Below are positions 1 through 64,000 of a DNA stretch of 64,000 nucleotides, piece by piece. A program made the position numbers and the translations under genes. The notes below the pieces were generated by a model that was given only the letters and a program-made list of their open reading frames with translations, searched no databases and was not told the origin of the DNA. Within the stretch, counting starts at the first letter, position 1, and every line of letters starts with the position of its first letter. Origin of the DNA: Alphaproteobacteria bacterium (GTDB taxonomy: Bacteria; Pseudomonadota; Alphaproteobacteria; RF32; CAG-239); NCBI GenBank assembly GCA_017475705.1, contig JAFVFB010000032.1:4971-68970 (forward strand), given 5' to 3'.

Positions 1-1
1 G

Positions 2-724
2 GAGAGAAGGCTGGCAGAAAACAAAAGTATTCATAATAACTTGCAAGAGATGGTAGAATATTTTGATTTACCACGTTTGCCACAGCGAATAGAGATATAT
101 GACAACTCGCACAACCAAGGCAGCTATGCCGTTGGAGCAATGGTCGTGGCAACACCCGATGGGTTTGATAAAAAGTCATACCGCACATTTAATATCAAAG
201 ATACAACTATTACCAATGATGACTTTGCGATGATGAAAGAAGTCTTAAGACGTCGCTTTGATCACATGAATAATGAAAATCGACCAGATGTAATATTGCT
301 TGATGGCGGCTTGGGGCAATTGCATGCCGTGTATGAAAGTTTAGCAGACTATGACCTAAAAGATATTAAAATTATCGCCATTTCAAAAGGTGTTGACAGA
401 AACGCCGGTAAAGAATTTTATCATCAGCTTGGTAAAGAAAGTTTTGCGTTGCCTTATCGCTCTGCAATTGCTTTTTATTTACAAAAATTAAGAGATGAAG
501 CGCATCGTTTTGCTATCGGTACACATCGTAAAAAACGCGCTAAATCAATGGTAAAATCAAGCCTTGATGAAATAGAAGGAATTGGTGCTAAGAGGAAGAG
601 GGACTTGCTTAATCACTTTGGTTCTGTGGCGGCGATAAAAGATGCCTCCATCAGTGATATCGCAAAAATTTCCGGAATCAGTAAAAAAACAGCTGAAAAC
701 ATTTATAATTACTTCCATAAATAA
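2..724 (+). CDS. uvrC: Excinuclease ABC subunit C (UvrC), C-terminal part; the 5' end lies outside the window
   Basis: The reading frame is open from the window edge. The translation has the UvrC endonuclease-region motif IEIYDNSHNQG and a C-terminal helix-hairpin-helix region IEGIGAKRKRDLLNHFGS. Confidence 0.9.
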   Translation, partial: ERRLAENKSIHNNLQEMVEYFDLPRLPQRIEIYDNSHNQGSYAVGAMVVATPDGFDKKSYRTFNIKDTTITNDDFAMMKEVLRRRFDHMNNENRPDVILLDGGLGQLHAVYESLADYDLKDIKIIAISKGVDRNAGKEFYHQLGKESFALPYRSAIAFYLQKLRDEAHRFAIGTHRKKRAKSMVKSSLDEIEGIGAKRKRDLLNHFGSVAAIKDASISDIAKISGISKKTAENIYNYFHK

Positions 725-764
725 AAAAAATAGTTATTATCAAACATAAATAGTGCTTTAATTA

Positions 765-1427
765 TTGGAAAGGAATATTGTCGTGTATAATTTGCCAAAC
801 TTACTCACACTTTCTAGAATTGCTGTTATTCCACTGATTTTTTTATCAGTATACACCAAGTGTTGCTTCTTAAATTATCTAGCCGGAGTATTATTTATAG
901 CAGCATCTATCACTGACTATTATGATGGAAAATTAGCACGTGATCGAGGGCAAGTTTCTGCTTTTGGTCGCTTGTTTGATCCTATTGCTGATAAACTTTT
1001 GGTTGCTTCTGCACTCGTTGTGTTTTTAGCAAAGCCTGGTATGTTGCACCCGATCAGCTATATTCCGGTATTTGTGATTTTGTGTCGCGAACTATTGGTG
1101 TCCGGGCTAAGAGAATTTTTGCGAGAAGTTAATATCGGTCTACCGGTAACCAAACTAGCAAAGTGGAAAACTGGTTTTCAGATGACCGCACTTTCTATGC
1201 TATTCTTCAAGGGCTGGTTCATCTGGGGTGGCCTTGGTGAGATTTTGCTTTGGGTGGCCGGTGTGTTAACTTTTATTACGGGTTATCAATATTTTGAAAA
1301 AAGCCTCGACTATATTCGTCAAGGTAACACCGTTAAAAAAGAAAAGAAGGAAACTTCCAGCGCATCTAAAGAAAAACCAATAGTAAAAAAATCTCCTCGT
1401 AAAAAGCCTGCAAAGGCTAAGAAATAG
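765..1427 (+). CDS. pgsA: CDP-diacylglycerol--glycerol-3-phosphate 3-phosphatidyltransferase (PgsA) with a Lys-rich C-terminal tail; the true start may be the GTG at 783
   Basis: CDP-alcohol phosphatidyltransferase motif DYYDGKLARDRGQVSAFGRLFDPIADK, an N-terminal LPNLLTLSRI, and several hydrophobic helices. Confidence 0.85.
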   Translation: MERNIVVYNLPNLLTLSRIAVIPLIFLSVYTKCCFLNYLAGVLFIAASITDYYDGKLARDRGQVSAFGRLFDPIADKLLVASALVVFLAKPGMLHPISYIPVFVILCRELLVSGLREFLREVNIGLPVTKLAKWKTGFQMTALSMLFFKGWFIWGGLGEILLWVAGVLTFITGYQYFEKSLDYIRQGNTVKKEKKETSSASKEKPIVKKSPRKKPAKAKK

Positions 1428-1435
1428 GTGATATA

Positions 1436-2125
1436 ATGGCAGAGGCTTCTAAACACATATTGGTGGTTGACGATGATACACGTCTACGGAGCCTTTTGCA
1501 AAGATATCTAAGAGAACAGGGCTTTCTTGTTTCTGCAGCAGAAAATGCAGCACAAGCAGAAAGCTTTCTTGATATTTATATCTTTGATTTACTTATTGTT
1601 GATATTATGATGCCCAAAGTCACCGGTACAGAGTTCTTACGCCAATTACGCGCAACTAATAACAATATACCAGTTATTTTGTTAACCGCAATGGGCGATG
1701 CTGCTGACCGCATTAATGGTCTGGAAATAGGGGCTGATGACTATATTGCCAAACCTTTTGAACCTAAAGAGCTTGTTTTGCGCATTAATAATATTCTTCG
1801 CCGGACTATAGAAGTTAAAGAAAAAGCTGGCAAATTGAGGTTTCATCATGTTTGCTATGACCTCTCTAAAGGTGAGCTCATCAATGATAAGGAAACAGTT
1901 ATTCACATAACACCAGTCGAGCGCACATTATTAAATTTATTAGGTTCTCGTCCGGGGGAGGTTCATTCCAGAGAAGAATTGGCAAGCGTACTGGGAAGCC
2001 CTGAAAGTTTACGCACAGTTGATGTCCAGATTACTCGCCTGCGCAAAAAAATTGAACAAGATACTAAAAACCCTCGCTATTTGCAAACTGTTCGTGGCAA
2101 GGGATATATGTTAATTTCTGAATAA
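1436..2125 (+). CDS. OmpR-family two-component response regulator
   Basis: Receiver domain (ILVVDDD ... DLLIVDIMMP ... ILLTA ... DDYIAKPF) followed by a winged-helix output domain (VDVQITRLRKKIE ... LQTVRGKGY). Confidence 0.9.
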   Translation: MAEASKHILVVDDDTRLRSLLQRYLREQGFLVSAAENAAQAESFLDIYIFDLLIVDIMMPKVTGTEFLRQLRATNNNIPVILLTAMGDAADRINGLEIGADDYIAKPFEPKELVLRINNILRRTIEVKEKAGKLRFHHVCYDLSKGELINDKETVIHITPVERTLLNLLGSRPGEVHSREELASVLGSPESLRTVDVQITRLRKKIEQDTKNPRYLQTVRGKGYMLISE

Positions 2126-2136
2126 AGGAGTAAAAA

Positions 2137-3501
2137 ATGCATATAAGACTTCCAAGCAAAATGGATAAAATATTACAATATTTAAAAATAAAGATAATGC
2201 CGAATACTTTGTTTTTTCGGACGATGTTGCTAATTTTTATTCCTTTAATATTGGTGCAGATTGTATCTGTGATTGCTTTTTGGGACGGCAACTGGGAAAA
2301 AGTTGGTCGAAGATTATCTAATAATTTATCTAACAACGTTGCCATGGCTATTGAGCTAACAACCAATAATCCAGAAATTTTAGCTGATGTTCAAGAACTT
2401 TATAAAAAGAATTATGGCCTCACTTTTGATTTGATTACTAATGAAGAACAGCAACTTGCTGTTAAAACCAACACCAGGTATAGCGAAGATTATAAGCTGG
2501 TTACAGGCCTTTTAGAAGAATCATTGCATCAAAAATTCCCTAAAACACTAACAAATGTTTATCTGGATAATGGCCGGCAAGATGTGATTATTTTGGTAGA
2601 AGCAGCTAATGGTCTGTATCGTTTTGATACTTCCACCAAAAATATCTTTAGCACCTCGTTATTTGGATTTTTGGCCTGGATGGTGGGCACTTCTTTATTG
2701 CTGTTTTTGGTAGCAACTTTATTTTTGCGCATTCAGGTGCGCTCGATTGCCACTTTGGCGCAAGTCGCGGAAGATTTTGGTAAAGGAATAAATACACCAT
2801 TTAAGCCCTATGGTTCTTCAGAAGTTAGGAAAGCTGGTCTTGCTTTTATTAAGATGAAAGAAAGAATTTTAAAGCAGATTTCGGAACGGACACAAATGTT
2901 AGCAGGCGTTTCTCATGATTTGCGCACCCCATTAACGCGAATGAAATTACAAATGGCTATGCTACCGGATAATCCTGAAAATAAAGAGTTTATTGAAGAT
3001 ATTGATGAGATGGAAAAAATGCTTGATGGTTATTTGGCATTTGTTTCCGGAGAGGGTGGTGAAAAGAATACATTTGTTGATATGAATGAACTTATTTTGA
3101 GTATTATAAATAAATTCCGTAACAGTAAAGCTTTGATTCGCTATTCTACAAATGACCAAGTCAGCGCCATACAAGGGCGTGAGCAAGCGCTTAAACGTGC
3201 CGTTACCAATATTATTTCGAATGCCTTTAATTATGGGAAGACCATTGCCGTTGGTCTTGAAAGCAACAATAAAAAGCTTGAAATAACGGTTGATGATGAT
3301 GGTCCAGGAATTCCGGCAGATAAACGGGAAGATGTATTCAAAGCCTTTTACCGCATAGATGAATCTCGTAACAAAGAGACAGGTGGTATTGGTTTGGGCT
3401 TATCTATTGCACGAGACATCATTACATCTCACGGCGGTAAAATAGAATTATCTGATAGTGAATTAGGAGGCTTGAGGGTACTCATTTCTATTCCCTTATA
3501 A
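2137..3501 (+). CDS. EnvZ-like sensor histidine kinase; the start is uncertain (in-frame ATGs at 2137, 2161 and 2197)
   Basis: Two TM segments, H-box SHDLRTPLTRM, N-box ISNAFNYG, G-boxes DDDGPGIP and GGIGLGLSI. It follows the response regulator by 11 nt. Confidence 0.85.
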   Translation: MHIRLPSKMDKILQYLKIKIMPNTLFFRTMLLIFIPLILVQIVSVIAFWDGNWEKVGRRLSNNLSNNVAMAIELTTNNPEILADVQELYKKNYGLTFDLITNEEQQLAVKTNTRYSEDYKLVTGLLEESLHQKFPKTLTNVYLDNGRQDVIILVEAANGLYRFDTSTKNIFSTSLFGFLAWMVGTSLLLFLVATLFLRIQVRSIATLAQVAEDFGKGINTPFKPYGSSEVRKAGLAFIKMKERILKQISERTQMLAGVSHDLRTPLTRMKLQMAMLPDNPENKEFIEDIDEMEKMLDGYLAFVSGEGGEKNTFVDMNELILSIINKFRNSKALIRYSTNDQVSAIQGREQALKRAVTNIISNAFNYGKTIAVGLESNNKKLEITVDDDGPGIPADKREDVFKAFYRIDESRNKETGGIGLGLSIARDIITSHGGKIELSDSELGGLRVLISIPL

Positions 3502-3551
3502 TTCGCACATACGAAAATATGTGTTTCGTTGCGGTAGTTAGACGCTACGGA

Positions 3552-3589
3552 AAAAGAGAAGAGAGGACGAATAATCCTCTCTTCTTTTT
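3552..3589. terminator. Bidirectional rho-independent terminator between the convergent kinase gene and trxA
   Basis: Stem AAGAGAAGAGAGGA / TCCTCTCTTCTT with loop CGAATAA, an A-run on the left and a T-run on the right. Confidence 0.5.
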
Positions 3590-3665
3590 GGCACCCCCTG
3601 CAAAATATTCTCAATAAAAAAGGAGGCACAACGTACCCCCTCAGAACAATTCCTTTTACAATCAA

Positions 3666-3980
3666 TTAAATATGGGAATTAATCCAGTCTTGAATAGTTG
3701 CTTGAGAATTAAAGCCAACCTTCGTATCAATTTTTTCACCATTCTTAAATAAAAACATGGTCGGAATGCTTCTAATCTCAAAGCCAGCAGCAGTAGCTGG
3801 TGATTCATCAACATTCATCTTACAGATTTTAACTTTTTCCCCCATTTCTTTGTTAACTTCTTCCAAGACAGGCCCCAATTGGCGGCAAGGACCGCACCAT
3901 TCTGCCCAAAAGTCAACCAAGACCAATCCTTTGGATTTTAATACTTCACTTTCAAATTCGCTATCATTTATAGATTTCAT
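3666..3980 (-). CDS. trxA: Thioredoxin
   Basis: WCGPC active site. At ~104 aa from the internal Met (MKSINDSEFESEV...) it has typical TrxA length; the longer ORF to 4064 is probably an upstream extension. Confidence 0.9.
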   Translation of the reverse strand: MKSINDSEFESEVLKSKGLVLVDFWAEWCGPCRQLGPVLEEVNKEMGEKVKICKMNVDESPATAAGFEIRSIPTMFLFKNGEKIDTKVGFNSQATIQDWINSHI

Positions 3981-4068
3981 TGCTTTTTCCCTTTCTGCTA
4001 ACAGTTCTATAAATAATATAGGTACAACTTTAAAATATTCAAGATGAAAGCCACAATAATCCAAAGTT

Positions 4069-7000
4069 TTAGATTTTCATCATATGACAAGTATTCGTCC
4101 ACAATATATAAGTTTCAATATCTTTACTTGGGTAAATTTTAGCAATCAAAGATTTATAGGTGCTCAGTTGTTTAACATACAAATCAGGTACTTCATCTTT
4201 TGTCAACGCAGCAGGGCGGTTAGTTTTATAATCAACAACCAAGATTTTATCTGGCAATATAATTAATCGGTCTATTTTAGCAGAAACGATTTTACCGCCG
4301 ACCTCTCCAATAATAGGAACCTCGGCAAGTGAATTTTTCTGGAAAATTTCAGGAAATTTCGAACACAGGTTTAAAACTTCTGCCACCATTTTATTCAATT
4401 CGTTAGTAGGAAAATCCGGCAATTCTTTTTGCACAAAAGCAAAAGCCGCCTGTTGCCTATAGTAACCATCAACGTTAGGAATATATTGTAAAAGCTTATG
4501 CATAGCTGTGCCGCGTGCATAAAACTTTCCTTCATCTTCCAAAGGAGAAGCCGTTATTTCCGTTTCGTCACTATCATCATGAGACGGTGCAAAAGGTTTA
4601 GCTAAGGGGGGCTCAATCGGTGCAGGGCAAAGCAAAAAATTATAATCTTTAGTTTGGGTTTCTAAGATATTCTCTTTGCGAGCAGGCTTAAACGAATTTT
4701 TTTGTTCCACATAATAAACAATTCTCTTGTCATCATCGCGCGACGAAACGTTAGAAGATATATTATTTTCTAGCAGTTTATACCAAGATTCTTTTTTTGG
4801 ACTTTTTTCTTTAGTATATCCGGCGATATAGAGGCGGTCTTCAGCTCGTGTGAGTGCTACATAGAGCAACCGGCGATATTCATCAAAATCAGCATCTAAA
4901 TTCTTTTGTTTGATTTTTTTGCACACATCATCATATTGAGCCGACGAAGTTGGGAAAAAGAGTTGTCCGTCTTCCCATAAAAATTCACTAGCAAACGCAG
5001 TATTTTTAGTTTTAGTTGTATCAGCCAAAATAACGATAGGCGCCTGTAATCCTTTTGAACCGTGCACAGTCATAATTTTAACAGTATCATCGTCTCCTTG
5101 TTCCATCTCTTTTTTGATGATAACTTCATCTTGTACAATCCAAGAAATAAAAGATTGCAGGGTAGGGGTATGCTTTTGTTCAAATAACAGGGTGAGGTTC
5201 AAAAACTCATCAAGAACATCTTCCACTTCGATTCCCATTCGTGAAACAAAATTTTTCCTTCCAGACAAATTAACCAAAACAAAATTGAATAGTTCGAAAG
5301 GTCTAATAAAACCACTCATGTTGAGCAAATTTTTCAGCTTTTGCGCACAATCACCATAGTTATCATCTTTAAGCAAACTATTAAAAAGGGAACCGCCACG
5401 ATTGTAACAGAGCTTAAATAAATCATCATCAGTCAAACCCAAAATAGGTGATTTAAGCACTTCAGCTAATGACAAGTCATCATTTGGCAATAACAGAAAT
5501 CTTCCTAAAGAGATAAGGTCCTGCACGGCAATCTGCTCAAGCAATTTAAGTTTATCCACACCGGCGACCTTCACCCCGATATCTTTACACGCACGCACAA
5601 ATTCTTCCACAAAGGCATTTCGTTGTTGCACTAAAAACATAAAATCACCATAACGCAACGGTCTGTTTTTAGAAGCTAGGAACTCACCAGAAGCCACCAT
5701 TTTTTTTATATTTAACGCGATTTGCCGAGCCAGCATGTTAGAGAGAGATGTTTTTTGTTCTCGGATAACAGGCAGAACCCAATTATAATCATTTTTAGCA
5801 TTATCCTCATTTTCTTTCAGTAGAGGAAATATTTCCACTTGTCCGCCATCTCCCAAGCGAAAAGGGCGGTGATTAATATGTTCACCATCAGGAACAACGC
5901 CTTTTTTTGCCTCAGGAGCCTCAAACAAAGTATTAACACAATCCATAATTGCTTGGGTAGATCGAAAAGAAACATCAAGATGCACTTTAGCAAAATGTTG
6001 GACATGTTTATTAAAATAATGAAACATCCGGTCAAATTCATGCGGATCAGCACCTTGGAAACTATAAATAGACTGTTTTCTATCTCCAACCACAAACACT
6101 GTTCGCGCCAAAGCCTCATCATATTGACCGGTTCCTGCAAAAAATTCCTGTGTTAAGGCACGGATAATAGCCCATTGGTTAGGGGAAGTATCTTGTGCCT
6201 CATCAATAAGGATATGGTCTATTCCGCCATCAAGTTTAAATAACACCCAATCAGCAACATCTCTATTTTCCAGCAATTGTCTGGTGATAGTGATTAAGTC
6301 TTCATAGTCCAAAACAGCATAAATTTCTTTGTAGTTATCATATTGTTTTATGATATGTTGTGCAATATGCAACACCGCCACAGTAGCCAGCAAAACATTA
6401 AGCGAAACAATATCCTTTTGCACTTTTAGAATGCGTTCAGCTTCATTTTGCATAAAATCAGCCAGTTCAGGCATAGCCGCACTAGCTTTTTGTGAGATTA
6501 GGCGTGCGCGCACAGTGTCTTTATCAGTAAGAAATACAGCCTTATAGCTTTCATAAGCATCAGCAGAAGAACAATGCTCTAAAACATCAGCAAGTACTCT
6601 AGCTCTTTTTGAATCTTCTGCTCCTCCTTGAGAAAAGGCGCCTATTGCTTTGCTGATAGTATCAACATCAATGTTGTTCAAAGCATTTAGTTTTAGCTGT
6701 TCTTCAGTCAAATCGGCACGAACCCCAAGTTTTATCTCGAGGTTTTTTGCAATCACTGTAATATCACCATGATACATTCTCAGCAGCTGGCTGATTTTAC
6801 TTCGATTTTCTGTAATCATATTCATAATTTGTGGAAATTGATATTCGCTGATATGCTCAATCAGATAAGAAATAGCCTGATTAAGCTCCGCATTATCCTC
6901 ATTTTCCGTCATTTTTAGCAAATCGAGTTTAATATTTTGCAGAATTTCTTTAGCATTACGATCGTCTAGAACTTCAAAATACGGAGAGATTCCTGCCTCA

Positions 7001-7446
7001 AGTGGAAATCTTTTTAGAATATCTTCGCAAAAGCTATGGATTGTTTGGATTTTCATTCCTCCCGGAGTATCCAGCAACACCGCAAACAGAGTCCGTGCGA
7101 AGCTAAGCAATTCTTCAGAGTTATTTTCATCAAATTTTTCTCCTAACAACTGGCGCAATTCTTCTTCAAGTTTTTGATTGCTTTCTACAGCCCAGGAGCT
7201 AAGTCTTTTGGCAATACGCTCGTTCATTTCAACGGCTGCAGCCTTAGTATAGGTTAAGCACAAAAGCTTTGCCGGATTGACTTTAGCCAAAAGCAGCCGT
7301 AATACGCGGTCAGAAAGTACTTTTGTTTTTCCTGTGCCGGCAGATGCTTCCACCCAAACAGACATTTCTGGATTAGCTGCCGCCATTTGTTGAGTGGTTG
7401 CCAAATCAATAAGTCGTTTTTTTTGTTCCTTAAAATCAAGCTCCAT
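4069..7446 (-). CDS. addA: Double-strand break repair helicase/nuclease AddA (UvrD-like helicase plus C-terminal PD-(D/E)XK nuclease)
   Basis: Walker A ASAGTGKTKVL, DEAQDTSP, UvrD-type motifs (VGDRKQSIYSFQGA, LDVSFRS, MTVHGSKGLQ, LYVALTRA) and a C-terminal nuclease motif IDRLIILPDKILVVDYKT. Confidence 0.85.
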   Translation of the reverse strand: MELDFKEQKKRLIDLATTQQMAAANPEMSVWVEASAGTGKTKVLSDRVLRLLLAKVNPAKLLCLTYTKAAAVEMNERIAKRLSSWAVESNQKLEEELRQLLGEKFDENNSEELLSFARTLFAVLLDTPGGMKIQTIHSFCEDILKRFPLEAGISPYFEVLDDRNAKEILQNIKLDLLKMTENEDNAELNQAISYLIEHISEYQFPQIMNMITENRSKISQLLRMYHGDITVIAKNLEIKLGVRADLTEEQLKLNALNNIDVDTISKAIGAFSQGGAEDSKRARVLADVLEHCSSADAYESYKAVFLTDKDTVRARLISQKASAAMPELADFMQNEAERILKVQKDIVSLNVLLATVAVLHIAQHIIKQYDNYKEIYAVLDYEDLITITRQLLENRDVADWVLFKLDGGIDHILIDEAQDTSPNQWAIIRALTQEFFAGTGQYDEALARTVFVVGDRKQSIYSFQGADPHEFDRMFHYFNKHVQHFAKVHLDVSFRSTQAIMDCVNTLFEAPEAKKGVVPDGEHINHRPFRLGDGGQVEIFPLLKENEDNAKNDYNWVLPVIREQKTSLSNMLARQIALNIKKMVASGEFLASKNRPLRYGDFMFLVQQRNAFVEEFVRACKDIGVKVAGVDKLKLLEQIAVQDLISLGRFLLLPNDDLSLAEVLKSPILGLTDDDLFKLCYNRGGSLFNSLLKDDNYGDCAQKLKNLLNMSGFIRPFELFNFVLVNLSGRKNFVSRMGIEVEDVLDEFLNLTLLFEQKHTPTLQSFISWIVQDEVIIKKEMEQGDDDTVKIMTVHGSKGLQAPIVILADTTKTKNTAFASEFLWEDGQLFFPTSSAQYDDVCKKIKQKNLDADFDEYRRLLYVALTRAEDRLYIAGYTKEKSPKKESWYKLLENNISSNVSSRDDDKRIVYYVEQKNSFKPARKENILETQTKDYNFLLCPAPIEPPLAKPFAPSHDDSDETEITASPLEDEGKFYARGTAMHKLLQYIPNVDGYYRQQAAFAFVQKELPDFPTNELNKMVAEVLNLCSKFPEIFQKNSLAEVPIIGEVGGKIVSAKIDRLIILPDKILVVDYKTNRPAALTKDEVPDLYVKQLSTYKSLIAKIYPSKDIETYILWTNTCHMMKI

Positions 7447-10339
7447 CGCCGCTTTCCTCCTCTTGCACAGACCATTCTTTGATACGAGCTAAGTGTTCAT
7501 AGTCTTTATTTTTCGGAACATATTTAGGAATAGGTCTTGAATAATAGGGCGTTGTTTCAAAGTCAAATGTCTCCATAAGCTTAAGCAAAAACTCCTCGCT
7601 CTTATTCAAAACCTCATCTTCACTTGGCTTAATAGCAAGAATATTTTTAGAGCTGTTTTGACTTCCCAAACGCCAATAGATAAGTTGATTTATTTCTTTT
7701 TTGCCAATATTATCAAAAGATCCTTTTGTTGCGATTAATCCCTCCAGCAATAGCTGCATAGCATGTCCGCTCATAATTTGTTTTTTGTTAGGGATATTAC
7801 CTGTTTTATAGTCTACAATATTAATTTTTCCATCTTTGAGTTGGTCGATTCTATCGGCCTTTGCCACAAAATGAATAGTACCATTCGGTAGAGAGTAAGA
7901 GATTGTTCCTGTTACTTCATTACAAATTTTTTCCACATCTTGCCGGTTATCTTGAACCACATAAGCCATAGCAGTTTTAGCAAATTTAGGCCACCAAAAG
8001 GCTTTTAATTCTTTATCAATATTAGCCTCGTCAAAACAACGTTCTCCCAACTTAATAAGAATATCTAGAGCATTTTCCGGCAGTTGTTTGGGGTACAGAT
8101 TGTTAAATTTTTCAATAATACCATGTATAAGCGTTCCATAGTCTCTCTGGTCAAGTGGAATATCAAGTTGTTCTAGAGGGTAGAGCTTTAATATATATTT
8201 AGCAAATACACTATAAGGATCAGTAATAAGCAAATCGACAGCACTGGCAGAAAGTTTTCGAGGCCTTGCGTTAACAGGTGGACATGGTGCAGGGGAACTA
8301 ATAGGACAAAACATCTCAGGCACATCGACGTGGCTAGAAAAAGCTGTAAAATCTGAGATTGTAAAGTCATCAATTGTTGTCTCCAATGCTTTCAGCACTG
8401 TCTCCATACGTAGTAACCACCGAGATTTTTTCATCGGCACCCCGTCAACTCTTTCTGCTCGCGTTAAGATAACGTGCTCAGAGGCCAAAAAGCAACACAA
8501 ATCTGCCGCCAAAATACCGATGGCCTTTTCCGGCAAATTAAAGCCAAAATCCTTTTTCATTGGCCGCGACATCCACATGTCTGCCTGAGTTGGCTTGGGC
8601 CATATTCCCTCATTAATCTCACCCAAGATAACATAGTCAAAATGGCAAAGTCTTGCTTCAATAGGCCCTAATATGCTCAGTCGTGGATGCGTTCCATAGC
8701 GTTTGCGAACGGTTTCTAACCCCATAAGTTCACATAGCAGAGGTAAATAATCTTTGCCGCATATTTTTCCTAACACGCCTGTTGTTTCAAGCATTTTGGT
8801 TACAAACTGTGCCGCACATTTGCCAGCATCGCCGCGCCACAAAATCTTTTTCCCTTCTACATCATCAGAGCAAGCCAAGTCTTCAGCTAATTCGATATGG
8901 GCCCTTAAAATTTTATCAAACTCGATATTTTTCGCCGTTAGCATTTGCCCGAACCGCTCTAGCTTACTGCGTACAGGGTAAATGTTTTCTGCTGCATTTT
9001 TCAGCATATCGTCATTTTTTTGCCGCAACGCGACTTCATAACCGTAAATGGCTGAGCGAATGTCACTTGTAGCCATATGGCACAAACAAAAGGGATGTTT
9101 TAATAAGCCAATAAATTTAGTATCGGAGTCAATATCTTCTGCGGATTCTGCAATAAGCCGCAAAAAAATTCCGATAGGCGTAAGGTTTAAGGGTAATCCA
9201 GCAGAATCATCAATTTCAATTTCAAAACGTTCTAGTTCAGAGGCAACACGTCGTGCCAAATTACGGTCATAAGTAATCAAGGCTGCTGTTTTTTCAGGAA
9301 AGTTCAACACTTCTCTCATTTTAAGAGCAATAGCCAACGCTTCATCACGATGGGTTTTACAGGTCATCAACTGGAGCTGATTAGAATTTATTCCTTCAAT
9401 TGTATTTTTTTCTAGAAATCGCCACGCATCAGAAACTCTTGCCGGTCGCATAATTTCAGAAATAAACTTTTCACGATTAATATTACTCGGTGGGCAGAGT
9501 TGAACCACTTCTTCGCGTTTTAGTTCCAAAAGGCTGAGTAGTTCTTTCAATTCGAATTGTGGATGCGATTCGTCAACAGCATTCCAATAATTTTCATCAG
9601 CACAATCATCGATTCCAGAAAAATAGATTTCCCCATTGTCAAGTTGTGTAATAGCTTTAAGCAGATGTACCACCATAGGAAAACTTGCAGTAATACCGGC
9701 AGCAATAATCGGCTGCTGTGTTTTTTCGCTAAGCCACAAATCCGCTTGCTTATAAATTAATTCCTTTTGCTGCTGACACACATCAACAGCATTTCTTTCT
9801 TGTAAAATCTTTGGCCAATATTCTGTAATAATTTTAAGCAGTTTAAGAGTTTCTTGCCAGTGAGAAGCATATTTTTCTGGCACCAATTCATCAAGTTTAT
9901 CAAAAGACAAGTTTTGGTAGCATGCTGTATCTATCAGATTAGCTAAGTCTAGTGCCAAATTTAAGGCTTGTGCCAAAGAAATTTGTTTCAAGCCAAATTC
10001 AGCAGGCTTAGACATTATCATACGTGCAAAGATAAACAGTCGTTCTTCTTTGCGGATAGCTGGCAAATGATGAGAGCTGGCAAAGTCATTTCCAAAGCTA
10101 TCAAAAAACAAATTTTCATCATCCGTTTCGAGAATAGGAATAATTTGCGGCAATATAGCAGGTTTCGTTCCATAACAACGCACAAAAGCAGCAATCAAAC
10201 TCTGGCAGGCTCTGCGGTTAGGTACCAAAAACAGAGCCGTAGCAAGTTTCCAGTCATTTTTCTGATATTTATCAACATAAACTTTCGCCAGAGTGTCCCA
10301 AAAAGAGCAACTCAAGGGGATGTTAAAAATTTTTTTCAA
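7436..10339 (-). CDS. addB: Double-strand break repair protein AddB (inactive-helicase-like, C-terminal nuclease)
   Basis: 967 aa, overlapping addA by 11 nt (the alphaproteobacterial addB-addA order). C-terminal RecB-like motif ADRIDQLKDGKINIVDYKTG. Confidence 0.8.
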   Translation of the reverse strand: MKKIFNIPLSCSFWDTLAKVYVDKYQKNDWKLATALFLVPNRRACQSLIAAFVRCYGTKPAILPQIIPILETDDENLFFDSFGNDFASSHHLPAIRKEERLFIFARMIMSKPAEFGLKQISLAQALNLALDLANLIDTACYQNLSFDKLDELVPEKYASHWQETLKLLKIITEYWPKILQERNAVDVCQQQKELIYKQADLWLSEKTQQPIIAAGITASFPMVVHLLKAITQLDNGEIYFSGIDDCADENYWNAVDESHPQFELKELLSLLELKREEVVQLCPPSNINREKFISEIMRPARVSDAWRFLEKNTIEGINSNQLQLMTCKTHRDEALAIALKMREVLNFPEKTAALITYDRNLARRVASELERFEIEIDDSAGLPLNLTPIGIFLRLIAESAEDIDSDTKFIGLLKHPFCLCHMATSDIRSAIYGYEVALRQKNDDMLKNAAENIYPVRSKLERFGQMLTAKNIEFDKILRAHIELAEDLACSDDVEGKKILWRGDAGKCAAQFVTKMLETTGVLGKICGKDYLPLLCELMGLETVRKRYGTHPRLSILGPIEARLCHFDYVILGEINEGIWPKPTQADMWMSRPMKKDFGFNLPEKAIGILAADLCCFLASEHVILTRAERVDGVPMKKSRWLLRMETVLKALETTIDDFTISDFTAFSSHVDVPEMFCPISSPAPCPPVNARPRKLSASAVDLLITDPYSVFAKYILKLYPLEQLDIPLDQRDYGTLIHGIIEKFNNLYPKQLPENALDILIKLGERCFDEANIDKELKAFWWPKFAKTAMAYVVQDNRQDVEKICNEVTGTISYSLPNGTIHFVAKADRIDQLKDGKINIVDYKTGNIPNKKQIMSGHAMQLLLEGLIATKGSFDNIGKKEINQLIYWRLGSQNSSKNILAIKPSEDEVLNKSEEFLLKLMETFDFETTPYYSRPIPKYVPKNKDYEHLARIKEWSVQEEESGDGA

Positions 10340-10345
10340 AAGTCC

Positions 10346-10948
10346 TCACTTTTCAATCTCGTGTGTCAGATAATTTACAAACTTTTGCAAAGCACGCCCA
10401 CGATGAGAAATTTTATTTTTTTCCTCCGGCATAAGTTCTGCAAAAGATTTTGTATATCCAGTTGGAATAAAAATCGGGTCATAGCCAAAGCCGGAATTGC
10501 CGCTTTTTTGAGCGGCAATTTTTCCATCAACACGACCTTCAAAAGTTTTGTAAGAGCCGTCAGGGTGTGCCAAAACAATCACGCAGGAAAAGTGTGCTGC
10601 TCGATTATTTGATTTGGTATCTGCCAACTCTTTAAGAAGTTTTTCAATGCCCAGATTAAAATCCCGATTCGGTGCATATCTTGCAGAATAAATACCGGGT
10701 TTTCCTCCCATTGCATCAACGCACAATCCAGAATCATCAGCAATACAAGCAATATTTTGCTGTTTAGCTGCGGCAAATGCTTTTAAATAGGCATTTTCTT
10801 CAAAAGTTTGACCTGTCTCATCGACATCAGGCAAATCAACATCATCAGCTGATAAAACCTTTATCCCTAGAGGGGCTAAAATATCTCTGATTTCGGATAT
10901 TTTTCCTTTATTATGGCTCGCAAAAATAAGTTGGTTAAATTTTTGCAT
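10346..10948 (-). CDS. rdgB: Non-canonical purine NTP pyrophosphatase (RdgB/HAM1 family)
   Basis: Motifs IFASHNKGKISEI, ETGQTFEENA, ADDSGL, GIYSARY, GFGYDPIF and SHRGRA. The start is taken at the MQKFNQ Met. Confidence 0.85.
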   Translation of the reverse strand: MQKFNQLIFASHNKGKISEIRDILAPLGIKVLSADDVDLPDVDETGQTFEENAYLKAFAAAKQQNIACIADDSGLCVDAMGGKPGIYSARYAPNRDFNLGIEKLLKELADTKSNNRAAHFSCVIVLAHPDGSYKTFEGRVDGKIAAQKSGNSGFGYDPIFIPTGYTKSFAELMPEEKNKISHRGRALQKFVNYLTHEIEK

Positions 10949-11654
10949 GCGCAATAGCCTCCTTTTGCACGGCAATAAGTTGTTTTATACCTTCATAAGC
11001 CATATTATACATTTCATCAAAATCGGTTCTAGCAAAAGGTGCTCCTTCTGCAGTACTTTGAATTTCAACGATTCTCCCACTTTCTGTGAGCGCAAAGTTT
11101 GCATCGACTTGCGCTACAGAATCTTCAATGTACTCCAAATCGAGCAACAGCACACCATTACTGATTCCTGCAGACGTTGCAGCCACAAATTCCCGTACAG
11201 GATTATAAGGTAGATACCGATTCTTAACCATTTTCTGCAAAGCAATATAAAGAGCAACAAAACCTCCCGTAATAGAGGCAGTTCTGGTCCCTCCATCAGC
11301 TTGAATAACGTCGCAATCAATAGTAATTGTATATCCGCTTAAAACTTGCAAATCGACTGCAGATCGCAAAGCTCTTCCGATAATTCTTTGAATTTCATGG
11401 GTTCGGCCGCCGGTTCCATGATTTTCTCTATTGTGTCTGGTAATGGTAGAACGTGGTAGCAAAGAATATTCGGCAGTAATCCAACCATGTTCTTCTTCCT
11501 TAAACCATGCTGGCTTTTTCTCTTCAACGGTTGCGGTACACAGCACTTGTGTAAATCCGCATTTAATTAGGCAAGAGCCTTCAGCATACATATTAACGTC
11601 AGGGATAATTTCAACTTTTCTTAGTTCATTTAATTTACGGTCACCAGCTCTCAT
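10935..11654 (-). CDS. rph: Ribonuclease PH
   Basis: 239 aa with RAGDRKLNELR, EGSCLI, GWITAEY, GGRTHEIQR, DCDVIQADGGTRTASITG. Confidence 0.95.
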   Translation of the reverse strand: MRAGDRKLNELRKVEIIPDVNMYAEGSCLIKCGFTQVLCTATVEEKKPAWFKEEEHGWITAEYSLLPRSTITRHNRENHGTGGRTHEIQRIIGRALRSAVDLQVLSGYTITIDCDVIQADGGTRTASITGGFVALYIALQKMVKNRYLPYNPVREFVAATSAGISNGVLLLDLEYIEDSVAQVDANFALTESGRIVEIQSTAEGAPFARTDFDEMYNMAYEGIKQLIAVQKEAIAHAKI

Positions 11655-11656
11655 TT

Positions 11657-12193
11657 CTATACCTCACTTTCATATTTTTTGATAGCTTGTAAAACGCGAT
11701 GAACAGTATTCTCGACTGCTTCATTTTTAGTTTCCACGACGATATCTGCTTGGCTATAATAAGGAGATTCCTCATCAATATAAGCCTGCAGCTTAGATTT
11801 TATTTTGGAATCGCTGCATTGCAAAAACGGACGCCTTTTACGCCCGGCCGTTCTGCTATACAAAACATCAATATCTGCCTTAAGCCAAATAGTGAGGGCT
11901 TTTTCTTTAGCAATTTGTCTTGTTTGTTCAGCAACAAAAGCACCGCCACCGGAAGCGAGCACACAAGGGCTACCTTGCAGCAGTCGTCTCATGATACGCT
12001 CTTCTCCAGCGCGATACTCTTCAAGTCCAAAATATTTAAAAACATCAATAACCGGTAATCCAGCAGCTTTTTCAATTTCCTGATCGCCATCAACAAAAGG
12101 TAGTCCCATTTTTTTTGCCAAACGCTTTCCGACACTGGTTTTGCCGCTGCCGATAAGTCCGACTAATAAGATAATTTTATCTGTTTTTACCAT
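11657..12193 (-). CDS. aroK: Shikimate kinase
   Basis: P-loop GLIGSGKTSVGK, FVDGDQEIE, ASGGGAF. Confidence 0.9.
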   Translation of the reverse strand: MVKTDKIILLVGLIGSGKTSVGKRLAKKMGLPFVDGDQEIEKAAGLPVIDVFKYFGLEEYRAGEERIMRRLLQGSPCVLASGGGAFVAEQTRQIAKEKALTIWLKADIDVLYSRTAGRKRRPFLQCSDSKIKSKLQAYIDEESPYYSQADIVVETKNEAVENTVHRVLQAIKKYESEV

Positions 12194-12307
12194 TTGTCAT
12201 TCACTAAATTTACTATTGTACTTTACAATAAAGGATATAATGTTAATAATAATAATCAATATCTATTTATGAGATAACAAAAAAAAACTGATTTTTAGGA
12301 GAAGACT

Positions 12308-12445
12308 ATGAGAACAAAGAACAGATATTTACTTTATATTATATTATTGATATTGGTTGCAGGCGTCGCTTATACAGCATGCAAAGATATCACACCTGAA
12401 CAAGAACAGGTCGTAAAAAATATAGAATTAAAGCTAAATAAATGA
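12308..12445 (+). CDS. Small (45 aa) putative lipoprotein/membrane peptide, translationally coupled to xerD
   Basis: AGGAG lies 8 nt upstream of the ATG. Translation is MRTKNRYLLYIILLILVAGVAYTACKDITPEQEQVVKNIELKLNK (hydrophobic segment then Cys). Its TGA overlaps the xerD ATG (ATGA). Too short for the supplied ORF track. Confidence 0.35.
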   Translation: MRTKNRYLLYIILLILVAGVAYTACKDITPEQEQVVKNIELKLNK

Positions 12446-13341
12446 GAGATTTAGTTAAAGAATTTCTAGATATAAAAACGGTTGAGGCAGGGTCATCGCT
12501 AAATACAGTACAAGCATATGCCAGTGATATGGAGCAGTACATTAAAGCGATTCACCCTGTACTACCACAACATGCAACCAAAGAAACTATATTAACTTTC
12601 CTAAAAAGTTTGAGTGATGCAGACAGCCGCCCAAAAACATTAGCACGCAAAATTTCATGTATCAGAGAATTTTATAAATTTTTGCAAAGCGAAAATATCA
12701 TAGATATAAATCCGGCCTATCATCTGCATACTCCTAAAATCGGGAAGCCTTTACCATCTTTTTTAACTCAGTCAGAAATAAGTAAACTATGCGAAGTCCT
12801 TTCGCAAAAGAAAGACTTCTCATTTATGCGCATGAAGGTAATGATAAAACTAATGTCTTCCTCAGGCCTGCGCGTATCAGAGGTTGTCTCCTTGCCAGAA
12901 AATGCTATTAATTATGATTTGCATCAAATTTTGATTTTCGGCAAAGGTAGCAAAGAGCGAATAGTCCCCGTCACCAAAGAATTAATTCAAGATGTTTTAG
13001 AATACATAGATTATCGAACAGTATATTTAGCAGATAGAAAAAGCAAATGGTTGTTTCCTTCCATAAAGTCAGTCAGTGGGCACATGACCAGATCCGGTTT
13101 TTTTAAAAGTCTGAAAAAAATCGCCATAGAGGCCGGTTTAGATGCAGCAAAAGTTCATCCACATGTTTTACGCCACTCGTTTGCGACATGCCTAGTCAAC
13201 AAGAGCGTTGATTTACGGTCAATACAAAAAATGCTTGGCCATGAAAATATCGCCACAACGGAAATATATACCCACATCACCACAGAAAAACTTGCACAAG
13301 AAGTATATAAGCATCACCCTTTAATGCATCCCCAAAAATAA
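12442..13341 (+). CDS. xerD: Tyrosine site-specific recombinase XerD
   Basis: N-terminal SLNTVQAYASDM. Catalytic region GLRVSE ... HVLRHSFAT ... LGHENIATTEIYTH, ending HHP as in XerD. Confidence 0.8.
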   Translation: MRDLVKEFLDIKTVEAGSSLNTVQAYASDMEQYIKAIHPVLPQHATKETILTFLKSLSDADSRPKTLARKISCIREFYKFLQSENIIDINPAYHLHTPKIGKPLPSFLTQSEISKLCEVLSQKKDFSFMRMKVMIKLMSSSGLRVSEVVSLPENAINYDLHQILIFGKGSKERIVPVTKELIQDVLEYIDYRTVYLADRKSKWLFPSIKSVSGHMTRSGFFKSLKKIAIEAGLDAAKVHPHVLRHSFATCLVNKSVDLRSIQKMLGHENIATTEIYTHITTEKLAQEVYKHHPLMHPQK

Positions 13342-13355
13342 AGAAAGAAGAAACT

Positions 13356-13871
13356 ATGAAGGAATATCAACTGCACATTTCAGATGAGCCTCACTGCCAA
13401 GACTTAGAAAGCCTCGGTAGCATCTGGGGTGCAATCATGAAGGGTGTAATATCAAAAGATGATATTATCGGGGCAGATATCGTTATTCACTGGCGTGATA
13501 TTGTCGGTACAGAAATGAGTATGTATTGCAATCCTCTTAAAACAAAAGTCAACCGCCACACAGGTGAGCGTACGTTGCATGTTGAAGTTCCTGCAGGTGG
13601 TTATGCACTGGAAATTCAGCATAAGAGCAGCTACATATTAGATAAAGTAAATGCTTATGTTGGTTATCGGGCGATACATGCACTTAAAGTTAATCAAAAT
13701 ATCAATCTTCGGCCGCGGCAGCCGCTCGAGCCGGAAATTATACCCCAGCCGCAGGTCTCAGAGCAAGATGAAAAATACCTATCCGAGCTGACAGCAGAAA
13801 TAAAAGATGAAAAATTAAAGAAAATTTTAATAAACATTGGTAAAAATGTCATATCGACCAACAGGGAGTAA
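13356..13871 (+). CDS. DUF721/DciA-like protein
   Basis: The pattern HWRDIVGTEMSMYCNPLK ... LHVEVPAGGYALEIQHKSSYILDKVNAYVGYRAIHALKV resembles the DUF721 fold family. Assigned from memory only. Confidence 0.5.
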   Translation: MKEYQLHISDEPHCQDLESLGSIWGAIMKGVISKDDIIGADIVIHWRDIVGTEMSMYCNPLKTKVNRHTGERTLHVEVPAGGYALEIQHKSSYILDKVNAYVGYRAIHALKVNQNINLRPRQPLEPEIIPQPQVSEQDEKYLSELTAEIKDEKLKKILINIGKNVISTNRE

Positions 13872-13875
13872 AATA

Positions 13876-14589
13876 ATGAAAATCATAAAAAGAATCAGCC
13901 GACTATTTGCTTTATTTGCAATATATATTATTGCCGCATATGGGTATCTAACCGCTAAAGGTTTTATTTATAGTGGAAATCAATTCATTTTATCCAATCA
14001 AGCCTATGCGCAGGATGAAAGTTTTTCTCGTAAGGTTAGCGGAGATGTCGGCCTAAGATCAGAGCGCATCAGAGCCCAAGGTAATCCCAATGCTCCACTA
14101 ACAATGTATATATATTCTTCATTAGCATGTGCACATTGCCGTGATTTTCACAGATTTATTTTGCCAAAACTACAGCGAGACTTTATTTCAAAAGGTAAAT
14201 TACGTTTTATCTTTATACATTTTCCGATAGACGCAATGTCAATGCGTGCTGCCAAATTATCATATTGTCTTCCCGCAGAAAGATTCTACAAATTTATAGA
14301 TGAATTGTATGATAAAAAGGATTGGTTATTTGCCAAAGATGAAGAAAAGTTATATGCCTATGCACGCAGATTCGGTATGAGCGCACAAGGCCTTGAAGCC
14401 TGCAAAGCAGATAAAAAACTAACCAGTGATATATTGTTAGTCAAAGATAAAGCCATAGAGACATTTAATATCACCGGTACTCCATCGTTTGTTATAGAAG
14501 GTGCTGATGGCAAAGAGGTTATTCTCGGTACCAAAAGTTATGGAGATTTAAAGGCCTATTTAGAGCAAAGATTAGGAGCTCAAAGATAA
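13876..14589 (+). CDS. DsbA-family thiol:disulfide oxidoreductase, exported
   Basis: N-terminal signal/anchor, CAHC active site, and a C-terminal GTPSFVI motif typical of DsbA-like thioredoxin folds. GGAG lies upstream of the ATG at 13876. Confidence 0.75.
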   Translation: MKIIKRISRLFALFAIYIIAAYGYLTAKGFIYSGNQFILSNQAYAQDESFSRKVSGDVGLRSERIRAQGNPNAPLTMYIYSSLACAHCRDFHRFILPKLQRDFISKGKLRFIFIHFPIDAMSMRAAKLSYCLPAERFYKFIDELYDKKDWLFAKDEEKLYAYARRFGMSAQGLEACKADKKLTSDILLVKDKAIETFNITGTPSFVIEGADGKEVILGTKSYGDLKAYLEQRLGAQR

Positions 14590-14894
14590 TGTCGAATATG
14601 CCAGACGACATCAAAGCAATAGAAAAAAGAATAAAATCAATCAAAGCCAAACGCCAGCCAGATACTTCAGTAGAGCGTAAAACAAAATATTCAGATTTTG
14701 CCATCGCTGCACACATCGTAACCGAACTTGTCGCAGGAGTTCTTGTCGGTGCAGGATTGGGGTATATTTTAGATGAAGTGTTTGACTTTCAATTTCTTTT
14801 CTTGTTAATATTCATCATATTTGGAGGTATAGCAGGCATGCTCAATGTCTTTCGCTATGTCAAAACTCTAGACGATATCCAAGAAAGGAAATAA
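14589..14894 (+). CDS. atpI: ATP synthase protein I-like (AtpI/AtpZ family) small membrane protein
   Basis: 101 aa with two glycine-rich TM helices (ELVAGVLVGAGLGYILD, IFGGIAGMLNVF), immediately upstream of atpB. TAATG overlap with the preceding gene. Confidence 0.65.
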   Translation: MSNMPDDIKAIEKRIKSIKAKRQPDTSVERKTKYSDFAIAAHIVTELVAGVLVGAGLGYILDEVFDFQFLFLLIFIIFGGIAGMLNVFRYVKTLDDIQERK

Positions 14895-14898
14895 AATA

Positions 14899-15624
14899 AT
14901 GTCTAGCCCCATAGAGCAATTTGAAATAAAAAAGATATTTCCGATAGAAGTAAAAGGGTATGATATCAGTTTTACCAATTCCTCTTTGTGCATGATAATC
15001 TCGGCATTAACAGTGATATTTATTTTTGCCCTATGCTTGCGCAAACGCCGATTAATACCTGGGGCTGCGCAATGCATACCAGAAAGTGCGTACGAGTTTA
15101 TTTATAATTTAATGTCCGAAAATGTTGGCAAAGAAGGGATAAGGTACTTTTCATTCATATTTACATTGTTCTTATTTATCTGCACGGGCAATCTGCTGGG
15201 GCTATTTCCTTATAGTTTTACGTTTACCTCACATGTTGCAGCAGTAGGAACATTATCAATCCTCGCATTAACATTAAACATCTGCATTGGTATTAAAAAA
15301 CAAAAATGGGGCTATTTAAGGACATTCTTTCCGCGTGGCATGCCTTGGCCAATGGCGCCTCTAATCGTGCCAATAGAGGTAATTTCCCTGCTTTCCAAGC
15401 CGCTGAGCTTAACGATAAGACTTGTCGCCAATATGACGGTTGGCCACATTATCTTAAAAATAATTGCGGGGTTTATCATCACTTTAGGTATATTTGCCGG
15501 ATGGATACCATTGCTTTTTGCCGGTGTGCTAATTGTCTTTGAAATATTCATCGGCATATTGCAAGCGTACGTATATACAATTTTGTCATGCATCTACTTA
15601 GGTGATGCATTACACAGTCACTAA
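14899..15624 (+). CDS. atpB: F0F1 ATP synthase subunit a
   Basis: Polytopic protein with the conserved LSLTIRLVANMTVGH arginine motif. Confidence 0.9.
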   Translation: MSSPIEQFEIKKIFPIEVKGYDISFTNSSLCMIISALTVIFIFALCLRKRRLIPGAAQCIPESAYEFIYNLMSENVGKEGIRYFSFIFTLFLFICTGNLLGLFPYSFTFTSHVAAVGTLSILALTLNICIGIKKQKWGYLRTFFPRGMPWPMAPLIVPIEVISLLSKPLSLTIRLVANMTVGHIILKIIAGFIITLGIFAGWIPLLFAGVLIVFEIFIGILQAYVYTILSCIYLGDALHSH

Positions 15625-15648
15625 CTTAATTTAAGAAAGGGTATTAAA

Positions 15649-15885
15649 ATGGAAACAGTAGTAAATTCAAACAGCTTAATGTTTATAGGTGTTGGCTTAT
15701 GTGCATTGTCCATGATGGCATCTGCATGGGGCTTAGCTAAAGTTTGGAGCATATTAATTGAAACGATTGGTCGCAATCCACAAGTAAAAAAAGACGTTCA
15801 AACTTTAGGCTACATCGCAGCAGCATTTATTGAAGCTATCGCATTGTATGCATTGGTTGTCGCAATTATGATGATTGTAAAATAA
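15649..15885 (+). CDS. atpE: F0F1 ATP synthase subunit c
   Basis: 78-aa two-helix hairpin with loop GRNPQ and the carboxylate helix AAFIEAIALYALVVA. Confidence 0.9.
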   Translation: METVVNSNSLMFIGVGLCALSMMASAWGLAKVWSILIETIGRNPQVKKDVQTLGYIAAAFIEAIALYALVVAIMMIVK

Positions 15886-15903
15886 TACCAAGGTAAAACA
15901 ATA

Positions 15904-16395
15904 ATGCCACAGTTAGATGGGTCTATATACATAACACAGATATTCTGGTTATTGGTAACATTTATAAGTTTTTGGCTTATTATGGATAGGCTGATTGTTC
16001 CTCGTATTTCAGAAAAGATAGAGGAGCGCCGTCGCAAATATGATGATTTTATTCTCAAAGCAGAAGAGATAAATCAAAAGGCGCAGAATACCTTGAAAGA
16101 ATATGAGGACCGGCTGACTGTGGCTAAAAATGAAGCGATACAGCAAATAGCCGCCAATGAGCAAGAGCTAAAAGAGCTGATAGCCGTTAAGCAAGAGCAG
16201 ATGAATGAAAGCCTAAAGCAAAAAGTTGCAGAAAGTGAAGCAATATTGCAAAAAGAAAGGGCTGAAACACTTGCCGTAGTAGATGAAATTTCTAAAGAAA
16301 TCGCAACCGTTGTGGTTCAACAATTAAATCTGCCATCAATAGATGTTGATGACATTGAACACATAGCAAATCAACAGCAGTCTTCTAATGGGTAA
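15904..16395 (+). CDS. atpF2: F0F1 ATP synthase subunit b'
   Basis: N-terminal MPQLD...FWLLVTFISFWLIM TM helix then a long charged helix. It occupies the b' position of the alphaproteobacterial atpI-B-E-F'-F operon. Confidence 0.75.
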   Translation: MPQLDGSIYITQIFWLLVTFISFWLIMDRLIVPRISEKIEERRRKYDDFILKAEEINQKAQNTLKEYEDRLTVAKNEAIQQIAANEQELKELIAVKQEQMNESLKQKVAESEAILQKERAETLAVVDEISKEIATVVVQQLNLPSIDVDDIEHIANQQQSSNG

Positions 16396-16409
16396 AAGGT
16401 AAATAGATT

Positions 16410-16922
16410 ATGCAAGAAGAAATATTTTATCATAGCGCAGAATTTTGGGTTGGGGTCACATTCGTTCTCGTAATGGCATTATTATTTGTTCCTGCAGTAC
16501 GCACAGTCAAACAGCTCATAACTCAAAGGATAGAGCGCATAAAAGGTGAGTTGCAAGAAGCAGAAGACCTCAAGCTAGATGCGCAAAAGCTATATGCAGA
16601 ATATGAGCGAAAATTTATCAATACAGATAGTGAAGTTGCAGAGATAATAGAAAATCAAAAAGAAATTATTGCTCAAAACAAAGAAAAGAAACTCAAAGAG
16701 CTAGATTCAATATTAAAACAAAAGGAAACGGATGCAACAGCCCGAGTTCAGCAGTCTCTTGCTCAGGCAAAAAAAGAAATCAACACTTTAATCAGTCAAA
16801 AGTCGCTGGATATTGTCACTCAAGCGATAAAATTAAAATTTACTGAAAGCGATTATAAAAGATTAATTGATAATTCTCTCAATCAATTGGCTGAACTAGA
16901 TTTTGGCAATAAACAGAAATAA
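16410..16922 (+). CDS. atpF: F0F1 ATP synthase subunit b
   Basis: Single N-terminal TM helix plus a long Glu/Lys-rich helix; last gene of the F0 operon. Confidence 0.75.
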   Translation: MQEEIFYHSAEFWVGVTFVLVMALLFVPAVRTVKQLITQRIERIKGELQEAEDLKLDAQKLYAEYERKFINTDSEVAEIIENQKEIIAQNKEKKLKELDSILKQKETDATARVQQSLAQAKKEINTLISQKSLDIVTQAIKLKFTESDYKRLIDNSLNQLAELDFGNKQK

Positions 16923-16925
16923 TCT

Positions 16926-17552
16926 TTATTTGATAGACCATATAACGGTATTTTTACCATCAATACACAGGTCCTTTGTAGCATATTTAGCAATTGGTAA
17001 AGCTCTCTGTCCACCCCATTCAAATGCATAAGTTCCCTTGATATTCAGTATACTGATGCTGTTAAGCTTGAGATATTGTTGTTCATTGAGCGGTGCCTCT
17101 GCATATGAAATACATTGAGCTTTTGTTAAGTTAGGTAGAACAATATCAAATGTTTGCCCCATTGGCATAACCGTTTCAGCGTGTTCTCCGCTACCGATCA
17201 AAATAGGTGTGCTTCGCCCCAACACAATTTGCTGGTTTTTAATAAAATTGCTTGGCAATAGCTTGTTTTTTATTACAAACTCACTATTAAGCCCCCAATA
17301 ATCAGGCTTATCAGCATAAAATGTACGTACATCATCAGATATAGCAAATACATCATGGATATTTTGCTGAATATTTCGTTGTGAAAAAGTGCATGAAAAA
17401 TACCCCATTGCAATGATGAGCATTGGCAATCCGATTTTAATAATACTATCACGATGACGAACAGACCACAAGCCAAGCTTCTGTACCCAAGGATTGGTTA
17501 CCAAACCATCAGGAATAAAAGATTTTAAATTTTTGAAATTCTGTTTCTCCAT
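16926..17552 (-). CDS. Hypothetical bitopic protein at the PilS (pilin) position of the pil-like operon; possible non-canonical pilin
   Basis: Start MEKQNF lies 4 nt after the platform-gene stop. It has one hydrophobic helix (IIKIGLPMLIIAMGYF) and a C-terminal Cys pair (LTKAQCISY ... KDLCIDG) like a pilin D-region. There is no G/xxxxE prepilin cleavage motif. Confidence 0.3.
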   Translation of the reverse strand: MEKQNFKNLKSFIPDGLVTNPWVQKLGLWSVRHRDSIIKIGLPMLIIAMGYFSCTFSQRNIQQNIHDVFAISDDVRTFYADKPDYWGLNSEFVIKNKLLPSNFIKNQQIVLGRSTPILIGSGEHAETVMPMGQTFDIVLPNLTKAQCISYAEAPLNEQQYLKLNSISILNIKGTYAFEWGGQRALPIAKYATKDLCIDGKNTVIWSIK

Positions 17553-17556
17553 CTTA

Positions 17557-18678
17557 CTACCCCATAGCGCTTGTAATTTGATCTTGCATATCAAATACGC
17601 CAAAAACCGCCCATGCGATAATGCCGGAAATAGCAAACATTGCTACCATATTCAAGATAGATGCTTTTGCCTCCACCGCTTCAGCGGATTCTTCCAACCA
17701 ATCATTAGCCAATCTATCCAAGGCCTCTTCAAAATTATCTAATTCTGCATAGATTCGTAAATCAGCCACAATATCTTTATCAGGAAAGTTGAGCTTAGAT
17801 TTAGATAAGGCCTGTCCGAGGTTATCACCGTTTTTGATAAAATCCATCGCCCGATCAATTCTTTCTTGTAGATAGCGATTAGAATCTTTTCGCAGTGATG
17901 ACATTGCCACAGAAATCGGTACCCCACCTTTAATTAAGGCAGAAAGTGACAGCAACCAAGTGATACCCATAAACATTTTATACAAAGACCACGGTGGGCA
18001 GTCATCAATAGCTTTACGCGTCGGTCCTGTCCAAATACCGATGGTTGCATAAATTATGACAAACAAAATAGGGAAGAAAGAGAAAGCGAAAAGCCAATTA
18101 TCCTTAATCCAGTGAGAAACATTCACCAAATCCCGTGCTGTACCAGACCAACGGGCATTAGGAGCAGCTTCTTCCATTGGCGGAACCATATATGCCCCGA
18201 TGGCATATATAACCAAAACCGACATTAACAGCAAAAAAGAAGGATAGGCGATTGCGCCGATAATCGGCTTTAACATCTTATCAGTACCTTCTGCCACGCG
18301 GATTAGGTTACGCAAAGCACTTTCCAAGTCAGACATATCCCCCACAGAAAGCATAAGTCTCTCGCGGCTAGGCGCCCATCCCTTAAGAGCATCAGAAAAG
18401 GCATAACCATTTTGCAAAGATTTACCCCATGATGCAATAGCAATAGCCATCGGCTCATTTGGGTGCTTACCATTATCAGTAATACTATCATACATAATAT
18501 CGAGCGAATTCATCAAGGAGAAACGGTTTCGCAGCAATGACGATAATTTTTTATAAACTTTAAGCCGTGCTTTACCGGACATCCCAACTCTAAATCTGGC
18601 ATAAGAAACTTCTAATGAGCCCAAAGACTTCATTGCTTTATTAAACGTACTATGATTTTCATCATCTCTTTTAGCCAT
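17557..18678 (-). CDS. Type IV pilus/T2SS platform protein (GspF/PilC family; R64 PilR-like)
   Basis: 373 aa with two repeated cytoplasmic helical domains separated by TM helices. It sits immediately downstream of the GspE-type ATPase. Confidence 0.7.
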   Translation of the reverse strand: MAKRDDENHSTFNKAMKSLGSLEVSYARFRVGMSGKARLKVYKKLSSLLRNRFSLMNSLDIMYDSITDNGKHPNEPMAIAIASWGKSLQNGYAFSDALKGWAPSRERLMLSVGDMSDLESALRNLIRVAEGTDKMLKPIIGAIAYPSFLLLMSVLVIYAIGAYMVPPMEEAAPNARWSGTARDLVNVSHWIKDNWLFAFSFFPILFVIIYATIGIWTGPTRKAIDDCPPWSLYKMFMGITWLLSLSALIKGGVPISVAMSSLRKDSNRYLQERIDRAMDFIKNGDNLGQALSKSKLNFPDKDIVADLRIYAELDNFEEALDRLANDWLEESAEAVEAKASILNMVAMFAISGIIAWAVFGVFDMQDQITSAMG

Positions 18679-18690
18679 ATATCAAATCCT

Positions 18691-20340
18691 CTAATAAACA
18701 GGACGCTGGTCAATTAAGCCACACCATCTTTCCACTTCGTCCATATCAATTTGTCCTTTAATCATGCGTTCGATAGCAGCTTCTTTGAGGGGACGACCAT
18801 CAAGTTCGCTCACCCAATAGTCGATAGCTTTAGCTGTTTCGTTATCAATCATTAGTTTTAAAAAGTGTGAATCGGGCAAAATAATTTCATCAACAGCCAT
18901 TCTTCCTTTAAAGCCTTTATAGCCGCAAGCTTTACATCCAGGACCACTTACATATACATTTTCGATACCATATTCACCTAATGCATGTTTAAGGCGGTTA
19001 AATTCAGGAGAACCTTCCTTTGTTTTAATAGACTGCCGGCAAGCTGGGCATAATTTTCTAAACAGACGTTGCGAAACGAGGCCTTTTACCAGCTCTGGGT
19101 CATTAAGCAAATATGGCTGAATTCCCATATCGCGCAAACGAGTGACGATAGCCGGCGCGGAGTTAGCGTGCAAGGTAGTCCATACACCGTGTCCAGACAA
19201 AGCTCCCTTAAAAGTAAGTTCAGCAGTCGAGAGAGAACGTGTTTCACCCACGAGGATAACATCAGGGTCAGAACGCAACGCTGCAGACAAAGCTTTAGTA
19301 AATTGCTCATTTTTTTCTTCTTCAGTATTAGCGTTCGTCACAGGCATTTGGCGTGCCCCAGGGATAGGATATTCTGGAGGGTCTTCCACTGTCAAAAGGT
19401 TAATCTGATAATTTTTTTCTTGTAGTAATTTAATCATGTTGCGCTGCAATGTTGTTGATTTACCAGAACCAGTCGGTCCTGCCACAACATTTAATCCCAC
19501 AGCCATACTACGCATCTTGTAAAACAGATCTTCCTCATATTTACCAAGCCCGAGCGAGCGCAAATCAGAGCTACCCTCAGGGTTATCATCAGCATAAAGT
19601 AAGCGCATAACCAAATACTGAGAGCCAAACGCAATAGGATTAAATTGCAAACGGATAGCCAACACATTATGCGGTAGCATAAGTTTACCATTAGAACCAC
19701 GTAACGGCGTAGAGCCAAGCTTTTGTGCACCTTGAAATTCATTTTGCGAATAGTTTGAATCTGAAATATCAGCAGAAGCAAACACCGCACGCACAAATGC
19801 CTCACCCCATTCTCCGCCGTATTCATTTTGCTTTACCATAATACCGTTCTCGCGGAACAATATAGTCGAAGATGAACCCACAATAACATGTATATCAGAA
19901 ACTTTTTTTTGCGATGCACGTTGGATAATGTTAATAAAGTCGATTTGCATTTGCATATCGGCAGCCTCTTCCGCCGAAACATCAACCGTACCACCGCCAC
20001 GTTCTGCATAAGCATAAATGGCAGAAATTTCATTCAGAGTAACATAGATAGGGGCTTTTATCGGAATTTTTCTTCTTTTAACATTTGCCTCAAAATTATA
20101 TACCGCTCCATCAAATCTATTATCCTTTGAAACCAGATAAGTTCCATCAGAAAAGAGGGCTAATAGTCGTCTTGTCTCATTAGAAATAGCAAAGTCGGAG
20201 CCACTCACAGTCAAAAGCTTATTATTGTTTGCAAACAACGTATCAAACAAACTAGTCTTTTTTGTCTGTTGAGCACCGGTATCTTCCTCCTCAAAATCAG
20301 ATACTTCTGCTTTATTTTGCTGTTTATTTTCCTCTGCCAT
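18691..20340 (-). CDS. GspE/PilB-family secretion ATPase (R64 PilQ-like)
   Basis: Walker A AGPTGSGKSTT, Asp box LTVEDPPEYPIPG, Walker B DPDVILVGETR, His box GHGVWTTLHANS, and a tetracysteine cluster CPAC...CKAC. Confidence 0.9.
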   Translation of the reverse strand: MAEENKQQNKAEVSDFEEEDTGAQQTKKTSLFDTLFANNNKLLTVSGSDFAISNETRRLLALFSDGTYLVSKDNRFDGAVYNFEANVKRRKIPIKAPIYVTLNEISAIYAYAERGGGTVDVSAEEAADMQMQIDFINIIQRASQKKVSDIHVIVGSSSTILFRENGIMVKQNEYGGEWGEAFVRAVFASADISDSNYSQNEFQGAQKLGSTPLRGSNGKLMLPHNVLAIRLQFNPIAFGSQYLVMRLLYADDNPEGSSDLRSLGLGKYEEDLFYKMRSMAVGLNVVAGPTGSGKSTTLQRNMIKLLQEKNYQINLLTVEDPPEYPIPGARQMPVTNANTEEEKNEQFTKALSAALRSDPDVILVGETRSLSTAELTFKGALSGHGVWTTLHANSAPAIVTRLRDMGIQPYLLNDPELVKGLVSQRLFRKLCPACRQSIKTKEGSPEFNRLKHALGEYGIENVYVSGPGCKACGYKGFKGRMAVDEIILPDSHFLKLMIDNETAKAIDYWVSELDGRPLKEAAIERMIKGQIDMDEVERWCGLIDQRPVY

Positions 20341-20370
20341 TTTTCATACCACAAGAAACATTAAAAAAGA

Positions 20371-21927
20371 TTATTTTTTATCACCATCTTTGAGCAAACC
20401 AAGAGTCGGCACAATTCCATCAATGGTTTTACCCACATAAAGGTAATCATCACGCCCATCGCGACTAAAGCGCACATAATCCGAACCAATTTCACTAACT
20501 ACATGACCTGTTGGCAAAGGTGAGCCAACTTTAAGCGAGCTAGATTGTCCTTTCAAATCGATAATATCAACAGACATATTACCTGATTGGCCTTTAATAC
20601 CTAAAATAGCATATTCGCTACTTAGTTTATAAGGAGTGGCATTTTCTTCCGCAATTTGGTCAGAAACAGCCGTTTCTACTTTTGCATCAGTTGATCCTGT
20701 TGTGGCATTAACAGCATTCATCATTGCCGCATTTTTATCTTTTAATTCCTCAATAGATTGTGTCTTAAGATAAAGACTGCTTTTTGCATTGCGAATAATC
20801 AGTGCATCAGCTTCGATTCTTTTTCGTAATTGTTCATTACGAGCCTTAAGTCCTTTTACGATTCTTTCAAAATTAGCACGTGCAGCTTCGGCTGCTTGGA
20901 TATTTTTAGCCGATGCTTCCAAAACAGTATCCAATTTCTGCTTAAAGGAGGCAATAACATCTCTTTTTTCCTGTTCCATATCATTAATTTGGTTGTAAAG
21001 AGCTTCTTTTTCCTTCAACCAATCTTGTTGCATCAAGAGCATTTGGTTCATATAAGCATTAATAAGCTTGCGCTGTTTCAACACTTCAAACATTTTTTCT
21101 TTATCTACCAAAATTTGTTTTTCTCTCAAAACCTGAGCTTCGATTTGTTTTTCTCTTTCCAGATTTTTCAATCTCTCTTCATTTTTCTGTCTTTCGATTT
21201 CCTCAGCATTTTTGATGCGAATAGCTTTTTGCGCTTCTATCTCGTTACGGATTTTTTCACGTCTTAATTCCAAGGTTAGCAGAGTAGTACTCTTTTCAAT
21301 AGCCGACATTTGTGAAAACAAATCATCATCAATTTGTGAAAGAACACTATTACTCAGATTCTCGACAGGATTAGTTTTATATTGGATATTTTGCGGCATA
21401 TCTGCATCATTGATTTCCTTGCCAAGATTATCAGTTCTTTGCCCAGGAGTAACCGCTTTCATTTTTAAATCAAAGTCAAAATCATCACGAGCAGCATCAG
21501 CTTGATTTTCTGCAAGAGCATCATTAGCTACCTTTTCAGTCTGTTCATTTGTAGATGCTGTCGTCTCAGTAGTCGATTCGCCAGAGGTAATAACTTTTTC
21601 GGCAGAAACCTTTTCCTCAATATTTTGCTTAGCTGAATCCAAAGTCTCTTCTACTTTCTGAGGCACAGTCTCAACCGCCGCAGTTTCTTCTGCTATAGTC
21701 GCTTCAACTTTTTTCACAGCTTGTGCTTGTGATGGAGACACCAAAGCAGCATTAGCTACCGCATCAACCGTAGCAGGCTCAGTGGATTTCTGGTTTGCAA
21801 CATTAATTGGCAAACTGGCTGCGTTAACATTTTCCAAGGTTGTCTCTTCAGCGCAAACATAAACTGGATTAGATAAAATAACTAAAACAGTTAAAGCCCA
21901 AAGAGTCTTTTTATTTCTACTGAACAT
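20371..21927 (-). CDS. PilP-like pilus biogenesis protein with a very long coiled-coil/acidic insert
   Basis: Signal peptide (MFSRNKKTLWALTVLVILSNPVYVCA). A C-terminal ~70 aa (YAILGIKGQSGNMSVDIIDLKGQSSSLKVGSPLPTGHVVSEIGSDYVRF) resembles the type IVb PilP domain. The middle part is ER/K-rich heptad-like sequence. Confidence 0.45.
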   Translation of the reverse strand: MFSRNKKTLWALTVLVILSNPVYVCAEETTLENVNAASLPINVANQKSTEPATVDAVANAALVSPSQAQAVKKVEATIAEETAAVETVPQKVEETLDSAKQNIEEKVSAEKVITSGESTTETTASTNEQTEKVANDALAENQADAARDDFDFDLKMKAVTPGQRTDNLGKEINDADMPQNIQYKTNPVENLSNSVLSQIDDDLFSQMSAIEKSTTLLTLELRREKIRNEIEAQKAIRIKNAEEIERQKNEERLKNLEREKQIEAQVLREKQILVDKEKMFEVLKQRKLINAYMNQMLLMQQDWLKEKEALYNQINDMEQEKRDVIASFKQKLDTVLEASAKNIQAAEAARANFERIVKGLKARNEQLRKRIEADALIIRNAKSSLYLKTQSIEELKDKNAAMMNAVNATTGSTDAKVETAVSDQIAEENATPYKLSSEYAILGIKGQSGNMSVDIIDLKGQSSSLKVGSPLPTGHVVSEIGSDYVRFSRDGRDDYLYVGKTIDGIVPTLGLLKDGDKK

Positions 21928-23191
21928 AAATTGTCCCCTCATAATTCCAAGTGCCACGATTATATAGTATAGTATTAACCTTAAGTCCTGAAAATTTTGT
22001 TAACACATCTTTCCAAACATTAGGGTCATACTTAGATGTTATCTTAAAGTTTATATAAGAATATGTCTTATCTCCGGCGCGAACATTACCATCGGTCAGT
22101 CCGACCTGCAGATTTAGTGATTGAAATAAATCATTAATCAAGTTACGTGTTTCATTAGCTGTTTTTTTCGGAACAGAATTAACTTTTTTTGCTTGAGAAA
22201 AAGGAAGCGACACCGTAACAATATTCGCACGTTGGTCAACAGTTTTATTTGCAAAAGTAAGTCCAGAATGGCTAAGAGACATTTCCAACCATGAGAGTCT
22301 GCCAAACTCTCGTCGCCAAGATGTGATTGCCTCCGACGGTGTACATGTAATACCCATATTTATCCATCCTGGTGTAGCAATATCAATCAAAGCTAAAGCT
22401 TTTTCACGGCAAGTATCTACCATCCATACAGGATCAACCATAGATTCCCACGGTGCCGGTACAACTTTAACCACTTCTTTGACAACCTTTTTCTGTGCCC
22501 GTCGGGTAATAACCTTATTTTGTTGTGTTGGTGCTGTAAAAAACGCTTGAGAAAGATACATTACCAACCAAGCTCCTACAGCCACTGATAAAATAACCAC
22601 AATAGCCAGTTCGGCACCACGCAAAGCATTAATTTTTTCTAATTTTGTATCTAAGCCAGCCGCAAAAATTTCTGCAATATCTTTTTGTTCAGTTTCATCG
22701 ATTCCCCACTCTGCCGGGGCAATTTTCTTCGACCAATCTGGAACAGAAAGCATAGACATAAATTGCTCTTTAGCATCTTCTTCTTTTACAAATAGAACAT
22801 CACCATCAGAAAGAATAACATCATTTCTAATACACAAATACCAGTATCCGGCATCAACCTTAAACACGGCCAATAACGATGGAGAATCACTCATTGCAGT
22901 AGCTGCTGTAACAGCTGCTACATTCATGCCTTTCTTAAAACCTTGGGTGGAAACCGCTAAACCAAGCTGAGGAGATTTACCATGTTTAACACAAAACAAA
23001 TCAGCTCCAACCAAAACATTTTCAGCCGCTTCTTTTGCATCTAAAAATGGCGCATCAACATTTTGCAAGCTTTCCCAAAAAACACTGGCCGCATACTGCA
23101 CCCCGTCCACAGTAAAACTAGCCGCCCATTCTTTACTGTTCTCGCGGAGCGCATCAAAATCGTTTATTTCCATATCGCTTCTATCTGCCAC
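21917..23191 (-). CDS. PilO-like (type 4b pilus PilO2 family) membrane protein
   Basis: 424 aa, close to the size of R64 PilO as I recall it, with a central TM helix (LAIVVILSVAVGAWLVMYL). It sits between the secretin and PilP-like genes. Assigned from position and general pattern only. Confidence 0.4.
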   Translation of the reverse strand: MADRSDMEINDFDALRENSKEWAASFTVDGVQYAASVFWESLQNVDAPFLDAKEAAENVLVGADLFCVKHGKSPQLGLAVSTQGFKKGMNVAAVTAATAMSDSPSLLAVFKVDAGYWYLCIRNDVILSDGDVLFVKEEDAKEQFMSMLSVPDWSKKIAPAEWGIDETEQKDIAEIFAAGLDTKLEKINALRGAELAIVVILSVAVGAWLVMYLSQAFFTAPTQQNKVITRRAQKKVVKEVVKVVPAPWESMVDPVWMVDTCREKALALIDIATPGWINMGITCTPSEAITSWRREFGRLSWLEMSLSHSGLTFANKTVDQRANIVTVSLPFSQAKKVNSVPKKTANETRNLINDLFQSLNLQVGLTDGNVRAGDKTYSYINFKITSKYDPNVWKDVLTKFSGLKVNTILYNRGTWNYEGTIYVQ

Positions 23192-23207
23192 GGCCTAATC
23201 CTCATCT

Positions 23208-24809
23208 TTAGAATCTCATCCGAGATTCAGGTAATAAAGGAGATTCCAATACAACCGGTGTTAACAAAATAACTAATACCGTTCTAACTTTATCAACCTT
23301 TTGTTTGCCACCTAAAATATTATTATTAATGGCACCTAAGCCAGTTTTATTACTTCTGGTATCAACGCGTTCATAACCAGCCAAAACAAGTGTGTCACCA
23401 GATTTCATACTAATCTCTTGCGAAAACCCTCTTTCCACTGTCTTTGGATTCTGTACATAGTTCTCACCCACATCAACGCGCTCCAAATCAATCAGGTTAG
23501 AGAGCATCAAACTAAACAGCATCATCAACCGTCCATGGTCCATAACTCTTGGCAAAACATCCATCGTAAAGCCCGTTTCAATCTCATCTGTTTCGATAGA
23601 TATATCATAATTGTCACCAGTGGAACCACTATTTGTTTTGGTGATTTCAGATACATAATTTTGTTTTGTTACCACTTGAATTGGTGCCGGTTTGTTATTC
23701 ATTGTCGTAACGGTACCACTCGTCACAAGGGTTGTTGTCGTTTGCTTTGCCAATGCCTCAATAGCAGCATCAACAGAAACATCGCCACTCAAAATCTTCA
23801 TAGAAAGTGAACCATTTGCGGCATCTTCTCCAGTGCCTAGACCGCCAGGTGTTATAAGCGTCCCTAAGCTAACTTTGCCACCATTAGCTGTTCTATCTTT
23901 GAATGCCGCATCTAAATCAAAACCAAATCCTCGTGTATCGTCCACTTCGACTTCTAGCACTTTAATGCTGATAGCAACTTGTCTAGCCAAACGAATATTT
24001 TGCTCATGAACATATTTTGCAACCTTCTTAATTTCAGTCGGCGTTGCTGTAATAGTCAGCGTCCCATTCATCGGGTCAGTAATTAAAGTAGAACCAGCCC
24101 CAAGCATAGATTTCACGGCGTCAACAATACTACCCCAAACATCAATATTGGAGATATTTGTTGTGATACTTCCGCCACCGGAAGAACTGCTAACACTAGA
24201 AGTCATAGAAGGCTTAGTTGGTAAGGTGTAGAGAGTAAAGATTTTTGTGGTATACTTATAGATATATATCTCTCCGTTTTCATATTTCCACCATACGCCA
24301 AAATAAGAGCAAACCTCATCAAGCAAACCGCTTAAAGAACCTTTATAAGAAACCAGCATTCTAGATGTATCAGACCACTTAGAACCCACTTTATTAACTG
24401 TTGGCGCATTTCTATCTGCCGCAGCTTTTGCCGTTCCTTCAAGTTGTGCGGCTAAGCGTACTTTAATAGATGTAATCTGGTTAATCATACTGCCAATTTC
24501 ATAAAGCGTAATAGGCCTGTTGCTAACCAAAGTCACACCATCTGCTGTTTCTAGATAACTAGGCAAAGGTTTATCGCCTTCGTATTCTATTTCGCTTGTA
24601 TCTCCAAGCCATATATCATCTTTAACGCGTACAACATCTGTTTCTTCCTTGGGTTGAGGTACCTTTGCATCTTCTTTATAGCGAATAGTTGCATCAACAT
24701 CGCGTTCAATAGCCGCGTCATAATCTGTTGGGAGCGAGCAAGATGCAATACCCAACAGCAACACCGCTGCAAATCCGATTGAAATTTTTCTATTAGTACG
24801 CATTCTCAT
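23208..24809 (-). CDS. Secretin lipoprotein, R64 PilN family (type IVb pilus outer-membrane channel)
   Basis: Lipobox LLGIASC. C-terminal secretin domain (GFTMDVLPRV ... SGDTLVLAGY ... TVLVILLTPVVL). The N-terminal part SLSGLLDEVCSYFGVWWKYENGEIYIYK resembles PilN/BfpB-type secretins. Confidence 0.8.
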   Translation of the reverse strand: MRMRTNRKISIGFAAVLLLGIASCSLPTDYDAAIERDVDATIRYKEDAKVPQPKEETDVVRVKDDIWLGDTSEIEYEGDKPLPSYLETADGVTLVSNRPITLYEIGSMINQITSIKVRLAAQLEGTAKAAADRNAPTVNKVGSKWSDTSRMLVSYKGSLSGLLDEVCSYFGVWWKYENGEIYIYKYTTKIFTLYTLPTKPSMTSSVSSSSGGGSITTNISNIDVWGSIVDAVKSMLGAGSTLITDPMNGTLTITATPTEIKKVAKYVHEQNIRLARQVAISIKVLEVEVDDTRGFGFDLDAAFKDRTANGGKVSLGTLITPGGLGTGEDAANGSLSMKILSGDVSVDAAIEALAKQTTTTLVTSGTVTTMNNKPAPIQVVTKQNYVSEITKTNSGSTGDNYDISIETDEIETGFTMDVLPRVMDHGRLMMLFSLMLSNLIDLERVDVGENYVQNPKTVERGFSQEISMKSGDTLVLAGYERVDTRSNKTGLGAINNNILGGKQKVDKVRTVLVILLTPVVLESPLLPESRMRF

Positions 24810-25713
24810 TCTCCATAGTTTCTACGACAATAACACGGTTACCTTTATAAAAAGTCGCAATAGGGGCAGGTCTCGCTCTGGCAAAAGCTCTAACCAGTGC
24901 TGAGCTTACATCAGTAAACTTACCCTTAAACATAACGCCTGCACTCAAAGTATAGTTACGATTGGTATTCCATAGTAATTTCCAACCAGCCATTTTACTC
25001 CATTCTGTGAGCAATTCACGTAGTGTATCACCTTCTTGAGCATCCCAAGTCAACACTTCAGAATCAGTAACTTTTTTAGCGCCAACCTCAACATTTTCCT
25101 CGTTGCCACCGATTTCAATAAATTCGATATTTTCACCATCTATACCATTGTTTCTAGCATAGTCATCGATGTTAAAGGCTTCTTCTGTAAATTCAGAGGC
25201 TATGTTTCCATCAGGAATATTTGCGAATTGTCCGCAGTCTTGTTGGCAAAAAACTTGATATCCGGGATGAGTAATAACGCCGGAATAATTATTGAGAGGG
25301 TATTGCGGTTCTAAGTTATCTGCACCGGTATTAGCAAAAGCATCTTGCGGTTCATCATCAGTGTACATTGGTTCATATTCAGTCACCACATCTTCTTCAA
25401 TATCCGGTGGAATAGTAGCCGTAAGGTTATTTCCTGCTGCTGCCTGCGTATACAGCTGGTCACGAGGTGTACGCTCACCATAAGCCCGATAGTCGGCCTC
25501 TGTCTTGGTATAATTAATCAAAGCTGTATCATTACAGCCAATACCATCAACACCACATCTGTTATTAGCATCAACAGTAGCATCAATAACCGGTGGTAAA
25601 TCATTCGGGTCAACTTCATAATTTTCATCAGAAAAGCTACTGCATGAGGAAAGTCCGCACGCACACAATACGCAAAACGATAATAAAATATTTTTCTTCA
25701 TAATTTTACTCAT
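24793..25713 (-). CDS. PilL-like lipoprotein with a TcpQ-type C-terminal domain
   Basis: Lipobox CGLSSC. The C-terminal region TLRELLTEWSKMAGWKLLWNTNRNYTLSAGVMFKGKFTDVSSALVRAF matches my recollection of the PilL/TcpQ domain. It overlaps the secretin gene start. Confidence 0.6.
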   Translation of the reverse strand: MSKIMKKNILLSFCVLCACGLSSCSSFSDENYEVDPNDLPPVIDATVDANNRCGVDGIGCNDTALINYTKTEADYRAYGERTPRDQLYTQAAAGNNLTATIPPDIEEDVVTEYEPMYTDDEPQDAFANTGADNLEPQYPLNNYSGVITHPGYQVFCQQDCGQFANIPDGNIASEFTEEAFNIDDYARNNGIDGENIEFIEIGGNEENVEVGAKKVTDSEVLTWDAQEGDTLRELLTEWSKMAGWKLLWNTNRNYTLSAGVMFKGKFTDVSSALVRAFARARPAPIATFYKGNRVIVVETMENENAY

Positions 25714-25822
25714 CTCTAAATACACTCTCACCCACACAATAAAGGTTAAAAATTAATTAATCAAGCGTAACACTTTATTTATAAAACGATTTGTGGACTT
25801 TTTCATTTCATTGGCTCCTTTT

Positions 25823-27148
25823 TTATCTGAACCGCCGTACACGTATGATAAGTGCATTAGGCTCGGTTTGAGAAAAGACAGTGCTAACTTTAGCAAAGTC
25901 CACGCCGTTGTTCATAAAAATAGAATAAAGCAAGTTCAATCTTCTTTTCTGCAGTTCAGAAGCTGTATTAGCATTAAGTCTGACTTCAAGATAAATATCT
26001 TTTTCAAAAGTTGCCTTAGAAAAAGCTTTTAGCCACTGCAATGTCGTGCCGGATATTTCAGCACGTTCTGGCTGGAAAGAAAGTTTAAGCTCTGAGGGTA
26101 GAATTCTTCTTTGAGCGTGCGCCTGTTTCGTCGCTTGTAATGATTCGTAAAGCCGCCCTAAACGATCTGACTTGCTTTCTTCTGTCATTTCTTTTTGCAC
26201 GGGGGTGGGTTTACTATATAAGCTACTATAAGACGGGGCATCTTGTTTTTTTACTGTTGTGCTTTGATGGTTTGCATTGACGGGGTCATTAAACCAAGAG
26301 GAAATGCTGTTTAATAAAAATTTATCCTCTTTGTTGTTTTTCGAAGGTTGTGGTGTTGTAACACGTGGCTTAGTTACCACGGTTTTCTTTTCAACAACAG
26401 GAACCGCAGGTGTGTTGATGGGGGTCTGAACGGTGGATGGAGTATCTCTTTGGATAAAAGTCGGTGTCAGATTCTCATCATTTAAAATTTCATCTGGGAT
26501 GGGGAAAATGATACTTTGTTTAATTTTTTCTGCCACTTTATATGAAACTTCAGAATCATGTTGTGTTACTTGGGAGATATTATCAGTAAATAAAGTTGGT
26601 TGATTTTGAAGCTCTACTGCTTCTGCCAGAATTTTATTTTTGATTTTGGAATTGCTTTTCGTAACTACCCAAGGTGAGTCGTCTTTTGAAGGCGTTTTAT
26701 TTTCAAATAAAGGGTCGGATAAAATGTTATGATTATCACTAATGTTATCGGGTAACATGGCAGATTTATCATCATTTTCATCCCATAAAACTTCGGCTTG
26801 AGAGGCTTCAGCAAGAGGTGAGCCAATTTCGATAGGGATTTCTTCTTCTGTCTCCATGCTAAGGTTAATAATTTCATCGTCTTCGATTCCATCGGGTGAT
26901 ATATTATCCTCATTCTGCTTAGCAATATTAGTCTCGATTTCAAGAGATTCCTTGTGAATTGGTGTAAACAGATAATGAGAGGGTAATTTCTTGGGTAAAG
27001 TATCAGAAGTCTTAAACAAACTAACTTTAATCTCTTGTTTAGGTGAAGGGCTTTTTTCGGGGGTTGCCGAAGGATTCAGCTGTCCATAGAGGGCAAAGCC
27101 GGATACAGAAAGTAAAAATCCTAAAACAAAATTTTTAATGTCTGACAT
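25823..27148 (-). CDS. Hypothetical membrane-anchored/exported protein, first gene of the pil-like operon
   Basis: 441-aa ORF with an N-terminal hydrophobic segment FVLGFLLSVSGFALYG, a long Pro/Thr/Asp-rich apparently disordered region, and a compact ~90-aa C-terminal domain. No family recognised. Confidence 0.5.
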   Translation of the reverse strand: MSDIKNFVLGFLLSVSGFALYGQLNPSATPEKSPSPKQEIKVSLFKTSDTLPKKLPSHYLFTPIHKESLEIETNIAKQNEDNISPDGIEDDEIINLSMETEEEIPIEIGSPLAEASQAEVLWDENDDKSAMLPDNISDNHNILSDPLFENKTPSKDDSPWVVTKSNSKIKNKILAEAVELQNQPTLFTDNISQVTQHDSEVSYKVAEKIKQSIIFPIPDEILNDENLTPTFIQRDTPSTVQTPINTPAVPVVEKKTVVTKPRVTTPQPSKNNKEDKFLLNSISSWFNDPVNANHQSTTVKKQDAPSYSSLYSKPTPVQKEMTEESKSDRLGRLYESLQATKQAHAQRRILPSELKLSFQPERAEISGTTLQWLKAFSKATFEKDIYLEVRLNANTASELQKRRLNLLYSIFMNNGVDFAKVSTVFSQTEPNALIIRVRRFR

Positions 27149-27382
27149 AGGTTAGCTGTTTTCCTAAACATAAATATTGCTTCACTTAATCGTTAACCAT
27201 ATTTTAAACATTGTTTAGAATCTTTAGCAAATATATTTTAGATTTAATAACAACAAATTTTGACCGACTCGCGAAAATATCGACATTATCGCGTTTTTAC
27301 AATAAGGTGAGTCACCAAACCTGTCAAAAAGATAAATAAAAAATAAGATTTGTTTTTTAGGCTTTAAATTTGAATTTTTTTG

Positions 27383-27391
27383 TGCTATTAT
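27383..27391 (+). promoter_or_regulatory. Candidate extended -10 promoter (TGcTATTAT) for the 160-aa gene; the same AT block reads TATAAT on the minus strand (27387-27392)
   Basis: TGCTATTAT lies 37 nt upstream of the ATG at 27428. On the minus strand, TATAAT has TTCATA 17 nt upstream of it (27410-27415). Confidence 0.25.
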
Positions 27392-27427
27392 ATAAGCAGA
27401 AGAAAATTTTATGAAGAGGATTGAAAT

Positions 27428-27910
27428 ATGAGTACTCTAAACAAAGAAGATCTTGAAAGGTTACAAGAGGCCAAACAACGCCAATATCAAGAATCAAAGC
27501 TTGAGTTAGACATTAACAAGGTCTCTATAAGAGAGTTCTTCCAAAAATATGGAAACATGGATGAGCGTCTTGTTAGTCGTGAATTGGTTGTAGAAACAGG
27601 TCATGGGGAAGATAAGCGCGAGACTGTTGTTTTTGGTATAGAGTATGATCAGTCCGGTCAAGTGGGTGCCATCTATCAGCAAAATTATAAAGAGCCAAAG
27701 CGTATGCTTAAAATAGAAGATTTGGTTGAGACAAATGGAGCTTTCAAAAAATTTGTGAATGAGCGGATGGAGTATTTGTTAGGCAATATGCAAGCGAAAA
27801 AAGAGAAAGTTCGGGCTAATACCTCAAAAGAGGCACCAGCTCGCAAAAAAGTTGTCGTTCGTAAAGTAACACCGACCTTGGCTAAAGAGCGTGATACACA
27901 TAGCATATAA
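27428..27910 (+). CDS. Hypothetical cytoplasmic protein with a basic C-terminal tail (candidate locus regulator or accessory factor)
   Basis: 160-aa ORF with AAGAGGA upstream, no signal peptide, and the C-terminal sequence KKEKVRANTSKEAPARKKVVVRKV. Confidence 0.5.
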   Translation: MSTLNKEDLERLQEAKQRQYQESKLELDINKVSIREFFQKYGNMDERLVSRELVVETGHGEDKRETVVFGIEYDQSGQVGAIYQQNYKEPKRMLKIEDLVETNGAFKKFVNERMEYLLGNMQAKKEKVRANTSKEAPARKKVVVRKVTPTLAKERDTHSI

Positions 27911-28029
27911 ATTTTTTAGCACAAATTTATAGTATGAATTTTTTGTTACAAAATTAAAATATATAATAAAAACATAGCATTAGTGATATTTTCCTCTCCT
28001 TTTTTTTACTGGAAAATTTTGAATATTTA

Positions 28030-28038
28030 TGGTATACT
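28030..28038 (+). promoter_or_regulatory. Candidate extended -10 promoter (TGgTATACT) for the virB2-led operon
   Basis: TGGTATACT at 28030-28038, TGGAAA 17 nt upstream, and the GAGGAGGG RBS at 28053-28060 before the ATG at 28068. Confidence 0.3.
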
Positions 28039-28067
28039 AAAACCAATAATTAGAGGAGGGTATAGCT

Positions 28068-28397
28068 ATGTTTGGACTAACTAAAATAGAAACATATATC
28101 TTTCTGGCAGCATTAATAGTGGTAATCTGTATGCCAACAGACTGCTTTGCTGCATTTGAAACACTAAAAGAGACAGGTGGTAACATATTTAGAGGCCTGC
28201 GCAAAATCATTTATCCTGCATCAGCGATTGGTGTCATATGCGTTTGCATTGGCGGCTTTTTTGGTAATATAAATTGGAAGTGGCTGACGGCGGTTGTTGT
28301 CGGTTTAATCGTTATCACACTGTGCAGTGGTTTTATAGAAATGTTTGCAGCGACCAATATTCATCTTGATCAAACAGATACATTAAATGGTGGTTAA
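28068..28397 (+). CDS. VirB2/TrbC-like T4SS pilin
   Basis: 109 aa: a long signal peptide ending CFA-A, then two hydrophobic helices joined by a short loop (GGFFGNINWKW). Confidence 0.6.
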   Translation: MFGLTKIETYIFLAALIVVICMPTDCFAAFETLKETGGNIFRGLRKIIYPASAIGVICVCIGGFFGNINWKWLTAVVVGLIVITLCSGFIEMFAATNIHLDQTDTLNGG

Positions 28398-28408
28398 GGA
28401 GCAGAACA

Positions 28409-29044
28409 ATGAGAAACTTAAATAAAATATTATTGATGAGCATAATGTGCGTAGCTTGCCTGCTATTGTTCAGTTCAGATGCTTTTGCCGCTGGTAATTT
28501 TATGAGCGAAACAGCCTCCAAAATTACAACAACATTCAAAAAAACCAAAGGCATTATCTTAATTATCGGCGGTTTTGGTATAGTCGGCGTTACCTTCTTT
28601 GCAATTTTTGGTAAGATGAAATGGCCATGGCTAGCAGGTTTGTTAACGGGGTTAGCTGTTTTAGCCGCTACTGGTGCTCTCATTCACTATGCAACTGCGG
28701 GTGGTCATGCCCTAACAGAAGGCGGTGGTGGTAGTGATAATATTTTTGACTTTTTCTCAGGTCGTGCGCGAGATTTTGCCATAGGCTTACAAAACATTGC
28801 TTTCTGTCTTGGCGGTTTTGGAATTGTTATGTTCACTTTCCTAGCTATTTGTGGTAAAATCAATTTCAAACATTTGGGCTATATCTTTATTAGCTTATTC
28901 CTATTATCCGGCACAGGTTTGTTTATCAGTTATTGGACAGGTGGTCATGCAGATGGTCTTGGCCAATTAAAAGGTTTTGCCTCTCCTAAGAGTTTTACAG
29001 CAAATTCGGCCGGAGATACATTTAATAGCAGCCTTGGCCGCTAG
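28409..29044 (+). CDS. Tandem (duplicated) VirB2-like pilin fusion
   Basis: Signal peptide (AFA-AG) followed by two copies of the two-helix VirB2 module (IIGGFGIVGVTFFAIFGKMKWPWLAGLL... and CLGGFGIVMFTFLAICGKINFKHLGYIF...), joined by a Gly-rich linker. Confidence 0.55.
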   Translation: MRNLNKILLMSIMCVACLLLFSSDAFAAGNFMSETASKITTTFKKTKGIILIIGGFGIVGVTFFAIFGKMKWPWLAGLLTGLAVLAATGALIHYATAGGHALTEGGGGSDNIFDFFSGRARDFAIGLQNIAFCLGGFGIVMFTFLAICGKINFKHLGYIFISLFLLSGTGLFISYWTGGHADGLGQLKGFASPKSFTANSAGDTFNSSLGR

Positions 29045-29153
29045 TCATAAAGTCTATTTTATCCACAGGTTTATTGTTTAAATTTAAGAATTTAACTGTT
29101 TTGTAATAATTTTTAGCCTATAATATCACTCGAATATTATAGAGGGAAAGTCG

Positions 29154-29444
29154 ATGAGAGATATCATATTGAAAGCGGTAGCCAATCCTCCGAAGTTATT
29201 CTGGGGTCCGGTTTTGCCAGCAGCACTCAATGCCGGCATACAGATTCCGTTTATGTTTATGGCGATTGGTATCTGGCAGATAAATCCGCTTATTTTCATC
29301 ATTTCCATCGTTATCGGACATTTGATTGTTGTGGCATTAGGGAGCAAAGATCCGCACTTATCCGGAATGCTTCAAGCATTTGGTACAACCAATATGCCAT
29401 CAACAAATTTATATCGAGTGAAAGGGCGCAAATTTGAACCTTAA
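29154..29444 (+). CDS. VirB3-like T4SS inner-membrane protein
   Basis: 96 aa with the N-terminal PPKLFWGPV motif region, two TM helices and KDPHL. It sits directly upstream of VirB4 and overlaps it. Confidence 0.7.
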   Translation: MRDIILKAVANPPKLFWGPVLPAALNAGIQIPFMFMAIGIWQINPLIFIISIVIGHLIVVALGSKDPHLSGMLQAFGTTNMPSTNLYRVKGRKFEP

Positions 29445-31884
29445 TTTTGACTTTTATACGCTGTTTTTAACAGGTTTACAAAGTGCCGACGCATTAGTTG
29501 CCTTATTCGGTATAATCGCAGCTGCGGCCTTAATAGTTTCTTTAGTAACAAAAGTCGGTGCAAAAGTCTTACCGCAGCCGAGTGAATCGCGCGTAGCAGA
29601 TTTTTTACCTTTTAATAGTTTGCTATCAGATGGCGCCACGCTACGATGTGACAATGGTACATATGTCCGAGTATTCAAAGTCGAGGGTGTCGATTTAACA
29701 TCAGCCCGAGAAGAGACGATTCTCTCTATGTTTGAAGCTCGCAAAGCCTGGTTGGATAATATGGCAGATATGCAGGTCACCTGCCGCGTTATAACATTAA
29801 GAGAGCGAGTACCTGTATCGGGTAATAAAAGTGATTTTGGCAATAAGTGGTTGAAAATTGTGGATGATACTTGGCGCCAGAGCTTAAACCGTGTATACAA
29901 AAATGACCACTATATAGTATTATCTATCGAAGACCGTAAAGATGCCGTTAAAGATTTGAACTATGCCTCGCAGTCTGTATTAGCCAATTTAAATGACTAT
30001 GGTATTAAAGTTATGCATGAAGATGAAGACAGTCCTGCCGAACTCAGCCCTGTATATCCCTTTGTTCGCACCTTAAATCCGATAAGTAAACCCACACCAA
30101 AAGTAAGAAATACCCAAGGTTTTCAACTCAAAGAAATGTTAACAGCAGATGGCATACATTTTACTGGTGAAGAAGGGGTTATCAAATACTTTTCTGGCGG
30201 CAAAGAAAAATATGCCCTAACAATGGGAATACGAAATTCCGGTGATTATATGGATGAAAGTATGATATCATCATTGTTGGCAATAGATTGCGAATTAACA
30301 GTTCTGCATAACATTCATCCGATATTTAAGCCCAAAGCACGTATGATTTTAGTTCAACAACAAAAGATGGCAGAAGTAACCAATTTCTCTGGTGATGTTG
30401 TGCAGCAATATAGCGAAGCACTAGCTTCAATAGAAGATAGTGATACCGACCACCAGTCATTGGTAGAATATTCCATGAGTTTCATCGTCAAAGGCGATAC
30501 GATGAAAGAAATAGAGTTCGGCGAGAGTGAGATACAGCGTATTTGCCGTTTATACAGTGTTACGCCTGTCCGCGAAAATTGGATTGCTCAGGCTACTTTC
30601 TTCAATCAATTTCCAGGTTTTGATAAATGTGGTCGTACCTATTTTTATTTATCGCGCGTTGTCTCATTAGCAGTTAGTTTTGAACAATTATCGACAGGGT
30701 TACCACGTAGTGACTGGGGCGAAGGCCCAATAACAGTTTTTAGGACGATGAGTGGTTCGCCATATCGTTTTCAATTTCACATTTCAGCAGAAGAATCAGC
30801 CGTTGCACACTGTTGCATCATCGGTCCGACTGGGCAAGGTAAAACAACCTTATTAACATTTTTAGCAGGCCAAGCAATGCGTCATAGCGATTTAAAAGTA
30901 TACTTTTTTGATCGTCACCGTGGTGCAGAGATTTTTACGCATATGGCAAAAGGTAAGTATGTAGGGTTTAGCGGGGAGCGTAAAAATGTATCCTTAAATC
31001 CATTTGATAGCCGCGATACCCAAAGCAACCGAGCTTTCCTAAAAAATTGGTTAAAGTCAATAACCATGGCTAAAGATGCACTTTCAGAGCGTGAGGCTGC
31101 ACGAGCGGTAACAACCGCCTTTGAATATCTGCGCCCGGAAGAACGTGTTTTAACCAATTTATACAAAAGTTGTTTCTCACCAACCGGAGTAATGCGTCGG
31201 GAACTATATCGTTGGGTAAACCCGGATCAATATGGTAATATTTTTAATGCCGAGCACGATAGTCTGGATTTATCAACTAACAGATTTGTTGCCTTTGATT
31301 TTACAGAGATATTTGATGATGATGTTTTAGCAGCAGCATCTATTAGTTACATTATGCACCGCATACATGCCGAAAGCACAGAAACCGGCAATCCAGCCTT
31401 AGTAATGATTGATGAAACTGCTCCAATGCTAAAGCATGAAATGTTTCGAGATGCCTTTATAAAGGGGTTGCAAGAAGGCCGTAAAAAACGTCAAGCATAT
31501 TTATGTGCGTTTCAACAGCCAAATATCATAGACACACTGGGTGTCGGTGATGCTATACGCGGTCAATGCAAAACTATGATTTTCTTTAGAAACACTCAAG
31601 CCACACCAGAATCATATGAAAAATGGAATTTAACAGACAGCGAATATGATTTCATAAGTGGCAAAATTTATCGCGACTTTCCTTATGCAATATTATTAAA
31701 GCGTCCGGATGCCGATGATGGTAAGGGTGAGTCAGTTATATTAGATGTTAACCTAAGTGCACTCGGACCGTATCTAAAACTATACAACTCAGGCATAAAG
31801 AATGTATTACTCGTAGAAAGTCTGGTCAAAGAGTTTGGTGAAGATGCATTCGTAATAAAGTATTTAGAGAGTTTTGGCGGCTGA
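29434..31884 (+). CDS. VirB4-family T4SS ATPase (apparent TTG start)
   Basis: 816 aa. Walker A GPTGQGKTTLL, Walker B ALVMIDETAP. The N-terminal part resembles VirB4 (LRCDNGTYVRVFKVEGVDL). Confidence 0.9.
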   Translation: MNLNFDFYTLFLTGLQSADALVALFGIIAAAALIVSLVTKVGAKVLPQPSESRVADFLPFNSLLSDGATLRCDNGTYVRVFKVEGVDLTSAREETILSMFEARKAWLDNMADMQVTCRVITLRERVPVSGNKSDFGNKWLKIVDDTWRQSLNRVYKNDHYIVLSIEDRKDAVKDLNYASQSVLANLNDYGIKVMHEDEDSPAELSPVYPFVRTLNPISKPTPKVRNTQGFQLKEMLTADGIHFTGEEGVIKYFSGGKEKYALTMGIRNSGDYMDESMISSLLAIDCELTVLHNIHPIFKPKARMILVQQQKMAEVTNFSGDVVQQYSEALASIEDSDTDHQSLVEYSMSFIVKGDTMKEIEFGESEIQRICRLYSVTPVRENWIAQATFFNQFPGFDKCGRTYFYLSRVVSLAVSFEQLSTGLPRSDWGEGPITVFRTMSGSPYRFQFHISAEESAVAHCCIIGPTGQGKTTLLTFLAGQAMRHSDLKVYFFDRHRGAEIFTHMAKGKYVGFSGERKNVSLNPFDSRDTQSNRAFLKNWLKSITMAKDALSEREAARAVTTAFEYLRPEERVLTNLYKSCFSPTGVMRRELYRWVNPDQYGNIFNAEHDSLDLSTNRFVAFDFTEIFDDDVLAAASISYIMHRIHAESTETGNPALVMIDETAPMLKHEMFRDAFIKGLQEGRKKRQAYLCAFQQPNIIDTLGVGDAIRGQCKTMIFFRNTQATPESYEKWNLTDSEYDFISGKIYRDFPYAILLKRPDADDGKGESVILDVNLSALGPYLKLYNSGIKNVLLVESLVKEFGEDAFVIKYLESFGG

Positions 31885-31959
31885 AAAACGTTGACAAAAT
31901 CTAAAAAAAATGGTACACTAAAATAAGCTAAAAGTATTATTCTAAGCAGGAGAAATATT

Positions 31960-33099
31960 ATGAAGATACGCAAGCAATATGTTGTCATTTTATTTTATTA
32001 TATATTGCTCATCGCGGCACCGGCACAGGCACAAATACCGGTCAGCAATTTTATTGAAAAAATTTCGACTTCTGCCCAACTCACAACTACCAGTAAAGCC
32101 TTAGTAAATATCAAAGAACAACTGACACAGCTTGCAGAAGGGCTAAGAAGCTTAGGTATTGGTGGACCAACAATTGCAATGTTTCAAAAAAATCTCAAAG
32201 GTATAAATCAAAAAATAAAAAAACTGAGTTCTCTTACTTCAGCCAACATCGTATCTTCTTTAACCGGCAATATAAATATTCAAAAAAGTGTAACGGATTC
32301 TCTTAAAGACATTACTTCCAAACAAAACATTCTTTCTGGCCAATTGGTTAGCCAGGTTGAATCAAGCTTAAATATCAGCAAAAACATCAGCAAAGCGACT
32401 GGAAATATCCAAAAAACAATTACTCAAGGCCTAAACAAAGAAATAAATAGTGGTATTTCCTCATTTTCTTCCAGTTTTAAAGACAGCTTTAACAAAAATC
32501 TTACAGTTGAAGAAGAGGAGGAGGAAGAAGAAATTGCTCTCAAAGATGCTCAAGAGGATGTGCAATATATATTTGAAAGCATAAAAGCAGAAAGTGCCCA
32601 GTTGACAACAGAATTAAACGATTCGCTAGATGAGGCTCTGAGCATACTCAATCTCGGAGCAGATTTAAACAATAAGCAACTGCAAGCACTAAAAAGTGCC
32701 TTGCAAGAGTGGCAGATACCCAATAGTCAGCAACAGAAAGAAGCTCTTGAACAACGCTTATCCGCATTAATACAAAGAGAGCAAAACGCATCAGATTGGG
32801 GGGCCAGAATCATAGAAAGTGCTAAAAACCGCTATAATCAAGAATATCAAGACAAAATCAAAGAAGGCATCAACAGCTATGAAAAAGTTGTCCAAGCATA
32901 TCTATCAGGAAGAGTAGAGCAGCAAGAAGTTATTGCCGCTGGAGAAAACCTAAAAAGAGAGATTTCTCAAATCGATGTTATACCAGACGCAACCGTTATA
33001 GCAAACTATACCAAAGAGCTGGATTCAATAAAGGCAGAAATAGAAGTCCTTACTCAAGATATAGAACAACTAACCAATCATAAAAAAAATAAAATTTAA
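31960..33099 (+). CDS. Secreted coiled-coil protein (possibly VirB5/TrbJ-like)
   Basis: Signal peptide ending AQA-QIPV, then Gln/Ser/Lys-rich helical sequence including an E8 run. No TM helix. Confidence 0.4.
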   Translation: MKIRKQYVVILFYYILLIAAPAQAQIPVSNFIEKISTSAQLTTTSKALVNIKEQLTQLAEGLRSLGIGGPTIAMFQKNLKGINQKIKKLSSLTSANIVSSLTGNINIQKSVTDSLKDITSKQNILSGQLVSQVESSLNISKNISKATGNIQKTITQGLNKEINSGISSFSSSFKDSFNKNLTVEEEEEEEEIALKDAQEDVQYIFESIKAESAQLTTELNDSLDEALSILNLGADLNNKQLQALKSALQEWQIPNSQQQKEALEQRLSALIQREQNASDWGARIIESAKNRYNQEYQDKIKEGINSYEKVVQAYLSGRVEQQEVIAAGENLKREISQIDVIPDATVIANYTKELDSIKAEIEVLTQDIEQLTNHKKNKI

Positions 33100-33154
33100 G
33101 GAAACAGCAACAATTTATAGCTAAAAATGTAAGAGATTATTAGGGAGGACCGAG

Positions 33155-35410
33155 ATGAAAAATAAAAGCAAAAAAAATATATTGATAGCAGCGGTGGTCG
33201 CATGCATCACAACGATGTCATCGGTTCCTGCGCATGCCTATTTATGGTTCACAATAGATTTAACGCAGATTCCCTCAATTATCAGTAACGTCAGCAATGG
33301 TATATCAAAAAGTATCGCAGCTGTTTCTCAAAACAGCAATTTATTGCAAACCATCCAGTCAATAGGTGATCAGGTTAGCGTTGTTGCTAAATACGCAAAA
33401 GAAATCAAAGGAACAATTCCCAAAATACAATCAGAAGTTTTCAAAACAATCGTTGCTGTTAAAGATACAACCTCAGATGTCGAAGATGTATTAAAGATTT
33501 TGTCTTTAGAAAAAGAGAACACAGCAAAAGAAGAAAAACAAGTGGTAGATAGTGCCGTATCCGCAACAGAAAAAATGATAGACGCAGGTGTTACAGAAGA
33601 TTCTGTACAAGACAATTTAAATCAAACCAAAGAAACACTCACAGAAATTAACACAGAACTATTGAACTCTTTGCAAAAGTCAAAAGAAACCATCACAGAT
33701 TCCACAACAAAATCTAAGGGACAGATGGCAGATTTGCAAAAGTCTGTTGATGAAGTTAAAGATTTAGATGAACTGGTAAAGAAAGGCATAGAGAAAAATA
33801 TCTCAACGCTGGATAATCAAATAAAAGATGTCGCAGTACAGGCCGAAGAGGTAATAGAAGCAGAACACACAGCTCAAACTGAGTCTTTATCCCAAAAATT
33901 GGATAGCCTCTCAAATTATGGTCGTGACGTTAGCAAATATTTTGAGGGGAGTATCAATAGAGCAGATTTATCAGCATCAGGCCAAAAGCTAAAGGAAGAT
34001 ATTCACAGTAAGCAACTGTCGCCAGATAGCTTATCATTTACACCGATAAAAGAAAAAATTCTTAAAATAAATGATGATGCAAATATCTTGCAAGAGCGCA
34101 TATTAGATGATATCGCTAACGACAAAGATTATATAGAGGATTTGCCTCAATTAGAAAAAGACAGCTGGTTGCATCAACCTCAAAATTTTCAATTGTCTTT
34201 TAATAAACATACCGAAACCTCTCATATATACTTAAAGGGATATTATGCTAATGGTGATGATGAAGATGGTAGCTTCTTAATTCCAGATGAATTAATTGGT
34301 GCTAGAGCAACCCAAAATCCATCAGACCATTGTAGCCAATTAAGTTTTGATGACCTCGGGGCAGATAAAGATGTTAATAAGTTTATAGATAATTTAAGAG
34401 ATTGCATCGTCCATGCCAAAACAGAAAAAGAATATTTTTGCCCCAATGAAATGGATTTAAACAAATGTGAGCCGTTTGCCATAGAACCAAAATTTGCCGC
34501 CTATAAAGATGAAGGTGTCTATAAGCATTTACTGGAAGACTATAGCATTGCTAATATCAATAACATTAGCAAAAGCAAGCAATATGCCTCATCTTGGCTT
34601 AATCTGGAAATGGATAATTCGACCCTCAAAGTTTTAACCGATCAATTAGAAGATTCTAAAGTGAATCGTATAGTTGATGCCTATGCACTGCTAGGTCTAA
34701 TAGATTTAGAAGCAACCACACTATGGAGCAATATTCGCCGTATAGACGCGCTTCAACGTTCAAAGGATATCATAAACACGTTTCATCAGCAAGAAGCGTT
34801 ATATCTTGATGGAAGAGACAGCGACTTCGCAGCCGCACAGAACTCTGCCCCTGGTATAGTGGAAGAAAACAATGTCATGTCCAACGTAATATTATATAAA
34901 TGCGGCCTAAACGGAAAAGACATTTCACTAGCTCCGCAAGATAAAGACGATGAAGCAAAAGTCATACAGGCCGAAGAAAACATAAAAAAATGCTTGTTGC
35001 TATATGCCGAGGGCGCAGATAGAGGGACGACAGACGGCAGGTTGCAAGGATACAGCAGCGAAGAAAAAGCACGCGATGCTTGGCGTATAAATAAGAGCCG
35101 TGCGCTCATGGATAGTTTATATAACACCTTTGCTTTATCTGTTATCAATAATTACAAATCAAGTTTAGACTATAAAGATATGAACAGTGATGAAGGCACC
35201 AATCCGGTTACCTTGCAGGAAGATCAGCGAGATGTCCAAACGGCACGCCTCAATTATGCCGCTGGCGCGCATATAAATCACTATACCACCAAACAGCTAT
35301 TAAGCATCATAGATGCGGACGCTCAGCAGCTGCAAAGCGATATATTGCTGGATTTGCGGACGATAAATTATGATTTCTTTGGCGATATGAGTAAGCAAGG
35401 AGGAAATTAA
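33155..35410 (+). CDS. Secreted 751-aa hypothetical protein
   Basis: Signal peptide ending AHA, an N-terminal helical region, a central Cys-containing region, and no TM helix. RBS GGGAGG upstream. Confidence 0.5.
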   Translation: MKNKSKKNILIAAVVACITTMSSVPAHAYLWFTIDLTQIPSIISNVSNGISKSIAAVSQNSNLLQTIQSIGDQVSVVAKYAKEIKGTIPKIQSEVFKTIVAVKDTTSDVEDVLKILSLEKENTAKEEKQVVDSAVSATEKMIDAGVTEDSVQDNLNQTKETLTEINTELLNSLQKSKETITDSTTKSKGQMADLQKSVDEVKDLDELVKKGIEKNISTLDNQIKDVAVQAEEVIEAEHTAQTESLSQKLDSLSNYGRDVSKYFEGSINRADLSASGQKLKEDIHSKQLSPDSLSFTPIKEKILKINDDANILQERILDDIANDKDYIEDLPQLEKDSWLHQPQNFQLSFNKHTETSHIYLKGYYANGDDEDGSFLIPDELIGARATQNPSDHCSQLSFDDLGADKDVNKFIDNLRDCIVHAKTEKEYFCPNEMDLNKCEPFAIEPKFAAYKDEGVYKHLLEDYSIANINNISKSKQYASSWLNLEMDNSTLKVLTDQLEDSKVNRIVDAYALLGLIDLEATTLWSNIRRIDALQRSKDIINTFHQQEALYLDGRDSDFAAAQNSAPGIVEENNVMSNVILYKCGLNGKDISLAPQDKDDEAKVIQAEENIKKCLLLYAEGADRGTTDGRLQGYSSEEKARDAWRINKSRALMDSLYNTFALSVINNYKSSLDYKDMNSDEGTNPVTLQEDQRDVQTARLNYAAGAHINHYTTKQLLSIIDADAQQLQSDILLDLRTINYDFFGDMSKQGGN

Positions 35411-36114
35411 TGAAAAAGAATATTTGTTTAAGCTTATTATTTTCTTTGGTTTTGCTTGCTAAGCCAGCGCATGCAATTATTGAGTTTCCCTCAATAGCTA
35501 TTTCAGCTCAGGAGTTGAAAGATGTTATTGTTATGCAAGTAGAAGAGTTAATAAGAAAAAAAGTCATGACTAATAGCACCTTAAAAAATGGTTTTGGGAT
35601 TGCCGCCAGTTGTTTTAAAAATCCGGCAAATTGCAATTTGAGCAACCTGACTTCACTGATGCAAAATGGAATAACACGAATTAATAAATTCGCAGTCATG
35701 CCAGGTGTTCCGGCGTTAGCAAGTGGAGATATAACCAAAATAGGTAGTGAAACCTTAGAACAAGCCATCAAAGATGGATATGTCTACACCCAAGGCAAAG
35801 AGAGCTTAAAGCGAGTAAGAGAAAACCGTGACAACGTCAATTCCGTAATAGCAAATGATGCCTCAACACTATTTGCTAAAGGCGCAACAACCAAACTTAG
35901 CATACAGCAAGAAGATAGCACAGAGTTATACCCAGATCCCAGCAACAAAAATAATATGGAAGAGATTTTGTACGTACATAACCGTGCCGGTCTTTTAACA
36001 GAAAGTCGCTTAGCTCATATTCTAGAGCTCAGAGCATATATGGTAGGTGGCCAAGCCACAGCAGAATTAACCACGCAAAGCACAAAGCCGGAAGATAATA
36101 AGGACGGTAACTAA
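35410..36114 (+). CDS. Secreted 234-aa hypothetical protein (VirB5-sized)
   Basis: Signal peptide ending AHA-II, TAATG coupling to the upstream gene, and helical character. Confidence 0.45.
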   Translation: MKKNICLSLLFSLVLLAKPAHAIIEFPSIAISAQELKDVIVMQVEELIRKKVMTNSTLKNGFGIAASCFKNPANCNLSNLTSLMQNGITRINKFAVMPGVPALASGDITKIGSETLEQAIKDGYVYTQGKESLKRVRENRDNVNSVIANDASTLFAKGATTKLSIQQEDSTELYPDPSNKNNMEEILYVHNRAGLLTESRLAHILELRAYMVGGQATAELTTQSTKPEDNKDGN

Positions 36115-36130
36115 AACTAGGGGACGCAAG

Positions 36131-37495
36131 ATGAAGAAAACACTGATATACATATTGATAGCAATACTATTAGCAAGCGGTGTCACAAAATCTGCTCATG
36201 CGTTGATTATTGATACACCACAAGCGCAAAGTGTTGTCAGTCGCTATGTTAATATGCTTAAAGAAATGGCTCTAAAGCGTGTCCAGCAAACAATCCAAAC
36301 CAAACTAATGTCCATTCAAGGGTTTGATACCAGATTTGCCCAAAGCATTGCCAAAAAATATTATAAAAAAGGTTCTTCACTACTCACGTCAAAAACAAAT
36401 AATCTGGTAGAAGGCACTAAAAAGAAAAAAATAGCTGAAAATCAGCAAAATGCAGACAACTATAGAGAGGCAGCCGCAACTTTATATTCAGAAAAGCTCA
36501 AATACATCATGTCTGATAAGGCAGAAATAGAGGGTGACCTTACCTCAGAAAAAGCTCAAAAAGCACAAAAGGAGGCCGAGTGTGCACGCCTAGAGCAAGA
36601 ATATCAAACCTCAGCCGCAGAAGGTTTTGCAAAATCAGAATTATTAACGGCAGCAGCAGAATGCAGATCACTGGTAACAGAGCTTGAAAACACCATCAAA
36701 GAACGAGAGCAGCAACTTACTGTCTATGATGAAGTCATTAAAGAAAACGAAAAGAAATTAGAAGAGGCTTCCGCTGGAGATGCTATAGACCAAGCAAATC
36801 AAAATCGTATTGATTTATTAAGCCAAGATGAGGAAGAAAAAAATACTAAAACTACACCAGAAGATGGAAATATTCTCAAAGATGCCGAATGGGATACAGA
36901 TAAAGCGTTAGACGTATATCAAATAGATGAAGAAGAATACCAAGCGTTTATGAAAAATTATTTTTATGATCCCTCGGTTCTAGCATCAAGTAGCAAATCA
37001 TCTTCAGCAGATATTCAATCAAGCCGTGCTCAGTACGAAAATAGCATAAATCGCATCAATCGCAATCGCCGTTATTTATTTATAAATACAGCAGTGCACC
37101 TCATGCAGGTTGCAACAACAATTCGTAGAGAGCTTCCCCTTCGTTCACAAGCGGCAGACGATATTTTTCAAGGCCTCAGCAGTGATAGTGAGTTAGATGC
37201 GCTTGTCTCATATTCCAATACGCGCATAGAAAATGCCAAAGCCCTATTGTTATACGCTAAATTGCTTAGTGCTAAGATACAATATCTTGCAGCACGTGAG
37301 CTATTAAATACAGATATCAAAAAAGAATTGGTTGATGAAAATGGTAAAGAAAAGAGCTATAGTGCATTTGACATCAACAAGTATATCCTAACCGAAGAAT
37401 ATATCAAAAAGATGATAAAAGAGGCAAATGAGACATTTAATACCAACATCAATGTCAAAAGAGATTTAAAATTTGATTTTAGGCCAAAGGAATAA
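36131..37495 (+). CDS. Secreted 454-aa coiled-coil protein
   Basis: Signal peptide ending AHA-LI, then long charged helical stretches. Confidence 0.5.
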   Translation: MKKTLIYILIAILLASGVTKSAHALIIDTPQAQSVVSRYVNMLKEMALKRVQQTIQTKLMSIQGFDTRFAQSIAKKYYKKGSSLLTSKTNNLVEGTKKKKIAENQQNADNYREAAATLYSEKLKYIMSDKAEIEGDLTSEKAQKAQKEAECARLEQEYQTSAAEGFAKSELLTAAAECRSLVTELENTIKEREQQLTVYDEVIKENEKKLEEASAGDAIDQANQNRIDLLSQDEEEKNTKTTPEDGNILKDAEWDTDKALDVYQIDEEEYQAFMKNYFYDPSVLASSSKSSSADIQSSRAQYENSINRINRNRRYLFINTAVHLMQVATTIRRELPLRSQAADDIFQGLSSDSELDALVSYSNTRIENAKALLLYAKLLSAKIQYLAARELLNTDIKKELVDENGKEKSYSAFDINKYILTEEYIKKMIKEANETFNTNINVKRDLKFDFRPKE

Positions 37496-37505
37496 GGAGG
37501 CTGTC

Positions 37506-46617: not shown

Positions 46618-49600
46618 ACGAAGAGACGCGCTTTGAAGAATATGAAAAAAAGACCAGAAAGCTGATACTGATTATTGGCGGCATTTTCGGTCTACTCTTT
46701 TTATTTGGTTTGTTAATGTTATCTTCAGATAACGAGCAATATATGCCGGAAGAAGCAGCCCCTACATTTGTCAAAGACCAGAGCATGTTACCGGTCGTAG
46801 ATGAAGAGCCGGAGGATGTCTTTATCAATACCGGAGAAACCAATGGCGCAGAGCGCAAAAAGCCGATAACAATCAGTCCTTCGCAAATCAATATGAATGA
46901 ATTTGTATTAGGTGTAGATACCCAAAATCAAAGCGTGCTGACTATTGGCACAGATGGTACAGAAAGTATACATATAGATAGGGTTGATTTAGCGGAAGAA
47001 ACAGAAGATGGATTCGTCTATCGCGACCGTTGCAAAAACAGAGAGCTAAGAGGGGACGAAACTTGCAATGTGTTAATTTCGTGGGTTCCGCATTTACCGG
47101 GGAATGTCCAGAACAATTTCAAAATTATTTGGTATGAAACAAGGTTAGGTCGCACCAGTGCTAAATCAGAAGAAGTCAGCATTCGTGGTAAAGCTGTGTA
47201 TCCAGAAGATGCACGTATTATTGGCCGCAGTGATGATAATTACAATCAAAAAAAGAACCTATCAGGTTATCGTCTAGCTATTGGTCCTAATGGAGAAATT
47301 ATTGGTTATATAGATGAAGCGGGCAATGTTTATGATTTAGAGGGGAATTTAATAGGCCATGTTAATGAAGATGGTCTAATTGTAGATGAAAAAGGTAATA
47401 TTATTGGTGTGGCGCAAAATATGCGCTTAGCATATGATAAAGACGGCAATATTATTGGTTATGCCAAATCAGATGGTTCTGTGGTTGATTTGCAGGGCAA
47501 TGTCATAGGTCAGTCTTTGCCAGATGGTAGCATAATTGATGAAGAGGGAAAAACCCTTGGTACAGCCATTGAAGCGGGATTTGTGTTTGATAAAGATGGC
47601 AAAATAATAGGCAAAGCCTTGCCAGACGGTACAGTCGTAGATATCAATGATCAAAATAAGATTATCGGTCATCTAAATAGCGATGGAGAAGCAGTAGATG
47701 AGAATGGCAATGTTATTGGCCGCGTTACAGCATCTGGGGATATTGCCGTAGATTCTGAAGGTAATGTTGTTGGGGTTGTCATGCCAGATAACAGCGTCGT
47801 TGATGCCAACGGCAATGTTATTGGCGATGTTGCAGAAGACGGCTCGGTGTATAGCTTGTCAAACAAAAAAATAGGCAGTAATAGTGATAGTCATAAGATA
47901 GCCTATGACAAAGATGGCAAAGCACTAGGCTACTTAGATAATGATGGTAAGATAGTAAAATTTAACAAAGATGGTGATTTATCAAAAGGCAAAATCATTG
48001 GTCATGTTGGTGCCAGCCGTCGTCTAGCATTAGACAAAGATGGCAATGTTATTGGGTGGATAGATAAAGATGGTAACGTTTATGATTTTGATGGTAATTT
48101 AATCGGCAAGGTGGATAAGAACGGCAATATTGTTGATAAGAATGGCAAAATTATTGGCAAAGCAGGGGCATATGCCAAGCTCGCATTAGATAAAGATGGT
48201 AAAGTGATTGGTTGGGTTGATGACCAAGGTCGAGTTTATGATAAAAATGGCAAATTGATTGGCTATGTAGATGAAAATGGAAACATTATAGCTGCAGACA
48301 ATCCTGAAACAAATATGGGTAAAAAACGCTTAGCTCTAGATGAAAACGGCAATGTTATCGGGTGGATAGACGATGACGGTAATGTTTATGATTTTGATGG
48401 CAATTTAATTGGCCATGTTAATGATAAGGGTGAAATAATAGATTTAAATGGTCAAAAGATAGGAACAGCCGGAGATTATGCAAATTTGGCTTATGATAAT
48501 AACGGCAAAGTCATTGGCTACATAGATGATAAAGGTCGTGTATATGGTAAAGATGGCAAATTAATCGGCTTTTTAGATAAAGATGGCAATATTATCGGTA
48601 CTACAGGGGAGATTATTGGCAAAGTTGGCATGTCGCGGCCGATAGCATTGGATTTATCCGGCAAATTTATGGGATATGTTGATAAAAATCGTAATGTTAT
48701 TGCCTGTGGTGGGGCAAAAATTGGTCGAGCCAATCGCAAAGGTGAAATTTTGGATAATAAGCGCAAAGTAATAGGTCGTGTTGGGGAAATACGCGAGCTT
48801 GCTTTTAGTGATAGCGGCATTTTCATTGGTTATGTGGATGATAAAAAGCGAGTCATAGATTGCACCGGCAAGATAATCGGTGTGGTAGATAAAGATGGCA
48901 ACATCATTGGTTCAACAGGGGAACTGCTTGGTTCTGCCGGAATATATAAAAGACTAGCCTATGACAAAGATGGTAATGTTATTGGTTATGTAGATAAAGA
49001 TGGTAATGTTTATGACTTTGATGGCAATTTAATCGGCAAAATGTTACCGGACGGCACGATAGTAGATAAATACGGTAATGTTATTGGCAAAGCCGGAGCC
49101 TACCGCAAAATGGCCGTAGATAAAGATGGCAAAATAATCGGTTATGTTGATGAAAATGGCAATATAGTAGATGCTCGCGGTCGCACAATTGGCAAAATCA
49201 AAAAAGATGGCAATATTGTTAAAATCAGTAATCAGATAATTGGTAAGACCTGCGTGCGCAAAAAAATGGTATTTGCAGAGAAGGGGCGTGTCATCGGTTA
49301 TATAGAGACAAGAAACATCGCTAAGAACTTTAGTGATAGGGTAATAGGCTCTGTTAAGCGTAGTGATGTCATAGATTCCAGAAATATGCTAATCGGCAAA
49401 GTCGGGGTACGGCTTAATGTCGTTCCGCAGGACAAAAAGATAATTGGCTATATTGATGAAAAGAATTATGCTCGTGGTGATGATGCCAAGGTAATTGGTT
49501 TGTTAGATGCTAAAGGCAACGTTTTAGCGGCCAAAAATAACATTATCGGTAAGGTAGATAAAAAGACCCCAGGGGTGTTGCGCAATCGTCAAAAAGAAAT

Positions 49601-52600
49601 TATTGGTTATATAAAGGGCAACAATTTTGCTTATGATAAAGCCAATAACATTATTGGATATGTTAACAATGAGTCAGAAGTTTTAGCTGCAGGGGAAATT
49701 ATTTGTAAAGCCTGCAAAAGTGTCAAATTAGCATATGACAAAAATGGCAATGTTATCGGTTATGTAGATGAGAATGGTCATGTGATCGGGGCTGATGGCC
49801 GCATCTTAGGTTATGTTGATAAAAATGGCAACATTATCGGAACAAATGGCAAAATAATTGGCCATGTTGGCGAGGGGCGTCGTTTAGCCTATGATAAAAA
49901 TGGCAAAGTTATTGGCTATATTGATCCAGATGGTACGGTAAGAGATTTTCATGGTAATATAATTGGCCATGTAGATGAAAATGGTAACATTATTGATAAA
50001 GACGGCAACATCATCGGCTATGCTGGTGAAGAGCGTTTGTTAGCGTATGATGAGAATGGTAATGTTATAGGCTGGGTAGATGAAAATGGTAATGTCATAG
50101 ACGGCGATGGTAATATTATCGGTGTTGTAGATGAAGATGGTAACATTATCGGCATAAGTGGTGAAGTAATTGGCCATGTCGGAGAAGGTAAAAATCTGGC
50201 TTATGATGAAAACGGAGATACATTAGGCTGGGTAGATGAAGATGGCACAGTAAAAGATTTTACCGGAAAAGACATTGGTTATGCGGATGATGAAGGAAAT
50301 GTCTTAAAGAACACTGGAGAGGTCATTGGTTCCGTAGGTAAAGTTGGTCGTTTAGCGTATGATGAGAATGGTAATGTTATAGGCTGGGTAGATGAAGATG
50401 GTAATGTTTATGACTTTGATGGCAATTTAATCGGAAAAATGTTACCGGACGGCACTATAGTAGATAAAAATGGCAATGTCATAGGCAAGGCCGGAAATGA
50501 AATAGTCGGTCTGGCATTAGATAAAGACGGCAAAGTCATCGGTTATATCGGTAAAGATGGTAATGTTTATACAGGGGATGATAGATTATTAGGATATGTT
50601 GATGATGAAGGCAATATTGCCGGCATATCAGAGGATACCCTAGGCAAAGTATCAACCAACAAACGTCTAGCATATGATGAAAATGGTAATGTCATTGGGT
50701 GGATAGATGAAGATGGTACAGTACGTGATTTTGATGGCAATGTTATTGGTTATCTTGGCGAAGATGGTTTAATAAGAGATTTAAATGGCAATGTAATCGG
50801 CAAGTCTGGTGATTATGCACAAGTTATTGTTGATGACAATGGTAAAATTATCGGAAATATCGATAAGAACGGGAGAATGCTATCCAAAAACGGTACTGTA
50901 GATGGTGTTGTTAGTGATGATGGTTTAGTATATAAGAGCAGTGGTGAAATAATCGGCCATGCGGCCCCAAATGGTAACGGCGAATTAAAAACCGTGACAA
51001 GGAGAGCTGTACTGGATAAAAATGGCAATGTAATCGGCTGGCTTGATGAAAATGGTAATGCGTATGATTTTAACGGAAATTTGATAGGTCATCTGCGCGA
51101 GGATGGTACAATTGTTGATGAAAATGGCAATATTGTCGGTTATGCCGGTAATGATATGCAATTTATTATGGATGAGAATGGCCGTATTATTGGCACTGTA
51201 GGCGATTATGCCAATTTAGTGGTTGATGATAAAGGCGGGGTGATAGGCTATGTTGGCAAAGATGGAAAAGTATATAATTCGCAAGGCATAGCGATAGGCT
51301 ATGTTGATGAGAATGGTAATGTCATGACAGCGCGTGGTGTGAAAATAGGGGCTGTAATAAAGAAAGATTTGATAGCTATATCTCCCAAAGGATATAGTCT
51401 AGGCACAGTAAATAACCGCGGAGAAGTTATAAATAATAAAGAAGAATTAATCGGTAGAGTTTTGCCGACCGGTTTAATTAAAGCTACAGAAAATAATGAG
51501 GTAATTGGCCGTGCAGTCATAGGTGGTAAAGCAATTGGTTGGGGTTGTTCCCAATTAGGTTATGTGGATAGGGATGGTCGAGTAAAAAGCAAAGGGCAAG
51601 ATACAGGCTATCGGATGTTATTTGACCGTAGTATAGTAGATAAAGAAGGCAAGTATGTAGGTGATGTCGTCAAAATAGGTTGGGCACATGATGACAAATG
51701 TAACATTATCGGTAAAGTGGATTATGACGGCTATGTTTACAATGGCAAAGGGGAATACATTGGATGTTCAAATCCGGATGGTAGTATCTTAAACAAAGAA
51801 GGTCAAAAGATTGGCCAAGTTTATGAGCAGCGTTATGCTTTATACCATAGCGGAGAGTTTATGGGTACGATGGGTCCAGATGGCATTATCAAATCAGGTA
51901 GCACGGCAGTTGGATGTGCAAATTTGGAAGGTGAAGTTCTCAATCGAGACGGCTTTATCATTGGCCACGTGATAGACAAAGTTCAGGCGTATGACTTGGA
52001 CGGTAATTTTATCAATACGCTATCGCCATATAAATATGAAAGCGAAGAAGCCATACCTGATACCAAGATATTGTTTGACAGTCTGCTGGTGGACACCAAA
52101 AAAGAGGTCAAAGGCATAATTCTACCGGAGAAAAATATAATTGTTAGCGCGAATGGCAATATCTTAGGGCGTTTATTTGCTGATGGGTATGTATACAATA
52201 GCAAAGGTGTCGCCGTTGAAAAAATAGTTTCAGATGGTAGTGCTTTTTATTCGGGCAGGCTTGGTCGCTTACTACCGCGCGGCAATGTGGTAGATTTTTA
52301 TGGTGATGTGATAGGTTTTGTTAATGATAATGCGGAGGTCATCAATTCAATAGGCAAAGTTTTGGGGCGGATAGATGCCAAGGGCCGAATGTTTAATGAC
52401 AAAGGGGAATACAAAGGAGGTATTGTCCGCAGCGGTGTGGGTGTAGGCTATGACGGCTCTTATTTAGGCTATGCTTCCAAGAGTGGTAAAGTTATTGATG
52501 CAGATGGCAACACAATCGGCAGTGTAAGCTCGGATGGTCATATCTTAGACCTTAACAAGCAGATTATTGGTGAAGTAACCAAAGAAGATTTAGTCATAGA

Positions 52601-53213
52601 TATTCTCGGAGGAATTAGAGGCTATCTAAATGGTCGAGGTGAAATAATAGACACACACGGTGAGATCATTACCACCATGGTGTTACCGGGAGGCTCATCA
52701 AATAAAAATTACAGCACAATTAAAAAAGGCTCAGTGCTTGGGTATTCCGGTCAAATAATAGGGCAGGTCGGTGTAGACGGCTCTGTCATCTCACGCGAAA
52801 ATAAAACGGTTGGTCGTGTTTTAAGCTCCGGACAAGTAATAGATAGCCAAGGGCAACTGCTAGGTGAAATTATAGAAGGGGATATTGTTATAGATAGACA
52901 AGATAAGGTTGTCGGCTTTGTAACGGCAGATGGACGAGTGATGGATAGCGAGCAAAAAGTCATCGGTAAATGCATTTCAGCAAATTTAGTTGTAGATAAC
53001 AATGGAAAAATTATGGGACATACATATAAAATAGGTGCTAATATACTTGGTAACAATGGTAAATTCTTTGGTCGTCTAGCACCGGATGGTAGTGTTCTCA
53101 GTATCACCAATGGTAAAATAGGCTACTTAAAGAGCAATGGCTCATATATAAACAGTCGCAACAAAGTTGCCGGCTATGTTTTAGATGAAGTTGCCCAAAA
53201 TCGGAGGGATTGA
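46614..53213 (+). CDS. Giant (2199 aa) membrane-anchored repeat protein, ~10-aa D-x-x-G-x-x-I-G units
   Basis: ATGA overlap with the virB9 stop. N-terminal TM helix LILIIGGIFGLLFLFGLLML, a beta-sandwich-like segment, then a continuous repeat array to the C-terminus. The 6.6-kb ORF is uninterrupted. Confidence 0.8.
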   Translation: MNEETRFEEYEKKTRKLILIIGGIFGLLFLFGLLMLSSDNEQYMPEEAAPTFVKDQSMLPVVDEEPEDVFINTGETNGAERKKPITISPSQINMNEFVLGVDTQNQSVLTIGTDGTESIHIDRVDLAEETEDGFVYRDRCKNRELRGDETCNVLISWVPHLPGNVQNNFKIIWYETRLGRTSAKSEEVSIRGKAVYPEDARIIGRSDDNYNQKKNLSGYRLAIGPNGEIIGYIDEAGNVYDLEGNLIGHVNEDGLIVDEKGNIIGVAQNMRLAYDKDGNIIGYAKSDGSVVDLQGNVIGQSLPDGSIIDEEGKTLGTAIEAGFVFDKDGKIIGKALPDGTVVDINDQNKIIGHLNSDGEAVDENGNVIGRVTASGDIAVDSEGNVVGVVMPDNSVVDANGNVIGDVAEDGSVYSLSNKKIGSNSDSHKIAYDKDGKALGYLDNDGKIVKFNKDGDLSKGKIIGHVGASRRLALDKDGNVIGWIDKDGNVYDFDGNLIGKVDKNGNIVDKNGKIIGKAGAYAKLALDKDGKVIGWVDDQGRVYDKNGKLIGYVDENGNIIAADNPETNMGKKRLALDENGNVIGWIDDDGNVYDFDGNLIGHVNDKGEIIDLNGQKIGTAGDYANLAYDNNGKVIGYIDDKGRVYGKDGKLIGFLDKDGNIIGTTGEIIGKVGMSRPIALDLSGKFMGYVDKNRNVIACGGAKIGRANRKGEILDNKRKVIGRVGEIRELAFSDSGIFIGYVDDKKRVIDCTGKIIGVVDKDGNIIGSTGELLGSAGIYKRLAYDKDGNVIGYVDKDGNVYDFDGNLIGKMLPDGTIVDKYGNVIGKAGAYRKMAVDKDGKIIGYVDENGNIVDARGRTIGKIKKDGNIVKISNQIIGKTCVRKKMVFAEKGRVIGYIETRNIAKNFSDRVIGSVKRSDVIDSRNMLIGKVGVRLNVVPQDKKIIGYIDEKNYARGDDAKVIGLLDAKGNVLAAKNNIIGKVDKKTPGVLRNRQKEIIGYIKGNNFAYDKANNIIGYVNNESEVLAAGEIICKACKSVKLAYDKNGNVIGYVDENGHVIGADGRILGYVDKNGNIIGTNGKIIGHVGEGRRLAYDKNGKVIGYIDPDGTVRDFHGNIIGHVDENGNIIDKDGNIIGYAGEERLLAYDENGNVIGWVDENGNVIDGDGNIIGVVDEDGNIIGISGEVIGHVGEGKNLAYDENGDTLGWVDEDGTVKDFTGKDIGYADDEGNVLKNTGEVIGSVGKVGRLAYDENGNVIGWVDEDGNVYDFDGNLIGKMLPDGTIVDKNGNVIGKAGNEIVGLALDKDGKVIGYIGKDGNVYTGDDRLLGYVDDEGNIAGISEDTLGKVSTNKRLAYDENGNVIGWIDEDGTVRDFDGNVIGYLGEDGLIRDLNGNVIGKSGDYAQVIVDDNGKIIGNIDKNGRMLSKNGTVDGVVSDDGLVYKSSGEIIGHAAPNGNGELKTVTRRAVLDKNGNVIGWLDENGNAYDFNGNLIGHLREDGTIVDENGNIVGYAGNDMQFIMDENGRIIGTVGDYANLVVDDKGGVIGYVGKDGKVYNSQGIAIGYVDENGNVMTARGVKIGAVIKKDLIAISPKGYSLGTVNNRGEVINNKEELIGRVLPTGLIKATENNEVIGRAVIGGKAIGWGCSQLGYVDRDGRVKSKGQDTGYRMLFDRSIVDKEGKYVGDVVKIGWAHDDKCNIIGKVDYDGYVYNGKGEYIGCSNPDGSILNKEGQKIGQVYEQRYALYHSGEFMGTMGPDGIIKSGSTAVGCANLEGEVLNRDGFIIGHVIDKVQAYDLDGNFINTLSPYKYESEEAIPDTKILFDSLLVDTKKEVKGIILPEKNIIVSANGNILGRLFADGYVYNSKGVAVEKIVSDGSAFYSGRLGRLLPRGNVVDFYGDVIGFVNDNAEVINSIGKVLGRIDAKGRMFNDKGEYKGGIVRSGVGVGYDGSYLGYASKSGKVIDADGNTIGSVSSDGHILDLNKQIIGEVTKEDLVIDILGGIRGYLNGRGEIIDTHGEIITTMVLPGGSSNKNYSTIKKGSVLGYSGQIIGQVGVDGSVISRENKTVGRVLSSGQVIDSQGQLLGEIIEGDIVIDRQDKVVGFVTADGRVMDSEQKVIGKCISANLVVDNNGKIMGHTYKIGANILGNNGKFFGRLAPDGSVLSITNGKIGYLKSNGSYINSRNKVAGYVLDEVAQNRRD
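47260..53190 (+). repeat. Intragenic degenerate tandem repeat array (30-nt unit, ~150-nt super-unit) with several near-identical long copies
   Basis: Examples: 48999-49070 versus 50397-50468 (70/72 nt identical) and 50040-50084 versus 50352-50396 (45/45). The peptide unit (D/N)x(D/N)Gx(V/I)IGxV recurs throughout. Confidence 0.85.
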
Positions 53214-56200
53214 TTTGCAGATTCGTATCTCAAAAATAGGCAAGATTGTCATGGCTTTATTTCTGGTGGTACAAACACAAAGTATTGCCTATGCAGCAGA
53301 TATTAGTGCCATAGATTTTAACGGAGATTTACTAGGCAAAGTTATTCCGGACGGTTCAGTTATAAGTTTTGAGCGAGAGGCTGTTGGCGAGGTCATTGGT
53401 CACATTACAGCAGATGGTTTCGTATTAAGCGAAGATGATGAATTGATAGGTGGTATTGTTCCCCGCGGAATAGTCATTTCTACCACCAATACTATTTTAG
53501 GCAAAGTAAACAACGATGGTTCAGTAACATCAGCTAATGATAGTGTTATTGGGAAAGTCTTGCCGAGTGGCTTGGTTGTCAATAATGATTATACCATCAT
53601 AGGTTCGGTGATAACATCTGGCCTAGTATATAATGACAATGGTGGTATAGTCGGCCGGATTTCGGGGAATGGTCGTTTTTATAGTTTATCAGGGGAAAAC
53701 AACGGTTTCATAACATCAACCGGTCATGTATACAGCTATGCCGGTACCAACAATCGAGCATCTTTAGTTGGCCGATTGATTATTTCCAAAATGGTGATAT
53801 CTTTTAGTGGTAAATTTTTAGGCAGCATTTCGCCAGATGGTAAAGTTGTTGATTTAAAGAAGAACGTTATTGGCAATATTCACGCTAACGGGTTCGCCTA
53901 CAATGCAGATGGTGAGGCAATAGGCCATATTGTAGAGAGTGGCTATGCATTTAACACAGACGGTAGCTATATAGGGGTCGTTAGTTACAATGGTGAGGTA
54001 ACCAAACGAGGAGAGGTTGTCGCACAAACATCATTTGGTAATCGGGTGATTGATAAAAATGGTAAAATCATAGGCTTTTCTGTTCCCTTAAATGCTACAG
54101 CTAATGGTCCTGATGGCAAATATATCGGGCGTATAAATCCGAATGGTAATATTGTCAAAGCCAGAAATGTTGTTGGTAAAATTAGCGCATCAGGCAGTGT
54201 GATAGACAGTCAAGGCAAAGTCATTGGACAAATAAACCAAGTGGGTCCTTTGTTTGATTATTTGGGGCAGCTTCGTGCCAATGCTACAGTCGATGGCACA
54301 GTTATGTCTTTAGAAGGCAATGAACAAGGTTATATGCAAAAAGACGTAGCTTATGACCATAAAGAAAAAGAGATTGGCCGGTTGTTGCAGAATTATTTTA
54401 ATTTTGATAATAAAAATACTTATATCGGGGTGAGTGGCATAGGCACATCAATAAGCTACAAAGGTCAGCAATTTACTATATCGCCATATGGATATCTGTT
54501 TAATGACAGCAGTACCTTAGAGTGGAGCAATTATCCGCTGTCAAGCATTTATAATTCCAAAGGGGAAATAATTGGTAATATTGCCGGTGATGGCAAATTA
54601 ACAGATACAGCCACCAATATTGAGGGTAAGTTAACAGGAGCCGGCTATTTTATTGATAAAGCAAATAATTTACAAGGTGCTGTGATAAAAGAGACCTATG
54701 CTACAGATTTTTCTGGCCAAAGTCTAGGTTATATAAATCAGCAAAATCAATTACTAAACAGCGCAGATAACATCTACGCACGCATATTGCCGGATGGGAG
54801 TGTTGTAGAAAACAACATACAGTCCCCCAAGTTGCTCGGCCGCGCAGATAATCGCGCGATAAGCATTAGCATTAATGGTGATTATTTAGGCACCAATACA
54901 TTGCTTGGACGTGTGCGCAAAGATAGTGAAGAAATCGGTCGCATTAGTTCTAATCAATACATAGTGGATAATCAAGGGGCACTATATGGAAAAGCAATAC
55001 CCTTTGGGGCTATTGTTTCTGCAGGTTGTAAGTTTTTAGGGGTTGTTTCAGATTCCGGAGATGCGCGCACAGCAAAAGGAGCTTATTTAGGGATGATTTT
55101 GGCAAATAACCAAGTCATTAATGATTCAGAAGAAGTGATTGGCTATATCATAAAACCTCAGCAAGTAAATGGTAAAAATGGAGAAGTTATCGGCATAGAA
55201 ACACCTTTAGGCCGCGTATTAAATTATGATAATCAAAATTTAGGCTGCCAAGATATAAATGGTAAAATTCGTGGCAACCAAAATGAAATTATTGGGCAAA
55301 TAATTCCCATAGCTCCGGTAATGGATTTTAATAATACGATTATTGGACACACTAACTTTAACAAAATGGTAGAAGATGAAACTGGCCGTGAAATTGGCTA
55401 TGTGGATATAGAGGGCGGCGTACGTTCTCTTACAGATAAGCAAGACATTGGTGTCTTAATGCAATATACAGTAGCCTTTAATGAAAATAGCACTTATTTA
55501 GGACGCATTGATACCGCCGGAAATGTCATTGCTGATGGTGGTGATGTGATTGGCCATGTCAATTATGATGGTTCTGTCACCCTAAATGATGGCAACCAAG
55601 GCTTTGCTTTATATGATTTATATGTATATGATAATCAAGGCCACACAGTGGGATATATCTCAAAGAATGGTCGCGTATACAGCATTATGGGTGATGTCAA
55701 AGGAGCTATATATTACGGGTTCGTACTGGATAAGAAACAAAATCTGATAGCTCGTGGTTCACGAGACTATGAAATTAGGGATAATAATCAAACCGTGATA
55801 GGTACTTTGGGGCTGGACGGCGTTGTAACAAATTCTAAAAATATTGAAGTAGGAAAATTAGCTGAGAATGGAAACATTATTGATAGCAATGGTCAAGTTA
55901 TAGCGCAAGCCAATGCTTATCAATATTACCATAGGTTCTTAAAAGCAAATCAAGAGCCGGAAGAAAATCCTATCATAGAAGAAACCATAGCACCGCAACC
56001 GGAGGAACAACAAGAGTTTGATGCTTCGCAACGTACTGTCGGAATAACCGTATCCCCGAGTAGCGGAGAGGATTTTGAGGAAGAGGTAGTAGAAGAGGAG
56101 ACTCCTCAGCCAGAGCCCAAAACAACAGAAAAGAAACAGCCAGCCAAGCCAAAAACAAACAATAGCAAATGGTGGCAAGATGTCGTTAGTGGTGTTACCA

Positions 56201-57330
56201 TATCCCCTTGGTCCGATACAGAGACAATATCAAATGTCGGTCCAGGCGGCGGCATTGGTCCTGGTGGCAGATATAATCCAAAACGTGCTGCGGTATTACA
56301 GCAGTTATATAACAGCCGCCGCCAAAATTTATCCGGCAAAGTGATTAATGGTAAAAGTGCCTCTGCTTACACTGGGTGGGAGAATGATTGGCGTTCAATT
56401 GGTTATGGCCGCAGTAATGAGAATACCTCAACATTACGTGTTGATATGAGTTTGATGATTACGGCAGACAAACCGATACCGGCAATATTGGCGCGTTCAG
56501 TTATTTCGCTGGGAGATGCGCCGGTAACAGCTATTGTTGAGCGAAATGTTTATGGTGATTCAGGGCGCAATGTTATCATTCCTGCCGGTAGCCGTATAAT
56601 AGGTGCAGTGGACGAAGGCGGAGCCTCCAATGGTCGGTTTGATGCGACCAGTGGTGGTTTAAAAATGGAAATTACATGGTACAGAATCATTCGTCCGGAT
56701 GGTATAGCATTTAATATCCGCGATGCCAAAACTGGCGATGCTGAAGGTCGTGGCGGAGGTGCTTTAGGTTATGTAGATGAACAGTTGCTTAAAAAGTATA
56801 CAGTTCCGCTTTTGGGTAGTGTAGCCACATCTGCTGTTGCTTATTTAATGGCGACCAATGAAGATGCGACAGGTGAAGTCGAGACCTCAAAGCAACAAGC
56901 AGCCTCAGATGCTCGCCAGAATTTCTTAGACAAGATGGATCAGATATTAAACAAGATAATAGAAAGCAAAGAGCAGATTCAGGCTGTGACATACATTCCT
57001 GCAGGTACGCGAGTGATTGTTTATCCGATGCGTGATTTGTGGCTAAGAACTATGGATAACATCAAGGGGGATGGTAAAAATGGTGCAGATAATAGAGATG
57101 GAGAGACCAAAAAAGTTCTGATAAGTTCTTCTAATAAAGAAAAAGATAAAAATGTCCAAGGGAACAACAATCGCAATAAAAATAATAACAATAATCGTTC
57201 GAAATCATCACAGAAGTCGAAAAATAATACAAATAATACTGGGGCTTTGCCGCCGCCATCAGCAGATGGCACTGGCGCAAAAATGCCAGAAGCGTCATCA
57301 GATGATGGCGAGATAGATTTAGACTTCTAG
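53185..57330 (+). CDS. VirB10/TrbI-family T4SS core protein with a ~850-aa N-terminal repeat extension; alternative TTG start at 53215
   Basis: C-terminal domain (about 56280-57060) with IPAILARSVISLGDAPVTAIVERNVYGDSGRNVIIPAGSRIIG ... ITWYRIIRPDGIAF ... GALGYVD ... IPAGTRVIVYPMRDL. Upstream is a Pro/Glu-rich linker. The N-terminal part repeats the G-x-(V/I)-I-G motif of the preceding gene. Confidence 0.8.
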   Translation: MKLPKIGGIDLQIRISKIGKIVMALFLVVQTQSIAYAADISAIDFNGDLLGKVIPDGSVISFEREAVGEVIGHITADGFVLSEDDELIGGIVPRGIVISTTNTILGKVNNDGSVTSANDSVIGKVLPSGLVVNNDYTIIGSVITSGLVYNDNGGIVGRISGNGRFYSLSGENNGFITSTGHVYSYAGTNNRASLVGRLIISKMVISFSGKFLGSISPDGKVVDLKKNVIGNIHANGFAYNADGEAIGHIVESGYAFNTDGSYIGVVSYNGEVTKRGEVVAQTSFGNRVIDKNGKIIGFSVPLNATANGPDGKYIGRINPNGNIVKARNVVGKISASGSVIDSQGKVIGQINQVGPLFDYLGQLRANATVDGTVMSLEGNEQGYMQKDVAYDHKEKEIGRLLQNYFNFDNKNTYIGVSGIGTSISYKGQQFTISPYGYLFNDSSTLEWSNYPLSSIYNSKGEIIGNIAGDGKLTDTATNIEGKLTGAGYFIDKANNLQGAVIKETYATDFSGQSLGYINQQNQLLNSADNIYARILPDGSVVENNIQSPKLLGRADNRAISISINGDYLGTNTLLGRVRKDSEEIGRISSNQYIVDNQGALYGKAIPFGAIVSAGCKFLGVVSDSGDARTAKGAYLGMILANNQVINDSEEVIGYIIKPQQVNGKNGEVIGIETPLGRVLNYDNQNLGCQDINGKIRGNQNEIIGQIIPIAPVMDFNNTIIGHTNFNKMVEDETGREIGYVDIEGGVRSLTDKQDIGVLMQYTVAFNENSTYLGRIDTAGNVIADGGDVIGHVNYDGSVTLNDGNQGFALYDLYVYDNQGHTVGYISKNGRVYSIMGDVKGAIYYGFVLDKKQNLIARGSRDYEIRDNNQTVIGTLGLDGVVTNSKNIEVGKLAENGNIIDSNGQVIAQANAYQYYHRFLKANQEPEENPIIEETIAPQPEEQQEFDASQRTVGITVSPSSGEDFEEEVVEEETPQPEPKTTEKKQPAKPKTNNSKWWQDVVSGVTISPWSDTETISNVGPGGGIGPGGRYNPKRAAVLQQLYNSRRQNLSGKVINGKSASAYTGWENDWRSIGYGRSNENTSTLRVDMSLMITADKPIPAILARSVISLGDAPVTAIVERNVYGDSGRNVIIPAGSRIIGAVDEGGASNGRFDATSGGLKMEITWYRIIRPDGIAFNIRDAKTGDAEGRGGGALGYVDEQLLKKYTVPLLGSVATSAVAYLMATNEDATGEVETSKQQAASDARQNFLDKMDQILNKIIESKEQIQAVTYIPAGTRVIVYPMRDLWLRTMDNIKGDGKNGADNRDGETKKVLISSSNKEKDKNVQGNNNRNKNNNNNRSKSSQKSKNNTNNTGALPPPSADGTGAKMPEASSDDGEIDLDF
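53320..55900 (+). repeat. Degenerate D-x-x-G-x-x-I-G repeat array inside the virB10-like gene
   Basis: Examples are DFNGDLLGKVIPDGSVISFEREAVGEVIGHITADGFVLSEDDELIGGIV. The periodicity persists, more loosely, to about aa 900. Confidence 0.7.
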
Positions 57331-57351
57331 TGTTACGGAGGGAAGTATGCA

Positions 57352-58332
57352 ATGGGAAAGCTTGAAGATCAAGTATTATGCTCAGTATTAAGACCGCTTG
57401 CCTATTGGTATGAGCAAGATAACATCGAAGAAGTAGCAATTAATCATCCTGGTGATATTTGGTTGCGTCTCAGGGGTAAACGCGCCTTTCCTTGGGTAAA
57501 CCAAAAAGATCCTAAGTTAACCCGAGAGTATCTTACCAATTTACTGCACATTATTGCGAATTTGACAGATCAGGAATTTGACCCGATAAGCGGTTCGCCT
57601 GTTGTTTATGCGCGCATTCCCGGAGGTCATCGTTTTACAGGGATTGCCGGTCGTAATATTGAGTATGATTTAGATGATGCTGCAACTGGGGGTATAGCGA
57701 TAACAATTCGTTTGCATGCCGAAGATGTAGCCTTTGGTTTCAGTGATTATGGCCTAGAGCAAGGCAAAGCTTTACAAGAGATAAATCCATTAAAAAATAT
57801 CAAAATTCCGGATGATGCCTATGAGCGTTTGCTATTAGCACTAAGAAGGGGCGACCATATATTAATTAGCGGTGGTACCGGTACAGGTAAAACAACATTA
57901 CTGAACAATTTAATAAAATTATTGGATATACATAAGCGCGTGATTACCGTAGAGGATACGCGGGAGCTAAATGTTCCGCACCCTAATCATGTTCATATTG
58001 TATTATCTCGTACTGAGCAGACCAACAGCATGGACTATTCTAAGGTGATAGATTTGATAGTCCGTTTCACGCCGGATGTTATCATCGGTGGTGAAATTTC
58101 CACCAGTAATGCCGCCGCCATATGGGAACTCATGGGGTCAGGTCATGATAACTGCCTTTCAACCATCCATGCAGAAAGTTCAACAGCAGCTTATGAAGCT
58201 TTTGTAAAGCGTATTATGCGTACGCAACCACATATAGATGTTGAAAAGACAATAGCTGAAATGCGTCGTCGTCTTCATGTTGTACAAATTGTACGCGATG
58301 GCAACATACGTGGTATAACAGAGATAACCTAG
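57352..58332 (+). CDS. VirB11-family T4SS ATPase
   Basis: Walker A SGGTGTGKTTLLN, Asp box TVEDTRELN, Walker B-like VIIGGEI, His box LSTIHAES. Confidence 0.9.
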   Translation: MGKLEDQVLCSVLRPLAYWYEQDNIEEVAINHPGDIWLRLRGKRAFPWVNQKDPKLTREYLTNLLHIIANLTDQEFDPISGSPVVYARIPGGHRFTGIAGRNIEYDLDDAATGGIAITIRLHAEDVAFGFSDYGLEQGKALQEINPLKNIKIPDDAYERLLLALRRGDHILISGGTGTGKTTLLNNLIKLLDIHKRVITVEDTRELNVPHPNHVHIVLSRTEQTNSMDYSKVIDLIVRFTPDVIIGGEISTSNAAAIWELMGSGHDNCLSTIHAESSTAAYEAFVKRIMRTQPHIDVEKTIAEMRRRLHVVQIVRDGNIRGITEIT

Positions 58333-58973
58333 TCAAGCAACTCAGCAACTTCTGCTTTAAGCTCATCTAAAAACAGATTTTTTTCGGAACTAGTTTTTAA
58401 TATAATGACATGCCCAGCCGTATGCTTAGAAAGTTTATCAGCAGTTTCACCAATCGTTTTCTCCAATTCTTTAGCACTGATTTTATCAATTTTTGTTAAA
58501 ACAATTTGTTAAGTAACGGCAGCTTTGTAGAGCATATCCATAATTTCCTCATCAATTTTTTTTATACCATGACGAGAATCAATCAACAGAAAAACACGTC
58601 GCAAGTTTGCACGCCCAACCAGATAAGTGTTAATCAATTTCTGCCAATTTTTAACAATATCTTTAGGTGCTTTTGCAAAGCCGTAACCCGGCAAATCTAC
58701 CACATAGATTTGACCATTCAGGTCGAAATAATTAAGTTGTTGCGTTCTACCGGGGGTAGATGAAGTTTTCGCAAGCTTTCGCTGCCCAAATAGGGCATTA
58801 ATTAAACTTGATTTTCCAACATTTGAGCGGCCAGCAAAAGCAATTTCAACTTTATCATCAGCAGGCAACTGTTTCAGGCTAGCCACACTAAGCATAAAAG
58901 TACAAGGTTTTCGAAACAATTCGATACCTTTTTTTAGACGCAGCAATTCCTCTTCATTATCTATTTCAGACAT
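58329..58973 (-). pseudogene. engB: GTP-binding protein EngB/YihA interrupted by an in-frame TAA at 58509-58511 (pseudogene, readthrough or sequence error)
   Basis: The upstream part has G1 [14 protein letters not shown] and G3 DLPGYG. After the TAA the same frame continues QIVLTKIDKISAKELEKTIGETADKLSKHTAGHVIILKTSSEKNLFLDELKAEVAELLD, which contains the G4 TKxD motif. Total length is about 213 aa, as in intact EngB. Confidence 0.8.
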
Positions 58974-60652
58974 TATTTTACTCCATTTTTATGCATAATA
59001 GCCTTTTGTTGAATAATCGAGAGAATATTACTTAGCGTCCAATATATAACCAAGCCAGAAGCAAAATGTCCGAGCATAAAAGTGAAGAAAACTGGCATTA
59101 ATGCAAACATTCTTGCCTGGTCTTTATTTACCGGCGCAGGGTTAAGTTTTTGTTGCATCCACATAGTGAGTCCCATAAAAATTGGCCACAATCCGATGTC
59201 GAGTATTCCTGGTACATAAATATGCAGCAGCTGAGATATTGTTAACGGGTCAGGTGCCGACAAATCTTTAATCCAACCGATAAAAGGTGCATGCCGTATT
59301 TCGATAGCAATATTTAATACTTTATACAAAGAAAAGAATACTGGAATTTGGATAAACATTGGCAAGCAACCAGCAGCCGGATTAATTTTTTCTTTTTTAT
59401 AGAGTTCCATAGTTGCTTGTTGGATAAGCATTTGGTTATTACCATATTTTTCATGGATTTCCAGCAGTTTTGGCTGCAATGCTTTCATTTTAGCCATACT
59501 CGTAAAAGATTTATTAGCAATTGGGAACATACAGAGTCTAAGCAATGCAGCAAAGAGCAATATTGCCCAGCCCATGTTTCCTAAAAATCCATATAAAAAG
59601 TCAAGAATATAAAAAAATGGTTTAGTTAAAAAGTAATACCAGCCAAAATCGACAGCCCGGTCAAAACTATGAATATTTTGTTGCTTAGCATAAGTATCGA
59701 GCAACTTTATTTCTTTTGCACCGGCAAAAATTTTATAGGAATAGGTTTTAGTTTGATGTGCAGGGATAACCAGCCGTTCACCTAAATAATCTGCCTGATA
59801 ATTATCATTACCATTATTTTTATAAGAAAATTGTGCTTTTTCTTTCCTGTCTAAGATAAGAGATGTAAACCAATACCGATCAGAAAAGCCGAGCCAACCA
59901 CCTTTTGTTTCAAAAGATTTACTTTTTTCTTTTTTAAAGTCAGCATACTTAAATTCTTTCAAAGTTTTATCAACCACACTGCTAAACCCTTCGTGCACAA
60001 CGGAACGTGGCGCATCATAATTAGCCATATTTTTGCTGATAAGCGCATAAGGGAAAATATCTATTTCTTGGTCAGAATTATTTTGGAGGGTGTCTTCTAC
60101 ATCAAACATATAGTTGTCATCAAGAGAGATTTTTCTAGTAATAATCAACCCATTTTTGTTGCGCCAAGAAAGCACCGCCGGATTGTCAGGGGTAAGCGTT
60201 TCTGCATCACTAACCCACATACTAGAGGAGTTAGGCAATACCACATTGTTATCTTGTGCCAACCATCCAAGGTCAATAAAGTAATGGTTAGCGGTTTGCG
60301 CCGGCTTAAGCAGTTCTATTTTAGCTGAATCATTATCAAGTTCAACATTGTATCGGGATAGATAGAGATTATCAAGGCGAGCCCCTTTCAGGCGTATAGA
60401 ACCTTTCACAGCATCGTTTTGGAAGGGCAGACGTGCATCTTTTGCTAAAACGCTTTGAGTATCTTTTAGCGCAATAGCATCTTCCGCTACGGTCACAAGG
60501 TTAGATGTATGGGGTGTATGGCTTTGTACCGTTTCACTAATTGTTTTAGTGGAGATATTTTGCGGAGTTAAACCAAAAAAGTGGTTCACCGCATAAATGG
60601 CAATAAAAGAAAGTAAAACAGCAAGTGCCAAAGATTTAAATTCATTATTCAT
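58973..60652 (-). CDS. yidC: Membrane protein insertase YidC
   Basis: N-terminal TM helix, a large periplasmic domain and a conserved C-terminal core ([17 protein letters not shown] ... [16 protein letters not shown]). Its stop overlaps the engB ATG (TAATG). Confidence 0.9.
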
Positions 60653-60733
60653 ATTATAAAACTCTCCCAACAACAAGTATTATCGACTAAAAGTAAAACA
60701 TTAGTAATATAAAAAAGAAAGAATGTAAAGCAT

Positions 60734-61018
60734 TTATCCGTGGTTAGTCTTATCAATTTTATGCTTTTTTTGCGGTTCTGGAACAGGGTCAAACCCAGAG
60801 CCTCCCCAAGGGTTGCATTTCAAAATTCGGCGTATTCCCAGATACAAACCATGCACGATACCATGCTTTTTTATTGCTTCTATCATATATTCCGAGCAAG
60901 TAGGCTGGAAGCGGCAAGCACAGGGTAACCACGGCGAGATGGCTTTTTTATAAAACAAGACTATCCCGATAAGAGCTCTTTGCACACAACTATAAAAAAT
61001 ATTAAATATTTTCATCAC
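60734..61018 (-). CDS. yidD: Membrane protein insertion efficiency factor YidD
   Basis: [31 protein letters not shown] motif. Confidence 0.85.
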
Positions 61019-61406
61019 CTACACCGCCAACATTTAAGGCTTTATCATCACAATTATGTTCGGTCTGATAATTTTTATTAATTTTTTTTAAGGCGTAGAT
61101 AGCATCTTTTTTTAACTCAGAAAAATCGCATGTTGCAGTGGAATTTCTTGCAATAAACACGTAATCAATATGAGCCAAGGCATAATGCGGCAAAAGCTCG
61201 CGAGCTATAGCACGCAGTCGGCGTTTACTTCTGTTTCTAACGACTGCTCCGCCAATTTTTTTTGTTGCAGTATATCCCACACGGATTATATCATCGTCAA
61301 ACAAACTATGAGCCGCCTGCAAAACCAGACTACGTGTAACAACATAATCTGCTGCGGCGACTCTTAGAAAATCTTTTCTTTTTTTAAAAGTAAGAAGTTT
61401 ACTCAT
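61002..61406 (-). CDS. rnpA: Ribonuclease P protein component
   Basis: Basic RNR-type motif [14 protein letters not shown]. It sits between rpmH and yidD. Confidence 0.85.
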
Positions 61407-61421
61407 TATTTGTTTTAAGGA

Positions 61422-61556
61422 TTAAGCAGAAAGCTTTTTCCGACCTCTTGCGCGGCGTGCAGCTAAAACTTTACGACCGCCGGCGGTAGCCATACGAGTA
61501 CGAAAACCATGACGGCGTGCTCTAACGAGTTTACTTGGTTGATAAGTTCTTTTCAT
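61422..61556 (-). CDS. rpmH: 50S ribosomal protein L34
   Basis: Hand translation of the minus strand gives [44 protein letters not shown] (44 aa). It is below the ORF-track length cutoff. Confidence 0.95.
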
Positions 61557-61627
61557 ATTAAAAATCTCCGGTTAATTTGTTATTTATTTAAAGGTTTTAA
61601 TCATAAAACCTCTCGGTTAGTGCTATG

Positions 61628-61656
61628 CTTATAAAATTAATTTAAAAATAAGTCAA
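61628..61656 (-). promoter_or_regulatory. Candidate sigma-70 promoter for rpmH-rnpA-yidD-yidC-engB
   Basis: The minus strand reads TTGACT, a 17-nt spacer, then TATAAG, about 70 nt upstream of the rpmH ATG. Confidence 0.35.
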
Positions 61657-61767
61657 CCATTTTTATGCAAAAACAATCACGACCAGTTTAAGCATAATAA
61701 AAAGCTTGAAAAATAAAATAAACATGGTATAAATAAAATATACATTTTGGAGGTTTACGTTCTTGCG

Positions 61768-62124
61768 ATGATTATAGATAGCAACAATGAAACACAAAAA
61801 AGTATCTTGACGAACAAGTGTTTTTATCAGACTACAGCGCGGATTATGCATGAGTTTGAAGAGAAGGGCTATGCTAACTCAGCAGATGAAACAGCAAAAG
61901 TCATTGCAGCCTATCATGATGTTGTTCAAAAAAAATCCAAAAATAATTTCAGTAAAGATTATAACGAGGCTTTTAAGAAGATAGATGAAGCCATCAAAAG
62001 TCTGGCAAATAAAGTTTATTATAGTTATGATAAGCAAAGTTTAGATTATGCCTACAAGTCTTTTGCAAAATTTGATTATATAAGTGCGATTATTGGTCGT
62101 CAGCACACCAAGAAAAAGCTGTAA
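61768..62124 (+). CDS. Hypothetical small protein
   Basis: 118-aa ORF from the ATG at 61768. Lys-rich and helical-looking. No recognisable motif. Confidence 0.3.
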   Translation: MIIDSNNETQKSILTNKCFYQTTARIMHEFEEKGYANSADETAKVIAAYHDVVQKKSKNNFSKDYNEAFKKIDEAIKSLANKVYYSYDKQSLDYAYKSFAKFDYISAIIGRQHTKKKL

Positions 62125-62231
62125 CTTTATCTCCCCCCTAAACCCTGTTAATTTCTTGCAAACATGGTTTGCCAAGAGTATATTTACGATTTACATTAGC
62201 TGCATAAAATATAACAATTGAGGAATAGCAA

Positions 62232-63206
62232 ATGTCACAGATTTCTGTTATTGGTAGTGGCCGTTGGGGTACATTTTTAGCATGGTATGCCGCAAATTAC
62301 TGTCATATGGATAGTGTAAAGATATATAGCAAGCCGGATGCTCCAGATTTTATAGAGCTAAAACAAACGCGCAAAAATCCCTATTTAAGCCTAACAGATA
62401 ATATGTTTTTATATGAAAACATAGCAGATGTCCTAGATAGCGATTTAATTATCATCTCGATTGGCAGTCAGCATGTCCGCTCCTTAGCGCGAGAATTAAA
62501 TGGATATGACATCGCTGGCAAAACATTTTTATTAGCAATGAAGGGGCTGGAAGAACCAAATGCTAAAATTTTAAGCACTGTTATGCGAGAAGAAATTACA
62601 CAGCCGATTCACATAGCGACCCTAGGTGGTCCAGGTCATGTACAAGATTATATGAAAAAAGTGCCGTCATGTGCGGTCATTGATAGTGATGAGGATATCA
62701 TAAAAGAACGCGTTGTCGCAACTTTGCAAAGTGAATTAATTAGGTTCTATTATGGAGCAGATTTTATTGGCAACCAAATAGGTGCAGCCTTAAAAAATGT
62801 CATTGGCATAGCCGCAGGCATATTGGATGGTCTGGAGTGGTATGGCCTAAAAGGGGCACTTATGGCGCGAGCACCAGTAGAAGTCGGTCGTTTTATTAAG
62901 CATTTTGGAGGCAATCCGATGACAGCATATGGTTTGTCTCATTTAGGTGATTATGAGGCAACATTATTTTCAAAACATAGCCATAATCGCATGTTCGGGG
63001 AGCTTTTGGCCAAAGGTGAAAGCTTCGGTAAATTAGCTGAGGGCTATTATACCTTAAAAGCTGTGAAAAATATTTCAGATAAAGAAAACATCAATATGCC
63101 GATTTGCCAAGCACTTTATAAAGCTGTTTATGAAGGTGCAGATGTAAAGCAAACAATTCGTGCGATGTTTAACCGAGATTTAAAGCAAGAATTTGAAAAA
63201 TTCTAA
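62232..63206 (+). CDS. gpsA: NAD(P)H-dependent glycerol-3-phosphate dehydrogenase (divergent)
   Basis: N-terminal Rossmann motif VIGSGRWGTFLA, mid-protein GPGHV, and ALKNVIGIAAGILDGL typical of GpsA. Confidence 0.8.
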   Translation: MSQISVIGSGRWGTFLAWYAANYCHMDSVKIYSKPDAPDFIELKQTRKNPYLSLTDNMFLYENIADVLDSDLIIISIGSQHVRSLARELNGYDIAGKTFLLAMKGLEEPNAKILSTVMREEITQPIHIATLGGPGHVQDYMKKVPSCAVIDSDEDIIKERVVATLQSELIRFYYGADFIGNQIGAALKNVIGIAAGILDGLEWYGLKGALMARAPVEVGRFIKHFGGNPMTAYGLSHLGDYEATLFSKHSHNRMFGELLAKGESFGKLAEGYYTLKAVKNISDKENINMPICQALYKAVYEGADVKQTIRAMFNRDLKQEFEKF

Positions 63207-63256
63207 ACCTCTTTTCGAGCAATTCTTGTCTAAACTAAATATCAAAAAGTTTTTTC

Positions 63257-63283
63257 TTGGCCGGTTACTAAACTACCGGCCAA
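63257..63283. terminator. Bidirectional rho-independent terminator between gpsA and the convergent small gene
   Basis: Perfect 9-bp stem TTGGCCGGT / ACCGGCCAA with a 9-nt loop. A-rich upstream (TCAAAAAG) and T-runs downstream (CTTTTAGTTTTT). Confidence 0.6.
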
Positions 63284-63286
63284 CTT

Positions 63287-63490
63287 TTAGTTTTTATCGT
63301 TTCTCTTTCTAGATGCTGTTTTCTCTTTAGCAACAGCCTGTGCTTTTTCCTTTAATTCTTTAGATACTTTCTTTCCTGTCTCCACCATATGAGGAACTTC
63401 ATTCCTAAATTTACTGAACAACTCTGGCAATCTTTCCGCGTTATATATAGCGATAACCACAATAGCAGCCAAAATCCAAACCATCAACAT
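63287..63490 (-). CDS. Small membrane protein, possibly a degenerate TatA/TatE-like translocase subunit
   Basis: 67 aa: an N-terminal TM helix VWILAAIVVIAIY followed by an amphipathic segment AERLPELFSKFRN and a charged tail. The canonical FG hinge is missing. Confidence 0.4.
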   Translation of the reverse strand: MLMVWILAAIVVIAIYNAERLPELFSKFRNEVPHMVETGKKVSKELKEKAQAVAKEKTASRKRNDKN

Positions 63491-64000
63491 TCTCCTTTTT
63501 CAATCATTTTATTAAGCACTTCAGTTGCGTCATACACATATGTTTCATCAAGTTTTCTCTTAAATCTCTGATTATACATTTTTCTAACCAGAGAAATGTC
63601 CTCAATTTTGCCTTTATTATGGATAATTTTTTTTATTTTATCAAATCTTATTAATGCGTTATCCGTCAAAAAACGGCCATCTTTGCAAAGATATGTAAGC
63701 TCATCAATTTTTCCGGAGCAATAGCATATGGCATCTAATCCAGCCTCCCAACATTTTTCGGCTCGTGTCAAGATAGAGCCATTTAAGGCATGCATATCGA
63801 TGGCATCACTAATTAAAAAGCCGTCAAATTGTAATAATTCGCGCAAAATAAGCTGCACGCAAGTTCTGGACATAGACACGGGTAATTTAGCATCAATATT
63901 TTTGAGCACAACATGAGAGGACATTGCCAAAGGGTAATGGCAAAAATTTCTCAAATAGCTTATTTGTTCAAAGATAGCATTTTTTGACGCGCCAATCACA
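63484..64000 (-). CDS. nagZ: Beta-N-acetylhexosaminidase (NagZ, GH3), C-terminal part; the 5' end lies outside the window
   Basis: LILRELLQFDGFLISDAIDMHAL and EAGLDAICYC resemble the GH3 NagZ core. The ORF runs off the window edge. Confidence 0.65.
   Translation of the reverse strand, partial: VIGASKNAIFEQISYLRNFCHYPLAMSSHVVLKNIDAKLPVSMSRTCVQLILRELLQFDGFLISDAIDMHALNGSILTRAEKCWEAGLDAICYCSGKIDELTYLCKDGRFLTDNALIRFDKIKKIIHNKGKIEDISLVRKMYNQRFKRKLDETYVYDATEVLNKMIEKGEC

Follow-up and report, generated by a model that had tools for sequence, protein, structure and literature searches.

A type IVb pilus-like module divergently paired with a derived VirB module near the replication origin of uncultured gut and rumen Alphaproteobacteria

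Organization of the locus

The window, i.e. the complete 64,000-nucleotide stretch analysed (38.5% GC), originates from a gut/rumen alphaproteobacterial metagenome-assembled genome. Two sets of genes diverge in it from one AT-rich intergenic region (Table 1): eight genes on the minus strand (16926-27148), related to type IVb pilus (Pil) genes, and 17 on the plus strand (27428-58332; 20 in the initial annotation), which include VirB genes of a type IV secretion system (T4SS). The intergenic region, estimated earlier at about 280 bp, measures 279 bp. Promoter-like matches in it do not exceed the number in shuffled sequence, and no regulatory motif common to both operons was detected there. Divergence of both modules from this one region hints that they might be controlled jointly.

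The locus is chromosomal, beside the replication origin and, as first described, embedded in core genes: atpI-B-E-F'-F, dsbA, dciA and a xerC/D-like gene on one flank, engB, yidC, yidD, rnpA, rpmH and gpsA, then recF, dnaN and dnaA, on the other. The sequence examined covers the window, 10 kb past its right end and, on its left, the ~5 kb that remain of the contig (~78 kb, one contig). No relaxase, coupling protein (VirD4/T4CP), VirB1 or polytopic VirB6-like ORF was found in these ~78 kb, extending to the flanks an absence previously noted for the window. The absence of VirD4, relaxase and VirB6, like that of a prepilin peptidase and of canonical pilins, refers to this contig and to 10-kb flanks in relatives. 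Neither tRNA genes nor att-type flanking repeats mark an integration site in the window and flanking sequence. Pfam and NCBIfam profile searches support the Pil and VirB assignments; all NCBIfam matches lie under the curated equivalog cutoffs and both modules are therefore divergent.

Table 1. Features of the Pil/VirB locus (coordinates of the window)
Feature	Coordinates	Strand	Evidence
PilS-like type IVb pilin-fold protein, 208 aa	16926..17552	-	Pfam Bundlin 27.5 bits (cutoff 22.3, exceeded)
PilR-like inner-membrane platform protein (GspF/PilC family)	17557..18678	-	PF00482 T2SSF 93 bits
PilQ-like assembly ATPase (GspE/PilB family)	18691..20340	-	PF00437 T2SSE 212.7 bits; TIGR02533, TIGR02538 matches
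PilP-position protein, 528 aa	20371..21957	-	cluster position; weak GspC/HR-like C-terminus
PilO, type IVb pilin accessory protein	21917..23191	-	PF06864 PAP_PilO 43.4 bits (cutoff 26.7, exceeded)
PilN-family lipoprotein secretin	23208..24809	-	TIGR02520 237 bits, E 2.9e-70; PF00263 Secretin; lipobox IASC
PilL-like lipoprotein, C-terminal TcpQ domain	24793..25737	-	PF10671 65 bits; lipobox LSSC
Leading gene of Pil operon, 441 aa	25823..27148	-	N-terminal hydrophobic segment; clade-wide conservation
Divergent AT-rich intergenic region, 279 bp	27149..27427	.	25.8% GC
orf160, hydrophilic, in this genome alone	27428..27910	+	no matches in 80 loci
VirB2/TrbC pilin paralog a	28068..28397	+	PF04956 34.7 bits
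VirB2 paralog b, tandem VirB2-VirB2 fusion, 211 aa	28409..29044	+	PF04956 31.9 bits, residues 5-91
VirB3-like protein	29154..29444	+	PF05101 E 0.056; annotated Microvirga VirB3 28% identity, E 7e-9
VirB4 ATPase	29434..31884	+	TIGR00929 369 bits; PF03135; 37% identity to Microvirga plasmid VirB4
VirB5-like secreted protein, 379 aa	31960..33099	+	ortholog N-termini; R388 TrwJ profile match
VirB5-like paralog, 751 aa, long C-terminal extension	33155..35410	+	N-terminal profile of 379-aa family, E 2.7e-10
Sec-signal protein, 234 aa	35410..36114	+	signal peptide; VirB5-like N-terminus borderline
Sec-signal coiled-coil protein, 454 aa	36131..37495	+	signal peptide; VirB5-like N-terminus borderline
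Giant Sec-signal protein, ~1815 aa	37473..42944	+	likely start ATG near 37503; L113 ortholog 1815 aa
VirB8 paralog a	42951..43712	+	PF04335 40.6 bits
VirB7-like small lipoprotein	43772..44047	+	lipobox LAAC; PCACI motif; homologous to VirB7-position lipoproteins
VirB8 paralog b	44058..44819	+	PF04335 77.4 bits
VirB9 with C-terminal SPOR (peptidoglycan-binding) domain	44812..46617	+	CagX PF03524 49.6 bits; PF05036 24.8 bits, residues 527-599
Giant beta-flower repeat protein, 2199 aa	46614..53213	+	PF21785 484 bits, 24 stretches; PF21784; DUF3659
VirB10, 1381 aa	53185..57330	+	TrbI PF03743 105 bits; PF21785 136 bits
VirB11 ATPase	57352..58332	+	TIGR02788 156 bits; Microvirga VirB11 41% identity

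The Pil module

The order L-N-O-P-Q-R-S is that of the pil genes of R64/PAPI-1 and of a Thalassospira plasmid type IVb cluster. The collinearity proposed in the initial annotation holds for the eight ORFs, their order and the family matches, but the 441-aa leading gene has no Pil assignment and that of PilP is weak. The product of the leading gene, without match in Pfam or NCBIfam, is present in 79/80 loci with 29-47% identity. The PilP-position protein, kept in 73/80 loci, is built of an N-terminal anchor, a long coiled coil and a weakly GspC/HR-like carboxyl terminus (residues 458-507; PF11356 T2SSC, E 0.027; Y4YQ_C, E 0.004). The PilQ-like ATPase has the Walker A motif GPTGSGKS. Relatives of the secretin are encoded in 257 GTDB species genomes; its TIGR02520 score is under the curated cutoff of 287.65 and it shares only ~28% identity with plasmid PilN and BfpB.

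The PilS-like protein, the only linked pilin, is 208-long when initiated at the ATG at position 17552, the ORF reaching a TTG at 17636. Its AF2 model (MSA of 30 sequences, pLDDT 91.5) gives as top 11 Foldseek matches the type IVb pilins CofA, TcpA and S. Typhi PilS (prob 1.0), another S. Typhi PilS entry ranking 12th (prob 0.60), and we assign with confidence a type IVb pilin fold to the predicted structure. Its amino-terminal membrane helix lacks the Gly(-1)/Glu(+5) prepilin site. A conserved G/E prepilin motif is absent among 62 orthologs, while GRSMVEML-type signals are mostly retained in the distant relatives sampled; judging from this comparison, the lineage has lost a site that distant relatives keep.

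The VirB module

The plus-strand set comprises two VirB2, VirB3, VirB4, VirB7, two VirB8, VirB9, VirB10 and VirB11. These families had all been claimed initially; profiles support both VirB2, VirB4, both VirB8, VirB9, VirB10 and VirB11, but the assignments of VirB3 and VirB7 rest on weak or positional homology. The VirB7-like lipoprotein matches those at the VirB7 position in operons of Microvirga (E 1e-9) and Erythrobacter (E 9e-11). The slot of orf160 is occupied by a third VirB2-like gene in the seven of 11 inspected relatives that have an ORF there (L007, L008, L015, L024, L035, L037, L042). VirB2 paralog b has five hydrophobic segments and its second half aligns with Microvirga VirB2 (E 6.5e-6). 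VirB10 has a signal-peptide-like amino terminus followed by ~960 aa of beta-flower-type repeats, a Pro/Glu-rich linker and the TrbI barrel (residues 1092-1287); its best PDB matches are ComB10 (E 8e-18) and TrwE.

Five consecutive proteins of the VirB operon have Sec signal peptides. Orthologs of the 379-aa protein display FWPVFD or GIPVFD directly after the signal peptide and their profile hits R388 TrwJ (7o3v; E 0.004); in BLAST the protein matches an annotated Erythrobacter T4SS protein with GIPVID (E 0.004). A VirB5-like protein, missing from the earlier gene list, is present, and sequence similarity points to at least two such members in the operon, of 379 and 751 aa. Against the VirB5-N profile, the 234-aa protein gives E 0.05 (L113 ortholog, 0.03) and the 454-aa protein E 0.44 (L113 ortholog, 3e-4). 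No known domain was found by profile search in the ~1815-aa protein. The machine does carry giant repeat proteins, as first noted: besides the VirB10 repeat arm, the 2199-aa beta-flower protein has an N-in membrane anchor (residues 17-35) and then ~2000 aa of 17-aa (51-nt) hairpin units, with repeat families of 51, 156 and 306 nt in its gene. Its orthologs (2199-2516 aa) keep the position between VirB9 and VirB10.

Conservation across the clade

A neighbourhood search found the Pil and VirB modules divergently adjacent in 56/59 related species genomes, down to ~52% secretin identity. In the other three, the Pil module lies beside housekeeping genes without adjacent VirB2-B4; the modules are therefore separable and their cooperation is not obligatory. 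The adjacency supports the pairing proposed in the initial annotation, but does not establish a single fused two-module machine. Synteny of the locus holds across many species genomes. The outer flanks changed over the same range, the atp operon flanking only 25 loci, all within a closer subclade. In 20 metagenome relatives VirB11 is 91-95% identical and engB-yidC always comes right after it where the contig is long enough (18/20); every such contig keeps the distal order o2199-B10-B11-engB-yidC. The mid-operon gene content is kept in L113.

Identities among close relatives are high for PilQ (median 92%), PilR (median 89%) and VirB4 (median 87%), compared to 72% for AtpB and ~68% for YidC, and low for VirB10 (~52%), the pilin (43%) and VirB5-like proteins (28-29%). 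The ATPases of the locus are better conserved than YidC, and exposed parts change fast. The pairing of the two modules is real and vertically inherited in this uncultured gut/rumen clade of Alphaproteobacteria.

Comparison with known systems

By VirB4 matches in a plasmid collection, the VirB module is closest to the conjugative VirB/Trb-like (MPF-T) systems of Microvirga sp. VF16 pMVF16-3 and of an Erythrobacter aureus YH-07 plasmid. Their operons are collinear with the window (B2-B3-B4, VirB5-like and other secreted proteins, B7-B8-B9-B10-B11). Identity to Microvirga is 37% for VirB4, 41% for VirB11 and 34% for VirB9 and VirB10; to Erythrobacter it is 34% for VirB4. The VirB7 lipoprotein with its PCACI motif is common to the window and Erythrobacter, and the Microvirga lipoprotein is homologous. 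On both plasmids a MobA/MobL relaxase gene lies upstream and VirD4 follows VirB11 (directly in Erythrobacter, after two small ORFs in Microvirga), whereas the window, a chromosomal setting among core genes, has neither. No recognisable polytopic VirB6 is encoded in the Erythrobacter operon and no large canonical one in the window or Microvirga, where a 228-aa protein with 3-4 predicted transmembrane segments occupies that position. Beyond what the plasmid operons encode, the window has a second VirB8, additional paralogs of VirB2 and of the VirB5-like proteins, the 1.8 k-aa secreted protein, the 2199-aa beta-flower protein, the VirB10 arm, the VirB9 SPOR domain and the adjoining type IVb pilus module.

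Several VirB systems without T4CP have been described (Bordetella Ptl, Brucella VirB, H. pylori ComB, Bartonella Trw); those with variable VirB2/VirB5 copies were proposed to be adhesive pili, and Ptl exports cargo delivered by Sec (PMC12857230). The window likewise encodes a chromosomal, conjugation-derived VirB machine with no coupling protein linked to it in the local sequence, VirB2 and VirB5 in several copies that vary in sequence, in the manner of Trw, for which adhesive variable pili were proposed (PMC12857230), and, as in Ptl, Sec-exported candidate cargo. In contrast to these four systems, to which it bears no close sequence relationship, its paralogs are giant instead of simple tandem copies, and it has beta-flower proteins and a type IVb pilus module. 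The H. pylori Cag T4SS, a chromosomal host-interaction system, offers a conceptual likeness: its VirB10 homolog CagY has a very large repeat region, and the VirB5-like set recalls its accessory CagL/I/H. However, the beta-flower hairpins are unrelated to CagY repeats, no specific homology of window proteins to Cag was detected, and Cag has a coupling protein (Cag-beta), a VirB6 (CagW) and no type IVb pilus partner.

The Pil module shares gene order, families and T4SS association with the R64 (IncI1) thin pilus and PAPI-1/SPI-7. The T4SS next to it is a VirB-type T4ASS in the window, whereas R64 (IncI) pairs with a T4BSS and PAPI-1/SPI-7 with a GI-type system. Unlike R64/PAPI-1, whose clusters are on mobile elements, the chromosomal locus has no PilM, PilT transglycosylase, PilU prepilin peptidase or PilV adhesin/shufflon; its peculiarities are the pilin without Gly(-1)/Glu(+5), the 528-aa coiled-coil PilP and the extra leading protein. 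The initial annotation did not recognise the combination as described. The pairing itself is apparently undescribed so far, but each half is of a known kind, and type IV pili are known to work with VirB4/VirD4 machinery in PAPI-1 (PMC12857230).

Possible functions

The modules could be functionally independent, their adjacency being a historical leftover (e.g. of one ancestral integrated element) kept by inertia in a small genome. The three genomes with a solitary Pil module, the undetected common regulatory motif and the presence in each module of all core parts of its own kind would fit, but we find this unlikely: divergent adjacency persists in the other 56 while outer flanks changed, and the ATPases of both modules are equally, and unusually strongly, conserved.

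It is rather improbable that DNA transfer (conjugation or DNA release/uptake) was retained, with relaxase, coupling protein and VirB6 elsewhere in the chromosome, like the scattered vir genes of Rickettsiales, and the type IVb pilus serving mating-pair formation as in R64/PAPI-1. The nearest plasmid relatives are conjugative, type IVb pili are classical conjugation accessories (PMC12857230), and the search for VirD4 and relaxase covered local sequence rather than whole genomes. However, engB-yidC takes the place right after VirB11 in all relatives with enough sequence, where Erythrobacter and Microvirga have VirD4 there or nearby; the locus is fixed near oriC among core genes in many species without mobile-element hallmarks; and giant surface-type proteins with fast-evolving VirB2/VirB5 paralogs are typical of host/target-interaction systems, not of conjugation. 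The match of VirB10 to ComB10 of the H. pylori DNA-uptake T4SS, which might favour DNA transfer, reflects the scarcity of VirB10 structures in the PDB. The earlier view that this is not a conjugation apparatus stands on the missing local relaxase, T4CP and att sites, the synteny and the giant proteins, but the missing VirB6 carries no weight because such a protein, in recognisable polytopic form, is likewise absent from the operon of the Erythrobacter relative, which is evidently conjugative.

Type IVb systems secrete soluble factors (TcpF, CofJ), and the Pil module might be a T2SS-like exporter (pseudopilus piston and PilN secretin) pushing Sec-exported VirB-operon proteins across the outer membrane in one composite secretion/assembly line. 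Its substrates would be the VirB5-like proteins and the 1.8 k-aa protein, with the beta-flower arms as a further possibility. Consistent with the non-canonical pilin beside a highly conserved ATPase, platform and secretin, with the run of five Sec signal peptides and with the GspC/HR-like terminus, this is nonetheless very doubtful, since the T4SS itself normally handles proteins of the VirB5 family, three genomes keep a Pil module with no VirB genes next to it, and a non-cleaved pilin acting as piston has no known precedent.

We favour, as having an even chance of being right, two allied cell-envelope machines inherited vertically near the replication origin: a domesticated, non-conjugative contact/adhesion T4SS and a type IVb-derived machine. 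A non-conjugative cell-surface role is the best reading because of the core-gene setting, the lack of local relaxase, T4CP, tRNA or att, the wide synteny and the giant repeat proteins. The VirB system (MPF-T) would come from the same lineage as the Microvirga/Erythrobacter systems and have been domesticated on the chromosome. Its exposed parts would have multiplied and diversified: VirB2 to two or three copies, VirB8 to two and the VirB5-like tip proteins to at least two, joined by three further proteins exported by Sec (the longest of 1.8 k aa), the SPOR-domain VirB9, the VirB10 with its 960-aa beta-flower arm and the separate membrane-anchored beta-flower protein. VirB4 and VirB11 could drive the building of a variable surface structure or pilus, tipped with adhesins, that binds target cells, following the logic of Bartonella Trw, and the periplasmic candidate cargo could be released in two steps, following that of Ptl; DNA would not be transferred.

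The partner machine would be made of the lipoprotein secretin, the TcpQ lipoprotein, PilO, the PilP-like connector, the ATPase and the platform protein. The loss of the prepilin site from its only linked pilin casts doubt on pilus formation by the Pil module. The machine may therefore work as a piston or a short anchored fibre, and not as a classical long pilus; alternatively, its pilin could be encoded elsewhere. By analogy with R64 and PAPI-1, it probably helps the T4SS by drawing cells together or keeping them in contact.

Genomic setting and conservation of the pairing

One flank of the locus carries atpI-B-E-F'-F, dsbA, dciA and a gene for a 299-aa XerC/D-like protein; the other carries engB, yidC, yidD, rnpA, rpmH and gpsA, with recF, dnaN and dnaA about 8-10 kb past gpsA. 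The locus therefore sits among core genes, as the initial annotation had it, near the replication origin. A response regulator/histidine kinase pair and an AddA/AddB-type pair lie on the atp-operon side, several kb upstream of the locus, with no obvious link to it. In reverse complement, the window corresponds to a 100-kb contig (ERZ27256838 k141_414134). The GC content of the window is about 38.5%. The divergent operons are separated by 279 bp at 25.8% GC, in agreement with the shared AT-rich region of about 280 bp first described. A promoter scan of this intergenic region gave matches at chance level and an Rfam scan found nothing.

When each GTDB species was represented by one genome, at least 257 of the genomes scanned encoded a relative of the PilN secretin. 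Neighbourhoods with 10-kb flanks were taken from the best 80 of these 257 genomes. The homologs come from metagenome-assembled genomes (MAGs) of rumen and of human, mouse, bird and other animal guts, titled Alphaproteobacteria bacterium, Acetobacter sp., Azospirillaceae, Rickettsiales or Candidatus Scatocola, which we take to be RF32/Rs-D84-type lineages of GTDB. VirB2-B3-B4 divergently adjoin the gene of the 441-aa protein and PilL-PilN in 56 of the 59 loci that have at least 9 kb upstream of the secretin, so the adjacency annotated in the window is a feature of most species genomes in the count. Each of the 65 loci that extend far enough downstream has PilQ, PilR and PilS. The far end of the VirB operon (2199-aa protein, VirB10, VirB11, then engB-yidC) is kept in all metagenome relatives with a contig that covers it, and the operon middle is conserved in the relative's locus L113 (745, 239, 433 and 1815 aa, B8, B7, B8, B9, 2516 aa, B10).

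The three exceptions (L060, L072, L082) have housekeeping genes instead of VirB2-B4 upstream of the gene of the 441-aa protein: dnaK, an MFS transporter, mgsA and a PEP-utilising enzyme, probably pyruvate phosphate dikinase. With three of 59 Pil modules lacking adjacent VirB2-B4, the modules are separable, and it is possible that the two are functionally independent. The atp flank was found only in the closer subclade, so the Pil/VirB pairing has outlived a change of its outer neighbourhood.

Features of the locus and of relatives' loci, in window order, with profile support and median identity among close relatives (secretin 70-90% identical)
Feature	Position	Strand	Description and support	Median identity
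OmpR-type response regulator and histidine kinase	1436-3501			
AddA/AddB-type helicase-nuclease	4069-10339		1125 + 967 aa	
AtpB			housekeeping reference	72%
Pil module	16926-27148	minus	eight ORFs, searched with Pfam and NCBIfam	
PilS-like pilin, residues 39-43 (208-aa form)	17400-17450	minus		43% (pilin)
PilR		minus	strongly conserved	89%
PilQ	18691-20340	minus	strongly conserved	92%
441-aa protein		minus	fast-evolving	41%
VirB module	27428-58332	plus		
orf160	27428-27910	plus	hydrophilic	
First VirB2		plus	PF04956	34-58% (VirB2)
Second VirB2	28409-29044	plus	PF04956; tandem VirB2-VirB2 fusion, signal peptide plus two pilin hairpins	
VirB3		plus	Pfam E 0.056; E 7e-9 to annotated VirB3; strongly conserved	81%
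VirB4	29434-31884	plus	TIGR00929 369 bits, E 4e-110 (under subfamily cutoff 643); PF03135; Walker A present	87%
Five consecutive Sec-signal proteins		plus	379, 751, 234, 454 and ~1815 aa	28-29% (VirB5-like)
VirB8		plus	PF04335	
VirB7-like lipoprotein		plus	homologous to counterparts in Microvirga and Erythrobacter operons	
Second VirB8		plus	PF04335	
VirB9		plus	PF03524 49.6 bits	
VirB9 residues 527-599	46390-46614	plus	C-terminal SPOR peptidoglycan-binding domain	
Beta-flower regions	47275-55900	plus	51-nt unit, higher-order periods of 156 and 306-312 nt	
2199-aa protein		plus	beta-flower repeat protein	50-69% in full-length matches
VirB10		plus	1381 aa; PF03743 105 bits	~52%
VirB11	57352-58332	plus	TIGR02788 156 bits	91-95%
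EngB			housekeeping reference	~81%
YidC			housekeeping reference	~68%
Third VirB2-like ORF of relatives, orf160 slot	L007:6963-7358; L015:6766-7140			
VirB2 paralog of the distant subclade	L086:2806-6192; L054:3448-6252		fused to ~800-1000 aa of coiled-coil/low-complexity sequence	

The Pil module

The Pil module gives matches to Bundlin-type pilin, T2SSF platform protein (PF00482), T2SSE ATPase (PF00437), PAP_PilO (PF06864) and a TcpQ-domain lipoprotein (PF10671). Its secretin belongs with the PilN-family type IVb lipoprotein secretins (TIGR02520, 237 bits, under the equivalog cutoff of 288). The gene order L-N-O-P-Q-R-S is common to the window, to R64/PAPI-1 and to a type IVb cluster of a Thalassospira plasmid, and the lipoprotein secretin, TcpQ-domain PilL, PilO, ATPase and platform found in this order place the module with the R64/PAPI-1 type. 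The collinearity with R64 pil initially proposed for all eight genes holds for gene order and, by family, for six of them (PilL, PilN, PilO, ATPase, platform and pilin). It is weak for the PilP-position protein, 528-aa long with a C-terminus weakly GspC/HR-like, and the leading 441-aa protein has no family match in Pfam or NCBIfam. The PilV minor pilin/adhesin (shufflon), the PilT transglycosylase, PilM and a gene for a prepilin peptidase (PilU) are absent from the locus.

The PilS-like protein, whose gene is the last of the module and abuts atpF, scores above the Bundlin Pfam cutoff, indicating a type IVb pilin fold. An AF2 model built from a 30-sequence alignment (pLDDT 91.5) has a 45-residue N-terminal helix packed on a β-sheet. 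Foldseek comparison of this model with the PDB returns type IVb pilins in the top 11 positions (CofA, TcpA and S. Typhi PilS; probability 1.0, TM 0.44-0.60), followed at rank 12 by another S. Typhi PilS entry with probability 0.60. The class III signal Gly(-1)/Glu(+5) is absent from 62 of 62 orthologs, which show no conserved Gly/Glu motif. Only 136 relatives came out of a profile search over 1.84 billion representatives. Most of the distant relatives sampled (E 1e-11 to ~1e-3) have canonical GRSMVEMLGVLAIIG-type (GRSMVEML-type) prepilin N-termini, unlike the pilins of the clade itself, and loss of the prepilin site is therefore derived. With this signal lost, what the Pil module builds may be a pilus of the classical kind, a structure that is short and anchored, or a piston like that of a T2SS. 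At residues 39-43, within the membrane helix, pilins of the closer subclade have an invariant Lys and, four residues on, an invariant Pro; they also carry a Cys at the helix end that fits a lipobox in some orthologs (..GFYAC). Pilins of the distant subclade have neither that Lys and Pro nor the helix-end Cys.

The VirB module

The plus-strand operon comprises 17 genes, not the 20 first counted. The VirB2/3/4/8/7/8/9/10/11 signatures recognised earlier are all recovered by profile or homology searches, weakly for VirB3. VirB4, a VirB7/VirB9/VirB10 outer-membrane core, VirB2, VirB3, VirB8 and VirB11 identify an MPF-T T4ASS. VirB9 ends in a SPOR domain, and the locus has no VirB1-type transglycosylase.

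The VirB2 genes vary among relatives. A third VirB2-like gene occupies the orf160 slot in 7 of 11 relatives inspected (L007, L008, L015, L024, L035, L037, L042). Homologs of the hydrophilic orf160 were found in none of 80 relatives' loci and, since the slot is VirB2-like in those seven relatives, the genome of the window has swapped a pilin paralog for an unrelated ORF. The giant VirB2 fusion of the distant subclade (L086, L054) terminates in beta-flower-type hairpins.

The five Sec-signal proteins after VirB4 have no VirB5 family match in Pfam or NCBIfam. The N-terminal motif of TrwJ, the VirB5 of R388, stands right behind the signal peptide in orthologs of the 379-aa protein, as FWPVFD or GIPVFD. 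Their profile matches TrwJ (7o3v) with E 0.004, and BLAST links the 379-aa protein to an Erythrobacter 'type IV secretion system protein' (GIPVID..., E 0.004). The N-terminal profile of this family also matches the 751-aa neighbour (E 2.7e-10), the Microvirga VirB5-position protein (E 3e-5) and, in L113, the ortholog of the 454-aa protein (E 3e-4); its match to the 234-aa protein is borderline, and that to the ~1815-aa protein is not significant. These matches point to at least two, perhaps four, putative VirB5-like paralogs that increase in size. An AF2 model of a VirB5-like protein made from the single sequence (pLDDT 52) is too poor for a fold test, and PDB sequence searches with the ~1815-aa, 751-aa and VirB9 proteins gave nothing useful.

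The 2199-aa protein, encoded between VirB9 and VirB10, has a short cytoplasmic N-terminus, one membrane helix and a repeat region of about 2000 aa. The repeats are 17-aa (51-nt) hairpin units that match Pfam beta-flower domains (484 bits, 24 stretches), a fold known only from AlphaFold models (PMC10584680). VirB10 combines a signal-peptide-like N-terminus, an arm of about 960 aa of repeats of this kind with the same 51-nt unit, a Pro/Glu-rich linker and a normal TrbI barrel. DNA identity between repeat copies is only 60-80%, which marks the array as old and not recently amplified. The 29-nt overlap of the two genes raised the case of one frameshifted giant VirB10, which was rejected as L113 has two genes with an 8-nt gap.

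Relation to conjugative systems

The best VirB4 matches in the plasmid collection are Microvirga sp. VF16 pMVF16-3 (37%) and a Sphingosinicella plasmid (35%), then an Erythrobacter aureus plasmid (34%) and Candidatus Paracaedimonas plasmids (~30%). The loci of Microvirga and Erythrobacter share the gene order of the window but, unlike it, have a MobA/MobL relaxase upstream; they also have VirD4 downstream of VirB11, as the next gene in Erythrobacter and two small ORFs later in Microvirga. A DnaB-like helicase beside the relaxase and a Rad52/Rad22 protein downstream are also found in both. Given these collinear conjugative relatives, the VirB module is a derived member of the alphaproteobacterial conjugative MPF-T family that has lost its DNA-processing genes, at least locally.

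The initial annotation had reported no VirD4, relaxase, VirB1 or polytopic VirB6. None appears in the window or in the sequence past each end. No relaxase is found in ~78 kb of contig, and VirB11 is never followed by the coupling protein (T4CP) VirD4 in those metagenome relatives that have sequence downstream of it. DNA transfer with an unlinked relaxase and T4CP is possible.

VirB6 is reviewed as highly conserved among all T4SSs (PMC12857230). VirB2b, PilR and AtpB are the only ORFs of the window with at least four hydrophobic segments; no such multi-segment ORF recurs on the VirB side across relatives, and there is no PF04610 match. The four or five proteins after VirB4 were considered as an extended VirB6 and rejected, having a signal peptide only and being otherwise hydrophilic. 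The conjugative Erythrobacter operon likewise has no recognisable polytopic VirB6, and the VirB6 slot of the Microvirga operon is filled only by a 228-aa protein for which 3-4 TM segments are predicted. The missing VirB6 is thus a trait of the subfamily and no sign of non-conjugative function; the argument against conjugation once drawn from it falls. Between VirB5 and VirB7 the Erythrobacter locus has a hydrophilic 453-aa protein.

A Rickettsiales rvh-like system, suggested by the B8-B7-B8 order and the low GC, was rejected because the locus has VirB5-like proteins, shows no expansion of VirB6 and finds its nearest homologs in the Microvirga and Erythrobacter plasmid systems. An ICE remnant was also rejected, as no tRNA gene and no flanking att-like direct repeats were found at the locus, whose GC (39.0%) is that of its flanks (37.5%). 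The XerC/D-like gene beside dciA is the only one of the integrase family, there is no local relaxase, and synteny in 56 of 59 species genomes replaces the patchiness of an ICE or plasmid.

Functional interpretation

The three machine ATPases (PilQ, VirB4, VirB11) are more conserved than YidC and AtpB in the same comparisons, and VirB2, the VirB5-like proteins, the pilin, the 441-aa protein, VirB10 and the 2199-aa protein evolve fast. Judged from these identities, both motors are under very strong purifying selection and the exposed parts are diversifying, the pattern expected of a functional surface-interaction machine.

A parallel is offered by the Trw system of Bartonella, which lacks a T4CP, has several variable copies of VirB2 and of VirB5, and is proposed to serve adhesion (PMC12857230). 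The VirB module similarly has no local T4CP, with 2-3 VirB2 and at least two putative VirB5-like paralogs at 28-58% identity versus 87-95% for the ATPases. By this analogy, the most economical interpretation is a VirB system that has been domesticated, is not conjugative and displays a variable surface structure rich in adhesins. It would be allied with a type IVb-derived machine that, like those of R64 and PAPI-1, would help to establish contact. The VirB system may also export Sec-delivered proteins in two steps, as described for Ptl (PMC12857230).

That both modules would form one composite contact apparatus defining the lifestyle of the clade (epibiotic, predatory or host-attached) we regard as a long shot. 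It would unite a VirB6-less, T4CP-less T4SS bearing giant beta-flower arms on VirB10 and its partner with a type IVb-derived secretin machine whose pilin would have given up classical polymerisation to serve as an anchored piston or short stalk exporting or positioning the giant Sec-dependent VirB5-like proteins. If true, this would add a new class to the known architectures of envelope machines.

T4CP-less VirB systems and T4P-assisted transfer are already established, and plasmid pYR4 has a pil operon together with a tra system. In the literature we found no description of the T4SS of this clade, nor of any VirB-type T4ASS that has a type IVb pilus module as its partner; the combination is apparently undescribed, each half being of a known kind. 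Its fixation in the chromosome of a whole uncultured clade appears new, as do the beta-flower arms of VirB10 and of the protein beside it, the giant proteins derived from VirB5 and VirB2, and the pilin without a prepilin site.

The locus offers natural experiments: a conjugation system has apparently been domesticated with neither a coupling protein linked to it nor a recognisable VirB6, paralogs of VirB5 and VirB2 grow into giant proteins, a beta-flower fold sits inside a secretion machine, and a type IVb pilin has no prepilin signal with its assembly machinery still under strong selection. To our knowledge the clade has never been cultured. It is widespread in human, mouse, bird and ruminant guts, and the conserved motors with fast-evolving exposed parts argue that contact with cells, host or microbial, is central to its biology.

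Follow-up and report, generated by a model that had tools for sequence, protein, structure and literature searches.

The pil module of the window (the whole 64-kb stretch of DNA analysed here) consisted of eight co-directional ORFs on the minus strand, running from 27148 to 16926 in the order 441-aa unknown, PilL, PilN, PilO, PilP-like, PilQ, PilR and a 208-aa protein, referred to here as nc-PilS. All eight ORFs were intact. Parts were identified by Pfam and NCBIfam profile searches of the listed ORFs of at least 100 aa in the 64 kb plus three shorter ones (E ≤ 0.001 for the window, 0.01 for the pil module). The gene order given in a preliminary description of this DNA was confirmed, as were its assignments of PilL, PilN, PilO, GspE and GspF (PF10671, TIGR02520, PF06864, PF00437 and PF00482, respectively); its statement that the genes overlap or lie less than 35 nt apart failed for the 441-aa gene and pilL, which are separated by 85 nt. 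Identities are reported for relatives vs the window, and the main clade comprises 20 loci.

The first gene (25823..27148, minus strand, as for all genes of the module) matched no Pfam or NCBIfam family and encodes a protein with an N-terminal membrane helix, a long low-complexity region and a conserved C-terminal domain of ~100 aa. It was found at every related locus with 38–48% identity and invariant motifs including SPW and IFPIPxEIL. A profile search against PDB sequences gave no match, the single-sequence AlphaFold model was poor (pLDDT 46), and the predicted C-terminal topology is tentatively beta-alpha-beta-alpha-beta-beta. PilL (24793..25737; PF10671 TcpQ C-terminal domain, E = 6.4e-18, 65 bits vs a cut-off of 27) is a lipoprotein by its lipobox, GLSSC, and a likely partner of the secretin. 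The latter, a PilN-type outer-membrane lipoprotein (23208..24809; lipobox GIASC), had as its best NCBIfam match the PilN family type IVB secretin TIGR02520 (2.9e-70; the 237 bits fell short of the equivalog cut-off, 288) and also matched PF00263 (55 bits); its identity within the main clade was 73–81%, cf. 69–79% for the PilO-like pilin accessory protein (21917..23191; PF06864 PAP_PilO, 2.6e-11, 43 bits vs a cut-off of 26.7). The 528-aa protein at the PilP position (20371..21957) has a signal peptide, an acidic/coiled-coil middle and, at the C-terminus, a conserved beta domain of ~70 aa. Its earlier designation as PilP-like held by gene position but not by profiles, which gave sub-threshold matches only (T2SSC (GspC), 0.023; Y4YQ_C, 1e-4 in 10 of 13 relatives), and its PDB profile matches were coiled-coil noise. 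PilQ (18691..20340; PF00437, 8e-63) is a GspE/PilB-type assembly ATPase with a Walker A motif (GPTGSGKST), a His box and a four-cysteine motif, and PilR (17557..18678; PF00482 in two stretches, 1.8e-26) is a GspF/PilC-type inner-membrane platform. Judged from sequence, the module thus appears to be an intact R64/IncI-type type IVb (thin) pilus assembly machine, in which the PilN secretin, PilL lipoprotein, PilO, PilP-like connector, PilQ ATPase and PilR platform would form a complete envelope-spanning apparatus.

The host clade consists of uncultured gut and rumen Alphaproteobacteria, in which the module is chromosomal and located beside the atp operon, with dnaA nearby; the same site was occupied in 19 of 20 main-clade loci (species-level MAGs). 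G+C content was even throughout the region, and no mobile-element genes flanked the module except one resembling the housekeeping recombinase xerC/xerD. At least 20 species had recognisable pil genes in this order. Across the 20 main-clade loci, identity was 87–95% for PilQ (mean 92%) and 83–92% for PilR (mean 88.5%), while VirB11 of the neighbouring type IV secretion system (T4SS) averaged 93% (91–95% in the 18 full-length main-clade loci). PilQ and PilR both exceeded the comparison gene product AtpB (mean 72.5%); the mean for YidC was 68.6%. These results demonstrate strong purifying selection on the module, and the very strong constraint on PilQ and PilR indicates that the motor is in use.

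The last gene, listed in the preliminary description simply as a 208-aa protein, encodes a pilin homologue that was overlooked there. The nc-pilS gene (16926..17552) has its ATG 4 nt downstream of the pilR stop codon, preceded by a GGGG stretch, and its product matched Pfam Bundlin with 27.5 bits (gathering cut-off 22.3). The AlphaFold model (pLDDT 91.5) contained a single long helix at residues 34–78, and its 12 best Foldseek matches in the PDB were all type IVb pilins (CofA, TcpA, S. Typhi PilS), with probabilities of 0.99–1.0 and TM-scores of 0.43–0.60 vs the closest solved structures. The closest structures, TcpA (toxin-coregulated pilus), CofA (CFA/III) and BfpA (bundle-forming pilus), share the Bundlin family with nc-PilS, but these pilins polymerise and bear both Gly(-1) and Glu5 in a class III signal, whereas nc-PilS has neither motif. 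The Gly(-1)/Glu5 motif was found in none of 30 main-clade homologues and in none of ~35 sister-clade sequences read from ~85 representatives. The N-terminal part consists of a basic extension of ~39 aa and a hydrophobic segment of 14–18 aa ending at an invariant Cys54, downstream of which lie the pilin alpha1-C helix, the head domain and a conserved Cys147/Cys196 pair; across homologues the cytoplasmic extension spans 30–68 residues. Within a single sister-clade locus (L023), nc-PilS matched canonical PilS by tblastn (E = 2e-9), and sister-clade members exceeded the Pfam PilS and Bundlin cut-offs. Hence nc-PilS combines a pilin fold with a missing cleavage motif, and its sequence and model indicate that it is probably an uncleavable type IVb pilin (PilS) paralogue. 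Its class III signal has given way to a basic extension at the N-terminus followed by a short membrane anchor, so this old paralogue would not be a peptidase substrate and, uncleaved, would not be built into a filament by the normal route. We infer that it is retained in the inner membrane at the PilR platform, where it would be a stationary component with a pilin fold, such as an anchor, a base or a stopper. The archaellum proteins FlaF and FlaG, which have a filament-subunit fold and are stationary, membrane-anchored components of type IV filament machinery, offer a functional analogy for this proposed role; they are archaeal and lack sequence-level homology to nc-PilS.

No scanned ORF of the 64-kb window matched Peptidase_A24, SLT, PilM or Shufflon_N, the GxGD[..]K peptidase motif occurred in no polytopic ORF of the window, and a six-frame scan for Gly-x4-Glu plus a hydrophobic stretch gave the VirB2 N-terminus as its sole match in the window. 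The earlier statements that a prepilin peptidase, a class III signal and a shufflon are lacking were therefore borne out. In addition, a PilT-family ATPase was found nowhere in the window, PilM, PilT and PilV were found neither in the window nor in ~15 kb of further contig DNA, and the latter contained neither a peptidase nor a pilin.

Divergent from the pil module is a VirB-type T4SS operon (28068..58332, plus strand), identified by Pfam matches. It encodes two VirB2, VirB3, VirB4 (80–90% identity), large unknown proteins, two VirB8, VirB9 with a SPOR domain, a 2199-aa beta-flower protein, VirB10 fused to beta-flower repeats, and VirB11; neither VirB7 nor VirD4 was recognised in the window by Pfam. 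The pil/virB intergenic region (27149..28067) contains a lineage-specific 160-aa ORF (27428-27910, plus strand) and promoter-like hexamers on both strands, at a frequency not above that of shuffled sequence. The divergent arrangement was kept in relatives (L031, VirB4 80%; L029/L030, VirB4 68%), where the spacer is ~300 nt and lacks the 160-aa ORF, which supports the link to the T4SS sensed in the preliminary description.

Sister clades kept nc-PilS and encoded, in addition, canonical PilS prepilins (one to four) together with a PilT-like ATPase, these additional genes being placed either after nc-PilS or after virB11. At L023, L024 and L058–L061, one operon comprised nc-PilS, one to three prepilins ('G|RSMVEMLGVLAIIGVL') and the PilT-like ATPase; at L032–L034, four tandem prepilins lay directly 3' of virB11, a position that can be ~30 kb away from the pil operon. 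As canonical prepilins share its operon in these relatives, nc-PilS would be an accessory part rather than the major subunit. Within the main clade, L045 (VirB11 93% identical to that of the window) carried one canonical prepilin between virB11 and engB, and a convergent PilT-family ATPase gene of 315–327 aa (best family match TIGR01420 pilT_fam, 108 bits) occupied the nc-pilS/atpF junction in 16 of 20 loci. An A24-type peptidase motif was found in none of 61 loci (0.99 Mb), every prepilin-bearing locus included, and in sister clades with canonical prepilins the 10 kb around the module and around the pilins encoded no peptidase. Thus, an unlinked peptidase is normal in this lineage, and supply in trans is the rule in the sister clades.

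On balance, we favour a classical pilus machine that is coupled to the T4SS and whose pilins and peptidase have their genes at other loci, presumably on the chromosome of this genome. In this lineage, the genes for canonical PilS prepilins and the PilT-like ATPase are not part of the core operon, and the peptidase is always unlinked. The pilus would most likely serve the divergent VirB-type T4SS as a cell-contact (adhesion) pilus, the role that the thin pilus has for IncI plasmids and for PAPI-1. Part identities, T4SS synteny and the architecture in relatives were observed directly; the functional coupling to the T4SS is what we infer. Of the two ideas in the preliminary description, the evidence favours supply in trans, through the unlinked peptidase and pilins of the sister clades and the L045 prepilin.

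To our knowledge, R64 lacks a PilT-family ATPase, and the ATPase added by relatives of the organism studied here therefore sets them apart from that system. Otherwise the module resembles the thin pilus (pilI-pilV) of R64/IncI1/IncI2 (TP114), with PilL, PilN, PilO, the PilP position, PilQ, PilR and a PilS-family gene in the same order. Unlike that plasmid-borne system, it is chromosomal, vertically inherited and close to oriC; it also differs in having a VirB-type rather than an I-type T4SS partner, in the uncleavable product of the gene at the pilS position, and in that PilM, PilT (transglycosylase), the PilU peptidase and PilV/shufflon were not found. The IncI thin pilus is a contact device working alongside the T4SS (PMC9045228). 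The PAPI-1/ICE pil2 type IVb pilus of P. aeruginosa likewise involves an R64-like pil operon serving a T4SS; the PAPI-1 operon has no prepilin peptidase of its own, and maturation of PilS2 depends on the host's PilD, encoded at an unlinked chromosomal locus (PMC8565334), a precedent for in-trans supply. PAPI-1 is, however, a mobile island with canonical PilS2 and PilV2 inside the operon, whereas the present module belongs to the core genome and encodes only the uncleavable paralogue.

Several observations count against the favoured reading. The ~79 kb of contig contained nothing resembling a pilin or peptidase, and both prepilin sites used by relatives, 3' of nc-pilS and 3' of virB11, are empty here; the 176 nt between virB11 and engB (58333..58508) have no pilin similarity. 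Pilins after nc-pilS were absent from 20 of 20 main-clade loci, and engB lay directly 3' of virB11 in 18 of the 19 that reach that far. The ATPase is missing from the nc-pilS/atpF stop-codon junction of the window (16923..16925), as it is from L004 and L005 (L010 is rearranged there). These gaps, together with the constrained motor, argue for a peptidase-independent machine, which we regard as unlikely but worth weighing: the lineage would have lost its canonical pilins, and the window's subclade also the PilT-like ATPase, leaving the secretin, ATPase and platform to act with nc-PilS alone and without a classical filament. nc-PilS might then be a membrane-anchored or Cys54-lipidated pilin head that works as a short piston, a plug or a gate in secretion or surface display; the cargo could include products of the adjacent T4SS operon. 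Consistent with this, main-clade nc-PilS invariably has exactly 14 uncharged residues between Lys39 and Cys54, Ser/Thr after and a basic n-region before, and this derived Cys with its lipobox-like context is absent from the sister clade; its gain could mark a changed function after pilin loss. However, only 9 of 30 main-clade sequences have the PROSITE lipobox core, the Cys sits 45–83 residues away from the N-terminus, an atypical position for a lipoprotein, and the L045 prepilin is of class III in the same clade. We also know of no type IV filament machine that works without a cleaved pilin. Moreover, gut samples with this organism contained 4 to 11 contigs with the conserved stretch that codes for the prepilin N-terminus, several of them at a depth similar to this organism, although with at least two related organisms in the samples these contigs are not assignable to it.

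It is quite improbable that the T4SS has taken over the secretin, ATPase and platform as an outer-membrane conduit or assembly motor. The tight, conserved divergent arrangement, the pilins encoded at the virB operon end in one sister clade and the unrecognised VirB7 and VirD4 speak for such a takeover. Nevertheless, the conduit idea of the preliminary description was unsupported, as the virB operon has its own VirB9/VirB10 outer-membrane core and VirB4/VirB11 ATPases, and relatives feed the machine ordinary PilS prepilins and add a PilT-like ATPase, hallmarks of a real pilus; we know of no described pil/T4SS hybrid of this kind. Finally, decay of a mobile pil cluster (IncI-like or ICE-borne) with loss of pilS, pilU and pilV would account for the absent peptidase, canonical pilin, PilV, PilT-type transglycosylase and PilM, and for the subclade's missing PilT-like ATPase, but is very improbable, and the decay raised in the preliminary description is refuted by the intact ORFs, the order and chromosomal site kept in relatives, the even G+C without mobile flanks beyond the xerC/xerD-like gene, and the conservation of PilQ and PilR above ATP synthase subunit a.

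The module comprises eight closely packed ORFs on the minus strand, running from 27148 to 16926, and its best supported reading is a classical R64-type pilus machine. Profile searches identified, in order, a TcpQ-domain lipoprotein (PilL; PF10671, 65 bits, cut-off 27), a PilN-family lipoprotein secretin with the lipobox GIASC, which passed PF00263 and had TIGR02520 as its best match (2.9e-70; 237 bits, below the equivalog cut-off of 288), PilO (PAP_PilO, PF06864; 43.4 bits, cut-off 26.7), a coiled-coil protein of 528 aa that occupies the PilP position, the GspE/PilB-type ATPase PilQ (PF00437, 8e-63), the GspF-type platform PilR (PF00482, 1.8e-26) and a 208-aa protein (nc-PilS; 16926–17552) scoring 27.5 bits against Bundlin (Pfam cut-off 22.3). 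The R64-type order L-N-O-P-Q-R-S is present. The first gene encodes a 441-aa protein without a family, which returned no match in Pfam, NCBIfam or PDB sequence searches and gave a poor single-sequence AlphaFold model. The PilP-like protein was tentatively assigned by position and by sub-threshold matches only (T2SSC, 0.023; Y4YQ_C, 1e-4), and a PDB profile search was rejected as a means of identifying it, having yielded only coiled-coil noise. ORF listing and profile searches upheld the gene order of the preliminary description; its statement that all gaps were shorter than 35 nt failed for the 85 nt between the 441-aa gene and pilL, and the 208-aa protein it had left without identity is indeed present and is a pilin by its Bundlin match and fold. 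A type II secretion system was rejected: GspD and GspE models matched the secretin and ATPase far under their cut-offs, and Pfam and NCBIfam profiles found no GspL, GspM or pseudopilins among the module ORFs.

The same description had reported no prepilin peptidase, canonical prepilin or PilM/T/U/V, and profile, motif and six-frame scans bore this out for the window. Among the ORFs scanned (those listed of at least 100 aa plus three shorter ones; E ≤ 0.001, or 0.01 for the module itself), none matched Peptidase_A24, SLT, PilM or Shufflon_N, and PilV with a shufflon, the PilT lytic transglycosylase and PilM were not found; no polytopic window ORF contained the A24-peptidase motif GxGD[..]K. There was no canonical prepilin in the window, a six-frame scan for Gly-x4-Glu with a hydrophobic stretch returning the N-terminus of VirB2 only, and the operon holds no class III PilS prepilin, the gene in the PilS position encoding a pilin fold without Gly(-1) or Glu5. 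A further ~15 kb of contig added neither peptidase nor pilin, and an A24-type peptidase (PilU) was found in none of 61 loci (0.99 Mb), which included every prepilin-bearing locus. The prepilin peptidase of this lineage is always unlinked; the PAPI-1 pilus likewise relies on an unlinked peptidase (PMC8565334).

Canonical pilins were found in relatives of the window. A metagenome scan with VirB11 yielded 20 loci of the window's own (main) clade, 19 of which extend past virB11, and engB follows virB11 directly in 18 of these, as in the window. The related locus L045 carries, between virB11 and engB, a canonical prepilin (NQDG/RSMIEMLGVLAIVGVL) whose large head is rich in cysteine; this protein has no Pfam match and could be an adhesin. 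In a more distant sister clade (PilQ 66–69% and VirB4 68% identical to the window), nc-PilS is followed within one operon by one to three canonical PilS prepilins and a PilT-like ATPase (loci L023, L024 and L058–L061); these prepilins match both Pfam PilS and Bundlin and bear the signal ...G/RSMVEMLGVLAIIGVL with Glu5. The sister-clade loci L032–L034 have four tandem prepilins straight after virB11, where the T4SS operon ends, and the ATPase is encoded close by. Within the main clade, a PilT-family ATPase of 315–327 aa, distinct from the R64 lytic transglycosylase PilT, lies convergently between nc-pilS and atpF at 16 of the 20 loci. It is absent from that site in the window, where it was found nowhere else, and likewise in L004 and L005, two of the window's closest relatives; locus L010 is rearranged there. 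nc-PilS stands beside real pilins in relatives, which marks it as an accessory part and not as a major subunit that has degenerated.

We favour, with moderate confidence, a location of the pilins and peptidase elsewhere in the genome of the window organism. Assignment of prepilin contigs to this organism by read depth was rejected. In three gut runs its depth was ~11, 5–7 and 6, and 11, 4 and 7 contigs, respectively, matched the stretch coding for the conserved prepilin N-terminus, several of them with comparable depth; these samples are shared by two or more related organisms. As a separate observation, the stretch of ~190 nt preceding the L045 prepilin gene (L045 1850–2042) was matched at ≥80% identity by several high-depth contigs in the same three gut runs, with a summed contig depth of up to ~300 in one run. 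This stretch is not a tRNA, had no Rfam match (a scan of the window and L045 returned zero matches) and lies near no pilin gene in the other loci compared.

An alignment of nc-PilS with 30 main-clade homologues (45–61% identity) revealed strong conservation of the C-terminal two thirds, including invariant Cys147 and Cys196. The N-terminal extension is net positive, spans 30–68 residues and varies in sequence and length; an invariant Lys39, exactly 14 uncharged residues, an invariant Cys54 and a Ser or Thr follow in that order, and the hydrophobic run after the basic extension is 14–18 aa. Neither Gly(-1) nor Glu5 is conserved in the sequences read (30 main-clade and ~35 sister-clade). An AlphaFold2 model built on the alignment (pLDDT 91.5) placed a long helix (residues 34–78) against a beta-sheet head, and its best 12 PDB matches were all type IVb pilins (CofA, TcpA and S. 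Typhi PilS; probability 0.99–1.0). Judged from the model and the aligned sequences, the 208-aa protein is predicted to be a pilin-fold, uncleavable paralogue of PilS. Its annotated start is probably real, and the extension is most likely translated because the ATG follows the pilR stop codon by 4 nt and is preceded by a GGGG stretch. A shorter start giving a normal signal peptide was rejected on the ATG position, the GGGG and the open frame, which in every homologue extends 25 codons or more upstream of Lys39.

Searching 1.84 billion representative proteins with a profile returned only 136 nc-PilS relatives at E ≤ 1e-3, among them ~10 main-clade clusters and ~85 shorter sister-clade proteins; canonical pilins appeared only from E ~1e-11. 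The sister-clade nc-PilS proteins (all ~35 read of the ~85) have a basic N-terminus and a ~20-aa TM helix, with no Cys and no Gly/Glu5, and sister-clade members passed the Pfam PilS and Bundlin cut-offs. On sequence grounds, nc-PilS forms a small, distinct family of ~100 representative clusters among those 1.84 billion proteins. Loss of cleavage or of Glu5 blocks the assembly of type IV pilins, so that nc-PilS should remain in the membrane. With its pilin head, alpha1 helix and blocked N-terminus, it is proposed to be located at the platform, where it would serve as anchor, base or stopper. It is present in the operon both with and without canonical pilins at the locus, and may be a bacterial case of a pilin-fold protein retained as a fixed machine part.

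A lipoprotein reading of nc-PilS was assessed by a basic n-region, an h-region, the core [LVI][ASTVI][GAS]C and a Cys ~15–35 residues from the N-terminus. The n-region is positively charged and 29 of the 30 homologues have Ala or Ser at −1; the PROSITE lipobox core was found in 9 of 30, being broken by Tyr at −3 in the other 21, and the Cys lies at position 45–83. With these counts and no Cys in the sister clade, lipidation was not adopted as the explanation, though the Lys39–Cys54 spacing is striking and nc-PilS may yet be a lipoprotein. A machine that needs no peptidase and uses nc-PilS only, possibly lipidated at Cys54, is in keeping with the lack of prepilins after nc-pilS and after virB11 in the window; the L045 prepilin and the lipobox counts speak against it, and we regard it as unlikely. 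Also doubtful is a version in which the motor of this lineage (secretin, PilQ and PilR) would be peptidase-independent and the uncleavable, possibly Cys54-lipidated pilin-fold protein would act as a membrane-tethered piston or gate serving the adjacent T4SS. If the window lineage truly has no peptidase, its machine would be the first known among type IV filament systems to dispense with one.

Under the classical R64-type reading, PilQ would power PilR, and cleaved PilS subunits would be lifted into a filament leaving through PilN; PilL would be the partner of this secretin, and PilO and the PilP-like protein would bridge both membranes. A VirB-type T4SS operon lies divergent from the pil genes on the plus strand (28068–58332), with VirB11 as its last gene before engB. 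The pil machine is probably co-regulated with it from the common intergenic region, and the pilus would give the T4SS contact with a target cell. A machine taken over as a conduit or motor of the T4SS would suit this divergent layout, which is kept at 80% and 68% VirB4 identity; given the pilins at related loci, we consider it improbable.

With one genome scanned per species, the module was located in 22 MAGs from gut and rumen Alphaproteobacteria that are uncultured, including 'Acetobacter sp. 46_36', 'uncultured Rickettsiales UMGS1453' and RUG, yak rumen, water-deer rectum and mouse gut MAGs. Recognisable genes in unchanged order occur in all 20 closer loci, 19 of which share the site beside the atp operon. 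Mean amino-acid identity to the window proteins was 93% for VirB11, 91.9% for PilQ, 88.5% for PilR, 75.7% for PilN, 74.1% for PilO and 49% for nc-PilS, cf. 82.7% for AroK, 72.5% for AtpB, 68.6% for YidC and 61.2% for AddB. The motor proteins therefore rank with the best conserved of the region, which, together with the preserved gene order, contradicts a decaying module and makes decay very improbable. In L010 (5503–7026), the stretch matched by the PilP-like gene in tblastn has one in-frame stop near its 5' end; this stop may precede the true start or represent a lesion.

The 64-kb window is core chromosome rather than a mobile element. One side carries uvrC, pgsA, a two-component pair, trx, addAB, rdgB, rph and aroK, together with a xerC/xerD-like recombinase gene, dciA, dsbA and atpI-B-E-F'-F; engB, yidC, rnpA and gpsA are on the opposite flank. 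G+C is even across the window (36–43%), and dnaA, dnaN and recF lie ~15 kb past VirB11 on a 100-kb metagenome contig. R64-type type IVb pili are known from plasmids and islands, on which they bring conjugating cells into contact. Here the machine belongs to the core chromosome of widespread uncultured gut and rumen Alphaproteobacteria, about which, to our knowledge, almost nothing is known; it is inherited vertically and conserved to an exceptional degree, and its head-to-head pairing with a VirB-type T4SS carrying giant repeat proteins points to a contact-dependent lifestyle. The module shares core genes and gene order with the thin pili of R64, TP114 and PAPI-1 and would work alike (PMC9045228). 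It differs from them in being chromosomal and vertically inherited, in its pairing with a VirB-type T4SS, in its uncleavable PilS paralogue and in the PilT-family ATPase of its relatives, and, compared to an R64-type system, the window is without an in-operon prepilin, a peptidase and PilV/PilT/PilM. Searches of a literature library returned no description of this system and nothing relevant on the T4SS or pili of this clade.

Further observations concern the neighbouring genes. Just downstream of the sister-clade pil operon is a triad of vWA, PP2C phosphatase and Ser/Thr kinase genes (L023 13875–16751; L024 12932–15805; also L058/L060). In L032 (14355–20555, minus strand), past the prepilin array and PilT-like ATPase, a second gene set encodes proteins of 239, 428, 244 and 891 aa without Pfam matches and ends in another VirB8 homologue; it may be a second T4SS-related cluster. 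In the window, the pil/virB intergenic region contains a 160-aa Lys/Glu-rich ORF without a family (27428–27910), missing from the same spacer in the related loci L029–L031, which is either lineage-specific or not a real gene. Neither a VirD4-type coupling protein nor a relaxase was recognised within the T4SS operon or next to it. This operon contains a second VirB2/TrbC-like gene (28409–29044), whose 211-aa product has ~5 predicted membrane segments and ~2x the usual length, and a VirB9 (CagX) homologue with a C-terminal SPOR peptidoglycan-binding domain (44812–46617). It also encodes a 2199-aa protein (46614–53213) consisting almost entirely of beta-flower repeats (PF21785 in 22 stretches, 4.5e-148; also PF21784, DUF3659 and RHS), and a 1381-aa VirB10 homologue (53185–57330) has the same repeats fused ahead of its TrbI domain; both genes are kept in relatives.
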